Of a stretch of DNA of 64,000 nt, positions 1-64,000 are shown piece after piece. The stretch comes from an uncultured Candidatus Rokubacteria bacterium. GTDB lineage: Bacteria > Methylomirabilota > Methylomirabilia > Rokubacteriales > DASRDR01. Under the pieces are notes generated by a model that saw only the letters and a program-made list of their open reading frames with translations, was not told the origin of the DNA and did not search any database. How positions within the stretch are numbered: the stretch's first letter is position 1; the number at the start of each line of letters is the position of its first letter. Where the stretch lies: positions 608,001 to 672,000 of the forward strand of contig CAWDVE010000017.1 of assembly GCA_963805625.1 (NCBI GenBank). The letters run 5' to 3'. The position numbers and the translations under genes were made by a program.

Positions 1-92
1 CCAGCGCCGGATGCGGAGGCGGAACGGTGGTGTGCACCCTGACGGCTGACGCCCGCGCTCCGGGCGCGCGCGGCACCTGATCGGAGAGGACG

Positions 93-2132
93 ATGGCGAC
101 CACGCGCCGGCGCGCCGGACCCCCGCAGCAGCTCGACCGGGACCTTATGGAGCAGCTCCTCTTCGGGACGGGGCGGGCCCGGCGTTTCACGCAGGACTCG
201 CCGGTGCTTCCCGACGTCTGGCTAGAGTACGCCAAGCAGCCGGCGGACGACGCTGGTCGCCGGCCGGGCGCAGCGGGGCGGCGGAATCGGCGACCGCCGG
301 TCGAGCCTTTTCCGCCGGTCAAGCTGCTCCTGACGCCGTACCGCGAAATGGCGGCCGGCGAGGTGCGCCGGACGGTTCGTGAGCGCCTGCCCGTCGAGCG
401 CCGGGCCGCGGCGTGGCGCTCCTTCGGCCACCCGCCGGAGCCGCTCCCCCGCGTCGTCTACAATCTGTCCACGGTCGCGGCCACGCTGCACTTCGAGGAC
501 CTGATCCGTGTCGTGCTGCCGATGACCGAGTGGTGGCATCGCCTCACGCGGGACTGGACGGTCGACGACATCCAGGACAGGACCTCGCAGCGTTGGCTCG
601 CGCAGGCGATCAAGGACCCGGAGCACCCGCCCGTCAGGTCGAGAGCGGAGAAGGTGAAGCAAAGGCTCCGGGTGCGCTCGGATCTTCTGTGGATGATCCG
701 GGTGGTGGGTGCGCTGACGATCGTGCGAAGAGGGGGCCGGCTGCCGCGGGCCTTCACGGCGACGGAGGAGGGCGTCGCGGCGGCAACGGAGGCCGACTGG
801 TTCCAGCTGGTCGTGGCCGTCGCCGAGCTGGTCCGGGACGTCACGCCAGAGCCGCGCGCCATGGTCTACTCGGTCAGCCTGAACCGCGAGGCGGCGCCGA
901 CGGTGTCGCGGTCCACGCTGGCCATCAAGGCCGACGCTGCCCGGCGCCTCTTTGCCATCTCCTGCCGCGACCTGACGTGGGCGGTCATCGACAGCGGCAT
1001 CGACGCGCGTCACCCGGCCTTTCGCATCCGCGATCCCAAGAGCGACAAGGTGGTGAGCGAGAAGCCGTTCGTCGACGAGAAGGGCGATTCCGCCAACTGC
1101 ACACGCGTCGTCGAGACGTATGACTTCACGCAGATCGACCTCCTGCTCGACCCCGACTCCTCGGAGCTGCCCGTGGAGCTGAAGAAACGGCTGGAGGACG
1201 GCTCCCCGGCAGCCAAGAGGCTGAAGCAGCAACTGGAGGAGCTCTATGGCGCCCTGCGGCGCGGCCGCGCGATCGACTGGGGCCTCGTCGCGCCCTTCAT
1301 CCGCGTCCCGCACGTGGACGGAAAGTACAGACGCCCCGAGAACGATCACGGTACGCACGTGGCGGGGATCCTGGCCGGCGACTGGCGGAGGGCGGAGTCC
1401 GGCGGGCTGCTCGAGGACGACCTCATCGGCGTCTGCCCGGATCTCCGCCTGTACGACCTCCGCGTGCTCAACGAGGCCGGCCGGGGCGACGAGTTCGCCG
1501 TCATGGCCGCACTCCAGTTCGTTCGCTACCTGAACTCGGCGAACGAATACGTCGTCGTCCACGGGGCGAACCTGAGCCTCTCCATCCCCCATGAGATCTC
1601 GAACTACGCCTGCGGCCGCACGCCGGTGTGCGACGAGTGCGAGCGGGTGGTCTCCGCCGGGGTGGTGGTGGTAGCGGCGGCCGGCAACCAGGGTCGCCAG
1701 AGGTACACGACCGAGGCGGGCCGCGTCGCCGAGGCGTACCTCAGCATCAGCATCACCGATCCGGGTAACGCCGACCTGGTCATCACGGTAGGCGCCACGC
1801 ACCGCTACCGGCCGCACACCTACGGCGTCAGCTACTTCTCGAGCCGGGGACCGACCGGTGACGGCCGGATCAAGCCAGATCTGGTCGCTCCCGGAGAGAA
1901 GATCACGGCGCCGGTTCCGGAGGGCGCCTTTGGTCTCAAGGACGGCACCAGCATGGCCGCGCCCCACGTGAGCGGCGCGGCGGCGCTCCTGATGGCCCGG
2001 CACAATGAGCTGGTCGGGCGTCCGGCGCGCCTCAAGCAGATCCTCTGCTCGACGGCGACCGACCTTGGCCGCGAGCGCTACTTCCAGGGCGCGGGGATGC
2101 TCGACGTGCTGCGCGCCCTGCAGTCGGTCTGA
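93..2132 (+). CDS. S8 (subtilisin-like) serine peptidase with long N-terminal extension, no signal peptide
   Basis: Catalytic motifs VIDSGID, HGTHVAGI, GTSMAAPHVSG; oxyanion AAGN; RBS GAGGA upstream of ATG. Confidence 0.92.
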   Translation: MATTRRRAGPPQQLDRDLMEQLLFGTGRARRFTQDSPVLPDVWLEYAKQPADDAGRRPGAAGRRNRRPPVEPFPPVKLLLTPYREMAAGEVRRTVRERLPVERRAAAWRSFGHPPEPLPRVVYNLSTVAATLHFEDLIRVVLPMTEWWHRLTRDWTVDDIQDRTSQRWLAQAIKDPEHPPVRSRAEKVKQRLRVRSDLLWMIRVVGALTIVRRGGRLPRAFTATEEGVAAATEADWFQLVVAVAELVRDVTPEPRAMVYSVSLNREAAPTVSRSTLAIKADAARRLFAISCRDLTWAVIDSGIDARHPAFRIRDPKSDKVVSEKPFVDEKGDSANCTRVVETYDFTQIDLLLDPDSSELPVELKKRLEDGSPAAKRLKQQLEELYGALRRGRAIDWGLVAPFIRVPHVDGKYRRPENDHGTHVAGILAGDWRRAESGGLLEDDLIGVCPDLRLYDLRVLNEAGRGDEFAVMAALQFVRYLNSANEYVVVHGANLSLSIPHEISNYACGRTPVCDECERVVSAGVVVVAAAGNQGRQRYTTEAGRVAEAYLSISITDPGNADLVITVGATHRYRPHTYGVSYFSSRGPTGDGRIKPDLVAPGEKITAPVPEGAFGLKDGTSMAAPHVSGAAALLMARHNELVGRPARLKQILCSTATDLGRERYFQGAGMLDVLRALQSV

Positions 2133-2200
2133 CCGGAGGCGCCCGCGGCGCGCCGGCCGCGACGGCCGGAGGCCGCGGGTCTGCCCGAGCGGAGGCGCCG

Positions 2201-3352
2201 ATGCTCGTGCTCGAAGCACTGCGCGCCAGGTTTGGCGATGCGCTCATTCTCCACTCCGGCAGCAAAGCGAAGCCCCAGCTCACCGTCATCGACGGCGGGC
2301 CGCCGGGGGTCTACGGCGACGCCCTGCGGCCGAGACTGGAGGCCATTCGCGCCGAGCGAGAGCTCGACGCCAGGATACCGCTGGCCATCGAGCTGATGAT
2401 GGTCAGCCACATCGACGACGACCACGTGTCCGGTCTCCTCGAGCTGGCGGAGAAGCTCAACGACCGGCGCGAGAGCGGCCAGCCCTTGCCCTGGAAGATC
2501 CGCCGGTTCTGGCACAACTCGTTCGACGACATCCTGGACAACGACGATCTCCAGGTCGGCGGCAGCGCGTCGATGATGAACACGGCATCGCTCGGGGACT
2601 TCCTGGCGCCCGAGGGGTCGCTGATCCTGGCCAGCGTCAAGCAGGGGCGCGAGCTCCGGAAGCTCCTCGACGCGCTGACCCTCGGCGGCAATCCGCCCTT
2701 CAAGGGCCTCGTCCTGACCGATGGCGCGGCGAAGGCCGTGACCGTGGGCGACCTCAGGATCACGGTGGTCGCGCCCCGCAAGGCCGAGCTCGCGGAGCTG
2801 CAGAAGAAGTGGAACAAGGAGATCAAGCCGCTCCTGAAGAAGGCGCGGAGCCGGGAGCGGCTGGTTGAGGTTGCCGCCTACGTCGACAAGTCGGTGCACA
2901 ACCTGTCCAGCATCGTCGTCCTCGTGGAGTCGCAGGGGAAGCGCATCCTCCTGACGGGCGATGGCCGCGGCGACCACACGCTCGAGGGCTTGAAGGCGGC
3001 GAAGCTCTTGAAGAGCGGCAAGCTTCGCGTCGACGTGCTGAAGGTCCCGCACCACGGTAGCGAGCGGAACGTGGCCGCGGACTACTTCGAAACGATCATC
3101 GCGAAGCACTACGTCGTCTCCGCCGACGGGAAGTTCGACAATCCCGACGTCGGCACGCTGAAGATGATCTCCGCCGCCCGCCCCGACGACGACTTCACGA
3201 TCCACCTGACCTACCCGCTGGACGAGTTCAACGTGGCGAAGATCGGGCAGCAGGTCGGGAAGTTCTTTGCCGCGGAACGGAAGGCCGGCCGCGCCTACAA
3301 GGTGGTGACGCGCCCGTCCGGGGAGCTGGCGGTCCGGGTCGCCCTCGCCTAG
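2201..3352 (+). CDS. ComEC/Rec2-like MBL-fold metallo-hydrolase
   Basis: Motifs GDALIL, IDGG, SHIDDDH, LLTGD, KVPHHGS; RBS GGAGG. Confidence 0.85.
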   Translation: MLVLEALRARFGDALILHSGSKAKPQLTVIDGGPPGVYGDALRPRLEAIRAERELDARIPLAIELMMVSHIDDDHVSGLLELAEKLNDRRESGQPLPWKIRRFWHNSFDDILDNDDLQVGGSASMMNTASLGDFLAPEGSLILASVKQGRELRKLLDALTLGGNPPFKGLVLTDGAAKAVTVGDLRITVVAPRKAELAELQKKWNKEIKPLLKKARSRERLVEVAAYVDKSVHNLSSIVVLVESQGKRILLTGDGRGDHTLEGLKAAKLLKSGKLRVDVLKVPHHGSERNVAADYFETIIAKHYVVSADGKFDNPDVGTLKMISAARPDDDFTIHLTYPLDEFNVAKIGQQVGKFFAAERKAGRAYKVVTRPSGELAVRVALA

Positions 3353-3771
3353 CCCCTGCGTGCGGCGGGGCGCGCGGGTTTCGCGCGCTGGCGGCTCGAC
3401 CGTTCGGCCGAGGCCGCGGCGGTGGGGATCACCGTGAAGCCGAGCACTCGCATGAGCGCCTCGGTGGGGTTGGCGGGCGGGCGCCGGCGGTCGCTCTGCC
3501 GGCGGTTCTGTTCCACCGTGCGAGCCGCGCGGCGTCGCTCCTCGACCCGCCGGTCCAGGATGACGCGCCCGCGGCCCGAGGATTCCTGGCGGGGCTCGAG
3601 ATACTGGGCGAGATCCGCCATGGCGCGGCTGACGATCACGAGGTCGCGAGCCGCCGGGCCCAGTCGGGCTCGGACAGCCGACTTCTTGACGGGGGCCCGG
3701 CGTTTCCCGACGGTGCGAGGTTCCACGGCTGCACCGGGTCCCGCGGTGCCCCGACGGAGCGTGCGTTTCAT
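3349..3771 (-). CDS. Hypothetical Arg-rich protein
   Basis: ORF with VILDRRxEERRR..DRR pattern; convergent, overlapping the MBL stop. Confidence 0.45.
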   Translation of the reverse strand: MKRTLRRGTAGPGAAVEPRTVGKRRAPVKKSAVRARLGPAARDLVIVSRAMADLAQYLEPRQESSGRGRVILDRRVEERRRAARTVEQNRRQSDRRRPPANPTEALMRVLGFTVIPTAAASAERSSRQRAKPARPAARRG

Positions 3772-4152
3772 CTTAGCTTCGAGGATGCCAAAGGAGGCTC
3801 CGAGCACCAAGCCTTATCGGCCGGATCGCCTCCGGACGGCGGGGCGCCTCGCGCCCGCGACGCCAGCAGGCGAGCAGCGAGCGTGGGTCGCCGGGGCCGC
3901 AGCACCATGATGCGGCGGGCGGTCTATCCGGGCGAGCGTCGGCCGAGAGACGCTGGTTTTCCGCGTTGCACAGTCCACAGGGCACCCCGCACCGTGCACA
4001 GTGCAGGGAAGCTAAGAGCCCGCCGAATAACGTCTCCCGGGCTCGACCCGCCGAGGAATCGGCCTGACCTGCACCCTAGACCGGGCAAGGGCTGCTCCGG
4101 CAGGCCCTGCCTAACCCCGCGTTCCGGCGGCCCTGGGTTCGGCCCGGTGCCG

Positions 4153-4168
4153 TGGCATTCGTGTTGCT
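4153..4168 (+). promoter_or_regulatory. sigma-54 -24/-12 promoter
   Basis: TGGCATTCGTGTTGCT = GG-N10-GC. Confidence 0.55.
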
Positions 4169-4195
4169 CTGTCGATCGCGGCCCGCGTCGTTCGC

Positions 4196-4730
4196 GAGTG
4201 GCGGCAGGGAGATGCTGGGGCGCTGCCGTTTCCGGACGCGTCGTTCGACCGGGTCCTGTGCCAGATGGCGCTCATGTTCTTTCCTGACCGGCTCGGGGCG
4301 CTCCGGGAGATGAGGCGGGTCACACCGCACCCCGCGCCACCGTGGCCCTTCTTGTTCCCGGACGTCTGGCCGCGCGCAGCCGGCGTACGGGCCGTTCGTC
4401 GAGATGGCGACGCATCACGCCGGGCCCGACGCGGCCTCGCTCCTGAGCACGTACTTCGCCTGCGGCGAGCTCGCCGGGCTCACGGCTCTCGTCGAGGCGG
4501 CCGGGCTACACGTCACGGAGACGCGGACCCGCCTCGGCCGCGCTCGGTTCGGCTCGGTCGACGCGTTCGTGGCCGCCGAGGTGGAGAGCACCCCGCTGAT
4601 CGGTCGTATCAGCGGGGACGTCTACGGGCGGATCCGGGAGGGTGCCCGCGAGGTGCTGCGGCCATTCACGACTCCGACGGGCCGCGTCGAGATTCCCCTC
4701 GAAGGACACCTCGTCGCCGCCCGGCCCTGA
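4196..4730 (+). pseudogene. 5'-truncated, frameshifted class I SAM-dependent methyltransferase
   Basis: EWRQGDAGALPFPDASFDRVLCQMALMFFPDRLGALREMRRV in one frame, C-terminus (..IPLEGHLVAARP) in another; no SAM motif I. Confidence 0.7.
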
Positions 4731-4862
4731 CCGGCCCGGCGATCCCGATCCCGGCTGGACGACAGGCCGGCCAGCATCGGCAGGACGAGCTCGACCGGGT
4801 CACCAGGGCTCGGTCGGACGGACGGAGTCGGAGGGAGCCGGGCGAGGCCCCGACCGTCCCGC

Positions 4863-5942
4863 TCAGGGGTCCGTGGTGTCCGGCGCCCGCGATTCCTCGG
4901 CGAAGCGGAGGAGAGCGATGGCGAGCGCAACGATCACGGGACCCAGGAACATGCCGATCGCCCCGAAGGCCGCGAGCCCGCCCACGAGCCCGACGAAGAC
5001 GGCAAGGGTCGGGAGCCCGGCACGACCCGAGACGACGAGCGGCCTGATGACGTTGTCGACGGAGGTGACCAGGCCGAGCGACCAGACGGCCAGGAAGAGC
5101 GCGGCCCAGGCCCGTCCCTGAGCGAGCAGCACGAGGACCCCCGGGACCCACACCAGGGCGGTGCCGACCAGCGGGACGGCTGACGCCAGGGCCGTGAGTA
5201 CCCCGAAGACGACCGGGGAGGGCAGGCCGACGACCGCGAAGCCGATTCCCAGGAGCGCGCCCTGCGTCACCGCCGTCAAGAGCATGCCCAGGACGAGCGC
5301 CCGGGTGACGGAGGACAGGTGGTCGAGGAGCGTGGCCTTCCGGTCTTCCGCCATCGGCACCAAGCGCATCGCCCGGCGCATCAGCTCCTCCCCGTCGCGG
5401 AGGAGGAAGAAGAGCAGGAAGAGCATGAGGGCGAGCCCGGCCACCGCGCCGAGCGCGCTGGCCAGTGCGGCTCCGCTCACCCCCATCAGGGTCAGGAGGA
5501 GGCTGCGGCCGTTCTGGACCAGCCAGATCTGGACCTGATCCGCGGTGAGGGGCACGTAGTTCCCGAGCCATCCGAACGCCCGCTCGGCGACCGGGATTCG
5601 CAAGAGATCGCTCATCTGCGCGACATGATGGCGCTCGGCGATCTCCTGGATGCGAGCGACGAGGTCACCCGCCTGGGTGGCGAAGGCCACCGCGATCAGG
5701 GCTCCCGGCCCCAGGATGAGGACGAGCCCGGCGAGCGTCAGCAGGAGCGCGGCCAGTCCTCGCCGCCCCCGCAGCGCACGGGTGAGCCTCTCGTTCAGGG
5801 GGTAGAGAAGGAAGGCGAGGAGAAACGCCCAGACGAACGACCCCGCGAAGGGCAGGGCCATGAGCACCAAGGCGTAGCCGAGAAGGGTCGCGGCGACAAG
5901 GGTGAAGACCTTGGGATAGAAGCCCCCGTCGGAGCGATTCAC
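4863..5942 (-). CDS. AI-2E family transporter
   Basis: Multi-TM; FFLLRDGE, PLVGTALVWVP, VDNVIRP, GGLAAFGAIGMFLGP motifs. Confidence 0.9.
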   Translation of the reverse strand: MNRSDGGFYPKVFTLVAATLLGYALVLMALPFAGSFVWAFLLAFLLYPLNERLTRALRGRRGLAALLLTLAGLVLILGPGALIAVAFATQAGDLVARIQEIAERHHVAQMSDLLRIPVAERAFGWLGNYVPLTADQVQIWLVQNGRSLLLTLMGVSGAALASALGAVAGLALMLFLLFFLLRDGEELMRRAMRLVPMAEDRKATLLDHLSSVTRALVLGMLLTAVTQGALLGIGFAVVGLPSPVVFGVLTALASAVPLVGTALVWVPGVLVLLAQGRAWAALFLAVWSLGLVTSVDNVIRPLVVSGRAGLPTLAVFVGLVGGLAAFGAIGMFLGPVIVALAIALLRFAEESRAPDTTDP

Positions 5943-6121
5943 GATGTCTCCCTTCCGGGAGGGCGTCCCGGCGAAGGTCAGGAGGCGATCACGACGATAC
6001 TACAGGCATAGTATGAATCGGGAGCGGGATGCGGGAGCGCGGGTCGTGGGGGGTGCCCCAGCGGGAGTCCCCCCGAGCGGCCGAGTGGCCGCGCCGCACC
6101 GGACACGGGGAGGGACGCACG

Positions 6122-6595
6122 ATGAGCAAGGGCAAGGCGAAGCCGACTCCCGAGGGGTACCACACCGCGACCCCATACTTGATCGTGGACGGTGCGGCGA
6201 AAGCCCTGGACTTCTACAGGCGGGTCTTCGGTGCCACCGAGCGCATGCGGATGCCGGGCTCCGGCGGCAAGGTGGGCCACGCCGAGATCAACATCGGCGA
6301 CTCGGTGATCATGCTCGTCGACGAGCATCCGGAGATGGGAGCGCGCGGGCCCCGGGCATACGGCGGCGTGGCCGTGAGCCTCCACCTGTACGTCCCGGAC
6401 GTGGACGCGACGGTGAAGAAGGCGGTGGCGGCGGGAGCCACGCTTCTCCGACCCGTGGAGGACAAGTTCTACGGCGACCGGATGGGCACCATCGAGGATC
6501 CCCTCGGACACCCCTGGCACGTCTCCCCTCACCAGGAGGACGTGCCGCCTGAAGAGACGGCGCGCCGGGCCGCCACCCTGACCAAGCCCGGTTAG
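6122..6595 (+). CDS. VOC/glyoxalase family (PhnB-like) protein
   Basis: TPYLIVDGAAKALDFY, HAEINIGDS, DKFYGDRMG motifs. Confidence 0.9.
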   Translation: MSKGKAKPTPEGYHTATPYLIVDGAAKALDFYRRVFGATERMRMPGSGGKVGHAEINIGDSVIMLVDEHPEMGARGPRAYGGVAVSLHLYVPDVDATVKKAVAAGATLLRPVEDKFYGDRMGTIEDPLGHPWHVSPHQEDVPPEETARRAATLTKPG

Positions 6596-6686
6596 TCGCG
6601 GCCGAGCCCGATGAGGGGGCGAGATCAGGGGTGAGGACGCCGTGCCCTGTTCACCCGAGGTGGCCGGGCCGCCAGCGAGCCCGTTG

Positions 6687-7904
6687 ATGGTGATCCGGGA
6701 TCGGCGGGGGGCGGTGCGCGCCTGGATGGGACGCCTCGGCCTGGTCGTCGCATCGTGTGCGGTCACCCTGACCCTCCTGGAGGCTGCGCTGCACTTGCTG
6801 CCGGCGTGGAGTCGTGCCACGACGCGCGACGAGCGCTTCGCCTTCAGTCCCTACCGTCCCGACGGTCGGCTGGGCTTCACCCTGCGTCCCGGAGTCCGGG
6901 TCCGGCACGTCGACCGGGACTTCTCGGTGTCGGTTGCCGTGAATGCCCTCGGCATGCGTGGCCCGGAGCGCGGCACATCCAAGCCCGCCGGCACCGCGAG
7001 GATCCTGCTTCTCGGCGACTCGTTCGCCTTCGGGTGGGGGGTCGAGCAGGACGAGGCCTTCGGCGCCCGGTTGGAGCGGATCCTGACCGAGCGGGTCGGG
7101 CCGGTCGAGGTGCTGCCGGCAGCCGTGCCGGGCTGGAGCACCGACCAGCACTCCATCTATCTGCGCACGCAGGGGCTGGCCCTCCATCCTGACTTGATCC
7201 TGCTCGCCACGAGCGAGAACGATCTCACCGAGCTGAGTCTGAATCGCCTCACGCTCGCCGACGATCGGCTCCCGGTCCGCGTTGAGCCGATGTGGCGGAT
7301 GATCGACGCTACCGGGCGCATGCGCTACATGGGAACGGGGCGCGCGGCCCTCCCGCGCGAGCCCTGGCCGGGGGAGACGTGGCTCCAGGACCACTCGCTC
7401 CTCTACCATTGGCTGCGCTTCCGACTGGCGAAGGTCTCGGCTGCGGTGGCCGTCCGGCGGGCCCGCCCCGCGGCGCCGGAGTGGCTCGCCAGCGACCCCG
7501 ATCTGGCGATTGACCGCGTGTCTCCGGACGATCTGCAGCGCGCGCTGGCCGTGAGTCCCGGGTTTCGTCTCCGCTATCATCTCTTCCTCGTGGAAGCCAT
7601 GGAGCGGGACGCGCGCGCCCGTGGCATCCCTCTGCGGACCTTCCTGGTAGCCCACGGCGGCGAGACTCAGCCGGCCGATCCCGTGCTGGCGAGCCTCCAC
7701 GTCGCATGCGCCGCCCGCGGGGAGGCGTGCTTCGACAGCGCCCGGGTGATCTCCGCCGCGGAGACGGCCCGGTTCACGTTTGCGCACGACTCGCACTGGA
7801 ACCGCGAGGGCCATGGGCGCATCGGCGAGGCTTTGGCGGCCTGGCTCGAGCGGGAGCCGGCGCTTCGACCAGTCAGAACCTCACGCCCACCCGGACCTGG
7901 ATGA
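6687..7904 (+). CDS. SGNH/GDSL hydrolase family, N-terminal membrane anchor
   Basis: LLGDSFAFGWG block I, DSHWN block V; start uncertain. Confidence 0.8.
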   Translation: MVIRDRRGAVRAWMGRLGLVVASCAVTLTLLEAALHLLPAWSRATTRDERFAFSPYRPDGRLGFTLRPGVRVRHVDRDFSVSVAVNALGMRGPERGTSKPAGTARILLLGDSFAFGWGVEQDEAFGARLERILTERVGPVEVLPAAVPGWSTDQHSIYLRTQGLALHPDLILLATSENDLTELSLNRLTLADDRLPVRVEPMWRMIDATGRMRYMGTGRAALPREPWPGETWLQDHSLLYHWLRFRLAKVSAAVAVRRARPAAPEWLASDPDLAIDRVSPDDLQRALAVSPGFRLRYHLFLVEAMERDARARGIPLRTFLVAHGGETQPADPVLASLHVACAARGEACFDSARVISAAETARFTFAHDSHWNREGHGRIGEALAAWLEREPALRPVRTSRPPGPG

Positions 7905-8901
7905 ACGGCCCATCGCCGACGTCGATCCGATTCTGCTCACGATCACTGTAGCCCTCGCCCTCGAAGTAGAACCGGTCGAAGCTGTAGCCGACGTCGGCGT
8001 CGATGAACAGCTGCCGGGCGAGGCCAATGATGGCCCCGGCCCGGATTCGCTTCTCGTAGTAGAAGAGGCGGTCGTCCGGGTTGGAACGGCCCGCGAGCAG
8101 ATAGCGCTCGTTGGTCCAGTCGAAGCCGACCCAGAGGCGAACTGGGCGGAAGACCTGGTAAGTGAGGCGGACATCCACCGTTCGGACGGCGATGTATGAT
8201 GCGGTGAGCGTCAGCCTCTCGATCGGTCGGTACTCCAGTGACAGAACACCGGTGGTGACGACCGCCGAGAACTGGTCCGACGGCCGGTACGAGTATCCGA
8301 AGCCGGGAATCGGGATGCCTGGCAGGAACTCCCGGTTGCTCCCGTAGTTCAGGAAGAAGATCCACGCGTCACGATCCCGTGCGGGAACGCGCAGGACGGC
8401 CGTCGCGTTGATGTCCATCTCGTCCAGGCTCGCGAAGGGTTTGTCGCTCGGCGACCCGACCGTGACGTCGAGCGCTCCGATCCAGCCGGACTCGAAGCGG
8501 TGACGGTAGCCGGTCCCGATGCGAATGTTCCACAGCTCGTCCGGGAACGGCTCGCCGGTATCCGGGAACACCGCGCCCGTGGCGAACTCTTGGTTCCGAA
8601 TGCGGAGCGATGCATACCACTCGTCGGTGGCGTTCTGTCGGAGCGGCACCGAGAGGGAGAAGTCCTGCTGGAACAGGCCGAGCTCCGCGGGCTGGCCGGC
8701 CACTGGCTGGTCCGGAAACCACGTGATCCGGTAGTCCGAGCGGATTAGGAGCCTTCCCAGCTCCGGAGCGAAGAGATTCAGGAACTCCTCCTGGGCCTGA
8801 GCCGGTGAAGCCCAGAGACCCACGAGGCAAGCCACCACGAGCAGGCGCGCCAGCCCCGACAGCCAGGCGGGGGAAGCAGGGATCCGAAGGAAACCGCGCG
8901 C
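7873..8901 (-). CDS. Secreted, probable outer-membrane beta-barrel protein (C-terminal part of the long ORF 7873..11796)
   Basis: Signal-like LLVVACLVGLWASPAQA-QEE, amphipathic beta strands, terminal VRVGVRF; start codon not identified. Confidence 0.65.
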   Translation of the reverse strand, partial: ARGFLRIPASPAWLSGLARLLVVACLVGLWASPAQAQEEFLNLFAPELGRLLIRSDYRITWFPDQPVAGQPAELGLFQQDFSLSVPLRQNATDEWYASLRIRNQEFATGAVFPDTGEPFPDELWNIRIGTGYRHRFESGWIGALDVTVGSPSDKPFASLDEMDINATAVLRVPARDRDAWIFFLNYGSNREFLPGIPIPGFGYSYRPSDQFSAVVTTGVLSLEYRPIERLTLTASYIAVRTVDVRLTYQVFRPVRLWVGFDWTNERYLLAGRSNPDDRLFYYEKRIRAGAIIGLARQLFIDADVGYSFDRFYFEGEGYSDREQNRIDVGDGPFIQVRVGVRF

Positions 8902-8918
8902 GCCCGGGAACGGGCGGC

Positions 8919-9683
8919 CTAGCTGGCGTCGCTGACCGGCGTCGCGGGAGTCATCGCCACGGCGGCGGCCGTGGAGACCAGCGAATCGGCGGAGGGGCCT
9001 GCCATGGCCGGGACGAGCAGGGGATCGGTCCCACTGGCCAGGGGGATCATTCTCAGGACGTGTCCGAATCGAGGCGCGGACCTGATGACCCAAAGGGCAG
9101 TGCAGAGATACGCGAACCCTGCCGTGAATCCGCCGAGGATGTCCGAGAGGAAGTGGGCATCGAGATACATCCGGCTGTAGGCCACGGTGCCGACAACCGT
9201 CGCGCACACTCCCACCGCGAGGCGCCCCCGTCCCTGCCGGGCGCGTTCCACGCTGACGACATACGCGAGATATCCGCAGAGCACGACGAGGCTCAGGACG
9301 TGGGCGCTCGGGAAGCCCCACGGGCCCAGGTTCGGGCGGGGCCGATCGACGGCCCACTTCGCGAGGAACTGGATGACCCCCACGCCCGCCATGACCAGAG
9401 GGAGCGCCAGCGCCCAGCGCCGCTGCCGAGGCCAGAACATCACCATGCCCACGACTACGGCCGCGACCTGGCCGGGCTGGCCCCCGAGGAAGGAGGCTCC
9501 TTGCATGAAGCCGACGAATCCGGGGTGGTGCGTCTGGTGGACCAGCGAGCGGGCGACGCGATCCGCCCCGTCGAACTGCTGGTGGGTGACGATGAGGGTC
9601 AGCACCAGGAAGCCGAGCAGGCAGAGCAGCCCACCCTGGAGCAATGCTCGACTCGAATCCACCCCGGCTGACCGCTGTGGCAT
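8919..9683 (-). CDS. PAP2 family phosphatase
   Basis: KxxxxRPRP, FPSAH, SRMYLDAHF catalytic motifs. Confidence 0.88.
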   Translation of the reverse strand: MPQRSAGVDSSRALLQGGLLCLLGFLVLTLIVTHQQFDGADRVARSLVHQTHHPGFVGFMQGASFLGGQPGQVAAVVVGMVMFWPRQRRWALALPLVMAGVGVIQFLAKWAVDRPRPNLGPWGFPSAHVLSLVVLCGYLAYVVSVERARQGRGRLAVGVCATVVGTVAYSRMYLDAHFLSDILGGFTAGFAYLCTALWVIRSAPRFGHVLRMIPLASGTDPLLVPAMAGPSADSLVSTAAAVAMTPATPVSDAS

Positions 9684-9744
9684 GGGAGCTACGCCCCCAC
9701 ATTAGCATGACCGCCGCCGAGTGCAACTGGTCCCCCATTGCCCT

Positions 9745-9760
9745 GGGCACGCTTCTTGCT
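9745..9760 (+). promoter_or_regulatory. sigma-54 promoter
   Basis: GGGCACGCTTCTTGCT, 14 nt before ATG 9775. Confidence 0.65.
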
Positions 9761-9774
9761 GGCGACCATCCAGA

Positions 9775-10758
9775 ATGCGCGTCCTGCGGATCCTCCCACT
9801 TGCCGGCGGCTTGCTCACCCTCGTTCTCCTGGTTCGCCACTTCGGTCTGGCATCCCTCACCGATGCCCTGACGCGGATTACGTGGTGGCAGTTCGTCCTC
9901 ATCTGCCTTGTCCACGGCGTGACCATGATCCTGGACACGCTCGGATGGCGGTACACGCTCGTTGCCGACCGTCCGCCCTTCTTCAAGCTCCTTGCAGCAC
10001 GGTGCGCGGGTCAGGCGGTCAACGTGATCACCGCGCTCGGCGGCGTCGGCGGGGAGGCGATCAAGGCCTGGCTGCTCCGCCGGGACATTCCTTACGAGGC
10101 CAGCGTGCCCTCGCTGATTCTCGCGAAGACGGCAGAGGTGGTGGGGCAGGCCATGCTTCTCGTCACGGGGATCCTGGTCGCCTGGGCGACGGGCGTCGTC
10201 GGATGGTCGCTCCTCGGCCCGATGTGCTATCTGCTCGTCGTGGAGGTGATCGGCGTGGGTGGGTTCATCCTGGCCCAGGTCGCGGGCGGCGTCGGCCGGG
10301 CCGGTCGCCTCCTCGTATGGGTGGGCGCGGGACGCGGAGCGCACCGTGTCGATGGCGCGGTCCGAAAGTTCTATCGCTCGCACTGGCGATCGCTCCTGGT
10401 CTCGGTGGGGCTCCACTTCGCGAGCTGGCTCGTCGGGACGATGGAAGTGCTGCTCATCCTCCGGAGCTTGCACGTCGGGGCATCGGTTGCGACGGCCACC
10501 GTCATCGAGGCACTCGGGACCGGGGTCCGCTTCGCGACCTTCTTCGTCCCGGCCAGCCTTGGCACGCTCGAGGGCGCCAATGCGGCCGCGTTCGCCGCCC
10601 TCGGATGGGCGGCGAGCGATGGACTCGCCTTCAGCCTCGTTCGTCGAGGTCGTCAAGCCGCGTGGATCGGCATCGGGCTCGCGGTCCTGGCAGCGATGGG
10701 GGCCGCGCGGGCGACGGAGAAGGGGTCGGTGGGACCCGAACCGGCCCGCGCCGACTGA
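9775..10758 (+). CDS. Lysylphosphatidylglycerol synthase TM / flippase-like (YbhN-like) membrane protein
   Basis: GQAVN..GGVGGEAIKAWLL, FFVPASLGTLEG motifs; many TMs. Confidence 0.8.
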   Translation: MRVLRILPLAGGLLTLVLLVRHFGLASLTDALTRITWWQFVLICLVHGVTMILDTLGWRYTLVADRPPFFKLLAARCAGQAVNVITALGGVGGEAIKAWLLRRDIPYEASVPSLILAKTAEVVGQAMLLVTGILVAWATGVVGWSLLGPMCYLLVVEVIGVGGFILAQVAGGVGRAGRLLVWVGAGRGAHRVDGAVRKFYRSHWRSLLVSVGLHFASWLVGTMEVLLILRSLHVGASVATATVIEALGTGVRFATFFVPASLGTLEGANAAAFAALGWAASDGLAFSLVRRGRQAAWIGIGLAVLAAMGAARATEKGSVGPEPARAD

Positions 10759-10772
10759 CGTACCGCCGCCCC

Positions 10773-11759
10773 TCACGCGACCAGGTCGGGAGCGAGGGGG
10801 ACCTCGGCCTCGCGCGGGCCAAGACCTCGCTCCAGGGTGGCTGCCGTCTCCGGCGACACGACGACGGGCAGCCGATGAGGCAGGATCTCGAGCTGCTCGC
10901 GCCTCGAGCCGAGACCGGACACCGACACCCGCTGACCCCGGCAGAGCAGCGTCCCGTCCGATGCTCCGGGAAGGCGCAGGTGGCGCCGGAGAAGTCTTGC
11001 GAACACCTGTCGGTGGGTCGTCCCCTTCATGACGAAGACATCGAAGAGGCCGTCGACCGGCGAGGCGTCGGGAGTGAGCGGGAGCCAGGCGCCGTAGGTC
11101 TTCACGTTGGCCACGATGACGAGGGCGGCGTCCACCGCGACCACGCGGCCGTCCACCACGACGCGTAGATGCGACGGTCGCGCCTCGCGAAGATGGCGGA
11201 GCGCAGCCCGGTAGTATGCGAGCCAGCGCTGCCACCGGGCCCGAGGCGTCGTAGCGGCCCCCTCGACCGCCTCCTGGACCTCCGCGATCAGTCCATAGCT
11301 CTGCTGACACAGGAACAGCTCGCCGTTGCGCATGCCGACGTCCGAATGGATGACCCGCCCCCGCGCCAGCAGGTCGAGCGCGCCTTCCACGCTGGCCGGG
11401 TGGTTGAACGCGCGCGCGAAGAGATTGCCGAAGCCGGACGAAACCGGCAGGAAGGGCACCGAGCGACGCATTGCCGCGAGCGCGGTAGTGCTCTGAGTCC
11501 CGTCCCCGCCGACACAGACCAGGGCCGAGAAGGCGCTGCCGTCGGTCTGTGCCCACCCGTGCAGACTGTCGAGGTCGGGAAAGACCTCGAGGCTGGTTAT
11601 CCGTCGTCGCGCTGCGAGCGCGTCGCGTAGCCGGACTGCCGTGCTCATCGCGGTGCCGTTGCCGGAGCCGGGCGTGACGACGATTTGTATCGGCTGAGAA
11701 GTCGCGGTGTGCGCGCCGCGTCTGCTCGACGTTCTGCGGATCAGCGTTTTCATTTTCAT
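10773..11759 (-). CDS. Diacylglycerol/lipid kinase family protein
   Basis: TPGSGNG, VGGDGT, GFGNLFAR, PDASPVDGLFDV motifs. Confidence 0.85.
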   Translation of the reverse strand: MKMKTLIRRTSSRRGAHTATSQPIQIVVTPGSGNGTAMSTAVRLRDALAARRRITSLEVFPDLDSLHGWAQTDGSAFSALVCVGGDGTQSTTALAAMRRSVPFLPVSSGFGNLFARAFNHPASVEGALDLLARGRVIHSDVGMRNGELFLCQQSYGLIAEVQEAVEGAATTPRARWQRWLAYYRAALRHLREARPSHLRVVVDGRVVAVDAALVIVANVKTYGAWLPLTPDASPVDGLFDVFVMKGTTHRQVFARLLRRHLRLPGASDGTLLCRGQRVSVSGLGSRREQLEILPHRLPVVVSPETAATLERGLGPREAEVPLAPDLVA

Positions 11760-11771
11760 GTGATGGAACGG

Positions 11772-11787
11772 AGCAAGGGAAGTGCCA
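11772..11787 (-). promoter_or_regulatory. sigma-54 promoter
   Basis: Minus strand TGGCACTTCCCTTGCT. Confidence 0.75.
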
Positions 11788-11870
11788 GACGCGCATTGTT
11801 GCCGTCTCCAGCAGAGACGCCTCTTTCGCTGGGTGAGGCCGGAATAATCCCCGTCAGCTCGGGGCAGGCC

Positions 11871-11900
11871 GACGGGATGTCCGCGGAGCGACAGGCTGAC
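11871..11900. promoter_or_regulatory. Palindromic upstream activator site (putative bEBP UAS)
   Basis: GACG-GGA-TGTCC-GCGGAG-CGACA-GGC-TGAC. Confidence 0.6.
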
Positions 11901-11930
11901 GCTGAGCCCTTGGAGCGACTCGAGACGCGA

Positions 11931-12671
11931 TCAGCCCGACGAGGAAACGGGTCGAATCCGAAGACTGGCTACGAGCGGCAGGTGGTCAGAAGCGACGCGC
12001 GAAAGACGGGTCCGATGAACACGCAGTGACTCGCCCCGAACGGCGTGGTCCCAATAGATGCGATCCAGCGCCCACAACGGCATGAAGGCCGGGTGGGTGA
12101 GCCGGCGCCGCAGGCTGGTGAACTCGCGCCTCAGTGCCCGGCCTACGCGACCCGGGAACCACTCGTTCAGATCACCGATCACGACTCGCGGGCCCGTGCG
12201 GTCGTTCCACAGGATGTGGCGCTCGACCAGCCACTTCACCTGCGCGGCGCGCTCGTGCCCCCTGAGGCCGAGGTGGACGTTGAAGATGTGGAGGGTCTGC
12301 TCCCGGAATCCCAGGTCGACTCGAATTCCGCCTCGAGCCTCGCGCGTCCGCACGGAGAGGTCGAACGTGGCCACGCCCTGGAGCGGCAGACGCGTGAGGA
12401 TGGCGTTGCCGTACGCGCCGTCCGCGCGATGAACGGTGACCCCGGTAACGAACTGCATGCCCAGGTCGCGGGCCAGATGCTCGGCTTGCGCCTCGTAGAT
12501 CTCCTGGACGCCGACGACGTCGGCGTCCAGTTCCCGCACGACCTCAGCAATGCGCCGGAGGCTGACTCGCCCGTCGAGGCCTCGAGCCCGGTGGATGTTG
12601 TACGTTGCCACCCGCACCACGTCGCGAGTGCGGCCGCGTGAGGTGATGTCGGCGGCTGTCGGCCCTGTCAT
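11931..12671 (-). CDS. Endonuclease/exonuclease/phosphatase family (YbhP-like)
   Basis: ATYNIH, VGVQE, NVHLGL, GDLNEW, LDRIY, SDHLP motifs. Confidence 0.88.
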   Translation of the reverse strand: MTGPTAADITSRGRTRDVVRVATYNIHRARGLDGRVSLRRIAEVVRELDADVVGVQEIYEAQAEHLARDLGMQFVTGVTVHRADGAYGNAILTRLPLQGVATFDLSVRTREARGGIRVDLGFREQTLHIFNVHLGLRGHERAAQVKWLVERHILWNDRTGPRVVIGDLNEWFPGRVGRALRREFTSLRRRLTHPAFMPLWALDRIYWDHAVRGESLRVHRTRLSRVASDHLPLVASLRIRPVSSSG

Positions 12672-12733
12672 CAGAGTCTCCGGTTCAAGAATAGGGGGAA
12701 GGAGATGGCTCGGCAACGACTGGCCCGCTGGGC

Positions 12734-12763
12734 GTCAGGGTGTCGTCACCGCGACACGGCGTC
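12734..12763. promoter_or_regulatory. Palindromic upstream activator site
   Basis: GTCA-GGG-TGTCG-TCACCG-CGACA-CGG-CGTC. Confidence 0.65.
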
Positions 12764-12841
12764 GCGGTCGCGCGAGGCGTCGAAGCCAGGCCGAGCGGCA
12801 GGTAATTCCAGCTGCCCATGTGTGCAGCGAATTCGAGGGCA

Positions 12842-12857
12842 TGGCATGCGCCTTGCG
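12842..12857 (+). promoter_or_regulatory. sigma-54 promoter
   Basis: TGGCATGCGCCTTGCG. Confidence 0.7.
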
Positions 12858-12869
12858 GATACCGCCGGC

Positions 12870-13154
12870 ATGACTCGTATGAGGTCACATCTAACAGCGC
12901 AGGGCCAGTCCTTCCTCCGCATCCTGGAGCGTCCTACGGCGCCGCCGGAAGCCCGGGTAGCTGCGGCGGTCTCGCCTCAGGCCGTCGCGCGCCGGAAGAG
13001 ACCGGCATCCCCACGCACGGGACTCCTTCGCCTGGCGCCCCGTCTCTCAGTCGTGACGGGCAACCGTCGGGAACCGGACTGGCGGGTGATCGCGGGCGGT
13101 ATCGGCGCCGCGGTCGCCGACAGCGACGTCGAGGACGCCCCGTGGAGCGCGTGA
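12870..13154 (+). CDS. Hypothetical protein (possibly leaderless)
   Basis: ATG 14 nt after -12 C; stop overlaps next ATG (TGATG). Confidence 0.4.
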   Translation: MTRMRSHLTAQGQSFLRILERPTAPPEARVAAAVSPQAVARRKRPASPRTGLLRLAPRLSVVTGNRREPDWRVIAGGIGAAVADSDVEDAPWSA

Positions 13155-13588
13155 TGCGGAACCAGAGCACCATCGTGAGGATCGGAGGACGGCCATGCGG
13201 ACCTGGCACGCTCCTGGTGACCGTTCTTGCCGTGACCCTGCTCGGAGCCTGTGCGGCCCAGCCCATCGTTACAACCCCGCGAACCTACCAGGGCGCGGGT
13301 GCCGGGGCGGCCGTCGGCGCCGGGGCCGGGGTGCTGATCGACAAGGACAATCGCTGGCGCGGTGCCGCGCTGGGCGCCGCCCTCGGAGGGAGCCTCACCG
13401 AGATGTCCTCGCGCGCCGCGCGGGAGTCCGTGAGCACGAACCAGCCGGTTGCCTACCAGTCGACGGATTGGTGGCAGCGAGTCGAGGCGGTTCCGCAGAC
13501 GCAGAATGCCCGCGGCTGCCGGCAGGTTCACGAGCGCGTGTATCAGGACAACCAGCTCGTCCGCGAGCAAATCCGAGAGGTGTGCTAG
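13154..13588 (+). CDS. Glycine-zipper outer-membrane lipoprotein
   Basis: Lipobox LLGAC; GAGAGAAVGAGAG and GAALGAALGG zippers. Confidence 0.75.
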   Translation: MRNQSTIVRIGGRPCGPGTLLVTVLAVTLLGACAAQPIVTTPRTYQGAGAGAAVGAGAGVLIDKDNRWRGAALGAALGGSLTEMSSRAARESVSTNQPVAYQSTDWWQRVEAVPQTQNARGCRQVHERVYQDNQLVREQIREVC

Positions 13589-13600
13589 GGCGGAGCCCGC

Positions 13601-14062
13601 GTGAGACACGGGTCATGGATCGTCGCCGCCCGGCGCCGCGTGTGGACCGCGCAGGTCGGGCTCCTAGTCGTGGCCCTGGGGGTCTGGGGCTGCGCCACGG
13701 TGAAGACGCCGGTGCCTCGTCCGGCGTTCGACGCGCGGCGGGTGGACGATCGATCCCCGGGCCCGGGTCGCTCTGAGATGGGCCTCGCCTCCTGGTACGG
13801 CGAGCCGCATCACGGTCAGTCCACTGCCTCGGGGGAGATCTTCGACATGACGCAGCTCACGGCGGCGCACCGCACGCTGCCGCTCGGCACGTGTCTACGG
13901 GTCGTGAATCTCGAGAATGGGCGAATCGTCCGAGTACGGGTGAACGACCGAGGGCCGTACGTGGCCGGCCGGGTCCTCGACCTGAGCCGGGAGGCTGCCC
14001 GCGCCCTCGACATGGTGGAGCGTGGTGTGGTGCCCGTCAAGCTGGAGATCATCCGTGAATGA
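13601..14062 (+). CDS. rlpA: Septal ring lytic transglycosylase RlpA family lipoprotein
   Basis: GLASWYG, TASGE, TAAHRTLPLG, VRVNDRGPY, LDLS motifs. Confidence 0.9.
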   Translation: MRHGSWIVAARRRVWTAQVGLLVVALGVWGCATVKTPVPRPAFDARRVDDRSPGPGRSEMGLASWYGEPHHGQSTASGEIFDMTQLTAAHRTLPLGTCLRVVNLENGRIVRVRVNDRGPYVAGRVLDLSREAARALDMVERGVVPVKLEIIRE

Positions 14063-14137
14063 CATTGCTCAGCGCCGGGACGCGCGGGTGACGCCAGGTC
14101 GACCCGCAGTCGCGGCGCGTGCAGGGGGGATGGGGAC

Positions 14138-14767
14138 ATGAAACCTAGAATGTGGGCGTACGCACTGGCGTTCACCGCGAGCCTGACCGTTCTCGTCGAC
14201 ACCGTCGAAGCGGGCGTCCCGACGGATCAGCTTCGGGGCGCGACCGATCGGGTGCTGAAGGTGCTCCAGGACCCGGAGCTCAAGCAGCCGGCCAAGCGGG
14301 AGGCGCGGCGCCAGCAGATCCGCGCCATCGCCGACGAGATCTTCGACTGGCAGGAGACGGGCAAGCGGGCCCTCGCCCGCCACTGGCAGGGCCGGAACCC
14401 GAACGAGCGCGAGGAGTTCGCCGCGCTCTTCTCGGACCTCATCGAGCGCTCCTACATCTCGAAGATCGAGCAGTATTCCGGCGAGCGCGTCGTCTATGCC
14501 GGCGAAACGGTGGAGGGCGAGCAGGCAACGGTCAAGACCAAGCTGGTCACGAAGTCGAACACGGAGATTCCCATCGAGTATCGGATGCAGAAGGAAGGCG
14601 ACCGCTGGCGCGCCTACGACGTCGTGATCGAGGGCGTCAGCCTCGTGTCGAACTACCGGACGCAGTTTAACCGGATCATCCAGCAGTCTGGATATGGCGA
14701 GCTGGTGAACAAGCTCAAGACCAAGAAGGAGGAGCTTCAGTTCGAGACCGGCCAGACCAAGGGATGA
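14138..14767 (+). CDS. mlaC: MlaC/Ttg2D phospholipid-binding ABC substrate-binding protein
   Basis: Signal peptide; YDVVIEGVSLVSNYRTQF motif. Confidence 0.88.
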   Translation: MKPRMWAYALAFTASLTVLVDTVEAGVPTDQLRGATDRVLKVLQDPELKQPAKREARRQQIRAIADEIFDWQETGKRALARHWQGRNPNEREEFAALFSDLIERSYISKIEQYSGERVVYAGETVEGEQATVKTKLVTKSNTEIPIEYRMQKEGDRWRAYDVVIEGVSLVSNYRTQFNRIIQQSGYGELVNKLKTKKEELQFETGQTKG

Positions 14768-14846
14768 CGGCCACGACGAAGCCGCCCGCAGCGATCGCTC
14801 GGTGTCGCGCGGCCCGAAGGAGGCAGGCATGCGTACGAACCAATAA

Positions 14847-15116
14847 TTGATGCGAATGACCCGGCTCACCACCGTGGCGCTCGGTGCGGGACTCGGTGTG
14901 GGAATGGCCGTCGCGGTCGCCTGGGGCGGTGAGCAGTGGGGCACGGTCAAGAGCGTCGATCAGAGCCAAGACCGGATCGTGCTGAACGACGGAACCCAGT
15001 TCTGGCTGATGCCAGGGCTGTCTCTCGATCTCCTCGCTCAGGGCAAGCGTGTCAAGGTCGTCTACGACGAGCGCGAGGGCAAGAAGTGGATCCGCAGCGT
15101 CGAGGCGACGAACTGA
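14847..15116 (+). CDS. Small secreted OB-fold protein (DUF1344-like)
   Basis: Signal peptide; GTVKSVD..IVLNDGT..GKRVKVVYDE; paralog at 60434. Confidence 0.65.
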   Translation: MMRMTRLTTVALGAGLGVGMAVAVAWGGEQWGTVKSVDQSQDRIVLNDGTQFWLMPGLSLDLLAQGKRVKVVYDEREGKKWIRSVEATN

Positions 15117-15253
15117 CATGCGGTCTCCCCGCCGTCCGGTCTCCCGGGACCGCCGACGTCCGGCCGGCTGGCGACCGGCTTCGAGGTTCGATCGGCCGGT
15201 CGGCCGGAGCCTCCGGTGAAGGGTCTCCTGCACGCCGGCTCGTCGTGACCAGT

Positions 15254-15283
15254 GCCGTGGTGTCGGGAAGGCGACAAGTTGTC
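15254..15283. promoter_or_regulatory. Palindromic upstream activator site
   Basis: GCCG-TGG-TGTCG-GGAAGG-CGACA-AGT-TGTC. Confidence 0.6.
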
Positions 15284-15318
15284 GTGAGGCGGGGCAGGAG
15301 CCGTTCTCGGGGGACCCC

Positions 15319-15334
15319 CGGCATCGCGCTTGCT
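15319..15334 (+). promoter_or_regulatory. sigma-54 promoter
   Basis: CGGCATCGCGCTTGCT. Confidence 0.65.
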
Positions 15335-15349
15335 ACTCCTCCGGGTAGG

Positions 15350-15775
15350 ATGCGCACGCCTATTCAGCTCGTCCGGCAGTACACACCCATTCTGAAGGCC
15401 CCGACGGGAGAGACCTTTGTCGCCCGGGCTTACATGGACCGGCAGCCCGGCGGTCTCTGGGAGGCCTGGCTGGTGTTCTTCTCGCTCACCACTGGAGCCG
15501 CCCTCGCCACCGATCGCGAGACGACCCAGGGAAAGCGCGAGCACGTGCTCTACTGGGCGACCGGGCTGAGTCCGACCTATCTACAGGGCGCCCTCGAGCG
15601 GGCGTTCGAGCTCCAGCCCGAGGCGCAGCTCGCCCGGCGAGCTGCGCGCGCGGAACGCCAGGAAGCGTACGCTCTCCTCGAGGCCGAGATCTACGCCGCA
15701 GCGGCGACCAGCGCTCTGCGTAAGGCTGCCGCCGCCCGCGACCGTATCTCGAGAGGTCAGGTGAGCCCCGGGTAG
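15350..15775 (+). CDS. Conserved-looking hypothetical protein
   Basis: Globular-looking sequence (GLWEAWLVF..TDRETTQ..YWATGLSPTYLQGALERA) directly after sigma-54 site. Confidence 0.65.
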   Translation: MRTPIQLVRQYTPILKAPTGETFVARAYMDRQPGGLWEAWLVFFSLTTGAALATDRETTQGKREHVLYWATGLSPTYLQGALERAFELQPEAQLARRAARAERQEAYALLEAEIYAAAATSALRKAAAARDRISRGQVSPG

Positions 15776-15848
15776 GCGTTCGAGTGTGACCGCAGCGAGC
15801 GCGAGACGGCGAGACGGTAAGATCGCGCGGGTCTTTCGAGCTCGGATC

Positions 15849-16801
15849 ATGCAGGAAGAGGTGTTTCGGTGTGAGACGATATCGTCCATGATCGGCGGCG
15901 CGCCGTCCGCCACCGGCAACTGCGCGACCTGGGAAAGCGTGCTCGAGGCGCCCGCCGAGGGGCAGCACGTCGCGCAGCTCTACACCGAGCCGGATTTCCT
16001 CGTGCGCGCGGTGTGTCGGTTCGTCGTGGCGGGGCTTCGCCAAGGCGAGGCCGTGCTCCTGCTGATTAGGGCCACCCACCGGCCGGCGATCGTGAGGCAC
16101 CTCGAGGCCGACGGGTTCGTGATCGACGATCTCTCGCATCGCGGTCAGTTGACGATCCTCGACGCCACCCGGACCTTGACCGAGCTGCTTGTCCATGGGC
16201 GGCCGGAGCGCGCGCGCGTCCAGGCGGTGGTCGGCGGGGCGGTCGAGGCCCGCATGGCCGCGGGGTACACGCGGTTTCGCGCGTTCGGGGAGATGGTGGA
16301 CATCCTCCGTCGGGCGAGCCTCACGATGGCGCTCCAGCTCGAGGGGTTGTGGACCGAGCTGGTGACCGCGCGCCGGATCGCGCTCCTCTGTGGCTATTCC
16401 ATCGACACACCTTCAATCCGGAAGCCTACCGGGGGCTTCTCCAGCGTGTCAGCGCCGCGCACCCGCACGTCGTTCCCGTCGAGGACTATGCGCGGCTCGA
16501 CCACGCCGTGGAGTCGGCCTACCTGGAAGTCTTCGGTGTTGGGCGGGACGCAGGGTTTCTCCGCCGAACGTTCATCGCCAACTATCCGAGACCGGTGACG
16601 ATGCCCGACGCCCAGGCGGCGATCCTGGCCGCGCAGGAGTTCGTTCCGGAGGCCGCGGTCGCGCTCCTCGATCGGATCCGCCACCACTACCACGGCCCCC
16701 CGACGGCGGCCTCCGGGAGGCCGTCGGCGGACGGGCCGCCGGGGCTCGTCAGGTCAAGCGACCTAGCGGGCCGAGGTCGAGATTCAGATCGTCGGGGGTG
16801 A
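15849..16801 (+). CDS. MEDS-domain sensor protein (frameshift near 16405)
   Basis: HVAQLY, GLRQGEAV, RAFGEMVDIL, LEGLW, LLCGY; continuation FNPEAY..HPHVVP in another frame. Confidence 0.7.
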
Positions 16802-17141
16802 GCCCGAACCGGCGTGTCAGCGCGCGGATGGCCTGCTCGAGCCTGAGCAACGCCAGCCCCACGGCCTCGGTCTCCTCGGGTGTCAACGTGCCCTCGTCGA
16901 CCCGCCGGAGGGCCTGGCGCTCGAGGAGCTGGCGTAGGAAGTCGACAAGCGTCAAGACCAGCTGCGCCATCGAGCGCTGCACGTCGTCGGGGTTGGCGTT
17001 CCAGCGCGCAGGCGCGGTGGCGCGGCGCCGCTGGCGCAGCTCCGACCGGAGCGCCCGAAGCTCCTTCGCGCGCACGGTCTTCACAGTCATCCGGCGCCGC
17101 TTCACGGCCACGCGTCGCCCCCGAATGCGTACGGTGGCCAC
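16749..17141 (-). CDS. gvpK: Gas vesicle protein K
   Basis: LVLTLVDFLRQLLERQALRRVDEGTLT..DLNLDLGPLG; start uncertain. Confidence 0.92.
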   Translation of the reverse strand: MATVRIRGRRVAVKRRRMTVKTVRAKELRALRSELRQRRRATAPARWNANPDDVQRSMAQLVLTLVDFLRQLLERQALRRVDEGTLTPEETEAVGLALLRLEQAIRALTRRFGLTPDDLNLDLGPLGRLT

Positions 17142-17794
17142 GGGCCGCTGACAGTGAGACGGAGCGGCGCGAGCTGGCTGGCGGCGCGGGTCACGCGCGT
17201 CCGGTATTGCGCTCTCCGGTCGCGCGACACCAGATGGTAGACGCTGGCGAGGAGCGGCGGGGTGGCATGGCGCTGGACCCGCTCGTCGGCGACGAGGTCA
17301 TCGAGTAGCGCGCGAATCGGATCTAGCTCGGGCACCGTCGCCGCGTGATGAAGGCGCTTGCGCTCGGCGAGGTAACGCGTGCCAGGACCGGGCCGGCCCC
17401 CCGCGGTCTTTCCGACTACGGGGGGGTAAGGCTGGGACGCTTCGCGGGGACCGAAGACGCGGAGGGTCATCTGCTCGTGCCCACGCACTTGGGCCAGCCT
17501 CCCCGCAAGCTCGAGGGCGCGCGGAGCCAGCAGGCGCGCGGCCGCATCCTCGTCGGACGCCACGGAACCGAAGCGCATCGGCAATATGGCGTCGACCGCG
17601 GCGGCGATGCGGCGGACGATGGCGTCGTGGCGCCGCAGAGTCGCGGGCGATGCCGCGGGTGGGGTGTCCATCCGGCCCATGACCACGTGGAAGCCTCGGC
17701 CCGGCAGGACCTCCAAACGCTCTCGGCGGAGCCCGCGGCCCGGGTCGCTCCGCAGCGAGTCGCCGACCAGGGCGTAGAGGTAGAGGACGGTCAC
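17102..17794 (-). CDS. GvpL/GvpF family gas vesicle protein
   Basis: LYLYAL, ILPMRFG, SGPWPPYAF; GTG overlaps upstream stop. Confidence 0.88.
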   Translation of the reverse strand: MTVLYLYALVGDSLRSDPGRGLRRERLEVLPGRGFHVVMGRMDTPPAASPATLRRHDAIVRRIAAAVDAILPMRFGSVASDEDAAARLLAPRALELAGRLAQVRGHEQMTLRVFGPREASQPYPPVVGKTAGGRPGPGTRYLAERKRLHHAATVPELDPIRALLDDLVADERVQRHATPPLLASVYHLVSRDRRAQYRTRVTRAASQLAPLRLTVSGPWPPYAFGGDAWP

Positions 17795-18036
17795 TTCCGG
17801 CCCTGCCGCGGCGTGACCCGATCGGCGGCGCACAGGAGCACCGATAGTCGCAGATAGACGAGGTTGACGTCGGCCAGGGCGAGCACGACGTCTCCCGACA
17901 CCACCACACCCTTGGTGAGGACGTGGTCCACGATGTCGAGGAGCGACGCGTCGGAATCCGGCGCCCGCGCGCGGGACCGCCGTGTCCGCCGCCGCCCGGT
18001 CAGAGACGCCCGGCGACGAAGCTGTACGGAGGCCAT
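17791..18036 (-). CDS. gvpS: GvpA/J/S family gas vesicle protein (GvpS-like)
   Basis: SLLDIVDHVLTKGVVVSGDVVLALADVNLVYLRLSVLL. Confidence 0.85.
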   Translation of the reverse strand: MASVQLRRRASLTGRRRTRRSRARAPDSDASLLDIVDHVLTKGVVVSGDVVLALADVNLVYLRLSVLLCAADRVTPRQGRK

Positions 18037-18833
18037 GGGCCCGTTAGCCGGACGTGGAGCCCCTTGTCCGCCGCCTGTGCCGCCTGCGCCCGGACCGCCT
18101 GTCGGAACAGCGCGGCTCGCCCGGTTGGCACCAGGTAAGCTGCGTCGAGGAGCAAGGCCGGCCTGTCGTCCACCGCTATCGGGGGGCGCTGGCGGGCGGC
18201 GTCGGCGTGTCGGGCGAGCGCCCGGTGAAGCGAGGTCGCCGCCGCTCGCGCCCCGCCGGTGAGGCCGCGCGCCGTTTCGCGCTGGCGGCGACGAAGTTCA
18301 AGGAACCGAGTTCCGGGGCTCAGCCCGGCCGTCTCTCGCCGCGCCACCGCGCGCGCGCGTCGCGCCGAAGCCCCGCCTCCTGTCTCGAGCCGCGCCTGGA
18401 CCCCCCACTCCGTCCGGCCGGCCACGCTGGTCAAGCGCCGCGCGATGGCGACGCGGCGCCGGCGCACCTGGGCGAGCGCACGCCCGTCGCTCGAGAAGAG
18501 GGTCAGGAGCCGGAGAGGGAGGACAGCATGCCGCCGCGCACAGTGGGTGACGACTGCCGAATGGGCGACCGCGCATCTCGACACCGCGTCGAGGTCGCGG
18601 ACGACCCGCGCCAGCGCGGCCTCCCCGTATCGGGAAACCGGCGCGTCGGCGACGATCAGCCAGAGCGCCTGCCCGGCGGCCAGCGCCCGGAGCTTCCCCG
18701 TGCCCGGGAGCCCCCCAGCGCCTCGGAGATCCGGTGGCCGGGCGCTCCGCACGACGCAGTAGACGTACGTGGCCGCCTGTGCCGCCGCGGCGGGGCGGCC
18801 CGGCTTCGTCGAGGCCTTTCGCGCGCCTGTCAC
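18000..18833 (-). CDS. GvpL/GvpF family gas vesicle protein
   Basis: TYVYCVV, VLPLRL, EWGV, LDAAYLV, TGPWPPYSF; GTG overlaps ATPase stop. Confidence 0.88.
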   Translation of the reverse strand: MTGARKASTKPGRPAAAAQAATYVYCVVRSARPPDLRGAGGLPGTGKLRALAAGQALWLIVADAPVSRYGEAALARVVRDLDAVSRCAVAHSAVVTHCARRHAVLPLRLLTLFSSDGRALAQVRRRRVAIARRLTSVAGRTEWGVQARLETGGGASARRARAVARRETAGLSPGTRFLELRRRQRETARGLTGGARAAATSLHRALARHADAARQRPPIAVDDRPALLLDAAYLVPTGRAALFRQAVRAQAAQAADKGLHVRLTGPWPPYSFVAGRL

Positions 18834-20839
18834 GACGCCGCCCGGGTCCAGGTCCGCGCCCAGCCGCGGAGGGCCTTCACACCCCTGGGTGGGGGGGCCA
18901 CGGCCGGCGCCAGCAGCACGGGCAAAGCCAGCCCGGGTCGAGCAACCGCGCGCAGCCCGCGCACCTCCGCAGACTCCGTGCGCGTGGCTGCCGCCCTGGT
19001 GACGCCGGCCGGGGTGAGCGCGTTCACGATCAGGGCGGACACAGTGAGACCCAGCGCGTCGAGCCGACGCAGGAGACGGATCGTCTCGAGGCGGGGCAAG
19101 GCGGCCGCTCGGGTGACCACGACCACGCGCGCCTGACGAGGGTCGGCGAGGAGGACCTGGAGCTGCCGGAGGCCGCGCGAGAGCTCGACCAGGTCCGAGG
19201 CCAGGGCGCCAAGACCGAGGATCTGCCGGTACTTGAGAAGCGTGGTCAGGAGCGCGCGCACCCACTCGAGGGCCAGCCCGGGCAGTGCCAGGAGCCGGAG
19301 CGTGTGGCCTGTGGGCGCGGTGTCGACGACGACGAGGTCGTGGCGCGGCAGGGCGGCGCCTGGCGGGAACAGGGTCTCCGTCACGGTCAGCAGCGCGCAC
19401 AGCTCGTCCAGGCCGCCCGGAGCGAGGTCGAGCAGGTCGCGGGCGACGGCCCGGTCGAAGGCGACGTCGAACCGCGAGCCCCCCCGGATCGTGTCGAACA
19501 GCTCGTCCACCGCCGCCCGGTAGCGCTCGCGCCGCGCGGCGAACGCGCGGCTGGCGTCAAGCTCGCGAACGCCGAGGGCGGCCGGGCCGGCGGGCACGCG
19601 GCGCTCCTCGTCGCCGACTTGTGTCGAGAGGACGTCGCCGAGGGAGTGGGCGGGATCCGTGGACAGGAGCAGGATGCGGCGGGTCGGTGCCGCGTCGCCG
19701 AGCGTCAGCGCCATCGCGGCGGCGCACGTCGTCTTGCCGACCCCGCCCTTGCCGGTGATCAGAAGGAGTCGGATGCCGGCCGGCGCGACCAGCCGCGGCC
19801 AGGTGACGGTGATCTCGCGGGACCGGGCCGCCCCGTGGCCTCGAGCCGCGCGCCGCGCCGGCACTCTGGTCAGGAGCTCGCGACCGCGGGAGCGTCTCGC
19901 AAGACTCCTGACCAAAGATCGGAGCGCCACCGGCCCGCGGGGCTCCTCGATCTGCTCGGGGACGAGGCGCACCGGGTGATCGGGGAACGCCGCGTGAACC
20001 GCTGCGATGGCCTCGCGCTCGGCGACGACTCGCCGACGCTCGAACGCGCTGGGGCCCTCCCGAGTCGCAGTCACTCGGTTGACGAGGATCTCGTCAATCG
20101 GGATGCCGCTGGCCTCCAGGTCACGGACGGCGTCCCGCGCCTCCTCGACGGCCAGTGTCTCGGGCAGGACGATCCACCGGAACCGGCAGCGGTCGCGATC
20201 GCGGAGGAGACTGGCTAGCCGGCCGGCCTCGGCGTCGATCTCGGCCACGAGGCGATCCGCCGCGTCGTTCCGGTCTCGGCCCGAGAGCCGCGTGAGCAGG
20301 AAGTGGTGCTTGGCCAGCATCTCGCCGAGCACGGCCGCGATCCTTTGCAGCGCCTCCGGAACGGCCAGGAGCCTGAGCGTGTGCCCGGTGGGCGCGGTGT
20401 CGACGACAACGGTGTCGTACCGGCCGGCCGTCGCCACCCGCGTCAGTTCGAGGAGCCCGCCCAGCTCGTCCACCCCAGGGAAGCTCAGGCCAAGGAAACG
20501 GTCGACGTCCGCGTCGTCGAGATAGGTACCTCGCTCGGCGATGAGGTGCAGCGACTCCCGGCGGGCCCGGAGCCAGCGGGCGAGGGCCCGGTCGGCATCG
20601 AGCTCCAGGGCGTCGAGCGCCGCCCCGCCGACCGGGATGCGCGTCACGCGCGCCCCCACCCGCTGGCCGAGCGCGTCACCCAGCGAGTGCGCCGGGTCGG
20701 TGGATACCACGAGAGTTCGCTGGCGAGCGCCGGCCGCCGTGAGCGCGAGCGCTGCCGCCATGGTGGTCTTGCCCACGCCGCCCTTGCCACCGATGAACTC
20801 GTAGGATGGTGCCCGCCGCCGGGAGGCCGGCCGTCTCAC
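18830..20839 (-). CDS. Tandem two-domain ArsA/GET3-family ATPase
   Basis: Two GKGGVGKTT P-loops, two STDPAHSL, two DTAPTGHT; GTG overlaps gvpG stop. Confidence 0.92.
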   Translation of the reverse strand: MRRPASRRRAPSYEFIGGKGGVGKTTMAAALALTAAGARQRTLVVSTDPAHSLGDALGQRVGARVTRIPVGGAALDALELDADRALARWLRARRESLHLIAERGTYLDDADVDRFLGLSFPGVDELGGLLELTRVATAGRYDTVVVDTAPTGHTLRLLAVPEALQRIAAVLGEMLAKHHFLLTRLSGRDRNDAADRLVAEIDAEAGRLASLLRDRDRCRFRWIVLPETLAVEEARDAVRDLEASGIPIDEILVNRVTATREGPSAFERRRVVAEREAIAAVHAAFPDHPVRLVPEQIEEPRGPVALRSLVRSLARRSRGRELLTRVPARRAARGHGAARSREITVTWPRLVAPAGIRLLLITGKGGVGKTTCAAAMALTLGDAAPTRRILLLSTDPAHSLGDVLSTQVGDEERRVPAGPAALGVRELDASRAFAARRERYRAAVDELFDTIRGGSRFDVAFDRAVARDLLDLAPGGLDELCALLTVTETLFPPGAALPRHDLVVVDTAPTGHTLRLLALPGLALEWVRALLTTLLKYRQILGLGALASDLVELSRGLRQLQVLLADPRQARVVVVTRAAALPRLETIRLLRRLDALGLTVSALIVNALTPAGVTRAAATRTESAEVRGLRAVARPGLALPVLLAPAVAPPPRGVKALRGWARTWTRAAS

Positions 20840-21162
20840 CGGCGGGAGACGTCCCGGTCGCGATCCTCGTCGAAGGTGTCGTCGCCCACGACGCTCGCCT
20901 CCACCCCCGTGACCCGGAAGGTACCGGGCGGCTCCGCGCGGCCCTGCTGGCGCTCTCGGATTTCCCGGATCCGGGCAAGCAGCTCGCGCTCGATCTTGAC
21001 GAACTGGCGCTCGGAGATCTCGCCGAGCTCGAGGCGCATCTGCGCTGCCAGGAGCTCCTCGCGCCACGCGGTGTCGTCGGCCATCTCGGCCTCCACTGCG
21101 GCGGCGATCTTCCCCAGGACGAACTTGAGACTCCCGACGAGGAGCGTGTCGAGAATGATCAC
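20836..21162 (-). CDS. gvpG: Gas vesicle protein G
   Basis: Helical, LELGEISERQFVKIERELLARI; position after gvpF. Confidence 0.8.
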   Translation of the reverse strand: MIILDTLLVGSLKFVLGKIAAAVEAEMADDTAWREELLAAQMRLELGEISERQFVKIERELLARIREIRERQQGRAEPPGTFRVTGVEASVVGDDTFDEDRDRDVSRR

Positions 21163-22151
21163 TCGGACTCTCTCGCGCGCTCCAGCTTCAGACGGATGTT
21201 GACGAAGTTATACGGGGGCCAGGGTCCGGTGTAGCGGAAGTTGAGCTTGTCGTAGAGGGCTCCGACCTCCTTGACCTTCGCGTCGAAGGCCGTTTCCTTG
21301 TCGCGGGACACGAGGAAGGCCGCGTTCATGATCATCTTCTCGCCGATGGGCTTGTTGGCGCGGGCGGCCACCGAGACGTCCCGCAGCTGGTTGAAGATAT
21401 CGGCCACGTACTGCTCGCTTCGCGTCTGGAGGGCCGCCTCGATCTGCCGGCCGTACTGCATGCGTGCGAAGTAGGTCGACCCCGGGACAGCGGCGATCTC
21501 GTTCTTGAGCCGGCGGATGTCCTCGTCGTCGTTCTCGATCTCGCGGATCATGACGTCGCGATCCCACAGCACCTTGAGGCCGAACTCCACCTTCTCCTGC
21601 ATCTTGTCCAGTACGTCCCGGAAGGCCTCGTACGCGCCCCGCAGAAGCTCCACGATGTCGTCGCGTGTCTTGAAGACGGTCCCGAAGGACATCGGGATCA
21701 CCGTGAAGGTCTTCATCACCGTCTCGTTGACCCGCTCGTGGGCGAGGACGTTCTCTCGCGTCGCGTCCAGCACCTCTTCCGGGGTGTCGGAGATGACGGC
21801 GGCGATCTCGCGGAAGCTGACCGTCTGGACCTCGGTCGGCTCGCTGCCGAGGCCGATCGCCCCGAAGCGACGCGGCTCGGCACTCCGGATGATGCAGTAG
21901 ACGTACTTGGCTCGGGCCCCCCCGGGCCGCGCCGCCGGGAGGGAGTCGGCCGGGCCGGACGACTGCCGGGCAGGCGGCAGTGCGCCGCGAGTGCCGAGGC
22001 CCGGTGACGCGGCGATTGGCGGCGATCCACGTTTCCGGGGGAGGGGGAATTTGCCCGGCGCGACGCGCTTCACCGCTCCAGAGCGCCCCGAGGGTGTTGG
22101 GCCCGATGTCGCGGCGCGACGGGCCCTCGGCTTCGAGGGCTTCTTCTTCAC
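21159..22151 (-). CDS. gvpF: GvpF/GvpL family gas vesicle protein with basic N-terminal extension
   Basis: KYVYCII, VLAHERV, VIPMSFG, MNAAFLV, TGPWPPYNF; RBS GGAGG. Confidence 0.9.
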   Translation of the reverse strand: MKKKPSKPRARRAATSGPTPSGRSGAVKRVAPGKFPLPRKRGSPPIAASPGLGTRGALPPARQSSGPADSLPAARPGGARAKYVYCIIRSAEPRRFGAIGLGSEPTEVQTVSFREIAAVISDTPEEVLDATRENVLAHERVNETVMKTFTVIPMSFGTVFKTRDDIVELLRGAYEAFRDVLDKMQEKVEFGLKVLWDRDVMIREIENDDEDIRRLKNEIAAVPGSTYFARMQYGRQIEAALQTRSEQYVADIFNQLRDVSVAARANKPIGEKMIMNAAFLVSRDKETAFDAKVKEVGALYDKLNFRYTGPWPPYNFVNIRLKLERARESE

Positions 22152-22155
22152 CGAA

Positions 22156-22608
22156 TCACCTCCCGCTCTTCGGCCGAGCCTTCGGCGCATCGAGGATACG
22201 TCGAATGGCATCCATGAGTTGGTCGGGCAGGCAGGGCTTCGTGATGACGAGATCGCAGCCGGCCTCGCGGGCGGCCTGCGCGTGCTCGGGCAGGGCATGT
22301 CCGGTCAGGACGACGATCGGAATCTTCTTGGTTCGGGGGTCGCGTCTCAGGCGCCGCGTGGCCTCCCAGCCGTCCATCACCGGCAGCGACAGGTCCATGA
22401 CGATGACGTCGGGCAGGAGGGTCGTCGCTTTCTCCAGGGCTTCGGCCCCGTTCTCGGCCTCCGCGATCCGGTAGCCCGAGAACTTCAGGAACAGCACGTA
22501 GATGGTGCGGTTGTCCTGGACGTCGTCCACGATCAGGACGAGCGGTCCAGCGTCGCTGCCGACCGGCTCACCCGCGTGCCCGGCGATCTGCGCCCTCTTG
22601 CTCGTCAT
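22156..22608 (-). CDS. Single-domain response regulator (DivK/CheY-like)
   Basis: LIVDD, MDLSLPVMDGW, LTGHA, TKP. Confidence 0.9.
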   Translation of the reverse strand: MTSKRAQIAGHAGEPVGSDAGPLVLIVDDVQDNRTIYVLFLKFSGYRIAEAENGAEALEKATTLLPDVIVMDLSLPVMDGWEATRRLRRDPRTKKIPIVVLTGHALPEHAQAAREAGCDLVITKPCLPDQLMDAIRRILDAPKARPKSGR

Positions 22609-24749
22609 TGGCGTCGCGGCCCCTGCGGAATGATCAGGGTGAACGTCGAGCCTTGGCGAAGCTTGCTCTCGAGCGTGATCCGCCCTCCGATGACGGTCGC
22701 GAGCCGGCGGCAGATCGCGAGCCCAAGGCCGGTACCTCCGCCTTCCCGCGTTGGAACGGGTTCGGCCTGGGAGAAGGCCTCGAAGATCCGCGTCTGATTC
22801 GCCTCCGCGATGCCGATGCCGGTGTCGGTGACGGCGATCGCGATCTCCCGGCTCGAGCGTCGCCGCGTGCAGGACACCGTCACCGAGCCTCGAGGGGTGA
22901 ACTTGAGCGCGTTCGTGAGGAGATTCAACAGGATCTGCTTCACCTTCTGCCGGTCGCTCCGGATGACGGGCAGCCCGGCCGGGACGCTAGCGGTCACCGC
23001 GAGATTCGATATCGCGATGAGCGGCTCGACTTCGCTCATGATCTCACGGATCAGCTCGCTCAGTTTGATGGAAGAAAGGTGGACTGGCATCTTGCCCGCT
23101 TCGATGCGCGAAATGTCCAGGATCTCGTTGATGAGCGTCAGGAGGTGCCGGGCGTTCGCGTCGACGCGGGCCAGGGACTCCCGCTGCGTCGGATCGATCG
23201 GGCCGGAGACGCCTCGGAGCAGCAGGCTCGTGTAGCCGAGAATGGCATTGAGCGGTGTGCGGACGTCGTGGGACACGTTGGCGAGGAACTGCGACTTGGC
23301 GACCGATGCCTGCTCCAGCTCGATTGCCTGGCGACGCAGGCGCTCATTTTGGTGAACGAGCGCCGATGTCGCTTCCTGAACGCGCCGCTCGAGCTGAGCG
23401 GAGGCCGCCTTGAGCTGCTCGTAGAGCTGCTCGCGCTCGATGGCCTCCGTCCGGTCGTGGAGGATCGTGACAATGGCCGAGACTTCCGCGGGCTCCCCGT
23501 ACACGTTGCCGGATACCGCTTCAACGGGAATTGGCTGACCGGTCTTGGGATCGACGAGATTGACGCCACCCTGGTACTTGGATCCTCCGGTCTTGCCGAA
23601 GAGGAGGTTTGACACGAAGGAGGTGAAGTTGGCGTCGTTGGCCTGGACGCGCTGTCTCTCGGCCAGGCTCGCCTGCTCGGGGGCGACGAACAGGCGTTCG
23701 GCGGGCGTGTTCATCATGACGAGATTTCCCGAGGGGTCGGTGACCAGGATAGGGTCCGCGACGGAATCGATGACGAGGTCGAGGCGATCCCGCTCAGCCC
23801 GGACTTCCGCCTCCGCGGCGCGAAGCTTCTGGTAGTTGTCCTGGATCTCCTCCGTCGCGCGCCGAAGGTCGGACACATTCCGCAGGATGGACACGATGCC
23901 CATGCCCATGCGCGCATCACCGGCCGTCGTGCTGATGAGCTCGAAGAGGAGGTCGGATCCCTCGGTGGGGTCCACCAGCGCGAGCTCACGAGGCGCCGAC
24001 GTCAGCTGCTCCACGGCGCTCCGTCCGAGCGCCGAGGAGAAGAGCATGTTGTTGATGGCGACCGCCCGGCGGCGACCCTCGCTCTCGTCTTCCCGCGTCG
24101 CGAAGAGGCGCTCGGCCCGACCGTTCGCGATGACCAGTCGGCCCTCGGTATCCGTGAGCATGATCGGATCCGTCACCCGGTCGAGGATGCTCTGGAGGAG
24201 GTCGCGATCCCGGCGAAGGCGCCGCTCCGTCTCGAAGCTAGTGGATCGCAGCCGCGCGCGCACGAGCCGGTAGCCGAGGTACTCGGATACCCACTCGAGC
24301 TCGGTTTGGCTCGCCGTTACCGGCCGCACCAGGAGCAGCCCGCCCGGAGCCTTATCATGAGTCTCGACGCTGTGGAGCGGCAAGGCCAGGAAGGGCGCCT
24401 GCCGCGAGAACAGGGAGCCCGCCATCTCTCCGGCCAGTACGGCGGGTTGCGACGCGAGGAGCGCCTGGATCAGGGGGTGATCTTGCGCCTCGAGGTCGAC
24501 TCCGAAGCCGTTGACGGCACCCCGCATGGCGCCGTAGCCGGTCAGGTGGATGAGGCGTGTCCGCTCGGCGTCGAGGACGAGGCAGTGCCCTTCGCGCACG
24601 CCCGCGTGTTGGCCGAGCCACTCGAGACATCGCCCAGCCATCTCGGCGGGGTCCTCGCACGCGAGCAGGAATTCGAGAAGGGCGAGCCGTTCTTCGGAGC
24701 TCGGCTCGGCCCGTCGCGCCGCTCGCACCGACGCAGCGCCGCGGGTCAC
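22605..24749 (-). CDS. Cytoplasmic PAS-PAS sensor histidine kinase
   Basis: Two PAS repeats (DPIMLTD, DPILVTD), SHDVRTPLN H-box, NALKFT, DTGIGI, GTGLGL. Confidence 0.92.
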   Translation of the reverse strand: MTRGAASVRAARRAEPSSEERLALLEFLLACEDPAEMAGRCLEWLGQHAGVREGHCLVLDAERTRLIHLTGYGAMRGAVNGFGVDLEAQDHPLIQALLASQPAVLAGEMAGSLFSRQAPFLALPLHSVETHDKAPGGLLLVRPVTASQTELEWVSEYLGYRLVRARLRSTSFETERRLRRDRDLLQSILDRVTDPIMLTDTEGRLVIANGRAERLFATREDESEGRRRAVAINNMLFSSALGRSAVEQLTSAPRELALVDPTEGSDLLFELISTTAGDARMGMGIVSILRNVSDLRRATEEIQDNYQKLRAAEAEVRAERDRLDLVIDSVADPILVTDPSGNLVMMNTPAERLFVAPEQASLAERQRVQANDANFTSFVSNLLFGKTGGSKYQGGVNLVDPKTGQPIPVEAVSGNVYGEPAEVSAIVTILHDRTEAIEREQLYEQLKAASAQLERRVQEATSALVHQNERLRRQAIELEQASVAKSQFLANVSHDVRTPLNAILGYTSLLLRGVSGPIDPTQRESLARVDANARHLLTLINEILDISRIEAGKMPVHLSSIKLSELIREIMSEVEPLIAISNLAVTASVPAGLPVIRSDRQKVKQILLNLLTNALKFTPRGSVTVSCTRRRSSREIAIAVTDTGIGIAEANQTRIFEAFSQAEPVPTREGGGTGLGLAICRRLATVIGGRITLESKLRQGSTFTLIIPQGPRRQ

Positions 24750-24752
24750 GAC

Positions 24753-25103
24753 TTAGGCCGGCTGAGGTGTCCGCCGCCGCGCGCGGACACGCCGCGTGGG
24801 GCGGCGCCGTGTGGCGGCGGAGGGGGTGGCGGCGAGCTGCGCCCGGAGCGCGGCGTTCTCGGCGAGGACGGCCTCCTGGGACGCGACTGCGGCCGGCCGT
24901 GACACCGGCGCTACCTGCGCAATCGACTCCGAGTACTTGAGGTAGGTATCGATCGAGGCGACAACGACCCGCGCCTCGACGGTGATCAGGTCGATTCCGA
25001 CGAGGGACACGCGCACCCAGGCGTCGATAACGATGCCCTTGTCCAGAACCCGGTCGAGGACGTCGATGAGGCTGGTTCCGCCCGTAGTGCGCTCAATTGG
25101 CAT
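24753..25103 (-). CDS. gvpA: Gas vesicle structural protein A with C-terminal extension
   Basis: [47 protein letters not shown]. Confidence 0.95.
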
Positions 25104-25107
25104 CGGT

Positions 25108-25488
25108 TCATCCTCCCGTGGGGGCCGTGGGGGCCGTGGGGGCCGTTCGCCTACGCGGAGCTCGGCGCTTGGCGGGCGCCCGCCGCGCGGTGAGCGCAGC
25201 GATCCGGCGTTCGAGGTGCCTCACCTGGCGACGCAGGGTCTCCGTCTCCACTGACGGGGTGCGGCCCCCCGGAGCCAGGTTCCTGTCGTATTTCCACCAG
25301 TCCAGCCCGATCTCCTGAGCCTTGTCGATCGAGCACACGATCAGCCGGATGCGAATGGTGAGGAGCTCGACCTCGGCCAGCGAGATCCGGATGTCCCCCG
25401 CGATCAGAAGGCCCTTGTCGAGGACCCTGTCGAGAAGGTCGACGAGGCCGGTGCCCCGCTGCCCTCCCATCGCCAGATCGTTCCGCAC
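25108..25488 (-). CDS. gvpJ: Gas vesicle protein J
   Basis: [51 protein letters not shown]. Confidence 0.9.
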
Positions 25489-25899
25489 GTCCGGCTCCGC
25501 CCCCCTTCACAACTCCGACCAGATTCACGGCGAGGACGACGCAGTGCGACTCACGCCGCACCGGGCTCGGCTTCCGGCTTGGCAGCGCCTGCGATCGTAA
25601 GAGCCGACGCGGCCCGTGGGCGGGATACCGCCCCGTCAGCGACCCGATGCGGTGCAAGAATAGACGACCCACCACCCCACCGCAAGGTAGGCTGAAGCAA
25701 GCAAGGTCGCCCACGCAGGCGTCGGCACCGGTCGGTAAGGCCCGGGGAGCGAAGCGCAGCGTGAGGCAGGCGTGAGAAAGGCCATACGCAACTCGACGCC
25801 GGGCACCGGGATATCGGATTCGGGCGCGCTGAGAGACGTGCTCACCGGCGACGGCGACCTCCAAGCTAGATGGGGTGCTAGGTTCGGCCGGCTCCTAGG

Positions 25900-25915
25900 T
25901 GCAAGGCACATGCCT
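25900..25915 (-). promoter_or_regulatory. sigma-54 promoter facing the gvp operon
   Basis: Minus strand AGGCATGTGCCTTGCA. Confidence 0.65.
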
Positions 25916-26179
25916 CGGGAGTGAGGCGAAGCTAGCTCCTAGGCCCACGTCCTCGCCGGTCAACGCCGAGGAACGACGTCCTCTCTCAACCCGAGAGAAG
26001 ATGACAGCTCAATCGGGAGGTGACGCGATGTTGAGGGGCAATACTGCCCGAATTCCCCACTTGTGTGTGACTCGATTCCGCAGGAGCGGGATCGGCAGTG
26101 GCGAATGAGACCGACCAGCGGGAGCCGTCAGCTCGCTTCAAGGAGTCCGCTTGCGAGACGGGTTAGGCGATCCAGGGCC

Positions 26180-26209
26180 GACAATATGTCGCATGGGCGA
26201 CAGGCAGAC
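26180..26209. promoter_or_regulatory. Palindromic upstream activator site
   Basis: GACA-ATA-TGTCG-CATGGG-CGACA-GGC-AGAC. Confidence 0.6.
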
Positions 26210-26325
26210 GCAAGGGTGGTCGGCAAGGAAAAGCCCGGGGCGACCCTGAGGTGGGGAGGGTCCGCCTCTCATCGGGGACCCGCCGCGGTTGCGGTAGCCT
26301 CGCGGGTTCTACCGCGATTTGATGT

Positions 26326-26553
26326 CTAGCCGGAGCGGGCCTCCGGGGGTGGGTGCTTCTTGATGAAGCTGCCGGTGAACGCCACGGAGTTGGGAAAGAC
26401 CAGGATGCGGCCTGTCGGGTGCAGCGGCTCGCCAGACAGTTCTTGGAGTCGCGTGCGGACCACGCCGATCTCGATCACCTCCCCGTGCACGTAGCCGAAC
26501 GGCCCTTGAAGGCTCACGCGGTCGCCGACGCGGATGCTGTTGGGCGCCACCAT
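26326..26553 (-). pseudogene. MscS mechanosensitive channel C-terminal fragment
   Basis: IRVGDRV..GEVIEIGVVRTRLQE..TGRILVFPNS; TM N-terminus not seen. Confidence 0.6.
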
Positions 26554-26860
26554 CGCACCGCCGGGTCCTTGGCGAGCGTACGAAGGCGGACGAGCACCGG
26601 GCGCATGATCCCGCGCGTGGCCTGAACCTCGGCGTCCGTGCTCTGTATGATCTCGGTCGTCCGGCCCCTCAGATCCTTGAGGCTGCCGCGGCTTCGTTGC
26701 AGCGCCAGCAGATGATAGACGAGCGTCCACACGCCCGATGGCGAGCCCGCACGGGGAGATGTCACGACCGTCGACGCGGCACGCGTCGAGGGGACGACCG
26801 CTCGCCGAGCATCCGGCTCTGGCAGCATGTCGACGGGCGGGACTCGGCGTCCCGCGGCTC

Positions 26861-27361
26861 TCACGCGACGCGTCTCCGGGTGCGCTGGTGCTGGCGCGGC
26901 GCCCTGAGTCGCCGCAGCCTCGGGAAGATCTCGCGTTCGTAGAACCGGATGAAGCCTTCCTGGTTGGGTCCGATCTGGTGCACACAGACATGGTCGTAGC
27001 CCGCGCGGCTCGCCCGTCGGATCGCGGCGAGGTGACGGGAAGGGTCGGGTCCGCAGACCACGGCCTTCGCCACCTGGGGCTCCGTTATCGGCTTGAACGC
27101 CGCTTCGAAGTACTCGGGCTGGGCTATCTCGGTGAACAGCTGTCCCTCGAGGGCGGCCAGAGCCCAGACCTCGTGGGCGGTTCGTCGCGCGACTTGCTCG
27201 CTCCTGGCCCAGCAGACCGTGACTTCGACGAAGCTTGGCTTGCCGCGGCCCCCAGCCCGGCGGAACGTGCGGAGCAGCGCGGGATCGGGATCAGTGGTCA
27301 CGAAGCCGTCTCCGATCTGATCGCCCAGACGCGCCGACTTGCGACCGCTCGCCGCCACCAT
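26861..27361 (-). pseudogene. F420-dependent LLM oxidoreductase, C-terminal half only
   Basis: MVAASGRKSARL..GDGF..VCWA..VVCGPDP..GYDHVCVHQIGPNQEGF; 5' half replaced by the neighbouring gene end. Confidence 0.7.
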
Positions 27362-27505
27362 GATTGGCGGGGTCTTGGGCGGCAGCGTGTATGTCCCGAG
27401 CCCGGACCGGCTGCGGCGAGTCGTCCTTGCCGCCAGGCCCGCTACCGGGCCGCGCGGGCCCGGCGCTCAAGGGCGAAGTCGGCTCTCAGGCCGCTTCAGA
27501 CTACA

Positions 27506-28252
27506 TCAGCGTTCGGCTCGTGACCGATGCGCGCGGCCGCGCTCGTAGCCCGCGCGGAACGCCGGCTCCTCGGCGGCGAGACCATGCCGGTCACGCAGGA
27601 TCGAGCGCGTGGCATCCCAGAGCGGAGCCTCTCTTGGCAGACGGAACGCCGCGTCGAATCCCATGCGGTAGAGCGCTTCGTCCTTCCGAAAATCGCCACC
27701 CGCCCGCGTGTATTCGGCTTCCTCGGCATCGCGAAGACCGATCCACCATTCCTCGCGGGCGGCGTCTACGCTCTCGGCGCCCAGACGCGCCATGAACTCA
27801 CGGGCGCGGCGGGCTTGCGCTTCGTCCCCCACCATCGCCACCACGATGGTCCGTCCCATCCGCAACGCGTGACGGTAGACGTAGAGCTCGTCCACCGGCA
27901 GCCCCTTCGACAGCGTGTCGTCGAGCTGCGTTCCGACCGCGCCCCCCGCCGCGGCGCCGAGCAAGCCCAGTGCGATCGCGCCGACGGCCATAATCGGGCC
28001 CACGCCTGGCAGCGCGAGGGACGCGACGGCGAGACCTCCCGCCGTCCCGGCGGCGCCGCCCACGACGCTGCCGATCGTCCCCCCGATACCGGGAGCCTCG
28101 GCCTCGGTGGTGGGGACGGCCCGCAGCGCGCTCTCCGGCGCCTGCGGAGACAGGATGCTGACGCGACTGTTCGGGATGTCGATCTGCCGCAAGGCCTCGA
28201 CTAGCTTGAGCGCGTCGGGATACTGGCGGACGACGCCGACGACGGCCTGCAT
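27506..28252 (-). CDS. General-stress-protein-like glycine-zipper membrane protein
   Basis: GGAAGTAGG, LPGVGPIMAVG, GLPVDELYVYRHAL, DAAREEWWIGLR; RBS GAGGAGG. Confidence 0.7.
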   Translation of the reverse strand: MQAVVGVVRQYPDALKLVEALRQIDIPNSRVSILSPQAPESALRAVPTTEAEAPGIGGTIGSVVGGAAGTAGGLAVASLALPGVGPIMAVGAIALGLLGAAAGGAVGTQLDDTLSKGLPVDELYVYRHALRMGRTIVVAMVGDEAQARRAREFMARLGAESVDAAREEWWIGLRDAEEAEYTRAGGDFRKDEALYRMGFDAAFRLPREAPLWDATRSILRDRHGLAAEEPAFRAGYERGRAHRSRAER

Positions 28253-28290
28253 GGGAGTTCCTCCTCTTCAGTGGTTTCCCCCCGCGAATT

Positions 28291-28306
28291 AGCAAGGGCA
28301 GTGCCA
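28291..28306 (-). promoter_or_regulatory. sigma-54 promoter
   Basis: Minus strand TGGCACTGCCCTTGCT. Confidence 0.75.
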
Positions 28307-28312
28307 CGTGCC

Positions 28313-28328
28313 GGGCACAGCCGTTGCA
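28313..28328 (+). promoter_or_regulatory. sigma-54 promoter (divergent partner)
   Basis: GGGCACAGCCGTTGCA. Confidence 0.6.
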
Positions 28329-28351
28329 CCGCGAGTACTCGGGAGAGCGAC

Positions 28352-28792
28352 ATGAGACGAGGACGGGTGGGACCTCGCGGACGGAGAGGCGATCGGCCTG
28401 GGCCACCCAGACGGCCGCGGCCGACGCGGGCTGGCCACGCGCCGGCCACAGAGACGCTGTCTCCGCCTCGGGACGTGCGGGTCATCCGGGGCATCTTCGC
28501 GATGTTGGCGCTTCTCCTGGGCGCGTACTGCCTGATTGCCGCCGCGACGATCCTCTATGCTCAGACCGACCCTGGACATCCGAACCCCGCGGAGCTTGCG
28601 GCCCGGGAGCGCTACCAGTGGCCTGGCTGGATCCCGGTCGCCTTCCTCGCGCTGGTGGTGCTCTACGCGGTGGGTTTCGCCGCCCGGCGTCGGGGTCGTG
28701 CCCGGCGCCGGCTGATCGTTCCGTCCACGCAGGATCCCCCGCCGATCGGCCCGCCTGAGCGCGGTCGGCACCGCGACTCGGCGTCGCGCTGA
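28352..28792 (+). CDS. Small two-TM hypothetical protein
   Basis: Two hydrophobic segments; start uncertain. Confidence 0.45.
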   Translation: MRRGRVGPRGRRGDRPGPPRRPRPTRAGHAPATETLSPPRDVRVIRGIFAMLALLLGAYCLIAAATILYAQTDPGHPNPAELAARERYQWPGWIPVAFLALVVLYAVGFAARRRGRARRRLIVPSTQDPPPIGPPERGRHRDSASR

Positions 28793-28804
28793 CGACAGCC
28801 TGTC
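28775..28804. promoter_or_regulatory. Degenerate copy of the palindromic activator site
   Basis: GACT-CGG-CGTCG-CGCTGA-CGACA-GCC-TGTC; no adjacent promoter assigned. Confidence 0.35.
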
Positions 28805-29099
28805 CGCCGCCGGGAGACGCCTAGGCCCGGTCGGCGGACGCGAGCGTCGAGCGCTTGCGCAACAGCACAAGCGCGATGACGAACACCAGGACCATGATCG
28901 TGAGCAAGCCCGCGCCAGCGTGGCGTGGAGTTTGGGTGAACCGAAGGGATCAGCTTCGCGAACTCGGCCGTCACGACGAGGATCCGGCGCGTCGCGGCGA
29001 TCAGCCCGACGTGAAGCCCCGACCGAGGCGGCTGGGGTTACCCCCGGGCCACGACTCGTGCCGTTCAGACGCTCGCCGGCAGAGAACCTGGAGCGATGG

Positions 29100-29552
29100 T
29101 CAGCGCGCGGTGGCGCTCTCCTCGTGCTTCATGGCCGCCAGCTTGCGCCCCGCTTCCTCAAGCCGGTCCTCGTCCCAGACCTTCTCGATCGTCGGCCAGA
29201 TCTCCTGCTCCTCCTTGCGGATGTGCTGCTCGAGGGCGCCTCGCAGCTTCTTCACCGTCGCCAGCCATTTGTGGTCCGCCACGTCGAGGCCGTCGATCTC
29301 CCTGATCAAGCCCTCCGCTTCCTGCACCTCGTGGTGGTGGGCGCTCTCCCAGTCCGCGAACGTTCGGTCCACCTGGACCTCACGCGCGACCGGCCCGTAG
29401 AGGTGCGTCTCCTCCATCTTTTCGTGCAGCTCGAGCTCGGGACGGAGCTTGGCCCATAGCGCGCCGCGCTGAGGGGCCGGCGCCGCCTCGATTTCCTGGA
29501 ACGCGGCCTTGGCCTTCGCGTGCTCCTCCTTCAGCAACTTGATCGCCTGCAT
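29100..29552 (-). CDS. Hemerythrin (HHE) domain protein
   Basis: EEH, LHEKMEE..YG, HHHE, HIRKEE..WP; RBS AGGAGG. Confidence 0.88.
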   Translation of the reverse strand: MQAIKLLKEEHAKAKAAFQEIEAAPAPQRGALWAKLRPELELHEKMEETHLYGPVAREVQVDRTFADWESAHHHEVQEAEGLIREIDGLDVADHKWLATVKKLRGALEQHIRKEEQEIWPTIEKVWDEDRLEEAGRKLAAMKHEESATAR

Positions 29553-29608
29553 CGCTTCCTCCTTCTAGTCACGCGGCGCACAGGGCCCCCGCGTGAATCG
29601 GGTCATCG

Positions 29609-30298
29609 TCAAGGCATTTGCCGGAGAGCCTGGATGCGGTCATTGGTGCCGGGATGCGTGGCGAACCAGCCGCCGCCGCCGCCGCCCGAAATGCTTGCCA
29701 GCCAGGACAGCGTGTTCTGGAGGGCCTCTTTCGACGAACCCACCCGCCGGAGGAGCGTCACGCCGTGCTTGTCCGCCGCGAGCTCCTCGTTGCGGCCGTA
29801 TGCGCGGGTGATGAGTGTCCCCGCGATGGGTGTGATGATCGCCGAGTTGGGAATCACCTGCTCCAGGATGGCTGCGCCGAGCTCGACGCCGGCCTGGAGA
29901 CGCTGCGCCTTCGCGACGTGGCCGAGATCGTTGTGCGCAAACTCATGGGCCATGATTGCGCGCAGCTGCTCGTCGTTCGCGCGATCCAGCAGACCACGTG
30001 TCACGTAGAACTCGCCGTTGCCGGCGTTGGCGGCGTTCACGCTCGGGTCGGCGAGGATGCCGATCGTGACCTGCGCCGGCGGCCGGTCAGCGGCCTTCGC
30101 GAGCGGCTCGACTACCCGACGGAGCCGCGCCGCATCTTGCACGCTGACGCGCTCCATCGCGGGGCCAGATCGGGAGCCCTGTCCCGTCTGCGAGCCCGTG
30201 CCATCGGGCAGGGGACCCAGCCCCGCGCAGCCGGCGACCAGGAGTCCCGACAACGCGACGGCGATGCGTGTCATTCGAATGGATCGCATATGCCGCAT
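29609..30298 (-). CDS. M48 family metallopeptidase lipoprotein
   Basis: Lipobox VAGC, NAAN, HEFAH, EELAAD, THP; RBS AGGAGG. Confidence 0.88.
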   Translation of the reverse strand: MRHMRSIRMTRIAVALSGLLVAGCAGLGPLPDGTGSQTGQGSRSGPAMERVSVQDAARLRRVVEPLAKAADRPPAQVTIGILADPSVNAANAGNGEFYVTRGLLDRANDEQLRAIMAHEFAHNDLGHVAKAQRLQAGVELGAAILEQVIPNSAIITPIAGTLITRAYGRNEELAADKHGVTLLRRVGSSKEALQNTLSWLASISGGGGGGWFATHPGTNDRIQALRQMP

Positions 30299-30309
30299 CG
30301 GTGTTCCTC

Positions 30310-30525
30310 CTAGCGCTTCGGGAAGTTGGGGATACCGGCGCTCCAGGCGGGCCGCGGCCCCTGGTCGGTTTGCATGATCGTCATGCCCTTGCGGACGGTC
30401 GAGGTGGCACAGCGCTGTCGACGAACCGTCCGACGACTGACTGGGACGATGGCCACCGACGTCGGCGCCTTGGCTGAACGAGCCAGACGCTTGTTGGGAG
30501 CCTGCCGTCTGTTGGAAGATGCCAT
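30310..30525 (-). CDS. Basic 71-aa hypothetical protein (possibly leaderless)
   Basis: ATG 14 nt after -12 C of sigma-54 site; ends at the RBS of M48. Confidence 0.35.
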   Translation of the reverse strand: MASSNRRQAPNKRLARSAKAPTSVAIVPVSRRTVRRQRCATSTVRKGMTIMQTDQGPRPAWSAGIPNFPKR

Positions 30526-30537
30526 GCCCAGGAGCGG

Positions 30538-30553
30538 AGCAAGGCACGTGCCA
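30538..30553 (-). promoter_or_regulatory. sigma-54 promoter
   Basis: Minus strand TGGCACGTGCCTTGCT. Confidence 0.8.
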
Positions 30554-30618
30554 CGCCCGGCCGCGAGCTATTCGCCGTAGAAGCTCACGGCGGTGCCGCC
30601 GGGCGGATCGGGCTGGCG

Positions 30619-30648
30619 GTCATCGAGTCGCTGACTCGACACCCTGTC
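30619..30648. promoter_or_regulatory. Palindromic upstream activator site
   Basis: GTCA-TCG-AGTCG-CTGACT-CGACA-CCC-TGTC. Confidence 0.55.
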
Positions 30649-30668
30649 ACCGGAGCGGTGCGGGGCGA

Positions 30669-31319
30669 TCAGGTGTTCGAGCGGTCACCTTCCAGCACGC
30701 ACACGGCGTCGGGCTCGAGGGTTTGGGGCGCGAGGGTCTCCACGCAGAACAGATGCAGGGCATCCCGGTCGTGCGACCGGTAGCCCACCGCGAGATCGCC
30801 GCCGACAGTGAGGATGAAGTCGCCGCCGCGCATCGAGAAGAGCGCGCCGCCATCCTGCATCACAAGCGAGCGGTGGACCTCGGCGATGATGCTCTTCGTG
30901 TGCCGCGGGACCGGGTAGCCGCGGTTGGCCGCCGCAAGGTACGCGTAGTAGCGATCCGGCGACAGAACCGCCTCGTACGGGCCGGGGACGGTCAGCCGGT
31001 CAAGCGTCTCCACTCCATGGACGAGATCGGCGATCACGCGAGCCGGATCCGACCAGTCCCCGAGCCGAACGCGCGGCGACCCGGGATCCTCGAGGAAGCC
31101 TGTGCCCACGGGCTGGCCGGAGTAGGCGAGGCGGTCTTCCGCGAGCCCCACCTCGCGCGCGGCGTCCTCGGCGGTGGCCGTGTCGAGCGCCGGCCCGCCA
31201 CGCTCGAAGGCCTCGACCGCCGACCAGGGGAGACTGAAATCCGCCCGGATCTGCGCCAGGAGCGCCACCTCCGGCACGCAGACCACCGCCTTTCCCTCAC
31301 GGGTCGCGCAGGCCTTCAT
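30669..31319 (-). pseudogene. Family 1 encapsulin shell protein (Linocin_M18), N-terminally truncated
   Basis: IRADFSL..ERGG..AAREVGLAEDRL, GPYEAVL, GYPV, RGGDFILTVGGDLAVGYRSHD; lacks the N-terminal RxxAPI/GP-G segment. Confidence 0.82.
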
Positions 31320-31881
31320 GGTACCGGACCAGGAACGCGCCGTCCTCGTACTGGAGCCGCAGCTCCTGGTTCTCGAGGATGCGGCCGTAGTGGTCCTCGA
31401 GGATGGGGAGGAGGACCCGATTTCGCAGCTCAGGCTTGAGCGGTTCCCAGTCGATGTCGAAGAACCGCGCGAACCGGGAGGCCGGCCCGTTCTCGAGCAC
31501 GTCTTGCCACCAGGCGTTCCGGCGCTCCGATGATGCCCATGTGGTTCGGAACGACGTCGATCAGCTGGCCCATCCCGTGCGCGCGGAGAGCCTCCGCGAG
31601 CGCCCCGTAGCCGGCCTCTCCGCCGAGGTCCTCGTTCAGCTGTCCGTGGTCGGCCACGTCGTAGCCGTGGGAGCCCGGAGCACAGGGCTGGAGGATGGGG
31701 GAAAGATAGCAGTCGGTGATCCCCAGCTCGGCCAGGTAGGGCACGAGGTCGCGAGCGCCGCCGAACGTCAGGTTCGCCCCAAGCTGAAGGCGATAGGTGG
31801 CACTCGGGATCGTCGAGCCGCGGGGCGCAGGCCCTCCAATGCTGTCAGGATGCCGCGGCGCCTCGGCCCGCCCGGCGGCCG

Positions 31882-31885
<4 letters not shown>
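31297..31885 (-). pseudogene. treY: Malto-oligosyltrehalose synthase, N-terminal ~190 aa only, frameshifted
   Basis: ATYRLQ, YLSPI, GSHGYDV, DVVPNHMG, FFDIDW, VLLPIL. Confidence 0.85.
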
Positions 31886-34028
<2,143 letters not shown>

Positions 34029-34032
<4 letters not shown>

Positions 34033-35051
34033 TTCCCCGAGCCGGTGCCGACCGGCTCGGTCAGGCGGTCCAGCCACGGGGGCCTGATGCCCAGGCGCTC
34101 GAGGCTCTCGACCACCCGGCGCGGCGATCCCCAGTCACACCAGGTCACGCCGGTCAGTGTCGTGACGGCGAGCATCGGGGTCAGGTTCTGCAAGACGTCG
34201 CGCGAGAAGTTGCCCACGGGGATTGCCGCGCTCACCCGCCGAATGGCTTCGGTTCGAGCTCCGCGTCCGACGGCATGCACCATGCGCTCGAGGCCGGAGT
34301 GGATCCGGGGGACGCACCGCCGGCCGGCCTCGACGAGGGTCCTCGCCTTGGCCACGAACACAAAGGTGTTCCACGATGCCCCGGCTGCCAGGCACGCGTG
34401 CGCTGCGTCCGGGGACGGTTTCTCGACGAATCGATGGACCGCCCGGACCTGGATCCCGCCGGCGCGGCCGAGCGTCGGCCCCGGCTCGATCCACCCGTAC
34501 TCCGTTTCCGCGGCCGTGGCCGGGACCCCCAGAAGGACGATGCGCCCGAAGTTCTCGTCCACGAAGGCGGCTGCCTGGGCGACCTGGGTCATGAAAGCCT
34601 CTTCCTCCAGGACGAGGTGGTCCGACGGAAACACGGCCACGGTGGCGCCGGGAGCCCGTCTCAGAATCCAGTGAGCCGGCAGGAGCACGCCCGCGGCCGT
34701 TCCGCGGTCGGCCGACTGAAGCAGGATGGTCGCGCCATGGCCGGGCATCGACCCCGCCAAGTGGGCTGCGTGGCTCTCGACACTGACGACAACGGTCCGC
34801 TGGGCGGGGATGCGGAGCGCCGCACGGTCCAGGGTCCGCTGGAGCAGGGAGCGGGATCCCGTCAGCGTCACATATTGCTTGGGCCGTTCGTCCCCGCAGA
34901 TGACACGCGTGAGAGGCCGGAGACGAATCCCCTCGCCACCGGCGAGGACGATCCCCCAGAGCTCCGCGGGAGGTGAGGCGAGCGGTGGGGACCCCGACGC
35001 GGCGTAGGTCTCGGGTCTGGCATAGGACGCGACCGCGGTGGGAGGAGTCAT
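34029..35051 (-). CDS. Mannose-1-phosphate guanylyltransferase-like sugar nucleotidyltransferase
   Basis: [38 protein letters not shown]. Confidence 0.85.
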
Positions 35052-35063
35052 GCTGGACGCGGA

Positions 35064-35079
35064 TGCAACGCTGATTCCA
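35064..35079 (-). promoter_or_regulatory. sigma-54 promoter
   Basis: Minus strand TGGAATCAGCGTTGCA; ATG 14 nt after -12 C. Confidence 0.65.
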
Positions 35080-35183
35080 CGGGATTTCGCCATCCCGCTG
35101 GAGAGACCTGTCGTGAATTTCGTGCAGCAACGCCAATCGCGAATCGGATCGACGCCGGCTAGAGTCCGCAGCTTGAATCCGAC

Positions 35184-35213
35184 GACATCATGTCGCGTGG
35201 GCGACATCCTGAC
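35184..35213. promoter_or_regulatory. Palindromic upstream activator site
   Basis: GACA-TCA-TGTCG-CGTGGG-CGACA-TCC-TGAC. Confidence 0.7.
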
Positions 35214-35280
35214 GGCGCCGGGCGACGCGACAGTCGTCGGATTTCGAGCTGGCGAGACTATCCCGCGCGGGTTACCGAGT

Positions 35281-35364
35281 TCAAGCGGATGGCCCCTTGG
35301 CGCACTCTGGACACACCTCCCTCTCGCTGTCGTACGCGATACCGTGCGCCTTACACCGAACCAT
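35281..35364 (-). CDS. 27-aa putative zinc-binding microprotein
   Basis: MVRCKAHGIAYDSEREVCPECAKGPSA; CxxH..CxxC; GAGGT RBS. Confidence 0.5.
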   Translation of the reverse strand: MVRCKAHGIAYDSEREVCPECAKGPSA

Positions 35365-35491
35365 TTGGACCTCGGAGCCCTTCGCCGGCTGGCTAGGCGT
35401 CGGGGTTGTCACGGGGCAGGGTGGACAGGGTGTCCCCGCACCGGCGGAGGGCATCACACGACCCGGCGGCATGGACCGTGCACCCCTGCCG

Positions 35492-35803
35492 TCAGTTGTG
35501 ACGCCACTGCCCATCGACCCACACCGAGCCAGTCGCCTGTGTCTCCCAGTGGCCCGGCACCCAGACGAAGCCCTGTGGGGGGATGGTCCAATGTCCCGGC
35601 ACCCAGACGTACGTCCGGCTGGCCGGCTGCCACGTGTAGGACCCGGGGACCCAGACGTAGCTCGGGCCGGGCTGCGCCGGCACCGCTTCCACGGGAGCCG
35701 CGGGCGGCGGTGGCGGGGCCTGCATCGTCCTGGGCGGCATGTAGCAGCCGCCCAGGAGCAGGAGCGACATCAGGAGCCCTTCCAGGATGGACCGACTCTT
35801 CAT
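35492..35803 (-). CDS. YXWGXW/WXXGXW repeat lipoprotein
   Basis: Lipobox LGGC; YVWVPGSY, YVWVPGHW, FVWVPGHW, VWVDGQW repeats. Confidence 0.85.
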   Translation of the reverse strand: MKSRSILEGLLMSLLLLGGCYMPPRTMQAPPPPPAAPVEAVPAQPGPSYVWVPGSYTWQPASRTYVWVPGHWTIPPQGFVWVPGHWETQATGSVWVDGQWRHN

Positions 35804-35966
35804 ATTCTGCTCCGTCCGTACTCGCGCGTTCGGTCGATCGAACGAGCGAGGCTGGCTGCGTCGTCAACGTTCGCCGCCCTCTTCCCCGCTACAGGCGATG
35901 CTGCGGTTCATGCGCTTCGTTCTCCCTGGCACTCGATCGATCCGCACCTTCTGAGTGGGCGAGCGG

Positions 35967-35982
35967 AGCAAGGCACGTGCCA
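35967..35982 (-). promoter_or_regulatory. sigma-54 promoter
   Basis: Minus strand TGGCACGTGCCTTGCT (identical to 30538). Confidence 0.8.
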
Positions 35983-36057
35983 GTGGAGTCGCCGCCCCGC
36001 ATGTGTCCGCGTGCGGCAACTACCCGCGAAATCGATGAGAATGCCTCGAGGCTCAAC

Positions 36058-36087
36058 GCCACCCTGTCGCCCGCACGCCGGGCTGTC
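36058..36087. promoter_or_regulatory. Degenerate palindromic activator site
   Basis: GCCA-CCC-TGTCG-CCCGCA-CGCCG-GGC-TGTC. Confidence 0.4.
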
Positions 36088-36119
36088 GCGCGTCGGACGC
36101 GTGCTAAACTGAGGCCCCC

Positions 36120-37598
36120 GTGGGGCTGAGACTTCGCCTGTTCCTACTCCTCCTCGTGCCGATGGTGCTGGTCGTCGCCCTCTTCGCATACGTTCTAGTC
36201 CAGGATGAGCGCGCCCAGCGGCGGGCGGAGTTCGACCTGCGCGTGAGCGTCACGAGCGCGGCGATCCGACTCGCGGTGGAGAACGCGCTTCGCAGCGGCA
36301 CGCCGGTCGACGTGGAGCGTCTGGCCCGTGATCTGGTCGTAAAGCAAACCGAGATCGTCCGGATCCGATTGCTCGACCGGAGCCTTTCGCCACGCGTCGA
36401 CGCGAACCTTCTCACCGGCGACCCCGGCGTGCCCCTCGATCGACATCGCCAGGTCCGGGACACGGGCCAGCCTGCGGTCGTGGAGCACCAGAGTGGCGGC
36501 ATCCGGCTCCACACGATGCTGCTCCCGGTCCGGTCCTCCGGGAACGACGAAGGGGTGCTCGAGATCGCCTTCATCGCGGGCCGCCTGGAGGCCGAACTTC
36601 TGGGCGAGAGCTACAAGATCGCGCTGCGGGGCGGTGTCCTCGTCCTCTTGCTGGGCCTCGTTGTCTGGGTGGCCCTGCAGCGCCTCGTGTTCCGGCCGGT
36701 CGCCGACCTGATGCAGGGCATCGAGCGTGTCGCGGCCGGCGAGTCCCGCGCGCCCGTCCCGGTCCGGAGCCGCGACGAGCTGGGGAAGGTGGCGGCGGCC
36801 TTCAACCGGATGACAGAACGGCTGGAGGACGCTCGCGGGCGGGCGGAGACCGAGACGGACCGGTCGCTCGAGCTCATGCGCCGGCTACGACAGACCGAGT
36901 CGCTCGCGATCGCCGGCAAGCTCTGCTCGAGCATGGCCCACGAGGTGGGGACGCCGCTCAACATCATCGCCGGGCGCGCCGAGCTGACACTCCGCGCGCT
37001 GCCAACGGACTCGCCGCTCCGCGAAGACCTCAACGTCATCATCACCCAGATCGACCGGATCTCCCGGATGATCCGTGCGGCCCTGGATCCCTTCCGCCAG
37101 CGAGAGCCCGAGCGAGCGGCTGTCGCGCCCGCGTCGGTCACGGACGCGCTGCGGCCGCTTCTCCAGCACTTCGCCAAGGGTCGCGGCGTGACCCTCGCGG
37201 TCTCGATCCCGCCGGCCCTTCCGCAGGTGTGCGTCGACCCCGGGCACCTCCAGCAGGTCCTGATCAACCTCCTGACGAACGCCATCGAAGCGACTCCGGC
37301 GGGGGGGCGGGTCGAGGTCAAGGGTGCCCGCCGGGCCGACGAAGGTCGGCCCGGCGTTGTCATCACGGTGCGGGACACGGGCGCAGGGATCCCGGAGAAC
37401 GTCCTACCCCGGATCTTCGATCCCTTCTTCAGCACCAAGCCCGCTCGCGAAGGGGCCGGTCTCGGCCTCGCCATCTGTCGGGACCTCGTGAGGTCAAATG
37501 GAAGCGAGATCCACGTGGCGAGCACGCCCGGCGAGGGCACCACCTTCACCGTCTGGCTTCCAGAGGCCGGGCCTGAAGACAGGAAGGAGCAGTCATGA
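36120..37598 (+). CDS. Membrane HAMP sensor histidine kinase (NtrB/ZraS-like)
   Basis: 2 TMs, HAMP (DELGKVAAAFNRM), AHEVGTPLN, NAIEA, DTGAGI, FFSTK, GLGL. Confidence 0.92.
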   Translation: MGLRLRLFLLLLVPMVLVVALFAYVLVQDERAQRRAEFDLRVSVTSAAIRLAVENALRSGTPVDVERLARDLVVKQTEIVRIRLLDRSLSPRVDANLLTGDPGVPLDRHRQVRDTGQPAVVEHQSGGIRLHTMLLPVRSSGNDEGVLEIAFIAGRLEAELLGESYKIALRGGVLVLLLGLVVWVALQRLVFRPVADLMQGIERVAAGESRAPVPVRSRDELGKVAAAFNRMTERLEDARGRAETETDRSLELMRRLRQTESLAIAGKLCSSMAHEVGTPLNIIAGRAELTLRALPTDSPLREDLNVIITQIDRISRMIRAALDPFRQREPERAAVAPASVTDALRPLLQHFAKGRGVTLAVSIPPALPQVCVDPGHLQQVLINLLTNAIEATPAGGRVEVKGARRADEGRPGVVITVRDTGAGIPENVLPRIFDPFFSTKPAREGAGLGLAICRDLVRSNGSEIHVASTPGEGTTFTVWLPEAGPEDRKEQS

Positions 37599-38962
37599 AG
37601 CCCCGAATCCTCGTGGTGGACAACGATCCCGATATGGTGGCGCTTCTCCGGCGTCATCTGGAGGTGGAAGGCTGGGCGGTGACGGCCGTGACGGGAGGGG
37701 AGGACGCCCAGACCGCGCTCGGGCGCGAGGAGTACGCGGTCGTCCTGACTGACCTCGTCATGGAGCCGGTGGACGGCCTGGCCGTGCTTCGAGAGGCCCA
37801 GCGCGTCCAGCCACGGGCGCGCGTGATCCTCATGACCGCGTTCGGGAGCCTCGAGAGCGCGATCGATGCCATGCGTCAGGGCGCGTACGACTACCTGACC
37901 AAGCCCTTCAAGCTTCCGGAGCTGTCGCTGGTCGTCAAGCGGGCCGTGGAGGACCAGCAGATCCGGGAGGAAAACCGTCGGCTCCGGGCCGAGGTCGAGC
38001 GCCGCTACAGCTTCGACAATATCCTCGGCCGGTCGAAGGCGATGGAGGCCGTGTTCGAGCAGATCCGGGTGGTGGCGGACACCGATGCTCCGGTCCTGCT
38101 CCTGGGCGACAGCGGCTCGGGCAAGGAGCTCGTGTCGCGGGCGATCCACTGGCACAGCGGCCGGCGCGAGGGTCGGTTCGTCGCCGTCAACTGTGCGGCC
38201 ATTCCTGAGACCCTGCTGGAATCCGAGCTGTTTGGCCACGAGAGGGGAGCCTTCACCGGCGCTGACCGGAAGCGGCGGGGCCTCTTCGTTGAGGCCCAGG
38301 GTGGCACCCTCCTTCTCGATGAGATCGCCGAGATGCCCCAGTCACTGCAGGTCAAACTGCTCCGTGCCCTCCAGGACCGCGTCGTCCGGCCTGTGGGCGG
38401 CAACGAGGAGATCAAGGTGGATCTGCGTCTCATCAGCGCGACCAACCGGGATCTGCCGGCCTTCGTGCGGCAGGGGAAGTTCCGGGAGGACCTCTACTAC
38501 CGTCTGGCCGTCATCCCCATCCGGATCCCCAGCCTCAAGGAACGGCCGGAGGACATCCCGCTTCTCGCCGAGCACTTCCTGAAGCGGGCGGCGGCCGGGA
38601 TGGGCAAGGAGATCGAAGGCTTTGACGAGGAGGCACTCAAGTGGCTCCTCGAGCACAACTGGCCGGGGAACGTCCGCGAGTTGGAGAACGTCGTCGAGCG
38701 GGCGGCGACCCTCGCCAAGGGCCGGCACATCACGCGGGACGACCTCCGGATCGAGTTCACCCCCGGCTCGACCGGCGAGCTGGGGGTGCGCCCATCCCTG
38801 GCCGAGGTGGAGAGCCAGTACATCCGCCGCGTCCTCGACGAGGTCCGAGGCGACAAGCGGGCCGCGGCCCGTATCCTCGGGATCAGCGTACGGACACTTC
38901 AGCGGATGCAGGCCAACATGATGCGCGTGGGCCCAGGGTTCACGGACCAGCAGTCGTCATGA
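37595..38962 (+). CDS. sigma-54-dependent NtrC-family response regulator (REC-AAA+-HTH)
   Basis: GDSGSGKE, ESELFGHERGAFTGA, LDEI, WPGNVREL, C-terminal AARILGISVRTL HTH. Confidence 0.95.
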   Translation: MKPRILVVDNDPDMVALLRRHLEVEGWAVTAVTGGEDAQTALGREEYAVVLTDLVMEPVDGLAVLREAQRVQPRARVILMTAFGSLESAIDAMRQGAYDYLTKPFKLPELSLVVKRAVEDQQIREENRRLRAEVERRYSFDNILGRSKAMEAVFEQIRVVADTDAPVLLLGDSGSGKELVSRAIHWHSGRREGRFVAVNCAAIPETLLESELFGHERGAFTGADRKRRGLFVEAQGGTLLLDEIAEMPQSLQVKLLRALQDRVVRPVGGNEEIKVDLRLISATNRDLPAFVRQGKFREDLYYRLAVIPIRIPSLKERPEDIPLLAEHFLKRAAAGMGKEIEGFDEEALKWLLEHNWPGNVRELENVVERAATLAKGRHITRDDLRIEFTPGSTGELGVRPSLAEVESQYIRRVLDEVRGDKRAAARILGISVRTLQRMQANMMRVGPGFTDQQSS

Positions 38963-38964
38963 TC

Positions 38965-38980
38965 TGGCACGCGCTTTGCT
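38965..38980 (+). promoter_or_regulatory. sigma-54 promoter
   Basis: TGGCACGCGCTTTGCT; ATG 14 nt after -12 C. Confidence 0.8.
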
Positions 38981-38992
38981 ACATTCAGTGGC

Positions 38993-39442
38993 ATGGGAGT
39001 CTCCTGGTTCGGCAGAAGGGAGGTAGTCGTGCGTGAGGCCGACGACCGTCCGGGGCCGACCGCGCGGGTGCTCGTCGTCGATGACGACGACGAGATGCGG
39101 GCTCTCCTGCGCAGAACGCTCGAAGCCGACGGATTCCAGGTGACGGAGCGGGATCGTGGCACGCGCGTGGTGGAGACGCTCCGCGGGGCGCCGTTCGATC
39201 TGATCATCCTGGACAAGGAGATGCCTGGGCTCACTGGTCTCGACCTCCTGCCGGTGCTGCATCGCGAGTTTCCGCAGGTGCCCGTGGTGCTCGTGACCGC
39301 GTTCGGCGGCGGTCAGGTCGCGGCGAGCGCGCTGCGGCTCGGCGCGGCCAGCTATCTCGAGAAACCCTTCAAACTCGGGCAGCTCCGCGATGCCATCGAT
39401 GGCCTCGTCTCGCGGTCAGGAGACGAGCCCCGAGCGAGCTGA
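38993..39442 (+). CDS. Single-domain response regulator
   Basis: VLVVDDD, ILDKEMPGLTG, VTAFG, YLEKPF. Confidence 0.88.
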   Translation: MGVSWFGRREVVVREADDRPGPTARVLVVDDDDEMRALLRRTLEADGFQVTERDRGTRVVETLRGAPFDLIILDKEMPGLTGLDLLPVLHREFPQVPVVLVTAFGGGQVAASALRLGAASYLEKPFKLGQLRDAIDGLVSRSGDEPRAS

Positions 39443-39454
39443 CAGGCACGCCCC

Positions 39455-40393
39455 GTGCCGCGAAATCTCGCTGTGAACGCGGCGAGCTTCCCCCCGGAGG
39501 GTGCGGCCTTGGCCGGGTCCGATGCCGCCCTCGACCAGGAAACGCGGCGTGTGTATCTCGAGGCGCTGGCAGCGCTCCGCCAGGGCGGCGTGGAGTTCCT
39601 GATCGGTGGAGCTCACGCTCTCGCCCCGTACACCGGCATTGTCCGGGACACGAAGGACCTGGACGTCTTCCTCCGGAAGGAGGACTGCGAGTCGGCGCTC
39701 GCCGTGCTTGGTGAGGCCGGCTTCGCGACCGAGCTCACGTTCCCGCACTGGCTGGGCAAGGCGTATGCCGGGGATCGCTTCATCGATCTCATCTTCGGCG
39801 CGGGCAACGGCGTTGCCATGGTCGACGACCTCTGGTTCACGCATGCCGCCCCCGGCCGTGTGCTCGGTGTCCCGGTCCGGCTCTGCCCGCCCGAGGAGAT
39901 GATCTGGTCCAAGGCTTTCATCATGGAGCGCGAACGTTACGACGGTGCCGACGTCGCCCACCTGATGCTGGCCTGCGGGGGGGAGCTGGACTGGCGCCGG
40001 CTACTGTGGCGCTTCGGCGGGCGGTGGCGCGTGCTCTTGAGCCACCTCGTCCTCTTTGGCTTCATCTATCCGGGCGAGCGAGCCGTCATCCCCGACGCGG
40101 TGATGGCCCATCTCCTGCACCGGCTCGACCGGGAGCGAGTCGGGGCACAGGACGCCCGCGTGTGCGATGGGACCTTGCTCTCCCGGCAGCAGTACCTGTT
40201 CGACGTCACCGGACGCGGGTACTCGGACGGCCGCCTCACACCCCGCGGCGAGATGACGGCGGCCGAGGTCGCACACTGGACGGCGGCGATCCCGACGAGT
40301 CCCGCGTCTCCACTGCCGGATCTGCCCCCCGGTCTCTCCGTCATCCGTCGGAATGGACGTCCGGCTCCCCGTGCGCGTCGCCGCCGTCGGTGA
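39455..40393 (+). CDS. Minimal-type nucleotidyltransferase family protein
   Basis: FLIGGAHAL..TKDLDVF (GG/DxD), IDLIF, ERYDGADV. Confidence 0.8.
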   Translation: MPRNLAVNAASFPPEGAALAGSDAALDQETRRVYLEALAALRQGGVEFLIGGAHALAPYTGIVRDTKDLDVFLRKEDCESALAVLGEAGFATELTFPHWLGKAYAGDRFIDLIFGAGNGVAMVDDLWFTHAAPGRVLGVPVRLCPPEEMIWSKAFIMERERYDGADVAHLMLACGGELDWRRLLWRFGGRWRVLLSHLVLFGFIYPGERAVIPDAVMAHLLHRLDRERVGAQDARVCDGTLLSRQQYLFDVTGRGYSDGRLTPRGEMTAAEVAHWTAAIPTSPASPLPDLPPGLSVIRRNGRPAPRARRRRR

Positions 40394-41149
40394 TCTGCAC
40401 TGTACGAAGACGTCGCAGGGGGCGTTCCAGCCCCTCTTCGCCGCCGCGAGTGCGAACGCCGACGTCCTGCTACTGTGCGGGGATCTCACGGACTACGGGC
40501 TTCCGGAGGAGGCGCGCGTGCTAGCGCGCGAGCTGGGCACGGCGCTCCGCATCCCGGCGGTCGGAGTCCTCGGCAACCACGACTACGAGTCGGGACAGCA
40601 CGAGGAGGTCGTGCAGATCCTCCGGGACGCCGGCGTCGTCATCCTCGACGGAGACGGGTGCGAGGTCGCGGGCCTCGGCATCGGGGGCGTGAAGGGGCTC
40701 GGTGGCGGCTTCGGGGAACGGGCGCTTCAGCCGTGGGGCGAGGACATCATGAAGCGCTTCGTCCGGGAGACGGTGGACGAAGCGCTCAAGCTCGAGTCCG
40801 CCCTCGCCCGCCTCCGCACGCCCCAGCGGGTGGCGCTCCTGCACTACTCGCCGATACAGGCCACGGTGGAGGGAGAGCCGCCCGAGCTGTACCCGTTCCT
40901 GGGGTCGAGCCGGCTCGAGGAGCCGCTGAACCGGTATCCGGTGAGCCTCGTCTTCCATGGCCACGCGCATCGCGGCCAGGCGGAAGGCCGGACGCGCGGC
41001 GGGGTCCCGGTGTACAACGTGTGCCTGCCAGCTTCTCCGCGATCTCGATCCGGAGCAGCCGCCCGTCCGGATCGTCGAGCTGCCCGCCGCGTCCGCGCCG
41101 GATGATCAGCCCGCGGTGCGGGCTCAGCCCTTCGCGTCAGCTCGAGTGA
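40353..41149 (+). CDS. Calcineurin-like metallophosphoesterase (frameshift near 3' end)
   Basis: GDLH, GDLT, GNHD, LLHY, HGHAH motifs. Confidence 0.88.
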
Positions 41150-41540
41150 CCCGAACCGGGCCGGCACGTCCGGGCCGCCGGCGAACTCCCCCGTGAGTCG
41201 ACGGCCGGACTCGAGCGTCAGCACCAGCGCGCCGCCTCCGACCAGGTCGAAGAAGAGGCCCCGGCGCGTGAGCCGTCCTTCACGGCGCACCGTGTCCGAG
41301 AGGCCTCCGTCGACGAAGGTCACCTGGGCGACGACGGTGGGGAGACCCGGCTCCCGGGCGAAGATCATCTCGACGGCGCCGCCGCGCGTCCCGTCGTCCG
41401 CGGTCCACCGTCCGGTCCACACCCCGACCAGGTCATCCGACCGCGCGGGGGCAGCGGGGGCGGCCGGGGACGTTCGAGCCGCGGGCCCCGCCACGGCGAA
41501 CGCCGCGAGGGAGAGACGCGGGGATGATTCGCAGTCGCAT
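41124..41540 (-). CDS. Small secreted beta-rich hypothetical protein (frameshifted near start)
   Basis: MRLRIIPASL..AAFAVAG signal with +1 insertion; GVWTGRW..LTGEF; RBS GGAGG. Confidence 0.5.
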
Positions 41541-41579
41541 GGTCTGCCTCCAGAGTCCGCGGGGTGGCGCGGCTCGCCG

Positions 41580-41750
41580 TCACTGGCCCTTGCGGTGGCC
41601 CTTCCGCGCGTGCTGCTTCAGGACTGTCCGCGCCGCCACCTCGGCGGCTCGCCGGCCGTAGCGGCCCTCCTTCTGCGCCTGTTCCTTGATGTGCTCGTAC
41701 TGCCGCTGCTCCTTCGCACCCACCCCTTGGAGATGCCGTCGTCCGGGCAT
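41580..41750 (-). CDS. 56-aa basic stress-associated protein
   Basis: MPGRRHLQGVGAKEQRQYEHIKEQAQKEGRYGRRAAEVAARTVLKQ..; RBS GGAGG; absent from the ORF track. Confidence 0.7.
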   Translation of the reverse strand: MPGRRHLQGVGAKEQRQYEHIKEQAQKEGRYGRRAAEVAARTVLKQHARKGHRKGQ

Positions 41751-41771
41751 GGATTCGTCCTCCGTTCTCGC

Positions 41772-42002
41772 TCAGGCGCGAAGCTGTGACACCCCGACCT
41801 TGCGCGCGCAGTGGGCGCAGCAGTACAGGCGGCCCTCCGAGTCTTCCACTCCGTGGCCGATGATCCGGCACCCGCAGTGATCGCAGGTGGGCGCCAGCAG
41901 ATGAATGGCACACTCGAAGCAGTCGAAGGTGTGCCGGCGCCCCCAGGCGTCTATCGACAGGGTCTTGTCATAGTCGTTTCCGCAGACGTCACATCGAGCC
42001 AT
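41772..42002 (-). CDS. Cys-rich metallothionein-like protein
   Basis: CDVC, CFEC, CDHCGC, CCAHC; RBS GGAGG. Confidence 0.8.
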   Translation of the reverse strand: MARCDVCGNDYDKTLSIDAWGRRHTFDCFECAIHLLAPTCDHCGCRIIGHGVEDSEGRLYCCAHCARKVGVSQLRA

Positions 42003-42444
42003 CTCGGACCTCCTCGACGTCGATGAGAGCCAGCTTCGACCGGGGGTCGAAGCGCCGCCGCAGGTGCCCGGGCGGCTGGATCAGGATGACCTCCAGGGTT
42101 GGCCGGACGCGCGCCTCCAGGAGGTGTCCACCGTGCGCTGTCCCGTCGCGCTTGCCCACGACGACGTGCGCGTGAACCTTGGGGACGGCGCCCTCGAGCG
42201 CCACGTCCCCCACCAGGGACAGCACCTCGACCTGCTCGCGGATGGCGACCCGTACGTAGTCCTTCTGGGACCAGTCGAAATAGCCCAGCGCCACGTGCTC
42301 GAAGGCGCCGATCGCCGTGAAGTGCCCCGACGTGAGCCGCTCGCGCTTCGCGAAATCGAGGAGGCCCTGCATGGGCTCCTCGCCGGCCTCGAACACGAGG
42401 GCGATCGTGCGGGTGCCGTCAGCGTGCAGGACCTTCGCCTTCAT
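41989..42444 (-). CDS. PPC/DUF296 domain protein
   Basis: AIGAF, EVLSLVGDV, HAHVVVG, GGHL, PTLEV. Confidence 0.9.
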   Translation of the reverse strand: MKAKVLHADGTRTIALVFEAGEEPMQGLLDFAKRERLTSGHFTAIGAFEHVALGYFDWSQKDYVRVAIREQVEVLSLVGDVALEGAVPKVHAHVVVGKRDGTAHGGHLLEARVRPTLEVILIQPPGHLRRRFDPRSKLALIDVEEVRDGSM

Positions 42445-42474
42445 GAGGTCTTCATGGTCTGACGGGTCGCGCCG

Positions 42475-42726
42475 TCAGGCGGCACCCGTGAGGCCAGTCT
42501 CGCGCTCGAGCATCTCCCGCACCACCCACAGCCGGCCGCACGTGCCGCACAGCACCCCGGGGCCCAAGCGGCGCGTGACGAGCCCGTCGCAGTGACGGCA
42601 CCGGCCACTCACGTCCGTGGCCCGGTCGAACGTCACGTGCGCGTCCGACCAGCGACGCGCCCGTTCCAGAAGGGCTTCAGGGCCGTAGGGGTCGCGACCT
42701 CGGCGGGAGCGCGGGTGCCGGGGCAT
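42475..42726 (-). CDS. Small zinc-ribbon-like protein
   Basis: CRHC..CGTC; RBS AAGGAG. Confidence 0.55.
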   Translation of the reverse strand: MPRHPRSRRGRDPYGPEALLERARRWSDAHVTFDRATDVSGRCRHCDGLVTRRLGPGVLCGTCGRLWVVREMLERETGLTGAA

Positions 42727-42782
42727 CGGGTGTCTCCTTTCGCTAGGGGACCGACACGTTTCATCGTCGACACCCTGGAGTG

Positions 42783-42798
42783 AGCAAGCTCTGTGCCG
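42783..42798 (-). promoter_or_regulatory. sigma-54 promoter
   Basis: Minus strand CGGCACAGAGCTTGCT. Confidence 0.7.
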
Positions 42799-42887
42799 GA
42801 CAGCGATCCCGGCCTCAATTCGCGAGGATCAGCGGATCTCTGGTCGAGGGGACAGGCCTCACGCTCGATGCGTGCGGGGGAGGCGCC

Positions 42888-42917
42888 GACACGGTGTCGT
42901 CCCTCCGACAGCCTGAC
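42888..42917. promoter_or_regulatory. Palindromic upstream activator site
   Basis: GACA-CGG-TGTCG-TCCCTC-CGACA-GCC-TGAC. Confidence 0.7.
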
Positions 42918-42935
42918 GCGGGAAAGGATCCGCGA

Positions 42936-44555
42936 TCAGGCGCGGCGGATGCGGTCGATCTCTCGATCGAATCCCGGGAGAATGGCCTGGAAGAACGCGT
43001 TCTGGATCAGCCGGACGATGGTTTCCGCGGTGCTGGTCTGCGGGTTTTCGATGCGGCCGCTGACCGAGGTCTTCGTGGCGACCTCGTCCCGGGGCGCGTT
43101 CTCGAGGAGCTTCGCCACGCCGCCGACCAGGCCCTCGTAGAGTTTCCGGAAGAGACTCTTGTCACGGTCCTGGCGCTCGTCATAGACGTCCATGTCGCGG
43201 AACAGAGGCTTCACGTACCCCACAATCTGCCGATCTTTGATACGCAGCTGCGAATAGAAGGAGAACCAGCCGCCCTTCACGTCGAACTTCCCGTAGGTGC
43301 GCAGAAGCTCGTTCATCGTGCGCATCTCCGTGTCGTCGATGCGGACGTCGATGTCGAAGTCCGGCCCTGAGGTCTCCGGACGGAACGTGGCGCGCACGAC
43401 GCTGGCCCCGCTACCCATGAACTTCCCGGTCAGCACCGCCACCGCGGTGCCCTCCGTGAAGTGGTTGCTCAGGTTCTCGAGCGCCAGGTCACCCTCTGTG
43501 ATGAAAACGCGGTAGCTCGAGGTGGTGGCCTTGTTGACGTAGCCCACACTGGCGCGGGATGCGTGGGCGCGATCGACGCGGAGCAGCAGCCCTGACACGT
43601 TCGTCGCGCGCTCGGCGGCCTTGCCGACCTTCTCCCTGATGACCCGTTCGGTTGGCGCCGTCCGCGGCGTATGGACGAAGTCGGCGTGCAGGCCATCCAG
43701 CTGTACCTCGTGCAAGTGCAGCATCTTGAACCAGGGAGCGTACTCGACCTCGCCGGCCGCCGACATCGTGCCTTCGTTCAGAATGAGGTTGTAGCGGGCT
43801 GCGATCGGCTTGAAGTAGTCGAGGGCCACGCGCTCGAGGGCCAGGGTGGCGCGCAGCCCCGGATGCGGCTCAGCGAGAAAGTCGGCGCGGCCATCGAGCA
43901 CGAGCCTCCCGGAGTCGAAGACGATGGCCTCCAGCCAGAGGCTGGAGGGGTACGTATGGTCCTGCAGGCGGATGTTCCGGATGTTCTCGGCTCGGAACGT
44001 GACCTGCCGGAGGTGCAACGGGCGACCGCTATCCTCCACGTAGGTCAGGTCTCCTTCGGCCACCCGGAGCACGTTGATCTTGAAGGGGTAGATCGCCTCG
44101 AGCGCTTCCTGCCATCCCCGGGTCTGGACGGGCACCGGGTCTTCCGCCTCGGTCTTGAGCTGCCGGCGGTTGACGTTGATGATCGGCCGGTCGATCAGGA
44201 AGTCGGCGACGAGGTGGCCACGCGCGAGCTGTCTCCACTGGATGCTCGCGCTGAGCCTCGGGATCCGCGCCACGGGAGGATCCGGATTGAGATCCTGGAT
44301 CACGACCAGATCGAGAAGATCGACCGAGCCTCCCATGACGTGGAAATCGAGTCCGCGCAGGGTGACGGCGTATCCGCGCAACCGCTCGTTCAGCCGGTGC
44401 TCCGTCTGGCGGCGGAGCGGCTCGTCGAGGAGGCGATCGAGTGCCGCAAGCGTGAGGGCGATCACCGCGACGGGGATGACGAGCCACTTCCAGCGCCGCC
44501 GTCCGAACCCGGCGGCGCTCCACGCGCCGGCGGACGGTGCTTCACCATCGTCCAC
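42936..44555 (-). CDS. DUF748/AsmA-like envelope protein
   Basis: N-terminal TM then repeated beta-groove segments; GYVKPLF, NAFFQAILPG C-terminus; start uncertain. Confidence 0.75.
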   Translation of the reverse strand: MDDGEAPSAGAWSAAGFGRRRWKWLVIPVAVIALTLAALDRLLDEPLRRQTEHRLNERLRGYAVTLRGLDFHVMGGSVDLLDLVVIQDLNPDPPVARIPRLSASIQWRQLARGHLVADFLIDRPIINVNRRQLKTEAEDPVPVQTRGWQEALEAIYPFKINVLRVAEGDLTYVEDSGRPLHLRQVTFRAENIRNIRLQDHTYPSSLWLEAIVFDSGRLVLDGRADFLAEPHPGLRATLALERVALDYFKPIAARYNLILNEGTMSAAGEVEYAPWFKMLHLHEVQLDGLHADFVHTPRTAPTERVIREKVGKAAERATNVSGLLLRVDRAHASRASVGYVNKATTSSYRVFITEGDLALENLSNHFTEGTAVAVLTGKFMGSGASVVRATFRPETSGPDFDIDVRIDDTEMRTMNELLRTYGKFDVKGGWFSFYSQLRIKDRQIVGYVKPLFRDMDVYDERQDRDKSLFRKLYEGLVGGVAKLLENAPRDEVATKTSVSGRIENPQTSTAETIVRLIQNAFFQAILPGFDREIDRIRRA

Positions 44556-44592
44556 CCATTCGGGCCTCCCGGCGCTCGACGGCGATCGAGCC

Positions 44593-45015
44593 TCAGGCGG
44601 CTTCGAGGGGAATCTCGCGCGGGAGTTTGCGGACCAGGATCGCGTCTTGACGGGCTCGACGCTCCACCTGCCCTTGGCAGTCACGGCAACGCAAGGCGAA
44701 GGGAAGCGCGCGAAGACGAGGCAGACCGATGAACGCGTCGCACTCCTGACAGAAGCCGTACCGGCCGTCAGATAGCCGCGCGAGCGCGTCCTGGATCTGG
44801 ACGACCTGTTGAGTCCGCTGATCCATGAGAGTCACCTGGATCTCCGTGTGGAGGGTCTCCGCGGCATGGACGGAGATGTCCGTCAGGCTCGTGCTCTCGG
44901 CGGTCCGGGCCTCCGTGACGACGGCCCGCAAGGACCCCTGAAGGCGTGTCAGCTCGTCCCGCAGGAACCGCTCCAGCTCAGCGATGATGCGCCGATCGAG
45001 CTTCACTGGGCTCAT
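44593..45015 (-). CDS. TraR/DksA C4-type zinc finger protein
   Basis: Coiled coil, ALARL..GRYGFCQECDAFIGLPRLRALPFALRCRDC; RBS AAGGAG. Confidence 0.88.
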   Translation of the reverse strand: MSPVKLDRRIIAELERFLRDELTRLQGSLRAVVTEARTAESTSLTDISVHAAETLHTEIQVTLMDQRTQQVVQIQDALARLSDGRYGFCQECDAFIGLPRLRALPFALRCRDCQGQVERRARQDAILVRKLPREIPLEAA

Positions 45016-45554
45016 GTCTGATCTCCTTCTCCCATGCCTGGGGCGGACGTGCGCATTCGGCGGGGCCGGTCGGGACGCAGGTCGCGCGGCCCTGCCTTCG
45101 AAGAAGGCTTCGACGCCGGCGACGAGGGCGGGCACGAGCGCTCGCTCCGCCGCGTCGGCGACGTCGTCGATCATCCGGTTCACCAGCCCTTCGATGCGCG
45201 AGCCGAGCTTCTGCCACGAGGCGGTGATCGCCGCGAGGTGGTCGACTTGCGGCTCCAGCCGCGCCGGGATCCGGGCAACGGTATCCATGCCCGCGGCGGC
45301 AGATGTCCACTGACGTCCGTTGGCTGCTGGTGGCCGTTGCGTTGGATCCCGCGCGCGATTCGGCGGCCGACGGCGACCCCGAGCAGGGCGGCCGCCGCCA
45401 GGATCGTGGCGGGGTATCGCTCGACGTAGGTCTGCCACTGCATGGCCTCACCCGCTTTCCAGCGCAGCTCGCCTGCCGTCCGGGAGATGGAGGCGCGAGT
45501 CGCCTCGATGTCACGGCGCAGACGGTCGATGTCTACACTCCGTTGCGAATCCAT
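45012..45554 (-). CDS. DUF3618-like protein (frameshifted)
   Basis: IDRLRRDIEATRASISRTAGEL + TM; C-terminus continues in another frame. Confidence 0.6.
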
Positions 45555-45928
45555 TCCGCGTCCCTTCGCAGCTCGCGGACCGTCTCTCGGGCGAGCCGCT
45601 GGCGTTCCAGGCTCCTGATCGCCAGGAGGCCGAGTCCCACGCCGGTCACGACGAGACCTCCGCCGACGATGGCCAGACCTCCTGGCGTCGAGCCGACGAG
45701 ATGTCCGACCCACAGTCCCAGGGCGAGCAGCAGGAAGGCGACTCCGACGCCCGCTCCGACGACCCCCGCGACCAGCACGCCGACGTTCTTCGCGGCGCGC
45801 GTCGCCTCCTGCGTGAGCTCGGCCCTGAGGAGCTCGAGCCGCTGATCGATGAGCCGGCGGAGGTCGGCGACGAGTCGGGTCGCCAGCTCCAAGAGGCTTA
45901 CCGATTCGCCCACGCGTCGGGTCGTCAC
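45533..45928 (-). CDS. Holin-X/YhjD (DUF1469)-like membrane protein
   Basis: LVADLRRLIDQRLELLRAEL, two TMs, ETVRELRRDAEW. Confidence 0.75.
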   Translation of the reverse strand: MTTRRVGESVSLLELATRLVADLRRLIDQRLELLRAELTQEATRAAKNVGVLVAGVVGAGVGVAFLLLALGLWVGHLVGSTPGGLAIVGGGLVVTGVGLGLLAIRSLERQRLARETVRELRRDAEWIRNGV

Positions 45929-45954
45929 GGGCGCCCTCGTCGCCCTCTGGAGCG

Positions 45955-46338
45955 TCAGCGACGGCCCGCGGCGCTCAGCCAGCCGAGCACGAGCCCGGCG
46001 CCTGCCGCGATGAGCAGCGCGGTCATCGGTTGCTCGCCGCGTATACCCCACGACGTCGTGCCGCACCTTCTCCACGCCGCCGTCGCGGTACTCGCTCATC
46101 TTGTCGCGAGCCTGCTGAACGGCGTCCCCGACGTACTCCCGGGCGCCTTCGACGTACTCCTTCGTCTGCTCCACGGCCCCCTGGACGTAATCCTTCGCCT
46201 CGGTGGCGTAGTCCTTGGATCGCCCTTGGCGCCGTGCATGCGCTGGCGAGCGGTGTCGGCGAGGTCGCGCATCCGGACCTCGCCACTCGCCCACCGGCGC
46301 CTCTCTGCGACGTTTCCTCAGCGAACGCGATCTTCCAT
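45955..46338 (-). CDS. ElaB/YqjD/DUF883-like protein (frameshifted)
   Basis: Repeats AKDYVQGAVEQTKEYVEGAREYV; C-terminal TM after frameshift; RBS AGGAGG. Confidence 0.6.
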
Positions 46339-46380
46339 GGTGTCCTCCTGGTCCGAGATTGCTTCGTTGCCACGGACTTA

Positions 46381-46396
46381 CGCGAGCCGTGTGCCA
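46381..46396 (-). promoter_or_regulatory. sigma-54 promoter (variant -12)
   Basis: Minus strand TGGCACACGGCTCGCG. Confidence 0.55.
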
Positions 46397-46456
46397 CGTC
46401 GCGACGATCGGCGCCCCGCGATCACGCCATGCCGCAGCGTACGAGCCGGCCGCGGT

Positions 46457-46485
46457 GTCATGTGTCGTGACGCTGACAGCGTGAC
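46457..46485. promoter_or_regulatory. Palindromic activator site between divergent sigma-54 promoters
   Basis: GTCA-TG-TGTCG-TGACGC-TGACA-GCG-TGAC. Confidence 0.6.
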
Positions 46486-46555
46486 GTCGGAAGTGCATCG
46501 CGATCGGAGGATTCGATCCGGGCGACGGCGACGGGCGAACCACGATCGAGGACCG

Positions 46556-46571
46556 AGGCACATGCCTTGCA
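46556..46571 (+). promoter_or_regulatory. sigma-54 promoter
   Basis: AGGCACATGCCTTGCA. Confidence 0.7.
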
Positions 46572-46641
46572 CTCAGGAACCCACAGCGGCGACCCGGGGA
46601 GGAGCCGCAGAGCTTCGGCATCACCGCAAGGAGGAAGACAG

Positions 46642-47019
46642 ATGAACAAGAAGGGGGCCGATCGCCGACCGGACGAGAAGCCGGCGGAGCAGGGACAGGG
46701 CAAGCACGATCCCAGCACGCCGGAGTCTGGGCGGCGGATGACCGAGGTTTCCGAGGCCAGCAAGAATTCGGGAAGGCCGAGGGTCATCCCATCGACAAGC
46801 AGGTCTCCAGGCCCGGAAGGGCGGGGCGGGGGGAAGGACATCCTCGAGGGCGATCGGAGCGACCGGGAGTCGGGGCGCCCCATCCAGCTCGAGGATGACG
46901 ACGAGAGCGAGATCGTCTACCCGGCCAGCCCGGGCGGGCTGATGCGCGGCGTGGTCTGCGGCCGTCCTCAGGGGGTCGCGAGATCGGAAGCCTTGCGAGG
47001 CCGAGAAGACCAGCGCTGA
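46642..47019 (+). CDS. Hydrophilic, probably disordered hypothetical protein
   Basis: RBS AAGGAGG; G/E/R/D-rich low complexity. Confidence 0.55.
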   Translation: MNKKGADRRPDEKPAEQGQGKHDPSTPESGRRMTEVSEASKNSGRPRVIPSTSRSPGPEGRGGGKDILEGDRSDRESGRPIQLEDDDESEIVYPASPGGLMRGVVCGRPQGVARSEALRGREDQR

Positions 47020-47039
47020 TCCTCGTTCGGTATGGGTGC

Positions 47040-47088
47040 TGAAACGCGACGGCCCTGGCGGATCTTCCTCCAGGGCCGTTTCGTTTCA
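47040..47088. terminator. Hairpin between convergent genes, probable bidirectional terminator
   Basis: TGAAACG..ACGGCCCTGG-loop-CCAGGGCCGT..CGTTTCA. Confidence 0.65.
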
Positions 47089-47098
47089 GGGGGCCGCG

Positions 47099-47245
47099 TC
47101 AGATACGTCCGTCAGGAACAGGATCAGCAGGATGATGAGGACCAAGCCCAGCCCGCCGCTGGGGAAGTAACCCCAGCCCTGCTGTGGGGCCACGTCGGCA
47201 GGCCCTGACGATCAGGATTAGCAGGATCAGCAGAAGGGTCATCAT
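47099..47245 (-). CDS. DUF3309 family small membrane protein (frameshifted)
   Basis: MMTLLLILLILIV..LPTWPHS..WGY.PSGGLGLVLIILLIL..GRI across frames; RBS GGAGGT. Confidence 0.7.
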   Translation of the reverse strand: MMTLLLILLILIVRACRRGPTAGLGLLPQRRAGLGPHHPADPVPDGRI

Positions 47246-47325
47246 CGGTCTCACCTCCCTGTGCCACGGTTCGCCCGACGGGCCGTCTGGCCGCGAGGAC
47301 GGGACGGCCTGCTCTCCGGAGGGAC

Positions 47326-47629
47326 CTACTGGACCTTCAGGTTGTTGACGACCTCGTGGACCCCCGAGACCTCGCGCGCGAGCTCGGTTGCCCGCGCCTT
47401 GAGGGCCGGGTTGTCGACGTTGCCGGTGAGGTAGACGGTGCCCTTGTTCGTGTCGACGTCGACCTTCGTCAGGGTCGCGGGCTTCTCGCCGGCGAGCTTG
47501 CTCTTCACCGACGCGGTGATCTTGGCGTCGTCGACGCTCGCCGGCCGACTTGCCCGTCATCGCCGTGCAGCCGGCGGTGACGGCCACCAGCATGGCCAGC
47601 ACGAGCACGGAACGGAACAGGTGTCGCAT
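47326..47629 (-). CDS. BON-domain (OsmY-like) lipoprotein (frameshifted)
   Basis: Lipobox TAGC; DDAKITASVKSKL, VDVDTNKGTVYLTG, VVNNLKV. Confidence 0.8.
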
Positions 47630-47688
47630 GTGTGTCACCTTCCTCTTTCTCTTTGGTCTCCTTCGGTTGTTGAAGCGCGGCGCGCGCC

Positions 47689-47927
47689 CTACTGTCGGCT
47701 TGAGCCGGCCGGCGCGAAGGCGTCGCCGCGTCGATCTCACGGAACCGTCGCGCCACCTCGTCCTCCGCATCACGCTTGGCCCAGCCGTACTTCTCCTGGA
47801 GCCTGCCGACGAGCTTGTCCTTCTTGCCGTCGATCACGTCGAAGTCATCGTCGGTAAGCCTGCCCCACCATTCCTTCATCTGACCGCGCATCTGCTTCCA
47901 CTTCCCTTCCATGATGTCCGCGTTCAC
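47689..47927 (-). CDS. csbD: CsbD family general stress protein
   Basis: EGKWKQMRGQMKEWWGRLTDDD..IDGKKDKLVGRLQEKYG; RBS AGGAGG; stop shifted. Confidence 0.85.
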
Positions 47928-48006
47928 TTGTGCCTCCTGTCTTGACATGGCCGCGCCGCGCGTGCGGACCGCGCGACGCGGTTTGCTGAGTCCCTGGGAA
48001 TGCTGT

Positions 48007-48022
48007 AGCAACTTAGTTGCCC
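48007..48022 (-). promoter_or_regulatory. sigma-54 promoter
   Basis: Minus strand GGGCAACTAAGTTGCT. Confidence 0.6.
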
Positions 48023-48136
48023 GTTCCCGCGAACCTGGAACCGGTCGGACACGAAACTCTCGATATGCCCAGCACATGGGCGAGTCTCAACGGCGGCCAT
48101 GTCTCGATGACGCACGCGTCGATCCCACTCGAAATA

Positions 48137-48166
48137 GTCATGTCGTCGCGCCGGTGACACCATGAC
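48137..48166. promoter_or_regulatory. Palindromic upstream activator site
   Basis: GTCA-TGT-CGTCG-CGCCGG-TGACA-CCA-TGAC. Confidence 0.6.
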
Positions 48167-48246
48167 GACGTGGTGAACGGCCCTGGCGTGGCTGCCTCCG
48201 CACCGTTGTCGTGATGGGCACTGGCCTGGAAAGTCCCGCGCGCCGG

Positions 48247-49957
48247 TCAGCGCAGAGCGAGCCGCCGCCGCGGTCGGCTCGGGCACCCGCCGGAGCAACG
48301 CCAGCTCCTGGAGCTGGGCGCACGCATCCGCGAGGCTCACGGTCACTCGGTCGGCTCCCGCCGCCACCATGGCGTCACGGGCAGCCTCGTCGCCTCCGTC
48401 GGCGCCCCACCACCCCACCACGATCGGAAGGTCGGGGAAGCGCGCGCGCAGGCGCTTGCAGAGGTACCGGAGATGCAAAGGGTGGCCCGCACCCGCCAAG
48501 GCGCCGATGAGGACCGTCGCCGGCGCGCGAGCCTCCACGACCGCAATGGCCTCGCTGACCAGGAGATCGGGCGAGGCGACGTCCACGGTGAAGCGACTGG
48601 GATCGAGGCGTTGCCTCAGCATCTGTAGGGCGATCTCATCTGCCTCCTCGTGCGCGGGAAGACCGAGGACGGAGGTGGCCGGGCGGAGCGCCGGTTCGGC
48701 CGGCGGCTCCGAGAGGTCGAGCTCCTCGATGAGCTCACGGGTCGTCCGCTCGACGAAGCGCGCGTCCACATCCGTGATGCGGCCCCGCCCGTGGTCGCGT
48801 TGCGCGTGGTTGAGGGCGGGCACGAGGACCTCGTCGTAGACGTCCTGACCCGGGTGCGACGCGACGTAGTCTTGGACCAGCGTCGCCGCCTCGCTCTCGT
48901 CTCGGGCCACCAGGCGTTGGTAGTAGCTCCGGGCCGGCCCCATGACGGGCTCGTCCGACATGAGGACGGACACGATCTCCAGATCTGGCACGTACTTCGC
49001 GAGGACCACGAGGCAGACGGTCAGCGGCGTCGCCAGCGCGAGCCCGACCGGCCCCAGACCCACGTCCAGAAGGCCACCGCCACCAGGAGCCCCACCTGGG
49101 ACACGCCGGCACTCTGGCTGTAGAGATACGTCTCCAGGACAAGATTGGAGAAGAGCTCGAGCGCGACGAAAAGCCCCGCGATCAGGACCGGCTGGAGCCA
49201 GCCGTCGAACACCGCGAGACCGACGAGCGAGACGATGAGGGCGGCCGCCCAGGGGCCGACGTACGGGATGAAGCGGAGGACCGCGGCTAGGGAATGACGC
49301 GGATCAGGCGATCTCGCAGTTGGAGCCGCTCCAGGAGCATGAAGATCACCAGCACGAGCACCAGGCCGACATTGCCGAGCGCGCCCAGCACGACGGGAAG
49401 CTGCCAGAAGGCCGAGGCCTGGGGCTTCACCACCACGGGCACGGGCTTCTCGGCCGGCTTGACCGGCTTGTCTTCCTTTTGGAGTTCTTCGACGACCTCC
49501 TTCGTGGCCGATTGCACCTTCTCGATCACGCCGCCCCGGCTCGCCCCGCGGACCTCGGCGATCTTCTGCTTGAGGTTGTCCCGATAGCTCGGGATCTCTT
49601 CGCCAAGGCTGGCGGCCTGGAGCGCGAGCGCCCAGGTGAAGGCGCCCAGGACCGAGAACGTCAGGATCACGACGAGGACGACCGCCGCGGCGCGGGGTAA
49701 CCGTCGCTCGAACACGCGGACGATCGGGTTCAGGACGAAGGTGAGGAGGCCCGCGACCGCCAGGGGGACCAGAAACCCGCGCCCGAGGTAGAGGGCGCCG
49801 ACGGTCATCAGCACGCCGGCCAGCAAGATGACCGACCGGACCCACGGAGGGCGGGAGCCTGCCCGCGGCTGGCTCCGATGCCGTGGCCCCGTGTTGGGAC
49901 CGCCTGTGGCTCGGTACTGGCAGCGCGGCGACCTGAAGGGGACACGGATTCGCTCAT
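48247..49957 (-). pseudogene. AI-2E family transporter with C-terminal cytoplasmic domain; frameshifts and an apparent internal deletion
   Basis: LVPLAVAGLLTFVLNP, LRDRLIR, RFIPYVGPW, LATPLTVCLVVLAKYVP split over three or more frames. Confidence 0.75.
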
Positions 49958-49969
49958 CTGACTGTCCGG

Positions 49970-49985
49970 TGCGAAAGCCATGCCG
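49970..49985 (-). promoter_or_regulatory. sigma-54 promoter (variant -12)
   Basis: Minus strand CGGCATGGCTTTCGCA; ATG 14 nt after -12 C. Confidence 0.55.
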
Positions 49986-50028
49986 TCACCACCCGAACGC
50001 GCAGCACGCGGTTGAGCACTTGTCGCGC

Positions 50029-50058
50029 GTCGGAGTGTCGCGGCGGCGACACCATGGC
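50029..50058. promoter_or_regulatory. Palindromic activator site between divergent sigma-54 promoters
   Basis: GTCG-GAG-TGTCG-CGGCGG-CGACA-CCA-TGGC. Confidence 0.65.
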
Positions 50059-50138
50059 GTGACGCGTCGCGTCGGTCGTCACGGCCGCCGCACATCGTAT
50101 ACGGCCGACATTCGAAGAGGCCGCTCCGCGCTCGCGGC

Positions 50139-50154
50139 CGGCACAGAGATTGCC
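50139..50154 (+). promoter_or_regulatory. sigma-54 promoter
   Basis: CGGCACAGAGATTGCC. Confidence 0.6.
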
Positions 50155-50193
50155 TGTGTGAATCGGCACCCGTCGCGAGAGGAGGTGTTCGGG

Positions 50194-50299
50194 ATGCGCG
50201 CGGTGGGTCTCTACAGCCGGGGTCCCCGTGTTCTTGATCGTCGTCCTCTGGCTGTTCGGGGTCGTGGAGGTTGGGATCATGATGGTATCCATGCACTAG
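50194..50299 (+). CDS. Single-TM microprotein (one frameshift), paralog of 59863
   Basis: RBS AGGAGG; MRAVGLY / AGVPVFLIVVLWLFGVVEVGIMMVSMH*. Confidence 0.5.
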
Positions 50300-50361
50300 T
50301 CCGACGGGCGGGGGGCCGCCTCCGCATGTCGCCGCCGGGCGACGGGCCTGAGTGACCGATG

Positions 50362-51661
50362 ATGGGCACACCGCCGCCGCGGATGACTCTCGACGATCTG
50401 TTTCTTCGCGCCCAGGCGACGATCGACCGGATCATCCGGCGTCTCCGGCTGGGCGCCCCGCCCGTGGCCGGGTCGGCGGCGCCTCCTGATCGTCCAGATC
50501 GACGGACTCTCGCGCGCCGTCCTCGAGCAGGCACTGGCCCGGGGGCACATGCCGGTCCTCCGGCGTCTCGTCGGCCGCGACGGGCACCGGCTGCTCCCCG
50601 ATGACCGTGGGGATTCCGACGTCCACGCCGGCCTTCCACATGGCGGCGATGTACGGCGTCCAGCCGGACATTCCCGGGTTCCACTACCACGACAAGCGGC
50701 GGCGGACCGACATTCACTTCCCGCGCGGCGGCCATGCGGCGTTCGTCGAGGCCAGTCAGGCCGCGAACCGCCCGGGCATCCTGCAGGGGGCAGCGTCTAC
50801 GGGTGCGCGTTCACCGGCGGGGCGGAGCACGACTTCTTCAGCTTCGCCCGGCTCACACGCCCGCGGGTGCCGGGTCTCGTCCGGATCCTCTCGGCGTTCG
50901 TGCTGGTCGCGTGGGTCGCGGCCAAGTGCGCGGTGCTCACCGGCGGGGAGCTCATTCGGGTGCTCGGCCGTCTCGCGCGGCGCCCGAGTCAGCGCGGATC
51001 GGCGTGGAGATGGTTCACGAAGAAGGTCGGCGTGTCGGTGTGGACACGCCAGTGGTTCACGTTTGCGGTCGCCCGCGACGTCTATGACGGCGTGCCGGCG
51101 TTCTACGTCGACTACCTCCGACCACGACTGAGGCGGCCCACGCCTTCGGGCCGCGAAACCGCCGGGCCTTCGCCGGGCTCCGAGCGGTCGACCGATCACT
51201 TCGGCAGATCCGGCGCGCGCTCCGCCGCGTGCCCGAGCACATCGGTACGACCTTTATATCCTCGCGGACCACGGGCCAGGCGTCCTGCACGCCATATTCG
51301 GCGATGACCGGCGGCCGGCGGTTCGAGCGTGCGTTCTTCGACGAGGTTCTCGGGGAGGTGTCCGGCGTCAGCGCCGCGGGCGGTTCGCGTCCGAGGGCCG
51401 TCGGCGGCGGTGACCGCGGCGATCGCAGGCCGTGCGCGGAGTCTCGGCGATGGGCTTCGCGTGGTTCCAGCTCCGCGACGCTCGGGCACGGAGCACGAGG
51501 TCGCGATCCAGATCCTGGCGACCGACAAGGATCCGGGAGAGGTGGAGGTCGACCCGGGCGCGCCGCCGGCACCTCCGGACGCGTCGACGGACGACGGGAA
51601 CGCGACCAAGGAGCCTGGCTCCGGCGCGCCGATCGCCGAGGCGTCACGCCTCCACATCTGA
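50362..51661 (+). pseudogene. Alkaline phosphatase/nucleotide pyrophosphatase superfamily protein, heavily frameshifted
   Basis: LIVQIDGLS, PTSTPAF, DIPGFHY, FYVDYL, ILADHGQ fragments across frames. Confidence 0.65.
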
Positions 51662-51730
51662 GGCGAGCGCGCCGCACAGCACGCGCGTCCCGCCCGCGCC
51701 GGGCCGGCGGGCACGGCGGGTTCACCGCCG

Positions 51731-53029
<1,299 letters not shown>

Positions 53030-53045
53030 GGAGTCAGGGGGCCGG

Positions 53046-53400
53046 ATCAGGCCCGCCGGGCGCGCGATGACCGGGGGCGGCCGTCCGGGTCCACCGGCTC
53101 GGGACGCGGTCCGGAACCGGCCGCCAGCGCCCGCTCCGATCCTCCGGTGTGACGTAGGCCGTCAGCGCCACCGCGGGCACACGGCCGACCCGATCGCGGG
53201 GCAGGCCCGAACGCGCTGGATGAGCGCATAGCCGTCCTCTCGCGGCATCCCGATGTCGGACACTAGCACGTCGGGCGTCCACTGCGCGAGATGGTTGAGG
53301 GCCTGGGCGCTCCCGGCGGTGGTCCGCTCTCGGCGCCGCGGAGGGCGCGTCCCGACGGCGGCGAATCCACGTCCACGCGCGACGTCTGACGCCCCGGCCG
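53046..53400 (-). pseudogene. CheY-like receiver fragment
   Basis: [27 protein letters not shown] across frames. Confidence 0.6.
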
Positions 53401-53491
53401 CGGCGTCACGGGCCGGCGCGCGCCGTCCGCTCTCGGGCCGGCCGGCCCCGAGACGGCCCGGGCCGAGGAGGAGGTCCCCGATGCCCTTCGC

Positions 53492-53869
53492 TCAGCGCCG
53501 AGTCGTGACCGGACTGGGCCGGTCCAGGAAGCCGACGGCCGCCAGGACGCCGCCGAGTACCGCGTGGAGCCAGATGTCGTGGCCCCCGAGAGGGACGAGA
53601 CCGAACCCCGTCGGCGTCAGGACCCCCACCACGGCCAGCGTGAGGTACGCGATCCCGCCGATCCGGCAGTACGCGGTTGCCCGGTTCGGAGTGCCGCCGG
53701 CGACCAGCCCCCACCCGCCGAAGGCGAGGTGCACGAGGTTATGCAGCACGTTGACGGGGAAGAGGCCGAGGAGGAGCTCGCTGGACATCGAGAACGGGGT
53801 CGTGACGAGACCGAGGACCCCGACCAGCAGGAACACGACGCCGAACGCGCGCGCCGTCGTCTGAGTCAT
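53492..53869 (-). CDS. DUF4383 family membrane protein
   Basis: GVVFLLVGVLG, LLGLFPVNVLHNLVHL, DIWLH. Confidence 0.8.
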   Translation of the reverse strand: MTQTTARAFGVVFLLVGVLGLVTTPFSMSSELLLGLFPVNVLHNLVHLAFGGWGLVAGGTPNRATAYCRIGGIAYLTLAVVGVLTPTGFGLVPLGGHDIWLHAVLGGVLAAVGFLDRPSPVTTRR

Positions 53870-55957
53870 GGTTGTCCTTCCTGCCGGGGAGGGGTCGATT
53901 CCGGCGGCCCCGGCTCCGCAGTCAGGATCACGGCGCGGAGCACCTCGGCCACGCTCCAGGCCTGGGCGATGCAGCCGCGGGGCGTGAACGGCGGCTCGGC
54001 GTCGAAGATCTCGCTGATGGTGCCGACGCACGCCTCGTCGAGATGGGACCAGAAGCGATCGAGGAGCTGGCGGGCGTGCGCGCGGTCCTCGGGGTGAGCC
54101 CGGAGCCACGCGTCGACGAAGGGGCCGATCAGCCAGGCCCAGACCGTGCCCTGGTGGTAGGCGGCATCGCGCGCCCGCAGGTCGCCGTAGTACGTCGCCT
54201 TGTAGTCGGGATGGCCCGGGGCGAGCGAGCGCAGGCCGACCGGCGTGAGCAGGCGCTCGCGGACCACCTCCAGCACCGACGCCCAGCGCGTCTCGGTCGA
54301 GCACCGGATGAGCGAGCGAGATGGCGAGCAGCTGGTTGGGCCGGCAGGCGGGATCGTCACCGCTCTCGCCGTCGACCACGTCGTACAGGTAGCCGCCGTC
54401 GGCGTACCAGAAGCGCGCGTTGAACGACCGTGCGGACCTGGTCCGCGCGTGGTCGACAGCGGCCGCCGCCGCGTCGTCGCCCTGCTCCTCGCGCATCCAC
54501 CCCTCGAGCAGCCGCAGCGCGTTGTACCAGAGCGCGTTGATCTCGACCGCCTTGCCGCGCCGCGGCGTCACGACCCAGTCGTCGACCTTGGCGTCCATCC
54601 AGGTGAGCTGGTACCCCTCCGCGCCCTGGCGGAGCAGGCCGTCCGCCGGATCGACGCCGATGCCGAAGCGCGTGCCGCGCACGTGGTGGTCGACGATGTC
54701 GACGCAGCGTCGGGCAGGAGGAGCCGGAGCGTCTCGCGGTCGCCGGTCGCCCGGAGGTAGCGGTCGAGGGCGTGGAAGAACCAGAGGTGGCGTCGGCCGT
54801 GTGGTAGAGGCCCTCGCGCTGTGCCCTCGGGGAACATGTTCGGAATCAGGCCGTCGCGGACGTAGTGGGCGAAGGTGCGCAGGATGTAGCCGGCCTCCAC
54901 GTGGCGCCCGGTCAGCAGGGTCAGCCCTTCGAGGCTGATCATGGTGTCGCGGCCCCAGTCGGTGAACCAGTGATAGCCGGCGATGATCGTGCGCACCTCG
55001 TCGCCCGTGGCCCGGACGCGCGCGGTGTCGGCCACGCGACCGGCCGGCGTGACGACGAACTGGTCGGCCGCCAGCACGAGCTCGGCCGCCGGGCCCGGTG
55101 CGGGCCCGGGGATGGGCGGCCGCGAGGAGTCGCCGCCGGCGCTCCTGCTCGGCCCGCAACGCGGTCTCCGGATCGAGCGCGTCGATGGCCTCCCAGGGCT
55201 CGGTCGAGGCGACGATCGTGCCCGTGCCCTCCGGCTCGAGCGTCATGCGGAAGTAGCCCGGGCTCCAGAGGTCGCCGGTCGCCTCGTATCCGCGACTCCG
55301 CTCCGAGGGATACAGGACATGCTGGATCGTGTGACCCGAGACGCGGAAGGCGGCCGGCGGGCCGTGTGTCCGCAGGCGCAGCCGCGGGAACTCCGGGCTC
55401 CCGAACAGCTCGTAGCGGTCCCCCAGGACCGTGAGGCCATAGGGACCGGCGAGGGGATCGCTCACCGGGCGTTCGTGCGGGCGGAAGTGGACGGCCGGCC
55501 GCACCTGGAGACTGACCGGCCCCGGGGCCGAGACGAGTCGATAGCTGACGTGGACGGTGTTCTGGCGGTACGGAACGAGTAGGCGCTTCTCCAGGACGAG
55601 CTGGCCCAGCTCGTACCGCCACACGGGCAGGCCCAGCTCGAGGCGGAACTCGGCAAGATCCAGCACCTCCGCGGGCTTTCCGGCCCCGGTGGCCTCCCAG
55701 CCAGCGGTCGTGGCGGCGACGCCGCCGTCCGGCAGGCCGAGCCGCTCGTGCAGGTGGCTCAGCATGTTCATCCGGCCGAGCGGCGCCGGCAGGGCGGCGA
55801 TCAGGAGCCCGTGGTAGCGCCGCGTCATCAGGGTGGACACCGTGCCCGACGCGTAGCCGCCGAGCCCGTTCGTGACCAGCCATTCGCGAGTCGCCGACCG
55901 GCCCCGCTCGGGATCGTCGCGACCGGGCCACGGGATCCGGCGGATCAGATCGCTCAT
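53866..55957 (-). pseudogene. Amylo-alpha-1,6-glucosidase (glycogen debranching, GDE N-term + GH133-like), frameshifted
   Basis: EWLVTNGLGGYASGT, RRYHGLL, IIAGYHWFTDWGRDT, TWMDAK, KAVEINALWY, YHQGTVW, AQAWS. Confidence 0.88.
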
Positions 55958-57836
55958 CGCGAGGGCCGAAGACGAGGGCGGTGTGGCCCGGCAGGACCCA
56001 GCCGTCGGCGGGATCGACCTCGGGCGTGCCGGCGCCGCCGTAGCGGATGGCCTCGCTGGACCAGAGGAGGCTCCAGCGCATGCCCTCGGGCGGCGCGAGC
56101 AGGGGCTCGGCGACCGCCGGGAGGGCGAGATCGCGCCCCAGGTTGAGGCAGAGCAGCCGATCGTCGGGATCGAGGCCCACGCCGAAGAACCGGAGGACGA
56201 GCGCCTCGGGTCCGAGGACGGCGCCGTCCACGCCGCCGCTGCCCTGCGTGCGGAACACCGGGTCCTCCCGCCGCAATCGGAGGAGGTCGACGTGGAGAGC
56301 ATAGGCTGCGCCGTTGCGCTCGCGCTCGCCGAGGTCGAGCTTCGAGCGCTCGAAGGTGAGGCGATCGGCCGGATCGGGTAGCGCTGCCTGCGCCTCGGCC
56401 CCGGCCAGGCTCGGAAACTGGGCCAGGAACTCCGCGCGGCCCACCCGCGCCAGCTTCGCCAGCTCGGGCGGGAGGTCGGCGAAGTAGAGGAAGGGGCTCG
56501 AGGCGGCGAACTCCTGACCCTGGAACAGCATCGGGGTCGCCGGGCCCAGCAAGAGCAGCGCGGTCATGGCCCGGTATCGGCCGGGGCTGGTCAGCCGATG
56601 GCAGCGGAGCCCTGCCGCGAGTTGGCGACCTGGTCGTGGTTCTGGAGGAAGTTGACGAAGGACGTCGGCCCGCACGTCCCAGCGCGGGCGTGCCGCGCGG
56701 CTTCCCCTGCCATGCGTATCACTGCCCCTGGTAGAGATAGCCGCACTTGACGGCCGAGATCAGCTCCTGGGGCGTCCCGGCGTAGTCGCTGAAGTACGCC
56801 TCGTCGCGCCCGGTCAGGGCCACCGTGGCGGAGTGGTGGAAGTCGTCGTTCCACAGGGCGTCGAGCCCGTAGCCGCCGGCCGCCACCGCGCGGACGAGCC
56901 TCACGTCCTGCGGCTCGTTCTCGGCGACGAGGAACACCGATCGGCGGCCGGCGCTCTCCCGCGCCCGGCGCGCGATCGCCGTCAACATGTGCTCCGGGGA
57001 ATCGTCGTGGATGTCCTGCGTGGCATCCAGCCGCAGCCCGTCGAGGTGAAACTCGTCGATCCAGTAGCCGGCGTTCGAGACGAAGAACTCGCGGACCGGC
57101 CCGGAGTCCTCGCCGTCGAAGTTGATCGCCTCGCCCCAGTCCGTCGGTGACGCGTGGCTGAGATAGTCGGCGAGCGAACTGGCCGAGGTAGTTGCCGTCC
57201 GGGCCGAAGTGGTTGTAGACGACGTCGAGGATCACGCCGAGGCCGACCGCGTGGGCCCGATCGACGAAGCGCGCGGAAGTCGTCGGGCCGGCCGTAGAGC
57301 CGCGTCGGGGCGAACAGGTCGACGCCGTCGTAGCCCCAGCCGAATCGCCCGCGAAATCGGCGACCGGCATCACCTCGATCACCGTGATCCCAGCTCGCGC
57401 CAGCTCCGGCAGCTCGCGGCGGCCGCGTCCCAGGTGCCCTCGGGCGTGAACGTGCCGATGTGCATCTCGTAGAGGACCTGGCCCTCGCGGCGTGACGCCC
57501 GGCCACCGGTCATCGGTCCAGGAAAAGGCGGCCGGATCGACGACCTCGGACGGGCCGTGGGGTCCGTCGGGCTGGAACCGCGACGCCGGATCGGGGCAGG
57601 CCGGCCCGCCGTCGAGGCGGTACGCGTACCTCATCCCGACTTCGACGGCGGGAACGAGGCCGGAGTGGTACCCGTGGGGCTCCGCGTCGAGGCAAACCCG
57701 CCGGTCGTCCAGCTCGACCTCGACCTGCGCGGCCCCTCGGTGCCCACACGCGAAAGTGCACGCCCCCCGTGGGGGCGAGCTCTGCTCCAATCGGCAGGCG
57801 TCGCCAGGTCGGAGGCGAGCTGCTTCGCGTTCGCAC
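55954..57836 (-). pseudogene. treZ: Malto-oligosyltrehalose trehalohydrolase, frameshifted
   Basis: FRVWAP, PDPASRFQPDGPHGPS, YEMHIGTF, WGYDGV, DVVYNHFGPDGNY, WNDDFHH, QNHDQVAN, PMLFQGQE. Confidence 0.9.
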
Positions 57837-57963
57837 GGATGGTCCTGGAGGGCAACTTCCGTACCAGACCACCGGACCGTGGTCAGACGACCGGCACACG
57901 AAACACTCTTCCGCATTCGCGTCGTCGGCGCTCCAGCGTCGAGCCGGTGCCGAACCGAGGGGC

Positions 57964-57993
57964 GCCATGGTGTCGTCGCCGCGACAGCGTGAC
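57964..57993. promoter_or_regulatory. Palindromic upstream activator site
   Basis: GCCA-TGG-TGTCG-TCGCCG-CGACA-GCG-TGAC. Confidence 0.7.
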
Positions 57994-58110
57994 GCACGGG
58001 CGGCGAACGCGGGCGCATCGGGATCGCCGAGAGTCTGGTCATCCGTCGCGTCCTCGGTGATGGCGGGCGCGGCAACCCGACGTGGTCAGCCCGCGAAATT
58101 CACGGACGAC

Positions 58111-58126
58111 TGGCATCTCGATTGCT
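58111..58126 (+). promoter_or_regulatory. sigma-54 promoter
   Basis: TGGCATCTCGATTGCT. Confidence 0.7.
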
Positions 58127-58182
58127 CCTTCTGACTCGCAGAGCTTGCGCACTACACCGTGAAGCACCGAGGAGGATGGAGC

Positions 58183-58873
58183 ATGAAGAGTCGAATCTGT
58201 GCCTTTCATCAGCGCCGTGGCCCTCGCGGGCGCGTTCGGGGCGACGCACGCCAACGCCCAGTCGCCGCCCAAGCCCGTCGCCGCCACGGGACAGCCCGCG
58301 AAGAACGCCGAGCAGATCAATGACACGAAGCGCTTTGCCGAGCACACGGGGCTGTACCGCGCCAGCTCGGTCGTCGGGAGCGGCGTCAAGGACCTGGCCG
58401 GCAAGGACGCCGGGAAGATCGAGGATCTGCTCCTCGACCACCGTGGCCACGTCGGGTACGCCGTCGTGTCGTTCGGCGGCTTCATGGGCATCGGCGACAA
58501 GCTGTTCGCGGTGCCGTGGGACGCGGTCATCGTCGATCGCGAGAAGCGAACCGTCTACGTCGACGTGAAGAAGGAGACCCTCGAGCGGTCGCCGAGCTTC
58601 ACGGCAGACAAGTACCCCGATCCCAATGACCGGGAGTGGGGTCGCGACGTCCGCAAGGCCTGGAGCGACGCGTCCATCACCGCTGCGGTGAAGACGAAGC
58701 TCGCGGGGACGTCGCCCGCCACGCTGCTGAAGGTCAATGTCGACACGACCAACGGCATCGTGCAGCTCAACGGCACCGTCGACAACGACAAGACGCGACA
58801 GCGCGCGACGGAGCTCGCCCGGCAGGTCGACGGCGTGCGCCGCGTGGTGAACAACCTCAAGGTGCAGGGCTAA
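58183..58873 (+). CDS. Secreted PRC-barrel + BON domain protein
   Basis: RASSVVG..GKIEDLLLD..YAVVSFGGFMGIGDKLFAVPW; DASITAAVKTKL..VVNNLKV; probable +1 error near start. Confidence 0.85.
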
Positions 58874-58993
58874 CGCCCGGCGCCGCGAGGCCTCTCCCGC
58901 GGTCTCGGCAGGGCCCGGGCCACGCCGCGAGGCGTCCCGGGCCCTGTCCGCTCCTTTCCATCGGTCGTCACTCGCCGTCGAAGGAGGTCCTCG

Positions 58994-59641
58994 ATGGCAG
59001 CGCACACCACTCCCAAGACTCCGAAGGCCTACCGGAAGCGCGAGTTCGACCTCAAGGGGCTCGCCGGCATCTCGGACGCCCAGATCGAGGAGCACCTGAC
59101 TCTCTACGCCGGCTACGTCAAGCAGGTCAACGCGCTGAACGAGGAGCTGGCCGAGATGCTCGCTCGCGGCAAGGCGTCGGGCAAGAGCCCGGAGTTCGCC
59201 GAGCTGACGCGACGCCTGGGCTTCGAGTACAACGGAATGATCCTTCACGAGTACTACTTCGGTAACCTCCGGGCCGCCGCCAATCCGAAGCCCCCGGCGG
59301 GATCGGGGCTGACGGAGGCCCTCGTCGGGTCCTTCGGATCGGCCGATCAGTGGCGGACCGACTTCCAGGCAATCGGCGAGATGCGCGGGGTCGGGTGGGT
59401 GATCCTGTTCCAGGATCCCGTGACCGATCGCCTCACGAATCACTGGATCACGCTCCACCAGGACGGCGTGCCCGCGGGGTTCAAGCCGCTCCTGGTCATG
59501 GACGTCTGGGAGCACGCCTTCATGCGGGACTACAAGGCGACCGAGCGCGACCAGTACATCGAGGCGTTCTTCCGGAACATCGACTGGTCCATCGTCGAGA
59601 CCCGGCTCCAGGAAGAGCGCGCCGTCCGGCCCGCAGCCTGA
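58994..59641 (+). CDS. Fe/Mn superoxide dismutase family protein
   Basis: Metal ligands EEH, ILHEYY, DVWEHAF; RBS AGGAGG. Confidence 0.9.
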   Translation: MAAHTTPKTPKAYRKREFDLKGLAGISDAQIEEHLTLYAGYVKQVNALNEELAEMLARGKASGKSPEFAELTRRLGFEYNGMILHEYYFGNLRAAANPKPPAGSGLTEALVGSFGSADQWRTDFQAIGEMRGVGWVILFQDPVTDRLTNHWITLHQDGVPAGFKPLLVMDVWEHAFMRDYKATERDQYIEAFFRNIDWSIVETRLQEERAVRPAA

Positions 59642-59667
59642 GCATCCGTCACGGTATTCCCTCGACT

Positions 59668-59699
59668 CGTCACGGTGTCGCCGCGGCGACACCGTGACG
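59668..59699. promoter_or_regulatory. Perfect 32-bp palindrome, consensus activator site
   Basis: CGTCACGGTGTCGCCGCGGCGACACCGTGACG. Confidence 0.75.
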
Positions 59700-59774
59700 G
59701 AGGTGCGGCTCTCCGGACCGTTGGAATCCGGCCCGTTTCCGGCCGCCGGACGCCCGATCTCGGGCGAACTGGCT

Positions 59775-59790
59775 CGGCACGCGACTTGCC
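59775..59790 (+). promoter_or_regulatory. sigma-54 promoter
   Basis: CGGCACGCGACTTGCC. Confidence 0.65.
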
Positions 59791-59862
59791 CTGACAAGTA
59801 CACAGAGGGGCCGCGCCAGTGCTCGTGGCCGACCGACGAAAAACAGGAGGGGGGCGACAGCA

Positions 59863-59937
59863 ATGCCGTTGATCCTGTGGCTTCTGGGAGTGCCGCTCAG
59901 TCTGATCGTCATCCTGTGGCTCATGGGCGTGATGTAG
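59863..59937 (+). CDS. 24-aa single-TM microprotein
   Basis: MPLILWLLGVPLSLIVILWLMGVM; RBS AGGAGG; after sigma-54 site. Confidence 0.7.
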   Translation: MPLILWLLGVPLSLIVILWLMGVM

Positions 59938-59988
59938 GCGTGCCGCGACCGCTGTTCTCGGGGAGGGAATCGATGCGGCGAATGTGAG

Positions 59989-60168
59989 ATGGGAAGCCTG
60001 ATCGGGATCGCATTGCTCATGGGCACCGTGCTCACGGGGTGCGATCAGGGCCCGGCACAGAAGGCGGGCTCGAAGATCGACCGGGCCCTGGACCGGCTGA
60101 GCGGCAAGGGGCCCGTCGAGAAGGCCGGAGAACGGATCGACAAGGCGGTGGAAGAGCTCAAGAAGTAG
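59989..60168 (+). CDS. Small lipoprotein with GPA(E/Q)KAG.KID repeats
   Basis: LTGC lipobox; GPAQKAGSKIDRA / GPVEKAGERIDKA. Confidence 0.7.
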   Translation: MGSLIGIALLMGTVLTGCDQGPAQKAGSKIDRALDRLSGKGPVEKAGERIDKAVEELKK

Positions 60169-60237
60169 CGGAGCCTGATCGGACGCCCGCCCGTGGGGCG
60201 GCGCCCGGGGCGACTACCGACCGGTAGAAGGGAGGGA

Positions 60238-60414
60238 ATGGCGATGATGTCGTTGGCGCTGACGTTCCTGATCGTGGGACTCGTGGCCGGGCTCCTTGGG
60301 CTCTACGGAGTCGCGGCCGTGGCCTCACAGATCGCGTGGGTGCTGTTCCTGGTGGGGGTGGTGCTGCTCGTGCTCCACATGGCCAGGACGCGGCGATTGC
60401 CGCCCGCAGTCTGA
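60238..60414 (+). CDS. DUF1328 (YtjA-like) small membrane protein
   Basis: ALTFLIVGLVAGLLGLYGVAAVASQIAWVLF. Confidence 0.8.
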   Translation: MAMMSLALTFLIVGLVAGLLGLYGVAAVASQIAWVLFLVGVVLLVLHMARTRRLPPAV

Positions 60415-60433
60415 CGACGGCGGAGGGCGTGCC

Positions 60434-60751
60434 ATGAAGGAGAGCCTCGTCGCGGCGATTGGCATCTGGCTCGTGTTCGTGCTCGTGTTCGCTTCGCTCG
60501 TCGGGGCTCAGACCGGACAGGCTCCGGTGCCGGCCTCGAAGGTCGCGCCGATCGCGAAGACCGAGGTCAGCGGGAAGATCAAGAGCGTGGATCCGGCCGG
60601 CACAACGGTTCTCCTCGAGGACGGCACCCGATTGATGATCCCGGGTTCCGTCAACGTCAACCCTGCCGCGCTGAAGGCCGGCGCGACGGTGAAGGCGAGC
60701 ATCGAGGAGAAGGGCGGTCAGAAGATGGTGACCGCGATCCAGGTCAACTGA
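60434..60751 (+). CDS. Small secreted OB-fold protein (DUF1344-like)
   Basis: Signal peptide; GKIKSVD..VLLEDGT..GATVKASIEE; paralog of 14847. Confidence 0.65.
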   Translation: MKESLVAAIGIWLVFVLVFASLVGAQTGQAPVPASKVAPIAKTEVSGKIKSVDPAGTTVLLEDGTRLMIPGSVNVNPAALKAGATVKASIEEKGGQKMVTAIQVN

Positions 60752-61117
60752 GGAGGTGAAACTCGTGGCGCATCAATATCGCTGTGAGAAGTGCGGACAC
60801 CTGTCGGACAGACCGGGCAACTGCTGCGGTCAGCCGATGAAGGAGATTTCCTAGCCACACTGCGGGGAGCGGGCGGTCGGGCCCGCTCGCCGCTTCCCGT
60901 TCCCTTTCTCTCACTCTCCTCACTCGTGTGTCCGAGGCACCTCCGCTGGGCGGCGGCGCTCAATCCGGAACGCTCGATCGGAACGCGCAGACCGATCCCC
61001 TGGTGTCGACTTGGCCTGGCGGAGAGCGCGCCCGCTGACTCCGCCGGAGTCGATGGGTGTGCTCGAGCAGCACGGTCGCCGCCGGGGCCTCGGAACCCGC
61101 ATGGTACGCTCGAGCAC

Positions 61118-62222
61118 ATGTGGCGGTCTTCACTCAGCGTGGCCGCGGGCTCGCCCGCAGGAAGTCGCCGCCGCGGGCTTCGAGCGACTCGCCTGGTCTT
61201 CGTGCTCGCGCTGCTCGCGCTCACCCTGGTTCCGACGACGCCCCTGGATGTGGAGTCGGCCGGGGTGGAGCGGAAGCCCGCCCATCATCTCCGGCGAGGC
61301 TTCCGGAACCTCGACGATGGGTACCACTACGACATGGGCGTCCGGATGCGCCATTTCGTCCGGGGCGCCTTCACGTCGCACCCGCCGAGGGGCGCCGCGA
61401 CGCCCGTCATCGGAAACGACGGCGCCGCCCTGCGCGCCAACGGAACGCATCCGACCGTCACCTGGGTCGGCCATTCCACGTTTCTCGTGCAGCTCGATGG
61501 GGTGAACATCCTGACGGATCCCCACTGGGGGGACCGGGCGAGCCCGGTCGGATTCGCCGGACCGCGGCGGCTCGTGCCGCCGGGTCTCAGATTCGAGGAC
61601 CTGCCGCCGATCCACGCGGTCGTCATCTCCCACGACCACTACGACCACCTCGACGCGGGCACCGTCGAGCGGCTGGCGCGCGAGCATCGGCCACGCTTCT
61701 TCGTGCCGCTCGGTCTGAGGGCGTGGCTCGGGGAGCGAGGGATCTCGGACGTGGTCGAGCTGGACTGGTGGGACACTGTCCGGTTCCGGGGGTTGACCCT
61801 CGTGTGCACGCCGGCGCAGCATTCCTCGGGGCGCACCCTGACCGACCAGTACCTACGCCTCTGGTCGTCGTGGGTCGTCGTCGGGCCGACGCGGCGATTC
61901 TTCTTCGCCGGAGACACCGGATACGACTCGCGACTCAGGACGATCGGCAATCGCTTCGGACCCTTCGATCTCGCAGCGATCCCGATCGGGGGCTATACCA
62001 CCTTCAGACGAGGGACACCCGAACCACGTGAACCCGGAGGAGGCGATACAGCTCTATGAGGACGTTCAGGGCCGCCTGCTGGTGCCCATGCACTGGGGGA
62101 CGTTCGGGATGAACCGCGAGCCGTTCCGGGAGCCGCCCGAGCGGCTCTTGCGGGAGGCGCTCCGGCGGGGTCTCGAGGAGCAGATCGCGATCCTGAGCCC
62201 TGGCCAGACCGTTTCCTGGTAG
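61118..62222 (+). CDS. MBL-fold hydrolase, NAPE-PLD-like (frameshift near 62010)
   Basis: TWVGHST, LTDP, ISHDHYDHLD, FAGDTGY, PIGGY, MNPEEA, PMHWGTF. Confidence 0.85.
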
Positions 62223-62234
62223 CAGTCCCGGCCG

Positions 62235-63540
62235 TCAGAAGCTGGACTCGAAGGGTATCGCCAGCAGCTCGAAGAAGCGCCCCTCGGATTCCCCGATGCC
62301 GCCAGGCCTCGAGGTCCATCCGCTCCGCGTACTGCAGATCGTCCTGGAAGGCTTTCTCGAGCCGAGCCGCAAAGTCCGTGTCGTAGGCCACGACGTTCAG
62401 CTCGTCGTTCAGCTTGAAAGAGCGGTGGTCGAGGTTCGTGCTGCCGACGGTGGCCCAGATGCCGTCGATGACCATCGTCTTGGCGTGGAGGAGCGCTGGC
62501 TTGTACTCGTAGATCTCGATGCCCGCCTCCAGCAAGCGACCGAACTGCCGCCGTCCTGCGTGGCGCACGAGCGGGTGATCACTCACCGCGGGTACGAGGA
62601 AACTGATCTGGATGCCTCGCCGGGCGGCGTTCACCAGCGTCTCGATCATCTGTTCGTCGAGAAGGACGTATGGGTTGGTGATCTTGATCGACCGACGGGC
62701 GGAGGACAGGGCCAGGAGGAACGTGGTGTACATCGCGTAGCCTCCGCCCGCGGGGCCGCTACGAATGACCTGCGCGTGGATCTTGCCTTTCGCCTCGACC
62801 GGGCCGGGAAAGTAATCCGCTCCGCCGAGGACGACCCCCGTGGCCTCGACCCAGTTCTCGGCGAACGCGCCCTGGAGGTACTCGACGACGGGCCCTTCGA
62901 TGCGGACGTCGGTGTCACGCCAGTGATCGGCCACCCGACCGTTCCCCATCCACTTGTGGCTGACGCCGGAGCCACCCGTGAAGCCTACGCGGCCGTCGAC
63001 GACGAGGATGCGACGGTGGTTCCGGTTGTTCGCGCGGTTGAGACCGAAGGGGCCGATCGGCCGGAACGAGACCACCTGGCAGCCGTCCTTGGACATGAGC
63101 TTCGTGTATTCCCGCGGCATGGCAAGGGTCCCCACGCTGTCGAGCAGGACGTGCACCCGCACTCCGGCCCGGCATCGCTCGGCCAGCGTCTCGGCGACTT
63201 GGCGCGCGATCTGTCCGTCCTCGTAGCTGTACTGGGCATACGTGATCGTCGTCTGGGCTCCTCGGATCGCCTCGAGGATGGCGGGGTAGATCTGCTCGCC
63301 GTTCAGGAGGATCGTCAGGCGGTTGCCTCCGACGATTGGCGCCTGCGCGTGAGCCTCGAGGGTGGGAAAGAATGCCGGCTCGCCGAGATTCATGGGGGGC
63401 AGCGTCCGGTGGACCGGGACGTTGGAGCAGGCGCCGCCCGACATGGCGACGGCCAGCAGCAGGATCGTCGGCAAGGCTCGCCCGGCCCGGCGACGCGGGG
63501 TTCCCACGAGCGGTCGGAGGTGCGTGGCATCACCGATCAC
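62235..63540 (-). CDS. Cardiolipin synthase-like phospholipase D (ClsB-type)
   Basis: NHRRILVVDG (first HKD variant) and LHAKTMVIDG..GSTNLD; stop shifted by frameshift. Confidence 0.88.
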
Positions 63541-63713
63541 TTGGACTGTCTCGGAACTCTGGCGCCCTTCTCCCGCGCCTCGGACAGGCCGATGGCGATG
63601 GCCTGCTTTCGGCTCGTCACCCGCTGGCCGCTTCCGCTTCTCAGCGTGCCCTTCTTCCGGCGTCGCATCGCGGACTTGACGGCCTTGCCCGCGCCCTTGC
63701 CGTAACGAGCCAT
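63537..63713 (-). CDS. Small basic protein (DUF6496-like)
   Basis: GTLRSGSGQRVTSRKQAIAIGLSEAREKGA; RBS GGAGG. Confidence 0.8.
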   Translation of the reverse strand: MARYGKGAGKAVKSAMRRRKKGTLRSGSGQRVTSRKQAIAIGLSEAREKGARVPRQSK

Positions 63714-64000
63714 GGTGTCCTCCCGGCCGAAGCCATCGCGTCGTGAGTCTTCAATCGCGAAGACTCGTTTCCGAACGGCTGCGCCCCGTAAAGGGCCCGC
63801 GAAGCGAGCCCTGCGACGTCCGCACCGGACGAGCAGTGCGGCCACCCTGGCCGAGGGACCGTATTCTCGGCTTTCCGCGATCACGACGAGAGGTCCGGTC
63901 ACGACACGCTGACGCGGCCGGCGAAACGGCGGCGGGCGAGTACGCTGATGACGGCGCTGGCGGCCCCCAGAATGCCGACAATCGTGAGGGTCCCGACGAG

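Follow-up and report, generated by a model that had tools for sequence, protein, structure and literature searches.

An island of sigma-54-type promoter motifs before survival genes in a Rokubacteriales genome and a palindrome that tracks a neighbouring NtrC-type activator

A 64,000-nucleotide stretch of DNA (the window) from an uncultured Candidatus Rokubacteria bacterium (GCA_963805625.1, contig CAWDVE010000017.1, positions 608,001–672,000 of the forward strand) appears to be an island of sigma-54-type promoters placed before survival genes, most likely activated by a neighbouring kinase and an NtrC-type activator predicted to bind a palindromic element, UAS-A. We give this reading a probability of about 0.7. 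It draws, at the level of sequence, on -24/-12 motifs, the upstream palindrome, an intact kinase and activator, and order-wide co-occurrence and linkage. Since sigma-54-type motifs are combined with a palindrome likely bound by the sensor–activator pair, an ATP-driven activator is predicted to switch these genes on.

Sites were scored with a sigma-54 matrix trained on 151 sites, all outside the window, at a threshold of 12 bits. The GG-N10-GC pattern was present at all 20 coordinates of the first-pass annotation, which had quoted the left end of minus-strand sites, and 17 of the 20 scored at least 12 bits; the weaker three were 46395(-), 49984(-) and 48021(-), with 9.6, 10.3 and 8.3 bits. In the sister copy of the region on contig C26, the elaB-like and csbD sites scored 15.1 and 10.1 bits, respectively. 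GG and GC exactly 10 bp apart within a -24/-12 consensus were found in the window, and the genome carries a single rpoN. The matrix scan showed a density far above background: the window contains 22 sites of at least 12 bits, of which 19 fall in no confident gene, whereas 60 third-order Markov simulations gave 1.9 sites on average and never more than 6. The window is also the densest of 103 genome tiles (median, 3 sites). A strict core pattern gave 20 window matches (16 intergenic), ranking the window first of 194 tiles, whereas four wrong-spacing controls gave 0–1 matches each. An additional site absent from the earlier list, 57865(-), lies 5' of a trehalose/glycogen hydrolase operon. That the sites arose by chance in a genome of 69% GC or reflect an assembly artefact, as the many frameshifts in the window and the near-duplicate contig C26 might suggest, is ruled out by the simulations, the spacing controls and the retention of sigma-54 sites in 12 independent relative loci. 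Whether the frameshifts mark real pseudogenes is itself doubted, because the frames are intact in the C26 copy.

UAS-A is a 32-bp double palindrome made of two 13-bp inverted repeats with 6 bp between them. What is new here is that this element is common to 12 of the 20 sites, lying 50–140 bp upstream, and tracks the NtrC-type activator of the window; three more sites possibly have a copy and five have none nearby. An unbiased count of dyads in 249 promoter-upstream regions placed UAS-A second (10 observed, 0.94 expected), and a matrix trained outside the window scored the window copies at 20–33 bits. The element was found at 32 of 248 sigma-54 sites and in 0.8% of 2500 random upstream regions. 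A sigma-54 site within 43–160 bp pointed away from 30 of 47 UAS-A copies and toward only 3 of 47; the 17 copies with no site pointing away include the ones upstream of ligD and of the RsbRST operon. A second island in the genome (USP/CBS/Hsp20) carries a different palindrome, and activators as well as palindromes of at least two kinds are involved in this genome. Among the 99 sigma-54 sites of this genome lacking UAS-A or UAS-B, no third common palindrome survived 718–1303 tests.

Along the window, UAS-A and sigma-54 sites are combined before a variety of genes. On the minus strand, 11773–11902 (GG at 11786, 20.9 bits; UAS-A centre 11885) leads to a diacylglycerol kinase family gene, 30539–30650 (GG 30552; centre 30633) to M48 peptidase and hemerythrin genes, 35065–35215 (GG 35078; centre 35198, 35 bits) to those for a nucleotidyltransferase and the isoamylase GlgX, and 42784–42919 (GG 42797; centre 42902) to those for PCC-domain and small proteins; at 48008–48168 the weak site (GG 48021) and a UAS-A of 25.6 bits (centre 48151) precede csbD, then BON and DUF3309. 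On the plus strand, 12731–12856 (centre 12748; GG 12843) precedes genes for a glycine-zipper lipoprotein, an RlpA-like protein, MlaC and DUF1344, 15251–15333 (centre 15268; GG 15320) those for a 141-aa protein without assigned function and a MEDS protein, and 59666–59789 (centre 59683; GG 59776) those for a small lipoprotein, DUF1328 and DUF1344. Divergent pairs have a UAS-A in common: centre 50043 between 49984(-), before an AI-2E transporter, and 50140(+), before a transglycosylase (49971–50153); and centre 57978 between 57865(-), with a TreZ-like hydrolase and a debranching enzyme as targets, and 58112(+), with PRC+BON and superoxide dismutase (57852–58125). The copy common to 46395(-), with elaB-like and holin-X/YqjE-like targets, and 46557(+) (46382–46570) lacks one base in the window, where it scores 4.9 bits, and reaches 30.1 bits in C26. 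No UAS-A accompanies the plus-strand sites 4154–4167 (21.5 bits), 9746–9759 (12.6 bits; LPG-synthase TM protein) and 38966–38979 (16.6 bits), the last of which lies 4 bp past the bEBP stop codon and is followed by genes for a single-domain response regulator, a nucleotidyltransferase and a metallophosphoesterase. The closest UAS-A to the back-to-back sites 28305(-) and 28314(+) (28292–28327) lies at 28789, 484 bp away, making a link doubtful.

The claim that each site is oriented toward the adjacent gene held with caveats: 4154 leads into a frameshifted gene and 28314 into a weakly supported ORF, the target of 50140, the transglycosylase, is no stress marker, and GG 25914 (25901–26211, minus strand), with a UAS-A 280 bp upstream (centre 26194), sits 426 bp ahead of the first gene of the gas-vesicle operon (16749–25488). 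As to the names given to the targets, csbD, BON, DUF1328, gvp and the lipid enzymes were confirmed by Pfam; the elaB-like label is weak, the intact C26 copy matching DUF883_C with E=0.01, under the cut-off.

The kinase gene (36120–37598, plus strand) was identified by Pfam, alignment and a structure model as encoding a membrane sensor histidine kinase with a TM segment, a periplasmic domain of about 130 aa without a Pfam match, a second TM segment, HAMP, HisKA with the invariant H274, and HATPase. Its model (pLDDT 79, pTM 0.40, 14 sequences) gave structure matches to kinase cores only. The next gene (37595–38962, plus strand) encodes the predicted UAS-A binder, which has the features of an NtrC-family bEBP: a receiver with D53, an AAA+ domain with GAFTGA, a Fis HTH and an adjacent kinase. 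None of the named members NtrC, ZraR, AtoC and GlrR could be assigned by NCBIfam equivalog cut-offs (AtoC 455 of 714, NtrC 427 of 559, ZraR 403 of 760 bits); the best solved relatives were 4l4u, 1ny5 and ZraR 1ojl. Just before the kinase start lies a conserved extended -10 element whose -35 region is overlapped by UAS-A (centre about 36072; 36055–36110, plus strand). The layout of the window recurs at 10 loci of close relatives. This UAS-A also serves the divergent promoter at 35968–35981 (GG 35981, minus strand; 20.5 bits), which precedes a WXXGXW-repeat lipoprotein gene.

A signal from outside the cytoplasm, in all likelihood osmotic or water stress, may lead the kinase to phosphorylate the activator, two dimers of which would occupy the paired UAS-A sites, oligomerise and open the sigma-54 promoters; autoregulation would come from the copy that overlaps the -35 region of the kinase gene itself. 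Occlusion of sigma-70-family promoters by sigma-54 is known and the genome encodes an RpoS-like sigma, so that sigma-54 might mainly repress overlapping RpoS/RpoD promoters or block them in a poised state; the placing of the enhancer-like elements, which lie only upstream and at a distance suited to activation, and the intact GAFTGA loop of the activator make this very improbable.

The association between palindrome and activator was surveyed in 97 Rokubacteriales genomes outside this genus, allowing at most one mismatch in UAS-A. The element was present in 29 of 35 genomes with an activator orthologue versus 1 of 62 without, and 26 of these 29 had palindrome and orthologue no more than 6 kb apart on one contig; the reversed-pattern control was found in 0 of 97. 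The surveyed genomes are kin, and these counts therefore overstate independence. Six of the 35 orthologue-positive genomes had no UAS-A at one mismatch, and no copy accompanied the homologues of family f10 (55–59% identity). Farther afield, other Methylomirabilota families showed only scattered matches with 2–3 mismatches (0–2 per genome), no copy was found in five genomes of other phyla, and, at 14 bits, a UAS-A was seen in one of 41 loci that surround distant homologues of the bEBP. The palindrome might instead be bound by another bEBP or a co-regulator, the bEBP of the window being a mere neighbour: the genome has about 36 full-length bEBP-like matches, some UAS-A copies lack a sigma-54 promoter, and genome G145 has a copy with no orthologue found. 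Against this stand the co-occurrence and linkage just described and the state of the G145 assembly, which is in 1070 contigs, and we consider another binder unlikely. When UAS-A copies were counted within 10 kb of each of the 39 bEBP-like proteins of the genome, that of the window had 7 and its duplicate on C26 had 6, and none of the others exceeded one; this proximity partly reflects clustering of the island.

UAS-A copies number 0–9 per genome in distant genera and 22–46 in this genus, in which the regulon has likely expanded to about 30–45 promoters. In distant genera the element is found mostly at genes for trehalose enzymes, MscS channels and single-domain receivers, to which this genus likely added csbD, BON, glycogen, TopoIB, LigD and gas-vesicle genes. 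Many distant relatives have a UAS-A at the position matching the 38966 site, where the window has none. The single csbD of the genome belongs to the UAS-A set; across the order, csbD comes with a sigma-54 site at 26 of 30 loci, yet UAS-A accompanies it in this genus alone, and 11 orthologue-positive genomes outside the genus have a csbD that lacks UAS-A. The activator therefore appears to differ between genera, having probably changed at csbD while the sigma-54 core was kept.

The first-pass annotation had proposed that this lineage runs its general stress response through sigma-54 and a two-component bEBP. The presence of rpoN, sites far above background and a common enhancer-like element tied to the kinase–bEBP pair speak for this proposal; an rpoS-like gene and the finding of no sigma-54 site at Dps or either Ku gene speak against part of it. 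That the lineage lacks any RpoS-like factor was rejected: a 337-aa group-2 sigma is encoded after surE-pcm-nlpD, the canonical context, with matches of at least 51% identity in 51 of 61 order genomes, although it scored 290.8 of 378.7 for TIGR02394 and solved RpoS and SigA score alike. No sigma-54 site of at least 13 bits lies directly before the surE–rpoS-like cluster. A SigB/F/G-type sigma was not found in the genome (best TIGR02980 score, 130.5 of 234), nor was NepR, for which a Caulobacter control was positive; an RsbRST-like operon is present and feeds hybrid kinases. The sigma-54 programme would run beside the RpoS-like sigma and not replace it.

Gene content is what suggests that this programme may be a general one. 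The syntenic rpoS-like gene, the lack of sigma-54 sites at Dps and Ku, the trehalose enzymes and MscS of distant genera, and the single signal implied by one periplasmic sensor would also fit a narrow osmotic/trehalose or dormancy-entry regulon, broad general stress being left to the RpoS-like sigma. This is a real possibility, but the targets in this genus extend to oxidative (SOD, YciF-like), DNA (TopoIB, LigD domains), envelope and storage functions and include the sole csbD, so that we lean toward the wider scope; the mechanism is the same in both readings. Rather improbably, Rokubacteriales might represent a fourth general-stress architecture, with sigma-54 cores fixed at canonical survival genes throughout the order, enhancer and activator swapped between genera, and an RpoS-like sigma transcribing the kinase–activator pair of this genus, in a cascade from RpoS to bEBP to sigma-54, the reverse of that in Borrelia.

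NtrBC at glnAp2, ZraSR and AtoSC likewise combine a kinase with a REC-AAA+-Fis HTH activator bearing a GAFTGA loop, paired upstream palindromes, -24/-12 promoters and probable autoregulation. The differences here are the predicted binding site and the targets, survival genes instead of nitrogen, zinc and acetoacetate genes. The same markers (csbD, osmY/BON, DUF1328, DUF3309, trehalose/glycogen, TopoIB, LigD, YihY) occur in the regulons of RpoS (enterics), SigB (Bacillota) and EcfG-PhyR-NepR (Alphaproteobacteria). Those systems act through sigma stability or partner switching, whereas here a membrane kinase is predicted to control sigma-54-type promoters needing an ATP-driven activator. Marker-gene terms occur in parts of PMC5437024 (RpoS) and PMC7083833 (EcfG). 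The Rrp2-RpoN-RpoS cascade of Borrelia burgdorferi unites sigma-54 and a bEBP with RpoS in a single adaptive network (excerpts of PMC4014564); there sigma-54 makes RpoS, whereas here sigma-54 sites sit directly at target genes. In the sigma-54 regulome of Desulfovibrio vulgaris, many bEBPs have their own site each, and the label 'general stress response' of DVU3305 (excerpts of PMC4641369) spans two local operons, compared with about 30–45 promoters genome-wide here. Excerpts of PMC13101641 and PMC10782981 mention csbD with no link to sigma-54, and those of PMC4371752 and PMC8657755 assign no role to Ralstonia rpoN2. In the literature covered, which leaves out most subscription papers, no sigma-54 regulon of these genes and no sigma-54 study in Rokubacteria was found.

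Textbook general stress responses rely on a dedicated sigma-70-family factor. We know of no cultured member of the Rokubacteria. The analysis names an activator, a specific site of 32 bp and about 30–45 targets, all of which could be tested in E. coli with no need to culture the host. Regulon evolution comes into view at two levels: the sites have multiplied from 0–9 to 22–46 in one genus, and csbD has probably come under another activator with its sigma-54 core kept.

The window, C17:608001–672000 of genome G000, holds a real island of sigma-54 promoters. All 20 GG-N10-GC sites listed by the first-pass annotation are present, and 17 of them score at least 12 bits with a sigma-54 matrix trained outside the window. 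Across the source genome G000 (7.27 Mb, 69% GC; completeness 99.9%, contamination 6.3%), the strict core GGCA-N6-TTGC gave 267 matches, of which 171 were intergenic and 133 oriented to a start at most 300 bp away, versus 105–137, 36–44 and 9–12, respectively, for four wrong-spacing controls. Gene starts are approximate because genes (6618) were called with our own hexamer model. The window contains 20 strict-core matches (16 intergenic), against 0–1 for the wrong spacings, and ranks first by this count among 194 overlapping tiles of the genome; 22 of its sites reach 12 bits, where 60 simulations averaged 1.9 (at most 6) and the median tile has 3.

Pfam searches bore out csbD, two BON proteins, DUF1328 and gas-vesicle genes, the lipid enzymes PLD, DAG kinase and LPG synthase, and also DUF1344, GlgX, SOD and a debranching enzyme; the label 'elaB-like' is weak. 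DUF3309 was matched on contig C26 of the same genome, which carries a counterpart of window positions 35–64 kb (L211, L212), 87–99% identical and with frames intact where the window is frameshifted. C26 is probably a sister strain, and the breaks in the window are therefore likely assembly errors. The gas-vesicle cluster (16749–25488) comprises several GvpA/J-like genes, three GvpF/L, G and K, among which a double ArsA-type ATPase and a PAS kinase plus receiver are inserted. At 30669–31319, an encapsulin (Linocin_M18) fragment adjoins a trehalose/glycogen enzyme fragment upstream of hemerythrin. Elsewhere in the genome, strong sigma-54 sites at C17:301558, C13:22913 and C21:212877 each precede a gene; from the translated N-termini we take these to resemble lpxC, radC and glmS.

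A count of every perfect dyad in the regions upstream of 249 intergenic sigma-54 sites of G000 left two that clearly stood out, UAS-A and UAS-B. Refined UAS-A reads CGWCA-N3-TGTCG-N6-CGACA-N3-TGWCG, two inverted repeats of 13 bp separated by 6 bp, a layout that, by analogy with known bEBP enhancers, would accommodate two activator dimers. It occurs at 32 of 248 sigma-54 sites versus 0.8% of 2500 random upstream regions, and window copies score 20–33 bits with a matrix built without the window. Among 47 copies of at least 17 bits (C26 excluded), a sigma-54 site lies at 43–160 bp pointing away in 30 and toward in 3. Twelve of the 20 annotated sites have a clear copy and five have none; two more share one copy, a base short in the window and intact on C26, and the remaining site has one at 280 bp. 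Elsewhere in the genome, UAS-A targets include a TreS-like alpha-amylase, TopoIB, a second PLD, a PRC-barrel protein, an SRPBCC cyclase, receiver proteins, and a DUF892-like ferritin followed by YihY and LigD domains.

The predicted binder of UAS-A is the window's NtrC-family bEBP (37595..38962, + strand), encoded beside its partner kinase (36120..37598, + strand). It shares 89–97% best-segment identity with proteins from 12 records, of which ten bear the title Ca. Rokubacteria or Methylomirabilota, and its family has 48 matches in G000. Of 39 bEBP-like proteins of this genome, just two lie within 10 kb of more than one UAS-A copy: the window's activator, with 7, and its C26 duplicate, with 6. 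Across 150 further genomes of the phylum, matches fell into three groups: orthologues (at least 60% identity, Rokubacteriales only), a 54–59% group, and general paralogues near 50%. Genomes were grouped by activator protein before UAS-A was counted. In the 97 Rokubacteriales genomes outside the window's genus, which are kin rather than independent and fragmentarily assembled, UAS-A (at most 1 mismatch) was present in 29 of 35 with the orthologue versus 1 of 62 without it; the reversed pattern gave 0 matches in all 97. The orthologue-positive genomes in which it was not found are G086, G091, G093, G114, G118 and G138. Presence and absence are mixed inside several genera, and 26 of the 29 genomes have a copy no more than 6 kb from the orthologue, in many cases 20–80 bp beyond its stop. 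Comparative evidence gives good support to the predicted assignment of UAS-A to this activator. Ahead of the kinase start lies a conserved extended -10 element whose -35 region is covered by UAS-A, an arrangement seen in the window and at 10 loci of close relatives; it would suit autorepression, and either RpoD or the RpoS-like sigma described below may read the element. In family f10 (L119, G121:C2:386000–405000), two tandem kinase-bEBP paralogues adjoin trehalose genes, with sigma-54 sites and no UAS-A; they represent the same module, likely with a different site.

Among the best 30 csbD loci from 121 genomes of the order, 26 carry, within 350 bp and in the correct orientation, a sigma-54 site of at least 10 bits (wrong spacing, 0/30; opposite strand, 8/30). 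These include 10 of 10 loci whose genomes are known not to have the orthologue. UAS-A accompanies only three, all of the window's genus; the sigma-54 core is therefore order-wide, with activators that probably differ. Rough counts with the matrix tuned to G000 gave sites at 6 of 15 loci in an Acidobacteriota-centred sample (4 of 19 dropped, one unpublished and three below cut-off) and at 2 of 18 in a Myxococcaceae-centred one (2 of 20 dropped, below cut-off).

UAS-B marks 25 sigma-54 sites of G000, none shared with UAS-A. Many lie in C19:313–410 kb (L122 in part) before USP, CBS and Hsp20 genes, a content that resembles low-oxygen regulons such as DosR, and this island has a second bEBP (C19:330471–331853). 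Directly ahead of the -12 TT, 24 of 32 UAS-A promoters have C, and 13 of 25 UAS-B promoters have G.

G000 encodes 13 sigma-70-family proteins: RpoD, a second RpoD-like protein (C13:267131–268669, L057; 512 aa, slightly below the RpoD cut-off), ten ECF factors and a 337-aa group-2 sigma. None of the 13 reaches the SigB/F/G-type cut-off, and a search of the genome for NepR found none. The group-2 sigma falls under the RpoS cut-off, scoring nearly equally against solved RpoS and SigA; it has matches of at least 51% identity in 51 of 61 order genomes, and upstream lie surE, pcm, acylphosphatase and a LysM-M23 gene, which is the context of rpoS. Neither a sigma-54 site nor UAS-A was found at Dps or at either of the two Ku genes of G000. 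Of the earlier proposal that this lineage runs its general stress response through sigma-54, a large survival-gene set wired to sigma-54 via the window's predicted two-component activator stands; sigma-54 as the only route does not, given the rpoS-like sigma and the Dps and Ku genes without sites. A stressosome-like RsbR-RsbS-RsbT-SpoIIE operon (L123, C16:357000–365000) feeds two hybrid kinases in this genome without SigB; a UAS-A of 28.5 bits lies upstream, with no sigma-54 site there.

The component parts are classical. In the literature searched, no description of a UAS-A/sigma-54 survival-gene regulon was found, and its content and site appear undescribed. A sigma-54 survey of 16 phyla reports that USP and CBS are enriched in Planctomycetes; Methylomirabilota, Acidobacteria, CsbD, osmY and general stress all go unmentioned in its main text (PMC12316311).

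With up to 3 mismatches, UAS-A occurs 46 times in G000, 22–44 times in six same-genus genomes and 0–9 times elsewhere (controls, 0–3). A UAS-A/sigma-54 promoter in the relative G017 stands upstream of an RpoD-like sigma factor (L102:3254–4582), possibly a sigma cascade. In distant relatives (20 regions, among the matches listed), the module adjoins trehalose-6-phosphate synthase and phosphatase, TreT, TreY/Z-like genes and GlgX, and also occurs with MscS channels, single-domain receivers and lipoproteins. From these sequence comparisons we infer that a small osmotic/trehalose core would have been expanded in the window's genus.

Follow-up and report, generated by a model that had tools for sequence, protein, structure and literature searches.

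A 32-bp palindromic element that recurs throughout this Rokubacteriales genome probably acts as the upstream activator site (UAS) of the NtrC-type enhancer-binding protein (bEBP) encoded at 37595–38962; genes of the general-stress type would thereby be activated as a sigma-54-dependent regulon. The motif was confirmed as a real element, and the assignment of this activator as its binder, derived from sequence comparisons, is likely. All coordinates refer to the window, that is, the whole stretch of 64,000 nucleotides that was analysed.

Architecture and genomic distribution of the motif

A matrix trained on the genome gave the four-arm consensus CGWCA-N3-TGTCG-N6-CGACA-N3-TGWCG, which can be described as a pair of 13-bp palindromes (CGWCA-N3-TGWCG) spaced 19 bp. 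The original prediction had proposed a 30-bp palindrome; its symmetry held, but the element is 32 bp long and has four arms, the outer ones reading CG(A/T)CA and TG(A/T)CG. Information was similar in all four arms, and in relatives the outer arms equalled the inner ones. Genome-wide, 52 sites scored at least 18 bits, compared with none in the reversed genome (43 sites without the near-duplicate contig C26). Intergenic location, claimed for nearly all copies, applied to 49 of the 52, and an equal frequency in coding DNA was not borne out. The predicted fixed 6-bp centre was likewise evident, with 46 sites of at least 20 bits compared with 0–4 when the spacer was altered by 1–3 bp. Lone 13-mers, counted after masking, numbered 18 against about 9 expected, a weak enrichment at most, with similar peaks at other spacings.

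Within the window, a pattern search allowing up to three mismatches returned 14 matches (shuffle mean 0.15, maximum 2 in 100 shuffles); in this list, a weak site at 45676 stands in place of the copy at 46457. With the genome-trained matrix, 13 of the roughly 14 predicted copies scored 23–38 bits, and the copy at 59668–59699 is indeed a perfect 32-bp palindrome. The fourteenth, at 46456/7, is present as a variant, but its left spacer comprises 2 instead of 3 bp, giving –0.1 bits at fixed spacing; its counterpart on contig C26 is intact (33.2 bits). The motif is not confined to the island, as had been supposed: 27 of the 43 sites lie outside C17:619–678 kb, indicating that the regulon extends well beyond it.

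A palindrome, one copy of it perfect, could also represent a REP-like repeat or a terminator or RNA hairpin. In line with this reading, 91 sites from relatives showed complementarity in the N3 spacers of 0.43 against 0.32 in shuffled controls (p = 0.0005) and in the centre of 0.38 against 0.32, in a set biased towards perfect matches and kin sequences. The genome's own 43 sites, however, showed no excess of spacer complementarity (0.30 vs 0.30; 0.33 vs 0.33), and the spacers are fixed in length while their letters are free. Moreover, the motif was enriched between divergent genes (20/43 sites vs 650/2665 intervals, p = 0.002), and only 3/43 sites lay between convergent ones. This is not the behaviour of a REP or terminator sequence, and we regard a hairpin function as extremely improbable.

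Coupling of the motif to sigma-54 promoters

Upstream activator sequences of bEBPs are located upstream of –24/–12 promoters, about 80–150 bp from the transcription start. The genome encodes one rpoN. Using a sigma-54 matrix that was written from the consensus rather than trained, and that is noisy on its own (1061 matches of at least 11 bits in the reversed genome vs 571 in the real one), we detected a sigma-54 site near 36 of the 52 motif sites, compared with 6.2% of 3000 random intergenic positions. Without C26, such sites were directed away from the motif in 28/43 cases and towards it in 5/43. Where a partner was present, the motif centre mostly lay approximately 77–164 bp before the predicted transcription start. 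Among 106 motif–promoter pairs from relatives, orthologous promoters included, spacings peaked near 43, 54, 65, 75, 87, 97 and 111 bp, with a best period of 11.5 bp (R = 0.59) that was reached by none of 1000 jitter nulls. The 34 pairs of the genome itself gave R = 0.39 at 10.5 bp (p = 0.005), the fitted period not being significant (120/1000 nulls). No sigma-54 match of at least 8 bits was found within about 140 bp of 14/43 sites, some of which are strong, such as those preceding ligD, a stressosome operon and a GH15 trehalase-like gene.

The copies in the window illustrate this arrangement. The motif at 11870–11901 (23.8 bits) lies 82 bp from a sigma-54 site at 11772–11788 (–), towards a YegS_C lipid-kinase-type gene, and that at 12733–12764 (34.5 bits) 77 bp from a site at 12841–12857 (+), the plus-strand genes there including a small lipoprotein-like ORF, DPBB_1, MlaC and DUF1344. 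At 15253–15284 (25.4 bits), the site follows at 34 bp (15318–15334, +), with a hypothetical and a MEDS-domain gene. The gas-vesicle (gvp) cluster at 16749–25488 is preceded by a sigma-54 site at 25900–25916 (–) and the motif at 26179–26210 (26.6 bits), 263 bp off, consistent with the longer distance of about 265 bp noted before. A copy at 28774–28805 (25.8 bits) had no sigma-54 site of at least 8 bits within 300 bp. Minus-strand sites accompany the motifs at 30618–30649 (23.1 bits; 30538–30554, 64 bp; M48 peptidase, then a PA2171-like hemerythrin), 35183–35214 (37.7 bits; 35064–35080, 103 bp; sugar-phosphate nucleotidyltransferase, glgX and an encapsulin-like gene), 36057–36088 (25.5 bits; 35967–35983, 74 bp; WXXGXW protein), 42887–42918 (32.1 bits; 42783–42799, 88 bp) and 48136–48167 (27.8 bits; an 8.8-bit site 113 bp off, before csbD). 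The perfect palindrome at 59668–59699 (36.5 bits) precedes a site at 59774–59790 (+) by 75 bp, next to a small membrane ORF (59864–59938), a lipoprotein-like ORF, DUF1328 and a DUF1344-like gene. Instead of the two copies expected between divergent promoters, three were found: the variant at 46456–46486, flanked by sites at 46381–46397 (–) and 46555–46571 (+); 50028–50059 (31.0 bits), with sites at 79 bp (+) and 42 bp (–) and an AI-2E transporter on the minus side; and 57963–57994 (36.6 bits), between sites at 57851–57867 (–) and 58110–58126 (+), with treZ in pieces and a debranching enzyme on the minus side and a PRC-BON protein and superoxide dismutase on the plus side.

The earlier statement that twelve copies lie about 35–120 bp from a GG-N10-GC site is upheld by the matrix (at least 8 bits, 34–116 bp); the bare GG-N10-GC test is uninformative, as it is satisfied at 88.8% of random intergenic positions. 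Under the matrix test, the sigma-54 linkage held against controls. In the 300 bp upstream of the sigma-54 sites at 4152, 9744, 28291/28312 and 38964, the motif is absent; the proposal that one bEBP drives the whole island is supported as regards the binder, but was drawn too wide for the island.

The geometry of the motif also invites a sigma-70-type regulator, either of the CRP/FNR family or of the RegA/PrrA type. Its 5-6-5 core is CRP-like and equals the CooA consensus TGTC-N8-GACA (PMC7306483) in 13/43 sites, the 13-bp unit resembles the RegR box, and Pandoraea genomes each contain a single copy of this 32-mer, with no sigma-54 site. Such a regulator would leave the strong, orientation-specific sigma-54 link unexplained. 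The profiling of alternative binders across genomes covered the two CRP-family proteins. One CRP protein was not found in any of six congeners; the second was not found in two congeners (97–99% complete, 26 sites each) and is present in many site-less genomes. No RegA-type protein was found in the genome, where all matches to NF033791 were receiver-only and below cut-off, and the sole REC-HTH_8 protein carries a different helix. Binding by a sigma-70-type regulator is thus largely refuted, and we consider it very unlikely.

The candidate activator and its operon

The putative activator is encoded on the plus strand behind a sensor histidine kinase (36120–37598, +; HAMP, HisKA, HATPase_c) with an extracytoplasmic PAS-like (PDC/Cache-type) fold between two predicted membrane helices. 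Directly before the kinase start lies an extended –10-like element, TGCTAAACT (36102–36110, +), kept in six close relatives, as part of a predicted sigma-70-type promoter of the operon. The last arm of the motif at 36057–36088 overlaps the predicted –35 of this promoter; occupation of the site would cover it, so that autorepression is predicted. The bEBP (37595–38962, +) comprises REC, AAA+ with GAFTGA, and a Fis-type HTH ending in ILGISVRTLQR. It scored under every NCBIfam equivalog cut-off (AtoC 455/714, NtrC 427/559, ZraR 403/760; also below those of GlrR, NifA and NorR). Immediately 3′ of its stop is a strong sigma-54 site (38964–38980, +; 19.1 bits), followed by a single-domain receiver (39029–39442, +). 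In many distant relatives the motif sits between the end of the bEBP gene and such a site, a position where it is absent in this genome, and a single-domain receiver is the commonest first gene behind motif and sigma-54 site.

Across 151 genomes of the phylum, every genome with at least four sites has an ortholog of the bEBP, one of them as a fragment only. Among genomes of the order outside the genus, at least four sites occurred in 15/32 with the ortholog and 0/63 without it, although p-values for this co-occurrence are overstated because the genomes are kin. Two ortholog-positive genomes (G086, G093) gave no motif match. A site of at least 18 bits was present in 10 of 15 stretches around genes with the RTLQR helix, compared with none at 80 loci (605 kb) around other bEBPs. 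The SVRTLQR helix was invariant across 19 aligned orthologs of 64–100% identity, and RTLQR was found once among the 36 HTH_8 helices of the genome, namely in this bEBP. The clade was well supported (SH-aLRT 99); in a sister pair in G121, the helix is changed and 19.9 kb contained no site. Together with the orientation-specific coupling, the phasing of about 11 bp in relatives and the frequent adjacency of motif and bEBP gene in distant relatives, these observations support the enhancer reading that had been proposed.

We also considered that another of the genome's ~35 bEBPs reads the UAS, for example as one dimer on a central NifA-like TGT-N10-ACA, the consensus given for NifA (PMC4999443). 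This core is exact in 13/43 sites. Furthermore, three strict 32-mer matches outside Rokubacteria lie in nif clusters, adjoining nifA/nifH and accompanied by sigma-54 sites, so that a different helix can accompany the same 32-mer. Against this stand the many distant genomes in which motif and RTLQR gene adjoin, the motif's tracking of that gene's presence, the similar information in all four arms with outer arms equal to inner ones in relatives, and an activator that falls below the NifA cut-off and differs in its helix. Binding by another bEBP therefore appears distinctly unlikely.

With the RTLQR activator as binder, we propose the following mechanism. The membrane kinase would sense an extracytoplasmic cue and phosphorylate the activator, two dimers of which, one per 13-bp unit, would bind via the SVRTLQR helix and then oligomerise. 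The bound activator would loop to sigma-54 holoenzyme on one helix face and open the promoter by ATP hydrolysis; a single site could serve two divergent promoters, and the single-domain receivers of the regulon may act as phosphate sinks or relays. The use of two dimers per site is a tentative element of this scheme, given the at most weak enrichment of lone 13-mers and the few units that come close to the RegR box.

Content of the proposed regulon and comparison with known systems

Genes near the sites include the general-stress-type genes csbD, BON/PRC, DUF1328, glgX, treZ, treS-like, SOD, gvp, TopIB and ligD, and further sites precede the PA2171-like hemerythrin and the stressosome operon. 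This gene content suggests a stress regulon. Trehalose and glycogen genes, gvp and stressosome operons are linked to SigB-, EcfG-PhyR- and RpoS-type regulons, RpoS being another sigma factor that runs a general stress response. The promoters of the regulon are of the –24/–12 type, and their sequences implicate no stress sigma factor. A search for SigB/F/G and RpoS found no SigB/F/G above cut-off; it did yield a second RpoD-like factor and an RpoS-like factor that, at 291 bits, falls below its cut-off of 379. Since an RpoS-like factor is present, the regulon may represent a single branch of the cell's stress response, not its master.

The activator might instead control a more restricted programme, for the envelope, dormancy or development, beside the RpoS-like factor. 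The two additional sigma factors would fit such a programme, as would the many targets that are small exported or membrane proteins and the first genes behind the site in distant relatives, mostly a single-domain receiver, lipoproteins, ABC solute-binding proteins and a nucleotidyltransferase. The breadth of the stress-type genes preceded by sites, from csbD to the stressosome operon, and the lack of SigB/F/G above cut-off speak against it, and we rate this alternative as rather unlikely.

Site numbers were 24–46 per genome in this genus and 0–7 elsewhere, and the motif was absent from 26 csbD loci outside the genus, including those of 11 genomes with the ortholog. In most Rokubacteriales with the kinase–activator pair, a few neighbouring genes would be controlled; in the genus, the system likely took over csbD and, with 24–46 sites, a whole set of stress and dormancy genes. 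A bolder reading, which we advance tentatively and at somewhat less than even chances, is that the general stress and dormancy response of the genus runs via sigma-54 and a single two-component activator with a RegA-like helix instead of SigB, EcfG or RpoS, having grown from a small local circuit that captured 24–46 promoters, including that of csbD, only in this genus. A single two-component activator would be an unusual driver of a general stress response. If the stress role is true, a SigB/EcfG/RpoS-type gene set would be under ATP-dependent sigma-54 activation, which makes very tight off-states possible and would suit a dormancy switch. Literature searches found no regulatory description for this uncultured lineage, for which the analysis predicts a regulator, its site and a regulon of about 40 sites. 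The step from 0–7 to 24–46 sites in one genus would make a clear natural example of how a regulon expands, and the RTLQR helix common to the bEBP and RegA links their DNA recognition.

As in NtrC/AtoC/ZraR-type systems, a REC-AAA+(GAFTGA)-Fis HTH activator is encoded beside its kinase; the site here differs in being a rigid four-arm 32-mer, with 24–46 sites and stress-type content. In the Desulfovibrio vulgaris sigma-54 regulome of 2015, palindromic sites lie mostly within ~100 bp upstream of –24/–12 promoters, some sites lack a promoter, and DVU3305 is labelled 'general stress response' with two operons listed (PMC4641369). The inner 16 bp of the motif fit the NifA UAS TGT-N10-ACA (PMC4999443; bioRxiv 10.1101/2025.03.04.641427), which is also sigma-54-coupled, and the whole 32-mer occurs at the three nif-cluster sites. 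In contrast to NifA, the element here requires its outer arms, and its targets are genes other than nif; the helix of NifA in L106 and L119, TPRQIGY, differs from that of the proposed binder. A RegA-like Pandoraea protein shares 18/37 identical residues, including RTLQR in the Fis-type HTH recognition helix. The RegR box, quoted as GNGRCRTTNNGNCGC (PMC5506826), and the motif unit have a similar half-site layout, in which half-sites of the GCGAC...GTCGC type flank a short spacer within 15 bp. However, the unit occurs twice here, repeated after 19 bp, and has no TT at its centre, and RegA has no AAA+ domain, whereas the RTLQR helix here is carried by a sigma-54 activator. Most of the 86 motif units deviated from the RegR box by 2–4 mismatches (7/86 with at most one, 63/86 with at most three).

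Nla28S/Nla28 of Myxococcus xanthus is described as a two-component bEBP system that uses tandem half-sites and has a large sigma-54 regulon, which is autoregulated and linked to starvation (PMC9765219). The half-site quoted there, CT(C/G)CG(C/G)AG in direct repeats, is unlike the motif, and Nla28 serves a myxobacterial developmental programme, compared with a csbD/trehalose-type gene set here. With the SigB, EcfG-PhyR and RpoS general stress responses, the system shares the target types csbD, ligD, oxidative-defence and envelope proteins (PMC9912610, PMC7083833): csbD and ku-ligD are among the listed general stress response genes (PMC7083833), and CsbD is given as SigB-dependent (PMC9912610). 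In contrast to these responses, the promoters here are of the sigma-54 type and would need an activator.

Architecture of the repeated palindrome

The original prediction described about 14 palindrome copies in the window, nearly all intergenic and with a fixed 6-bp centre, and these features were borne out. A pattern search returned 14 matches against 0.15 expected, and 13 of the 14 noted copies scored 23–38 bits with a matrix built from 12 window copies in two rounds of refinement. At a cut-off of at least 18 bits, this matrix detected 52 sites in the genome (G000; 7.27 Mb, 69% GC) and none in the reversed genome. By gene calls that, beyond the Pfam-confirmed genes, stem from a rough home-made codon model, 49 of the 52 sites were intergenic. 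When the central spacer was altered by 1–3 bp, the genome scan yielded 0–4 sites of at least 20 bits, compared with 46 for the unaltered matrix. The copy at 59668–59699 is a perfect palindrome. The left spacer is shortened in the copy at 46456/7. This 1-bp deficit may share its cause with the frame-broken genes nearby (47924–49845 and 53492–57990), where the AI-2E transporter, the debranching enzyme and treZ are each split over several frames, representing either pseudogenes or assembly indels. A weak additional copy (13 bits) lies within a called ORF at 45676–45705. Contig C26 is a 30-kb near-duplicate (87–99.6%) of window positions ~35–66 kb with an identical activator, reflecting either a strain variant or a duplication, and was excluded from the key counts.

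The consensus of the motif is CGWCA-N3-TGTCG-N6-CGACA-N3-TGWCG. Since the outer arms in relatives are mostly identical to the inner ones, the element is probably best described as a pair of 13-bp palindromes, 19 bp apart. None of 28 sites from G000 and 91 from relatives had arms beyond these four. Lone 13-bp halves showed no clear enrichment after masking, which points to the four-arm unit as what is selected. NorR-type motifs follow the pattern GT-N7-AC; only 2 of 86 units matched it, and this reading was rejected. If the palindrome were instead a REP element or terminator hairpin, compensatory changes in the spacers and a position between convergent genes would be natural. A modest excess of covariation was indeed present in the relatives' sites; the spacer letters of the own sites showed none, and only 3 of 43 sites are flanked by convergent gene pairs, which argues against a hairpin.

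Predicted sigma-54 promoters and putative target genes

The bare GG-N10-GC signature first used to link the motif to sigma-54 promoters does not discriminate, since 88.8% of random intergenic positions carry it, but the link held with a –24/–12 matrix. Although weak when used alone, this matrix gave a match of at least 8 bits at a distance of 20–130 bp for 36 of 52 sites versus 6.2% of 3000 controls. Without C26, promoters were directed away from the motif at 28 of 43 sites and toward it at 5, while 14 sites had no match within ~140 bp. Divergent intervals hold 20 of the 43 sites, compared with 650 of 2665 intervals overall. In 106 motif–promoter pairs from relatives, which are not independent, the gaps clustered near 43, 54, 65, 75, 87, 97 and 111 bp, with a period of 11.5 that none of 1000 nulls reached. 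The 34 own pairs gave R = 0.39 at 10.5 bp, non-significant once the period is fitted. Genome-wide, the motif accompanies only 28 of 353 candidate promoters, a noisy set. RNA contigs came from relatives (5–9% of words present), and their low cover over motif intervals was not counted as evidence.

Putative targets in the window comprise the gvp cluster, an M48 peptidase with a PA2171-like hemerythrin, a nucleotidyltransferase with glgX and an encapsulin-like gene, a WXXGXW protein, csbD, the AI-2E transporter, treZ with the debranching enzyme, a PRC-BON protein with SOD, and DUF1328/DUF1344 proteins. The gas-vesicle cluster (16749–25488) encodes three GvpL/F, GvpG, GvpK, three Gas_vesicle-family proteins and a tandem ArsA-type ATPase, and is broken up by genes for a PAS kinase and a receiver. 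The last gene of the glgX operon (30669–31319) scores above the cut-off for a Family 1 encapsulin shell, albeit N-terminally short. The first gene past the promoter at 59774 is an unannotated 24-codon hydrophobic ORF (59864–59938) with a strong ribosome-binding site, which is conserved in the relatives' RNA contigs. Outside the window, the motif precedes a treS-like gene and genes for TopIB, a cardiolipin-synthase-type PLD, BrkB, CBS, PRC, SRPBCC and glyoxalase proteins, and three single-domain receivers. Sites lacking a clear promoter precede ligD, a GH15 enzyme and an rsbRST-type stressosome operon. The latter (G000:C16:357446-364185, partly L292) encodes RsbR, an RsbS-like STAS protein, an RsbT-like protein and kinases; a strong copy of the motif stands 177 bp away, and G000 itself has no SigB.

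Excerpts from the literature list csbD and ku-ligD as EcfG targets (PMC7083833) and CsbD as SigB-dependent (PMC9912610). In G000, no SigB/F/G scored above cut-off; an RpoS-like factor was found below cut-off in a scan covering 11 of the 13 sigma-70 proteins. The csbD gene carries the motif in 4 of 4 congeners versus 0 of 26 other loci. Because 20 of these 26 motif-less loci have a sigma-54 match of at least 8 bits (two without GG), the pattern points to an older sigma-54 control of csbD, which this activator may have taken over in one genus. In genera g12 and g16, a different conserved palindrome (YCTAC-N3-GTARG-like; L334, L336-L341, L343, L346, L348, L356) precedes the sigma-54 site of csbD. 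It was not enriched over controls in the 151 genomes or in G000, and we therefore claim no second regulon. In distant relatives, the regulon is small and headed by an activator-adjacent single-domain receiver; among 75 first ORFs from rough gene calls, this receiver accounts for 17 and treZ for 3.

A candidate activator and its kinase

G000 encodes a single RpoN and about 35–40 sigma-54 activator domains. The proposed binder is the NtrC-type bEBP at 37595–38962 (+), which fits no named equivalog; named records with copies at 91–95% identity belong to Rokubacteria/Methylomirabilota, and G000 was assigned to this group accordingly. Among 151 genomes of the phylum, a loose motif pattern occurred 24–46 times in the seven genomes of the window's genus and 0–7 times elsewhere (0–2 in the 47 genomes outside the order). 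Orthologs of the activator (E ≤ 1e-160, at least 61% identity) were present in 38 of 150 other genomes. Within the order, the genus and two genomes with a fragmentary ortholog (5 and 0 sites) being excluded, at least four sites were found in 15 of 32 ortholog-positive versus 0 of 63 ortholog-negative genomes; two ortholog-positive genomes have zero sites. In many distant genomes, the motif lies ~20–80 bp from the 3′ end of the activator gene and precedes a sigma-54 site, often recurring upstream of the kinase. In G000, a strong sigma-54 site at 38964, just 3′ of the activator stop, has no nearby motif.

The SVRTLQR recognition helix is identical in 19 aligned orthologs and unique among the 36 HTH_8 helices of G000. 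Sites were found in 10 of 15 stretches around RTLQR-helix genes versus 0 of 80 loci around other activators. RTLQR activators formed one clade (SH-aLRT 99) in a quick tree where the 94% ortholog L305 stood in for the window's own protein; a sister pair in G121 carries SERTLYR/SKRTLYR, and the 19.9 kb scanned there lack a site. A RegA-like regulator of Pandoraea shares RTLQR as well (18 of 37 residues identical; best family NF033791, below cut-off), and the 13-bp units loosely fit the RegR box, given as GNGRCRTTNNGNCGC in an excerpt of PMC5506826. The common helix and the likeness to the RegR box would offer a structural reason for pairing activator and motif, not proof. As to other binders, the two CRP-family proteins were profiled, and neither tracked motif presence; RegA itself is absent from G000. 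A 50%-cluster search added no named relatives, an HTH-region search gave generic names only, and a PDB sequence search with the HTH returned NtrC1, ZraR and Fis, not PrrA. A metagenome ortholog scan yielded only generic bEBPs at 40–50% identity and served as a negative control.

The sensor histidine kinase at 36120–37598 (+) has two predicted membrane helices flanking a PAS-like extracytoplasmic fold (pLDDT 76), followed by HAMP and the kinase core. The nearest solved domain was WalK (E 8e-6), and the fold comparison gave no ligand clue. An TGCTAAACT element before the kinase start is kept in six close relatives. As the last arm of the site at 36057 coincides with the expected –35 of the kinase promoter, the motif is predicted to repress the kinase–activator operon while activating the divergent sigma-54 promoter.

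Altogether, the observation of the palindromes is confirmed, and their interpretation as enhancers is supported with qualifications: co-occurrence, adjacency and the unique helix point to this one bEBP, but five sigma-54 promoters of the window, claimed to be under its control throughout, lack a motif within 300 bp upstream.

Related sites in other taxa and known systems

A strict 32-bp scan (one genome per species) returned 95 stretches. Titles are available for 80 of them: 43 name Rokubacteria/Methylomirabilota, 22 name Pandoraea, 11 name other taxa and 4 carry no label. Each Pandoraea genome has one conserved intergenic copy of the doubled palindrome without a sigma-54 site (L048:4001-4032 and 21 other titled loci), of which the RegA-like regulator (L166:1483-2025), with its RTLQR helix, is a plausible binder. 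Three nif-cluster sites match the full four-arm 32-mer, located between nifA and sufB, before nifB and before nifH (L106:4001-4032, L119:4001-4032, L121:4001-4032). The motif core contains the NifA-site consensus TGT-N10-ACA (excerpt of PMC4999443), and these sites are probably best read as NifA sites; the matches hint that some NifA sites share the 19-bp doubled layout. Given the Pandoraea and nif-cluster copies, more than one kind of Fis-type HTH protein would read this 32-bp word. A regulon of many sigma-54-coupled sites was found in Rokubacteriales only, plus a few otherwise-labelled records with the same gene pair (L082, L110). A strict motif in an Eisenbacteria record (L192:8509) has a sigma-54 site 122 bp away; an HTH query found no RTLQR activator in that genome. 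The Polyangiaceae genome G154 holds eight related repeats with A/T-rich spacers and no sigma-54 site, some with a third unit at a 19-bp period (L193:10221, L194:3427, L196:1527, L197:628, L198:4039).

Outside subscription journals and RegPrecise, our literature search found neither this motif, nor a sigma-54 or stress regulon of Rokubacteria/Methylomirabilota, nor a bEBP tied to CsbD, trehalose, desiccation or general stress; literal spellings of the motif led to a paper on CooA. A comparable site may exist among the motif logos in the figures and supplements of PMC4641369 and PMC3333781. Compared with known bEBP systems, the type of mechanism is well established, and bEBPs with large regulons are on record, such as Nla28 (PMC9765219; see also PMC4641369; both in excerpt). 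As predicted from sequence, the novelty lies in this particular pairing of regulator and site, in the rigid doubling of a RegA-like site, in the placing of general-stress-type genes under sigma-54, and in an expansion confined to one genus.

What the first reader, a model, noticed from the sequence alone, without database searches (positions are those of the whole stretch)
16749..25488. Gas vesicle operon with a translationally coupled tandem ArsA/GET3 ATPase and no GvpN/GvpC
Seen: gvpJ-gvpA-HK-RR-gvpF-gvpG-[ArsA-type, two NBDs]-gvpF/L-gvpS-gvpF/L-gvpK, with GTGA start/stop overlaps on both sides of the ATPase. No arsB/C/D/R is present, and the segment where GET3 carries CxxC appears to read ATREGPSAFERRR. 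Established: canonical clusters use the AAA+ ATPase GvpN, and GET3-type ATPases chaperone hydrophobic helices. Inference: this ATPase is a dedicated assembly chaperone for hydrophobic GvpA/J/S that replaces GvpN, defining a distinct gas-vesicle-like system.
Basis: partly seen in the sequence, partly recalled or inferred. Interest (0 to 1): 0.8.

Follow-up and report, generated by a model that had tools for sequence, protein, structure and literature searches.

The report
Gas-vesicle operon with optional Get3-like ATPase
This soil-bacterial gas-vesicle gene cluster carries a two-part ATPase built like the Get3 chaperone, which likely helps handle greasy vesicle proteins; the pairing was published in 2010, and the ATPase does not track the absence of the usual GvpN motor, so it is likely an optional helper and not a replacement.

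Summary
Observation confirmed: an 11-gene operon (gvpJ-gvpA-HK-RR-gvpF-gvpG-ATPase-gvpL-gvpS-gvpL-gvpK) in a Rokubacteriales-type genome with no GvpN, GvpC, GvpO or ArsD found. The 669-aa tandem ATPase is Get3-like, not ArsA: TRC40-insert-length region in both halves, no ArsA metal cysteines, separate clade. The interpretation mostly fails. (1) Castillo & Saier 2010 already reported two-domain ArsA homologues in gvp clusters, including an acidobacterial one listed without gvpN; Farkas 2019 defined the protein class. (2) No anti-correlation: the ATPase occurs in 6 of 8 GvpN-positive and 49 of 58 GvpN-negative gvpK genomes of the phylum, and shares a contig with gvpN in 8 loci plus 12 cyanobacterial-type loci. 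(3) A 99%-complete same-genus genome keeps the operon without either ATPase. (4) The missing CxxC is a local loss: 64 of 80 homologues have it in both halves. (5) 4-bp overlaps occur at 7 of 10 junctions. Best reading: an optional Get3-type helper acting early on hydrophobic Gvp helices; no client is shown. The scan noted this arrangement before (28 findings, at least 24 genomes).

The parts
25108..25488 (-). gvpJ-like GvpA-family protein with Arg/Ala/Pro-rich tail (start GTG 25488 or ATG 25470)
   Evidence: PF00741 58.8 bits
24753..25103 (-). gvpA, major shell protein, with an approximately 45-residue C-terminal extension
   Evidence: NF006874 over cut-off; matches solved shell proteins 8gbs and 7r1c over residues 1-68 and 1-62; dN/dS 0.07-0.19 against 7 relatives
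22605..24749 (-). soluble sensor histidine kinase: likely GAF, two PAS, HisKA, HATPase
   Evidence: Pfam; N-terminal part resembles GAF clusters at 0.96 in the Atlas, a lead only
22156..22608 (-). single-domain response regulator
   Evidence: PF00072 97 bits
21159..22151 (-). gvpF (GvpF/L family) with low-complexity N-terminus
   Evidence: PF06386 255.9 bits; GTG start after a GGAGG, 4 bases behind the RR stop
20836..21162 (-). gvpG, with a hydrophobic N-terminal segment (candidate client, untested)
   Evidence: PF05120 49.2 bits; 19-residue hydropathy 1.81; conserved in 33 aligned sequences
18830..20839 (-). 669-aa tandem Get3/TRC40-like ATPase; both halves keep Walker A (18-25, 363-370), switch I Asp (48, 395) and DTAP (147, 506); CxxC lost in both halves
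18000..18833 (-). gvpL (second GvpF/L)
   Evidence: PF06386 151.9 bits
17791..18036 (-). gvpS/M-like GvpA-family protein (start ATG 18036 or CTG 18003)
   Evidence: PF00741 46.5 bits
17102..17794 (-). third GvpF/L
   Evidence: PF06386 115.4 bits; GTGA overlap with the gvpS stop
16749..17105 (-). gvpK
   Evidence: PF05121 104.8 bits; GTGA overlap

Best explanation
This is an intact gas-vesicle-protein operon without GvpN, GvpC or GvpO, and its tandem ATPase is a Get3-like protein that likely serves as an optional, ATP-cycled holder for a hydrophobic Gvp helix at an early stage of assembly, a job separate from GvpN's. Shown: gene content and order, Get3-type anatomy, intact ATPase motifs, purifying selection, occurrence with and without GvpN, and loss from some intact operons. 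Inferred: the two halves close into one Get3-like groove; it would take up a hydrophobic segment (GvpG's N-terminal helix, or helix 1 of GvpA/J/S) next to the GvpF-GvpG hand-over and release it on ATP hydrolysis. Inferred from knockouts in other species: without GvpN the operon would make only small bicone vesicles. The embedded kinase and regulator likely control when this happens.
For: Region after DTAP is 55 residues in 20 of 20 first halves and 48 in 20 of 20 second halves, 55 in 5 of 5 single-domain gvp-linked proteins, against 28-43 in 12 ArsA domains; window halves hold 17 and 22 large hydrophobic residues against 7-11. The model (pLDDT 83.7, pTM 0.86) has long helices 160-186/193-213 and 510-536/544-565; archaeal TRC40 3zq6 fits one half at rmsd 2.9 A, target TM 0.83. 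CxxC in both halves in 64 of 80 homologues, lost in both in the 14 closest, mixed in 2, as expected for one shared Get3-type zinc site. All 45 gvp-linked domains in a 72-row quick tree form one branch (SH-aLRT 97) holding GvpN-positive and GvpN-negative clusters. In the phylum 55 of 61 other genomes with the ATPase have gvpK; the other 6 are under 90% complete. dN/dS 0.18-0.25 against 4 CxxC-less relatives. GvpN acts in elongation and GvpF/GvpG are proposed chaperones of GvpA (PMC11445434 passages; PMC9501494 passages). Other gvp clusters carry GvpH/Hsp20, CDC48, GvpN and a single-domain member together, so clusters collect chaperones.
Against: No client is shown. Working clusters of B. megaterium, Serratia, Halobacterium and the A. 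flos-aquae set expressed in mammalian cells list no such gene (Table 1), so any role is dispensable there. 20 of 27 cyanobacterial-type loci of 15 kb or more have no gvp gene nearby, so that branch has a role beyond vesicles. The groove region has 0-1 Met in the window protein. The most hydrophobic stretches of GvpA/J/S are beta-hairpin in solved shells (recalled), not the helices Get3 binds. Whole-chain Foldseek ranks ArsA structures first, which I ascribe to their being two-domain chains. No vesicles have been shown for this operon type; none of my paper searches found one.
Confidence: 0.5

Rival explanations
1. The ATPase is a general Get3-type holdase or tail-anchored-protein chaperone (or a regulator) that is co-expressed with the gvp operon under the same stress signal but does not act on Gvp proteins specifically.
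For: 20 of 27 long cyanobacterial-type loci lack gvp neighbours; Mxa1 of cluster 6 is not gvp-linked; species with double-domain Get3 homologues tend to have more predicted tail-anchored proteins (PMC6593721 passage); operons survive its loss.
Against: In this phylum it is the only tandem PF02374 gene of the genome and comes and goes with gvpK; it sits directly behind gvpG in three different cluster layouts.
Confidence: 0.27
2. One reading: the ATPase replaces GvpN as the assembly motor, at least in GvpN-less lineages.
For: It is the only ATPase of this operon; 49 of 58 GvpN-negative gvpK genomes of the phylum have it; GvpN-negative tandem proteins may be one branch (support only 36), so a takeover after GvpN loss is not excluded.
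Against: 6 of 8 GvpN-positive genomes also have it; both genes on one contig in L050-L054, L090, L101, L103 and in 12 cyanobacterial-type loci; operons lacking both exist (L107, L104, L102/L126); Castillo & Saier saw both together and proposed distinct steps; a SIMIBI pseudo-dimer has no pore to thread substrate as an AAA+ ring does (established knowledge).
Confidence: 0.08
3. The operon is cryptic in the Streptomyces sense: it makes no gas-filled vesicle, and the Gvp proteins and ATPase serve another stress function. This can hold together with the readings above.
For: No GvpN, GvpO or GvpC; GvpA has a long tail; S. coelicolor's GvpN-less cluster gave no vesicles under tested conditions (PMC4982088 passage).
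Against: GvpA core matches both solved shell proteins (E 1.7e-23 and 2.5e-20); A, J, S, F, L, G, K are all present and under purifying selection; gvpN deletions still give small vesicles.
Confidence: 0.3
4. It is an arsenite-pump ArsA that sits in the operon by chance.
For: Database names say 'arsenite-transporting ATPase'; acr3 exists on another contig; two-domain layout like ArsA.
Against: E. coli C113 and C422 align to Gly in 45 of 45 gvp-linked domains and C172 to no Cys; below the TIGR04291 cut-off; ArsA is a separate branch (99); a shared duplication with ArsA is rejected (AU p 5.6e-6, 39 rows); no ArsD.
Confidence: 0.02

Closest known systems
gvp-associated two-domain ArsA homologues, clusters 4 and 6 of Castillo & Saier 2010 (PMC2963123), e.g. 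Aba1 of Acidobacteria bacterium Ellin345
   Same: Two domains, about 630-680 aa, ArsA cysteines absent, inside gvp clusters without ars genes; the acidobacterial cluster is listed with L/F twice, J, K, M and no N.
   Different: Here the host is a Rokubacteriales-type genome, with an embedded kinase/regulator pair and three F/L genes. Their sequences were not in my tree.
Bacterial double-domain Get3 homologues, groups 7 and 8 of Farkas et al. 2019 (PMC6593721)
   Same: Two tandem domains, each with a TRC40 insert; group 8 has CxxC, as 64 of 80 homologues here do.
   Different: The window's protein and its 13 closest sampled relatives have lost both CxxC motifs; the review does not mention gas vesicles ('vesicle' 0 occurrences).
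Get3/TRC40 and Chlamydomonas ArsA1 (5zme), archaeal TRC40 (3zq6, 3ug6)
   Same: Best sequence matches among solved structures; same motifs and long groove helices.
   Different: Few methionines in the groove region; no receptor genes in the operon; no client known.
Streptomyces coelicolor gvpOAFG-JLSK cluster
   Same: Soil organism, no gvpN or gvpC, A-F-G...L-S-K order.
   Different: It has gvpO and no ATPase is listed; this operon has no gvpO and has a kinase/regulator pair.
Serratia 39006 gvp locus with gvrA/B/C
   Same: Regulatory genes embedded among gvp genes and three F/L paralogues.
   Different: Has GvpN, GvpC, GvpV and no Get3-like gene listed.
E. coli ArsA
   Same: Two SIMIBI ATPase halves in one chain.
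   Different: No metal cysteines, longer groove region, independent duplication, no ars context.

Membership tests
ArsA arsenite-pump ATPase | Metal-binding C113, C172, C422 | tested here: not met
ArsA arsenite-pump ATPase | No TRC40 insert (short region after DTAP) | tested here: not met
   55 and 48 residues against 28-43
ArsA arsenite-pump ATPase | ars operon context (arsB/acr3, arsD, arsR) | tested here: not met
   none in the operon; no ArsD in genome; acr3 on another contig; arsB, arsC and arsR were not searched genome-wide
ArsA arsenite-pump ATPase | Falls in the ArsA clade / over TIGR04291 cut-off | tested here: not met
Double-domain bacterial Get3 homologues (Farkas group 8 / Castillo cluster 6) | Two tandem ATPase domains with intact P-loop, switch I and II | tested here: met
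Double-domain bacterial Get3 homologues (Farkas group 8 / Castillo cluster 6) | TRC40-insert-length hydrophobic region in both domains | tested here: met
   (by length, composition and predicted helices; groove surface not measured)
Double-domain bacterial Get3 homologues (Farkas group 8 / Castillo cluster 6) | CxxC in both domains (group 8) | tested here: not met
   absent in this protein and 13 close relatives; present in 64 of 80 homologues. The protein is a CxxC-less descendant of that type, not a member by this criterion
Double-domain bacterial Get3 homologues (Farkas group 8 / Castillo cluster 6) | Groups with the published members Aba1, Mxa1 in a tree | not tested
   those sequences were not fetched; the Farkas member list was not among the supplement text held
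Get3/TRC40 targeting factor | Binds a hydrophobic helix and releases it with ATP turnover | not testable with these tools
Canonical gas-vesicle cluster | GvpA with shell-forming core | tested here: met
Canonical gas-vesicle cluster | Accessory F, G, K, L and two A-like proteins | tested here: met
Canonical gas-vesicle cluster | GvpN and GvpC (listed as conserved in PMC9501494) | tested here: not met
   the same review's table lists S. coelicolor without them
Canonical gas-vesicle cluster | Forms gas-filled, pressure-collapsible vesicles | not testable with these tools
   uncultured host

The most novel reading that the evidence does not exclude
In GvpN-less soil clusters of Rokubacteriales and Acidobacteriota the tandem Get3-like ATPase grips a Gvp helix in its groove and feeds subunits into the growing shell, so that a membrane-protein targeting machine has been reused to build a lipid-free organelle and lets these vesicles grow without an AAA+ motor.
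Probability: 0.12. Interest if true: 0.7.

Novelty: new member of a known kind. Interest (0 to 1): 0.27.

Why it matters
Bacterial Get3-like ATPases have almost no known clients, and how hydrophobic GvpA-family proteins are kept soluble before assembly is open. A compact operon with natural plus-ATPase and minus-ATPase versions in one genus (window against G243) is a ready test pair, and a helper that raised yield would be useful for gas-vesicle ultrasound reporters. But the linkage has been in print since 2010 and the arrangement is common, so this locus is one more example, not a discovery.

Tried and rejected
RNA runs: none was listed. Promoter/terminator scan: 0 promoter-like sites, 6 terminator-like against 3.0 +/- 1.8 by chance, uninformative. 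A careful tree of whole tandem proteins did not finish; the quick tree leaves monophyly of GvpN-negative proteins unresolved (support 36). An intended actinobacterial survey returned a subset of the same acidobacterial genomes, so Actinomycetota and haloarchaea were not surveyed; I rely on papers there. The gvpG-to-ATPase junction count was an artefact of my search bound; redone (4-bp overlap in 13 of 32 loci, 3 of which are broken at the first Walker A). The 31%-identity 'ATPase' row for L107 is a spurious Arg/Ala-rich frame; the family search finds no PF02374 gene in that genome. PMC412153 was not held. Rejected: translational coupling as evidence of a special link; loss of CxxC as a family signature; cyanobacterial GvpV as the ATPase (it is a separate 104-aa gene). 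Locus-level counts (31 ATPase-only clusters) are biased because most loci were picked through the ATPase; genome-level counts were used for frequencies, and no significance test was made because genomes are kin.
Full report
Observation. The eleven genes are as described, on the minus strand from 25488 to 16749. The ATPase is 18830-20839, 669 aa, with two PF02374 stretches; both halves keep GKGGVGKT, STDPAHSLGD and DTAPTGHTLRLL. The genome is 7.27 Mb, about 70% G+C, 99.9% complete; its closest ATPase relatives (69-87% identity) are in Rokubacteria/Methylomirabilota records. It has one gvp cluster and one tandem ArsA-family gene. GvpN, GvpO, GvpC and ArsD were not found, and each model rang in positive controls. 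An acr3 gene lies on another contig. The GTGA overlaps are real, but 7 of 10 junctions in this operon can be read that way, and across 25 orthologous loci the L-S, S-L, L-K and HK-RR junctions overlap in 22-24 of 25, against 16 of 23 for ATPase-L and 13 of 32 for G-ATPase.

What the ATPase is. It passes TIGR00345 and fails TIGR04291. Best solved relatives by sequence are Chlamydomonas ArsA1 and archaeal TRC40. After the DTAP motif it has 55 and 48 residues, as do all 20 first and 20 second halves sampled, against 28-43 in 12 ArsA domains; E. coli C113 and C422 align to Gly in 45 of 45 gvp-linked domains and none has Cys at the C172 column (Castillo & Saier report other residues at these columns from their alignment, but likewise no Cys). 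The predicted structure (pLDDT 83.7, pTM 0.86, 80 sequences) shows long helices there; Foldseek ranks two-domain ArsA structures first over the whole chain, while the lowest rmsd listed is archaeal TRC40 on one half (2.9 A). In a quick tree of 72 domains, ArsA is one branch (99) and all 45 gvp-linked domains another (97), with first and second halves apart; forcing first halves together with ArsA's first halves is rejected (AU p 5.6e-6 on 39 rows). No eukaryotic Get3 was in the trees, several rows have unusual composition and two are long, so deep order is uncertain.

The CxxC point reverses. The family is thus zinc-clamp Get3-like, and this lineage lost both motifs together. The gene is still under purifying selection (dN/dS 0.18-0.25 against 4 such relatives; rough, G+C-rich).

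Linkage. In the phylum, gvpK is in 68 of 251 genomes and the ATPase in 62 of 251; 55 of the 61 other ATPase genomes have gvpK, and the remaining 6 are under 90% complete. The order J-A-HK-RR-F-G-ATPase-L-S-L-K recurs across Rokubacteriales and in Acidobacteriota. In a sample of 301 Acidobacteriota 14 have gvpK.

Replacement of GvpN fails. Of 66 gvpK genomes tested (all hits but the window's genome and one sub-cut-off hit), 8 have GvpN; 6 of these 8 have the ATPase, against 49 of the 58 without (many of the 9 negatives are fragmented, and some GvpN-negative ones are truncated clusters of a GvpN type). Both genes lie in one cluster in L050, L051, L101, L103 (A-N-F-G-ATPase-S-K-J), L052-L054 (single-domain member with GvpH/Hsp20 and CDC48) and the Nostoc sphaeroides plasmid L090 (with GvpC). 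Four loci have GvpN and no ATPase (L055, L056, L105, L106; three near contig ends). Three operons have neither: L107 from a same-genus genome, 99% complete, where gvpG is followed after about 40 bases by gvpL and the other genes stay constrained, L104 and L102/L126. Of 69 metagenomic loci related to the Nostoc protein, 19 show gvp genes and 12 of these gvpN; among the 27 loci of 15 kb or more, 20 show no gvp gene, 6 a cluster with gvpN and 1 a lone gvpA-like gene. So the ATPase neither tracks GvpN loss nor is confined to gvp clusters.

Prior art. Castillo & Saier 2010 (PMC2963123; abstract, passages, section 3.12 and part of the tables read) describe two-domain, cysteine-less ArsA homologues in gvp clusters of four phyla, most with gvpN, one acidobacterial cluster listed without it, and propose that the two ATPases energize distinct steps. 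Farkas et al. 2019 (PMC6593721; parts 1-3 of 5 and passages; one supplement searched) define double-domain TRC40-insert proteins of cyanobacteria and Myxococcales. GvpN-less clusters and bicones in gvpN mutants are in PMC9501494 and PMC4982088 (passages); GvpF/GvpG as proposed GvpA chaperones and GvpN in elongation in PMC11445434 (passages). Passages only were seen of PMC7204071 and bioRxiv 2021.04.26.441537 (no mention of ArsA). Searches for Get3+ArsA+bacteria+gas vesicle and for gas vesicle+Rokubacteria found 0 papers (related searches), so the explicit 'Get3 groove for Gvp' idea and this host seem not to be in the held library, which lacks most subscription papers. The scan itself holds 28 findings of this kind in at least 24 genomes, seen after I had formed my reading.

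Mechanism. Most likely the two halves form one Get3-like groove that holds a hydrophobic Gvp segment early in assembly, as an optional aid beside GvpF and GvpG (0.5). GvpG's N-terminus is my preferred candidate because gvpG precedes the ATPase in three cluster layouts and begins with a hydrophobic, weakly amphipathic stretch, but ATPase-less operons keep the same stretch, and nothing tests binding. A general holdase role (0.27) is the main rival; true replacement of GvpN (0.08) and arsenite pumping (0.02) are unlikely. Whether the operon makes gas-filled vesicles at all is open (0.3 that it does not); if it does, small bicones are expected.

Verdict. Real, conserved and untested, but a new member of a kind described in 2010. 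Interest 0.27.

Noticed in passing
L052:10709-14470, L053, L054, L055, L105: gvp clusters of other Methylomirabilota and Acidobacteriota carry a GvpH/Hsp20 gene and a full CDC48-type AAA ATPase (718-738 aa) besides GvpN; in L052-L054 a single-domain, CxxC-bearing Get3-like gene lies in the same stretch (in L052 between those two genes), giving three ATPases in one cluster.
   Followed up: partly
window 18830-20839 and A1: Both CxxC motifs were lost together in the 14 closest proteins, and one same-genus genome (G243) has lost the whole gene; the fused protein seems not to need the zinc clamp.
   Followed up: yes
window 15786-16801 (+): A MEDS-domain gene just past gvpK on the opposite strand appears split over two overlapping frames (15786-16598 and 16349-16801), a possible frameshift or assembly error.
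   Followed up: no
L078:8744-10258, L079, L082, L084: One genus has a second, hybrid histidine kinase (DUF4118, HisKA, HATPase, receiver) inserted between gvpF and gvpG.
   Followed up: partly
L108 (G241, same genus, 95% complete): A decayed operon: partial gvpK, one F/L, RR, HK and one A-like gene; G, ATPase, L, S, L are missing.
   Followed up: no
window 24753-25488: GvpA and GvpJ both end in Arg/Ala/Pro-rich tails of 45-60 residues that shell proteins of floating bacteria lack; a similar feature of actinomycete GvpA is recalled, not tested.
   Followed up: no
G136: L057, L058, L059: One genome seems to hold two cluster types, a GvpN-less one and a GvpN-bearing one, each with its own tandem ATPase (pieces on three contigs).
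   Followed up: partly
L096, L102/L126: Acidobacterial clusters with internal inversions (ATPase and A genes against L-S-L-K in L096; gvpK inverted in L126).
   Followed up: no
L026: The record is titled Bifidobacteriaceae, but its ATPase falls among acidobacterial single-domain proteins and its phylum search returned acidobacterial genomes.
   Followed up: partly
L144, L147, L148, L150, L153, L154, L165, L176: In a low-G+C cyanobacterial-type group the ATPase gene is followed directly by gvpV and leads into gvpN-J-K-F, a different position from Nostoc.
   Followed up: no
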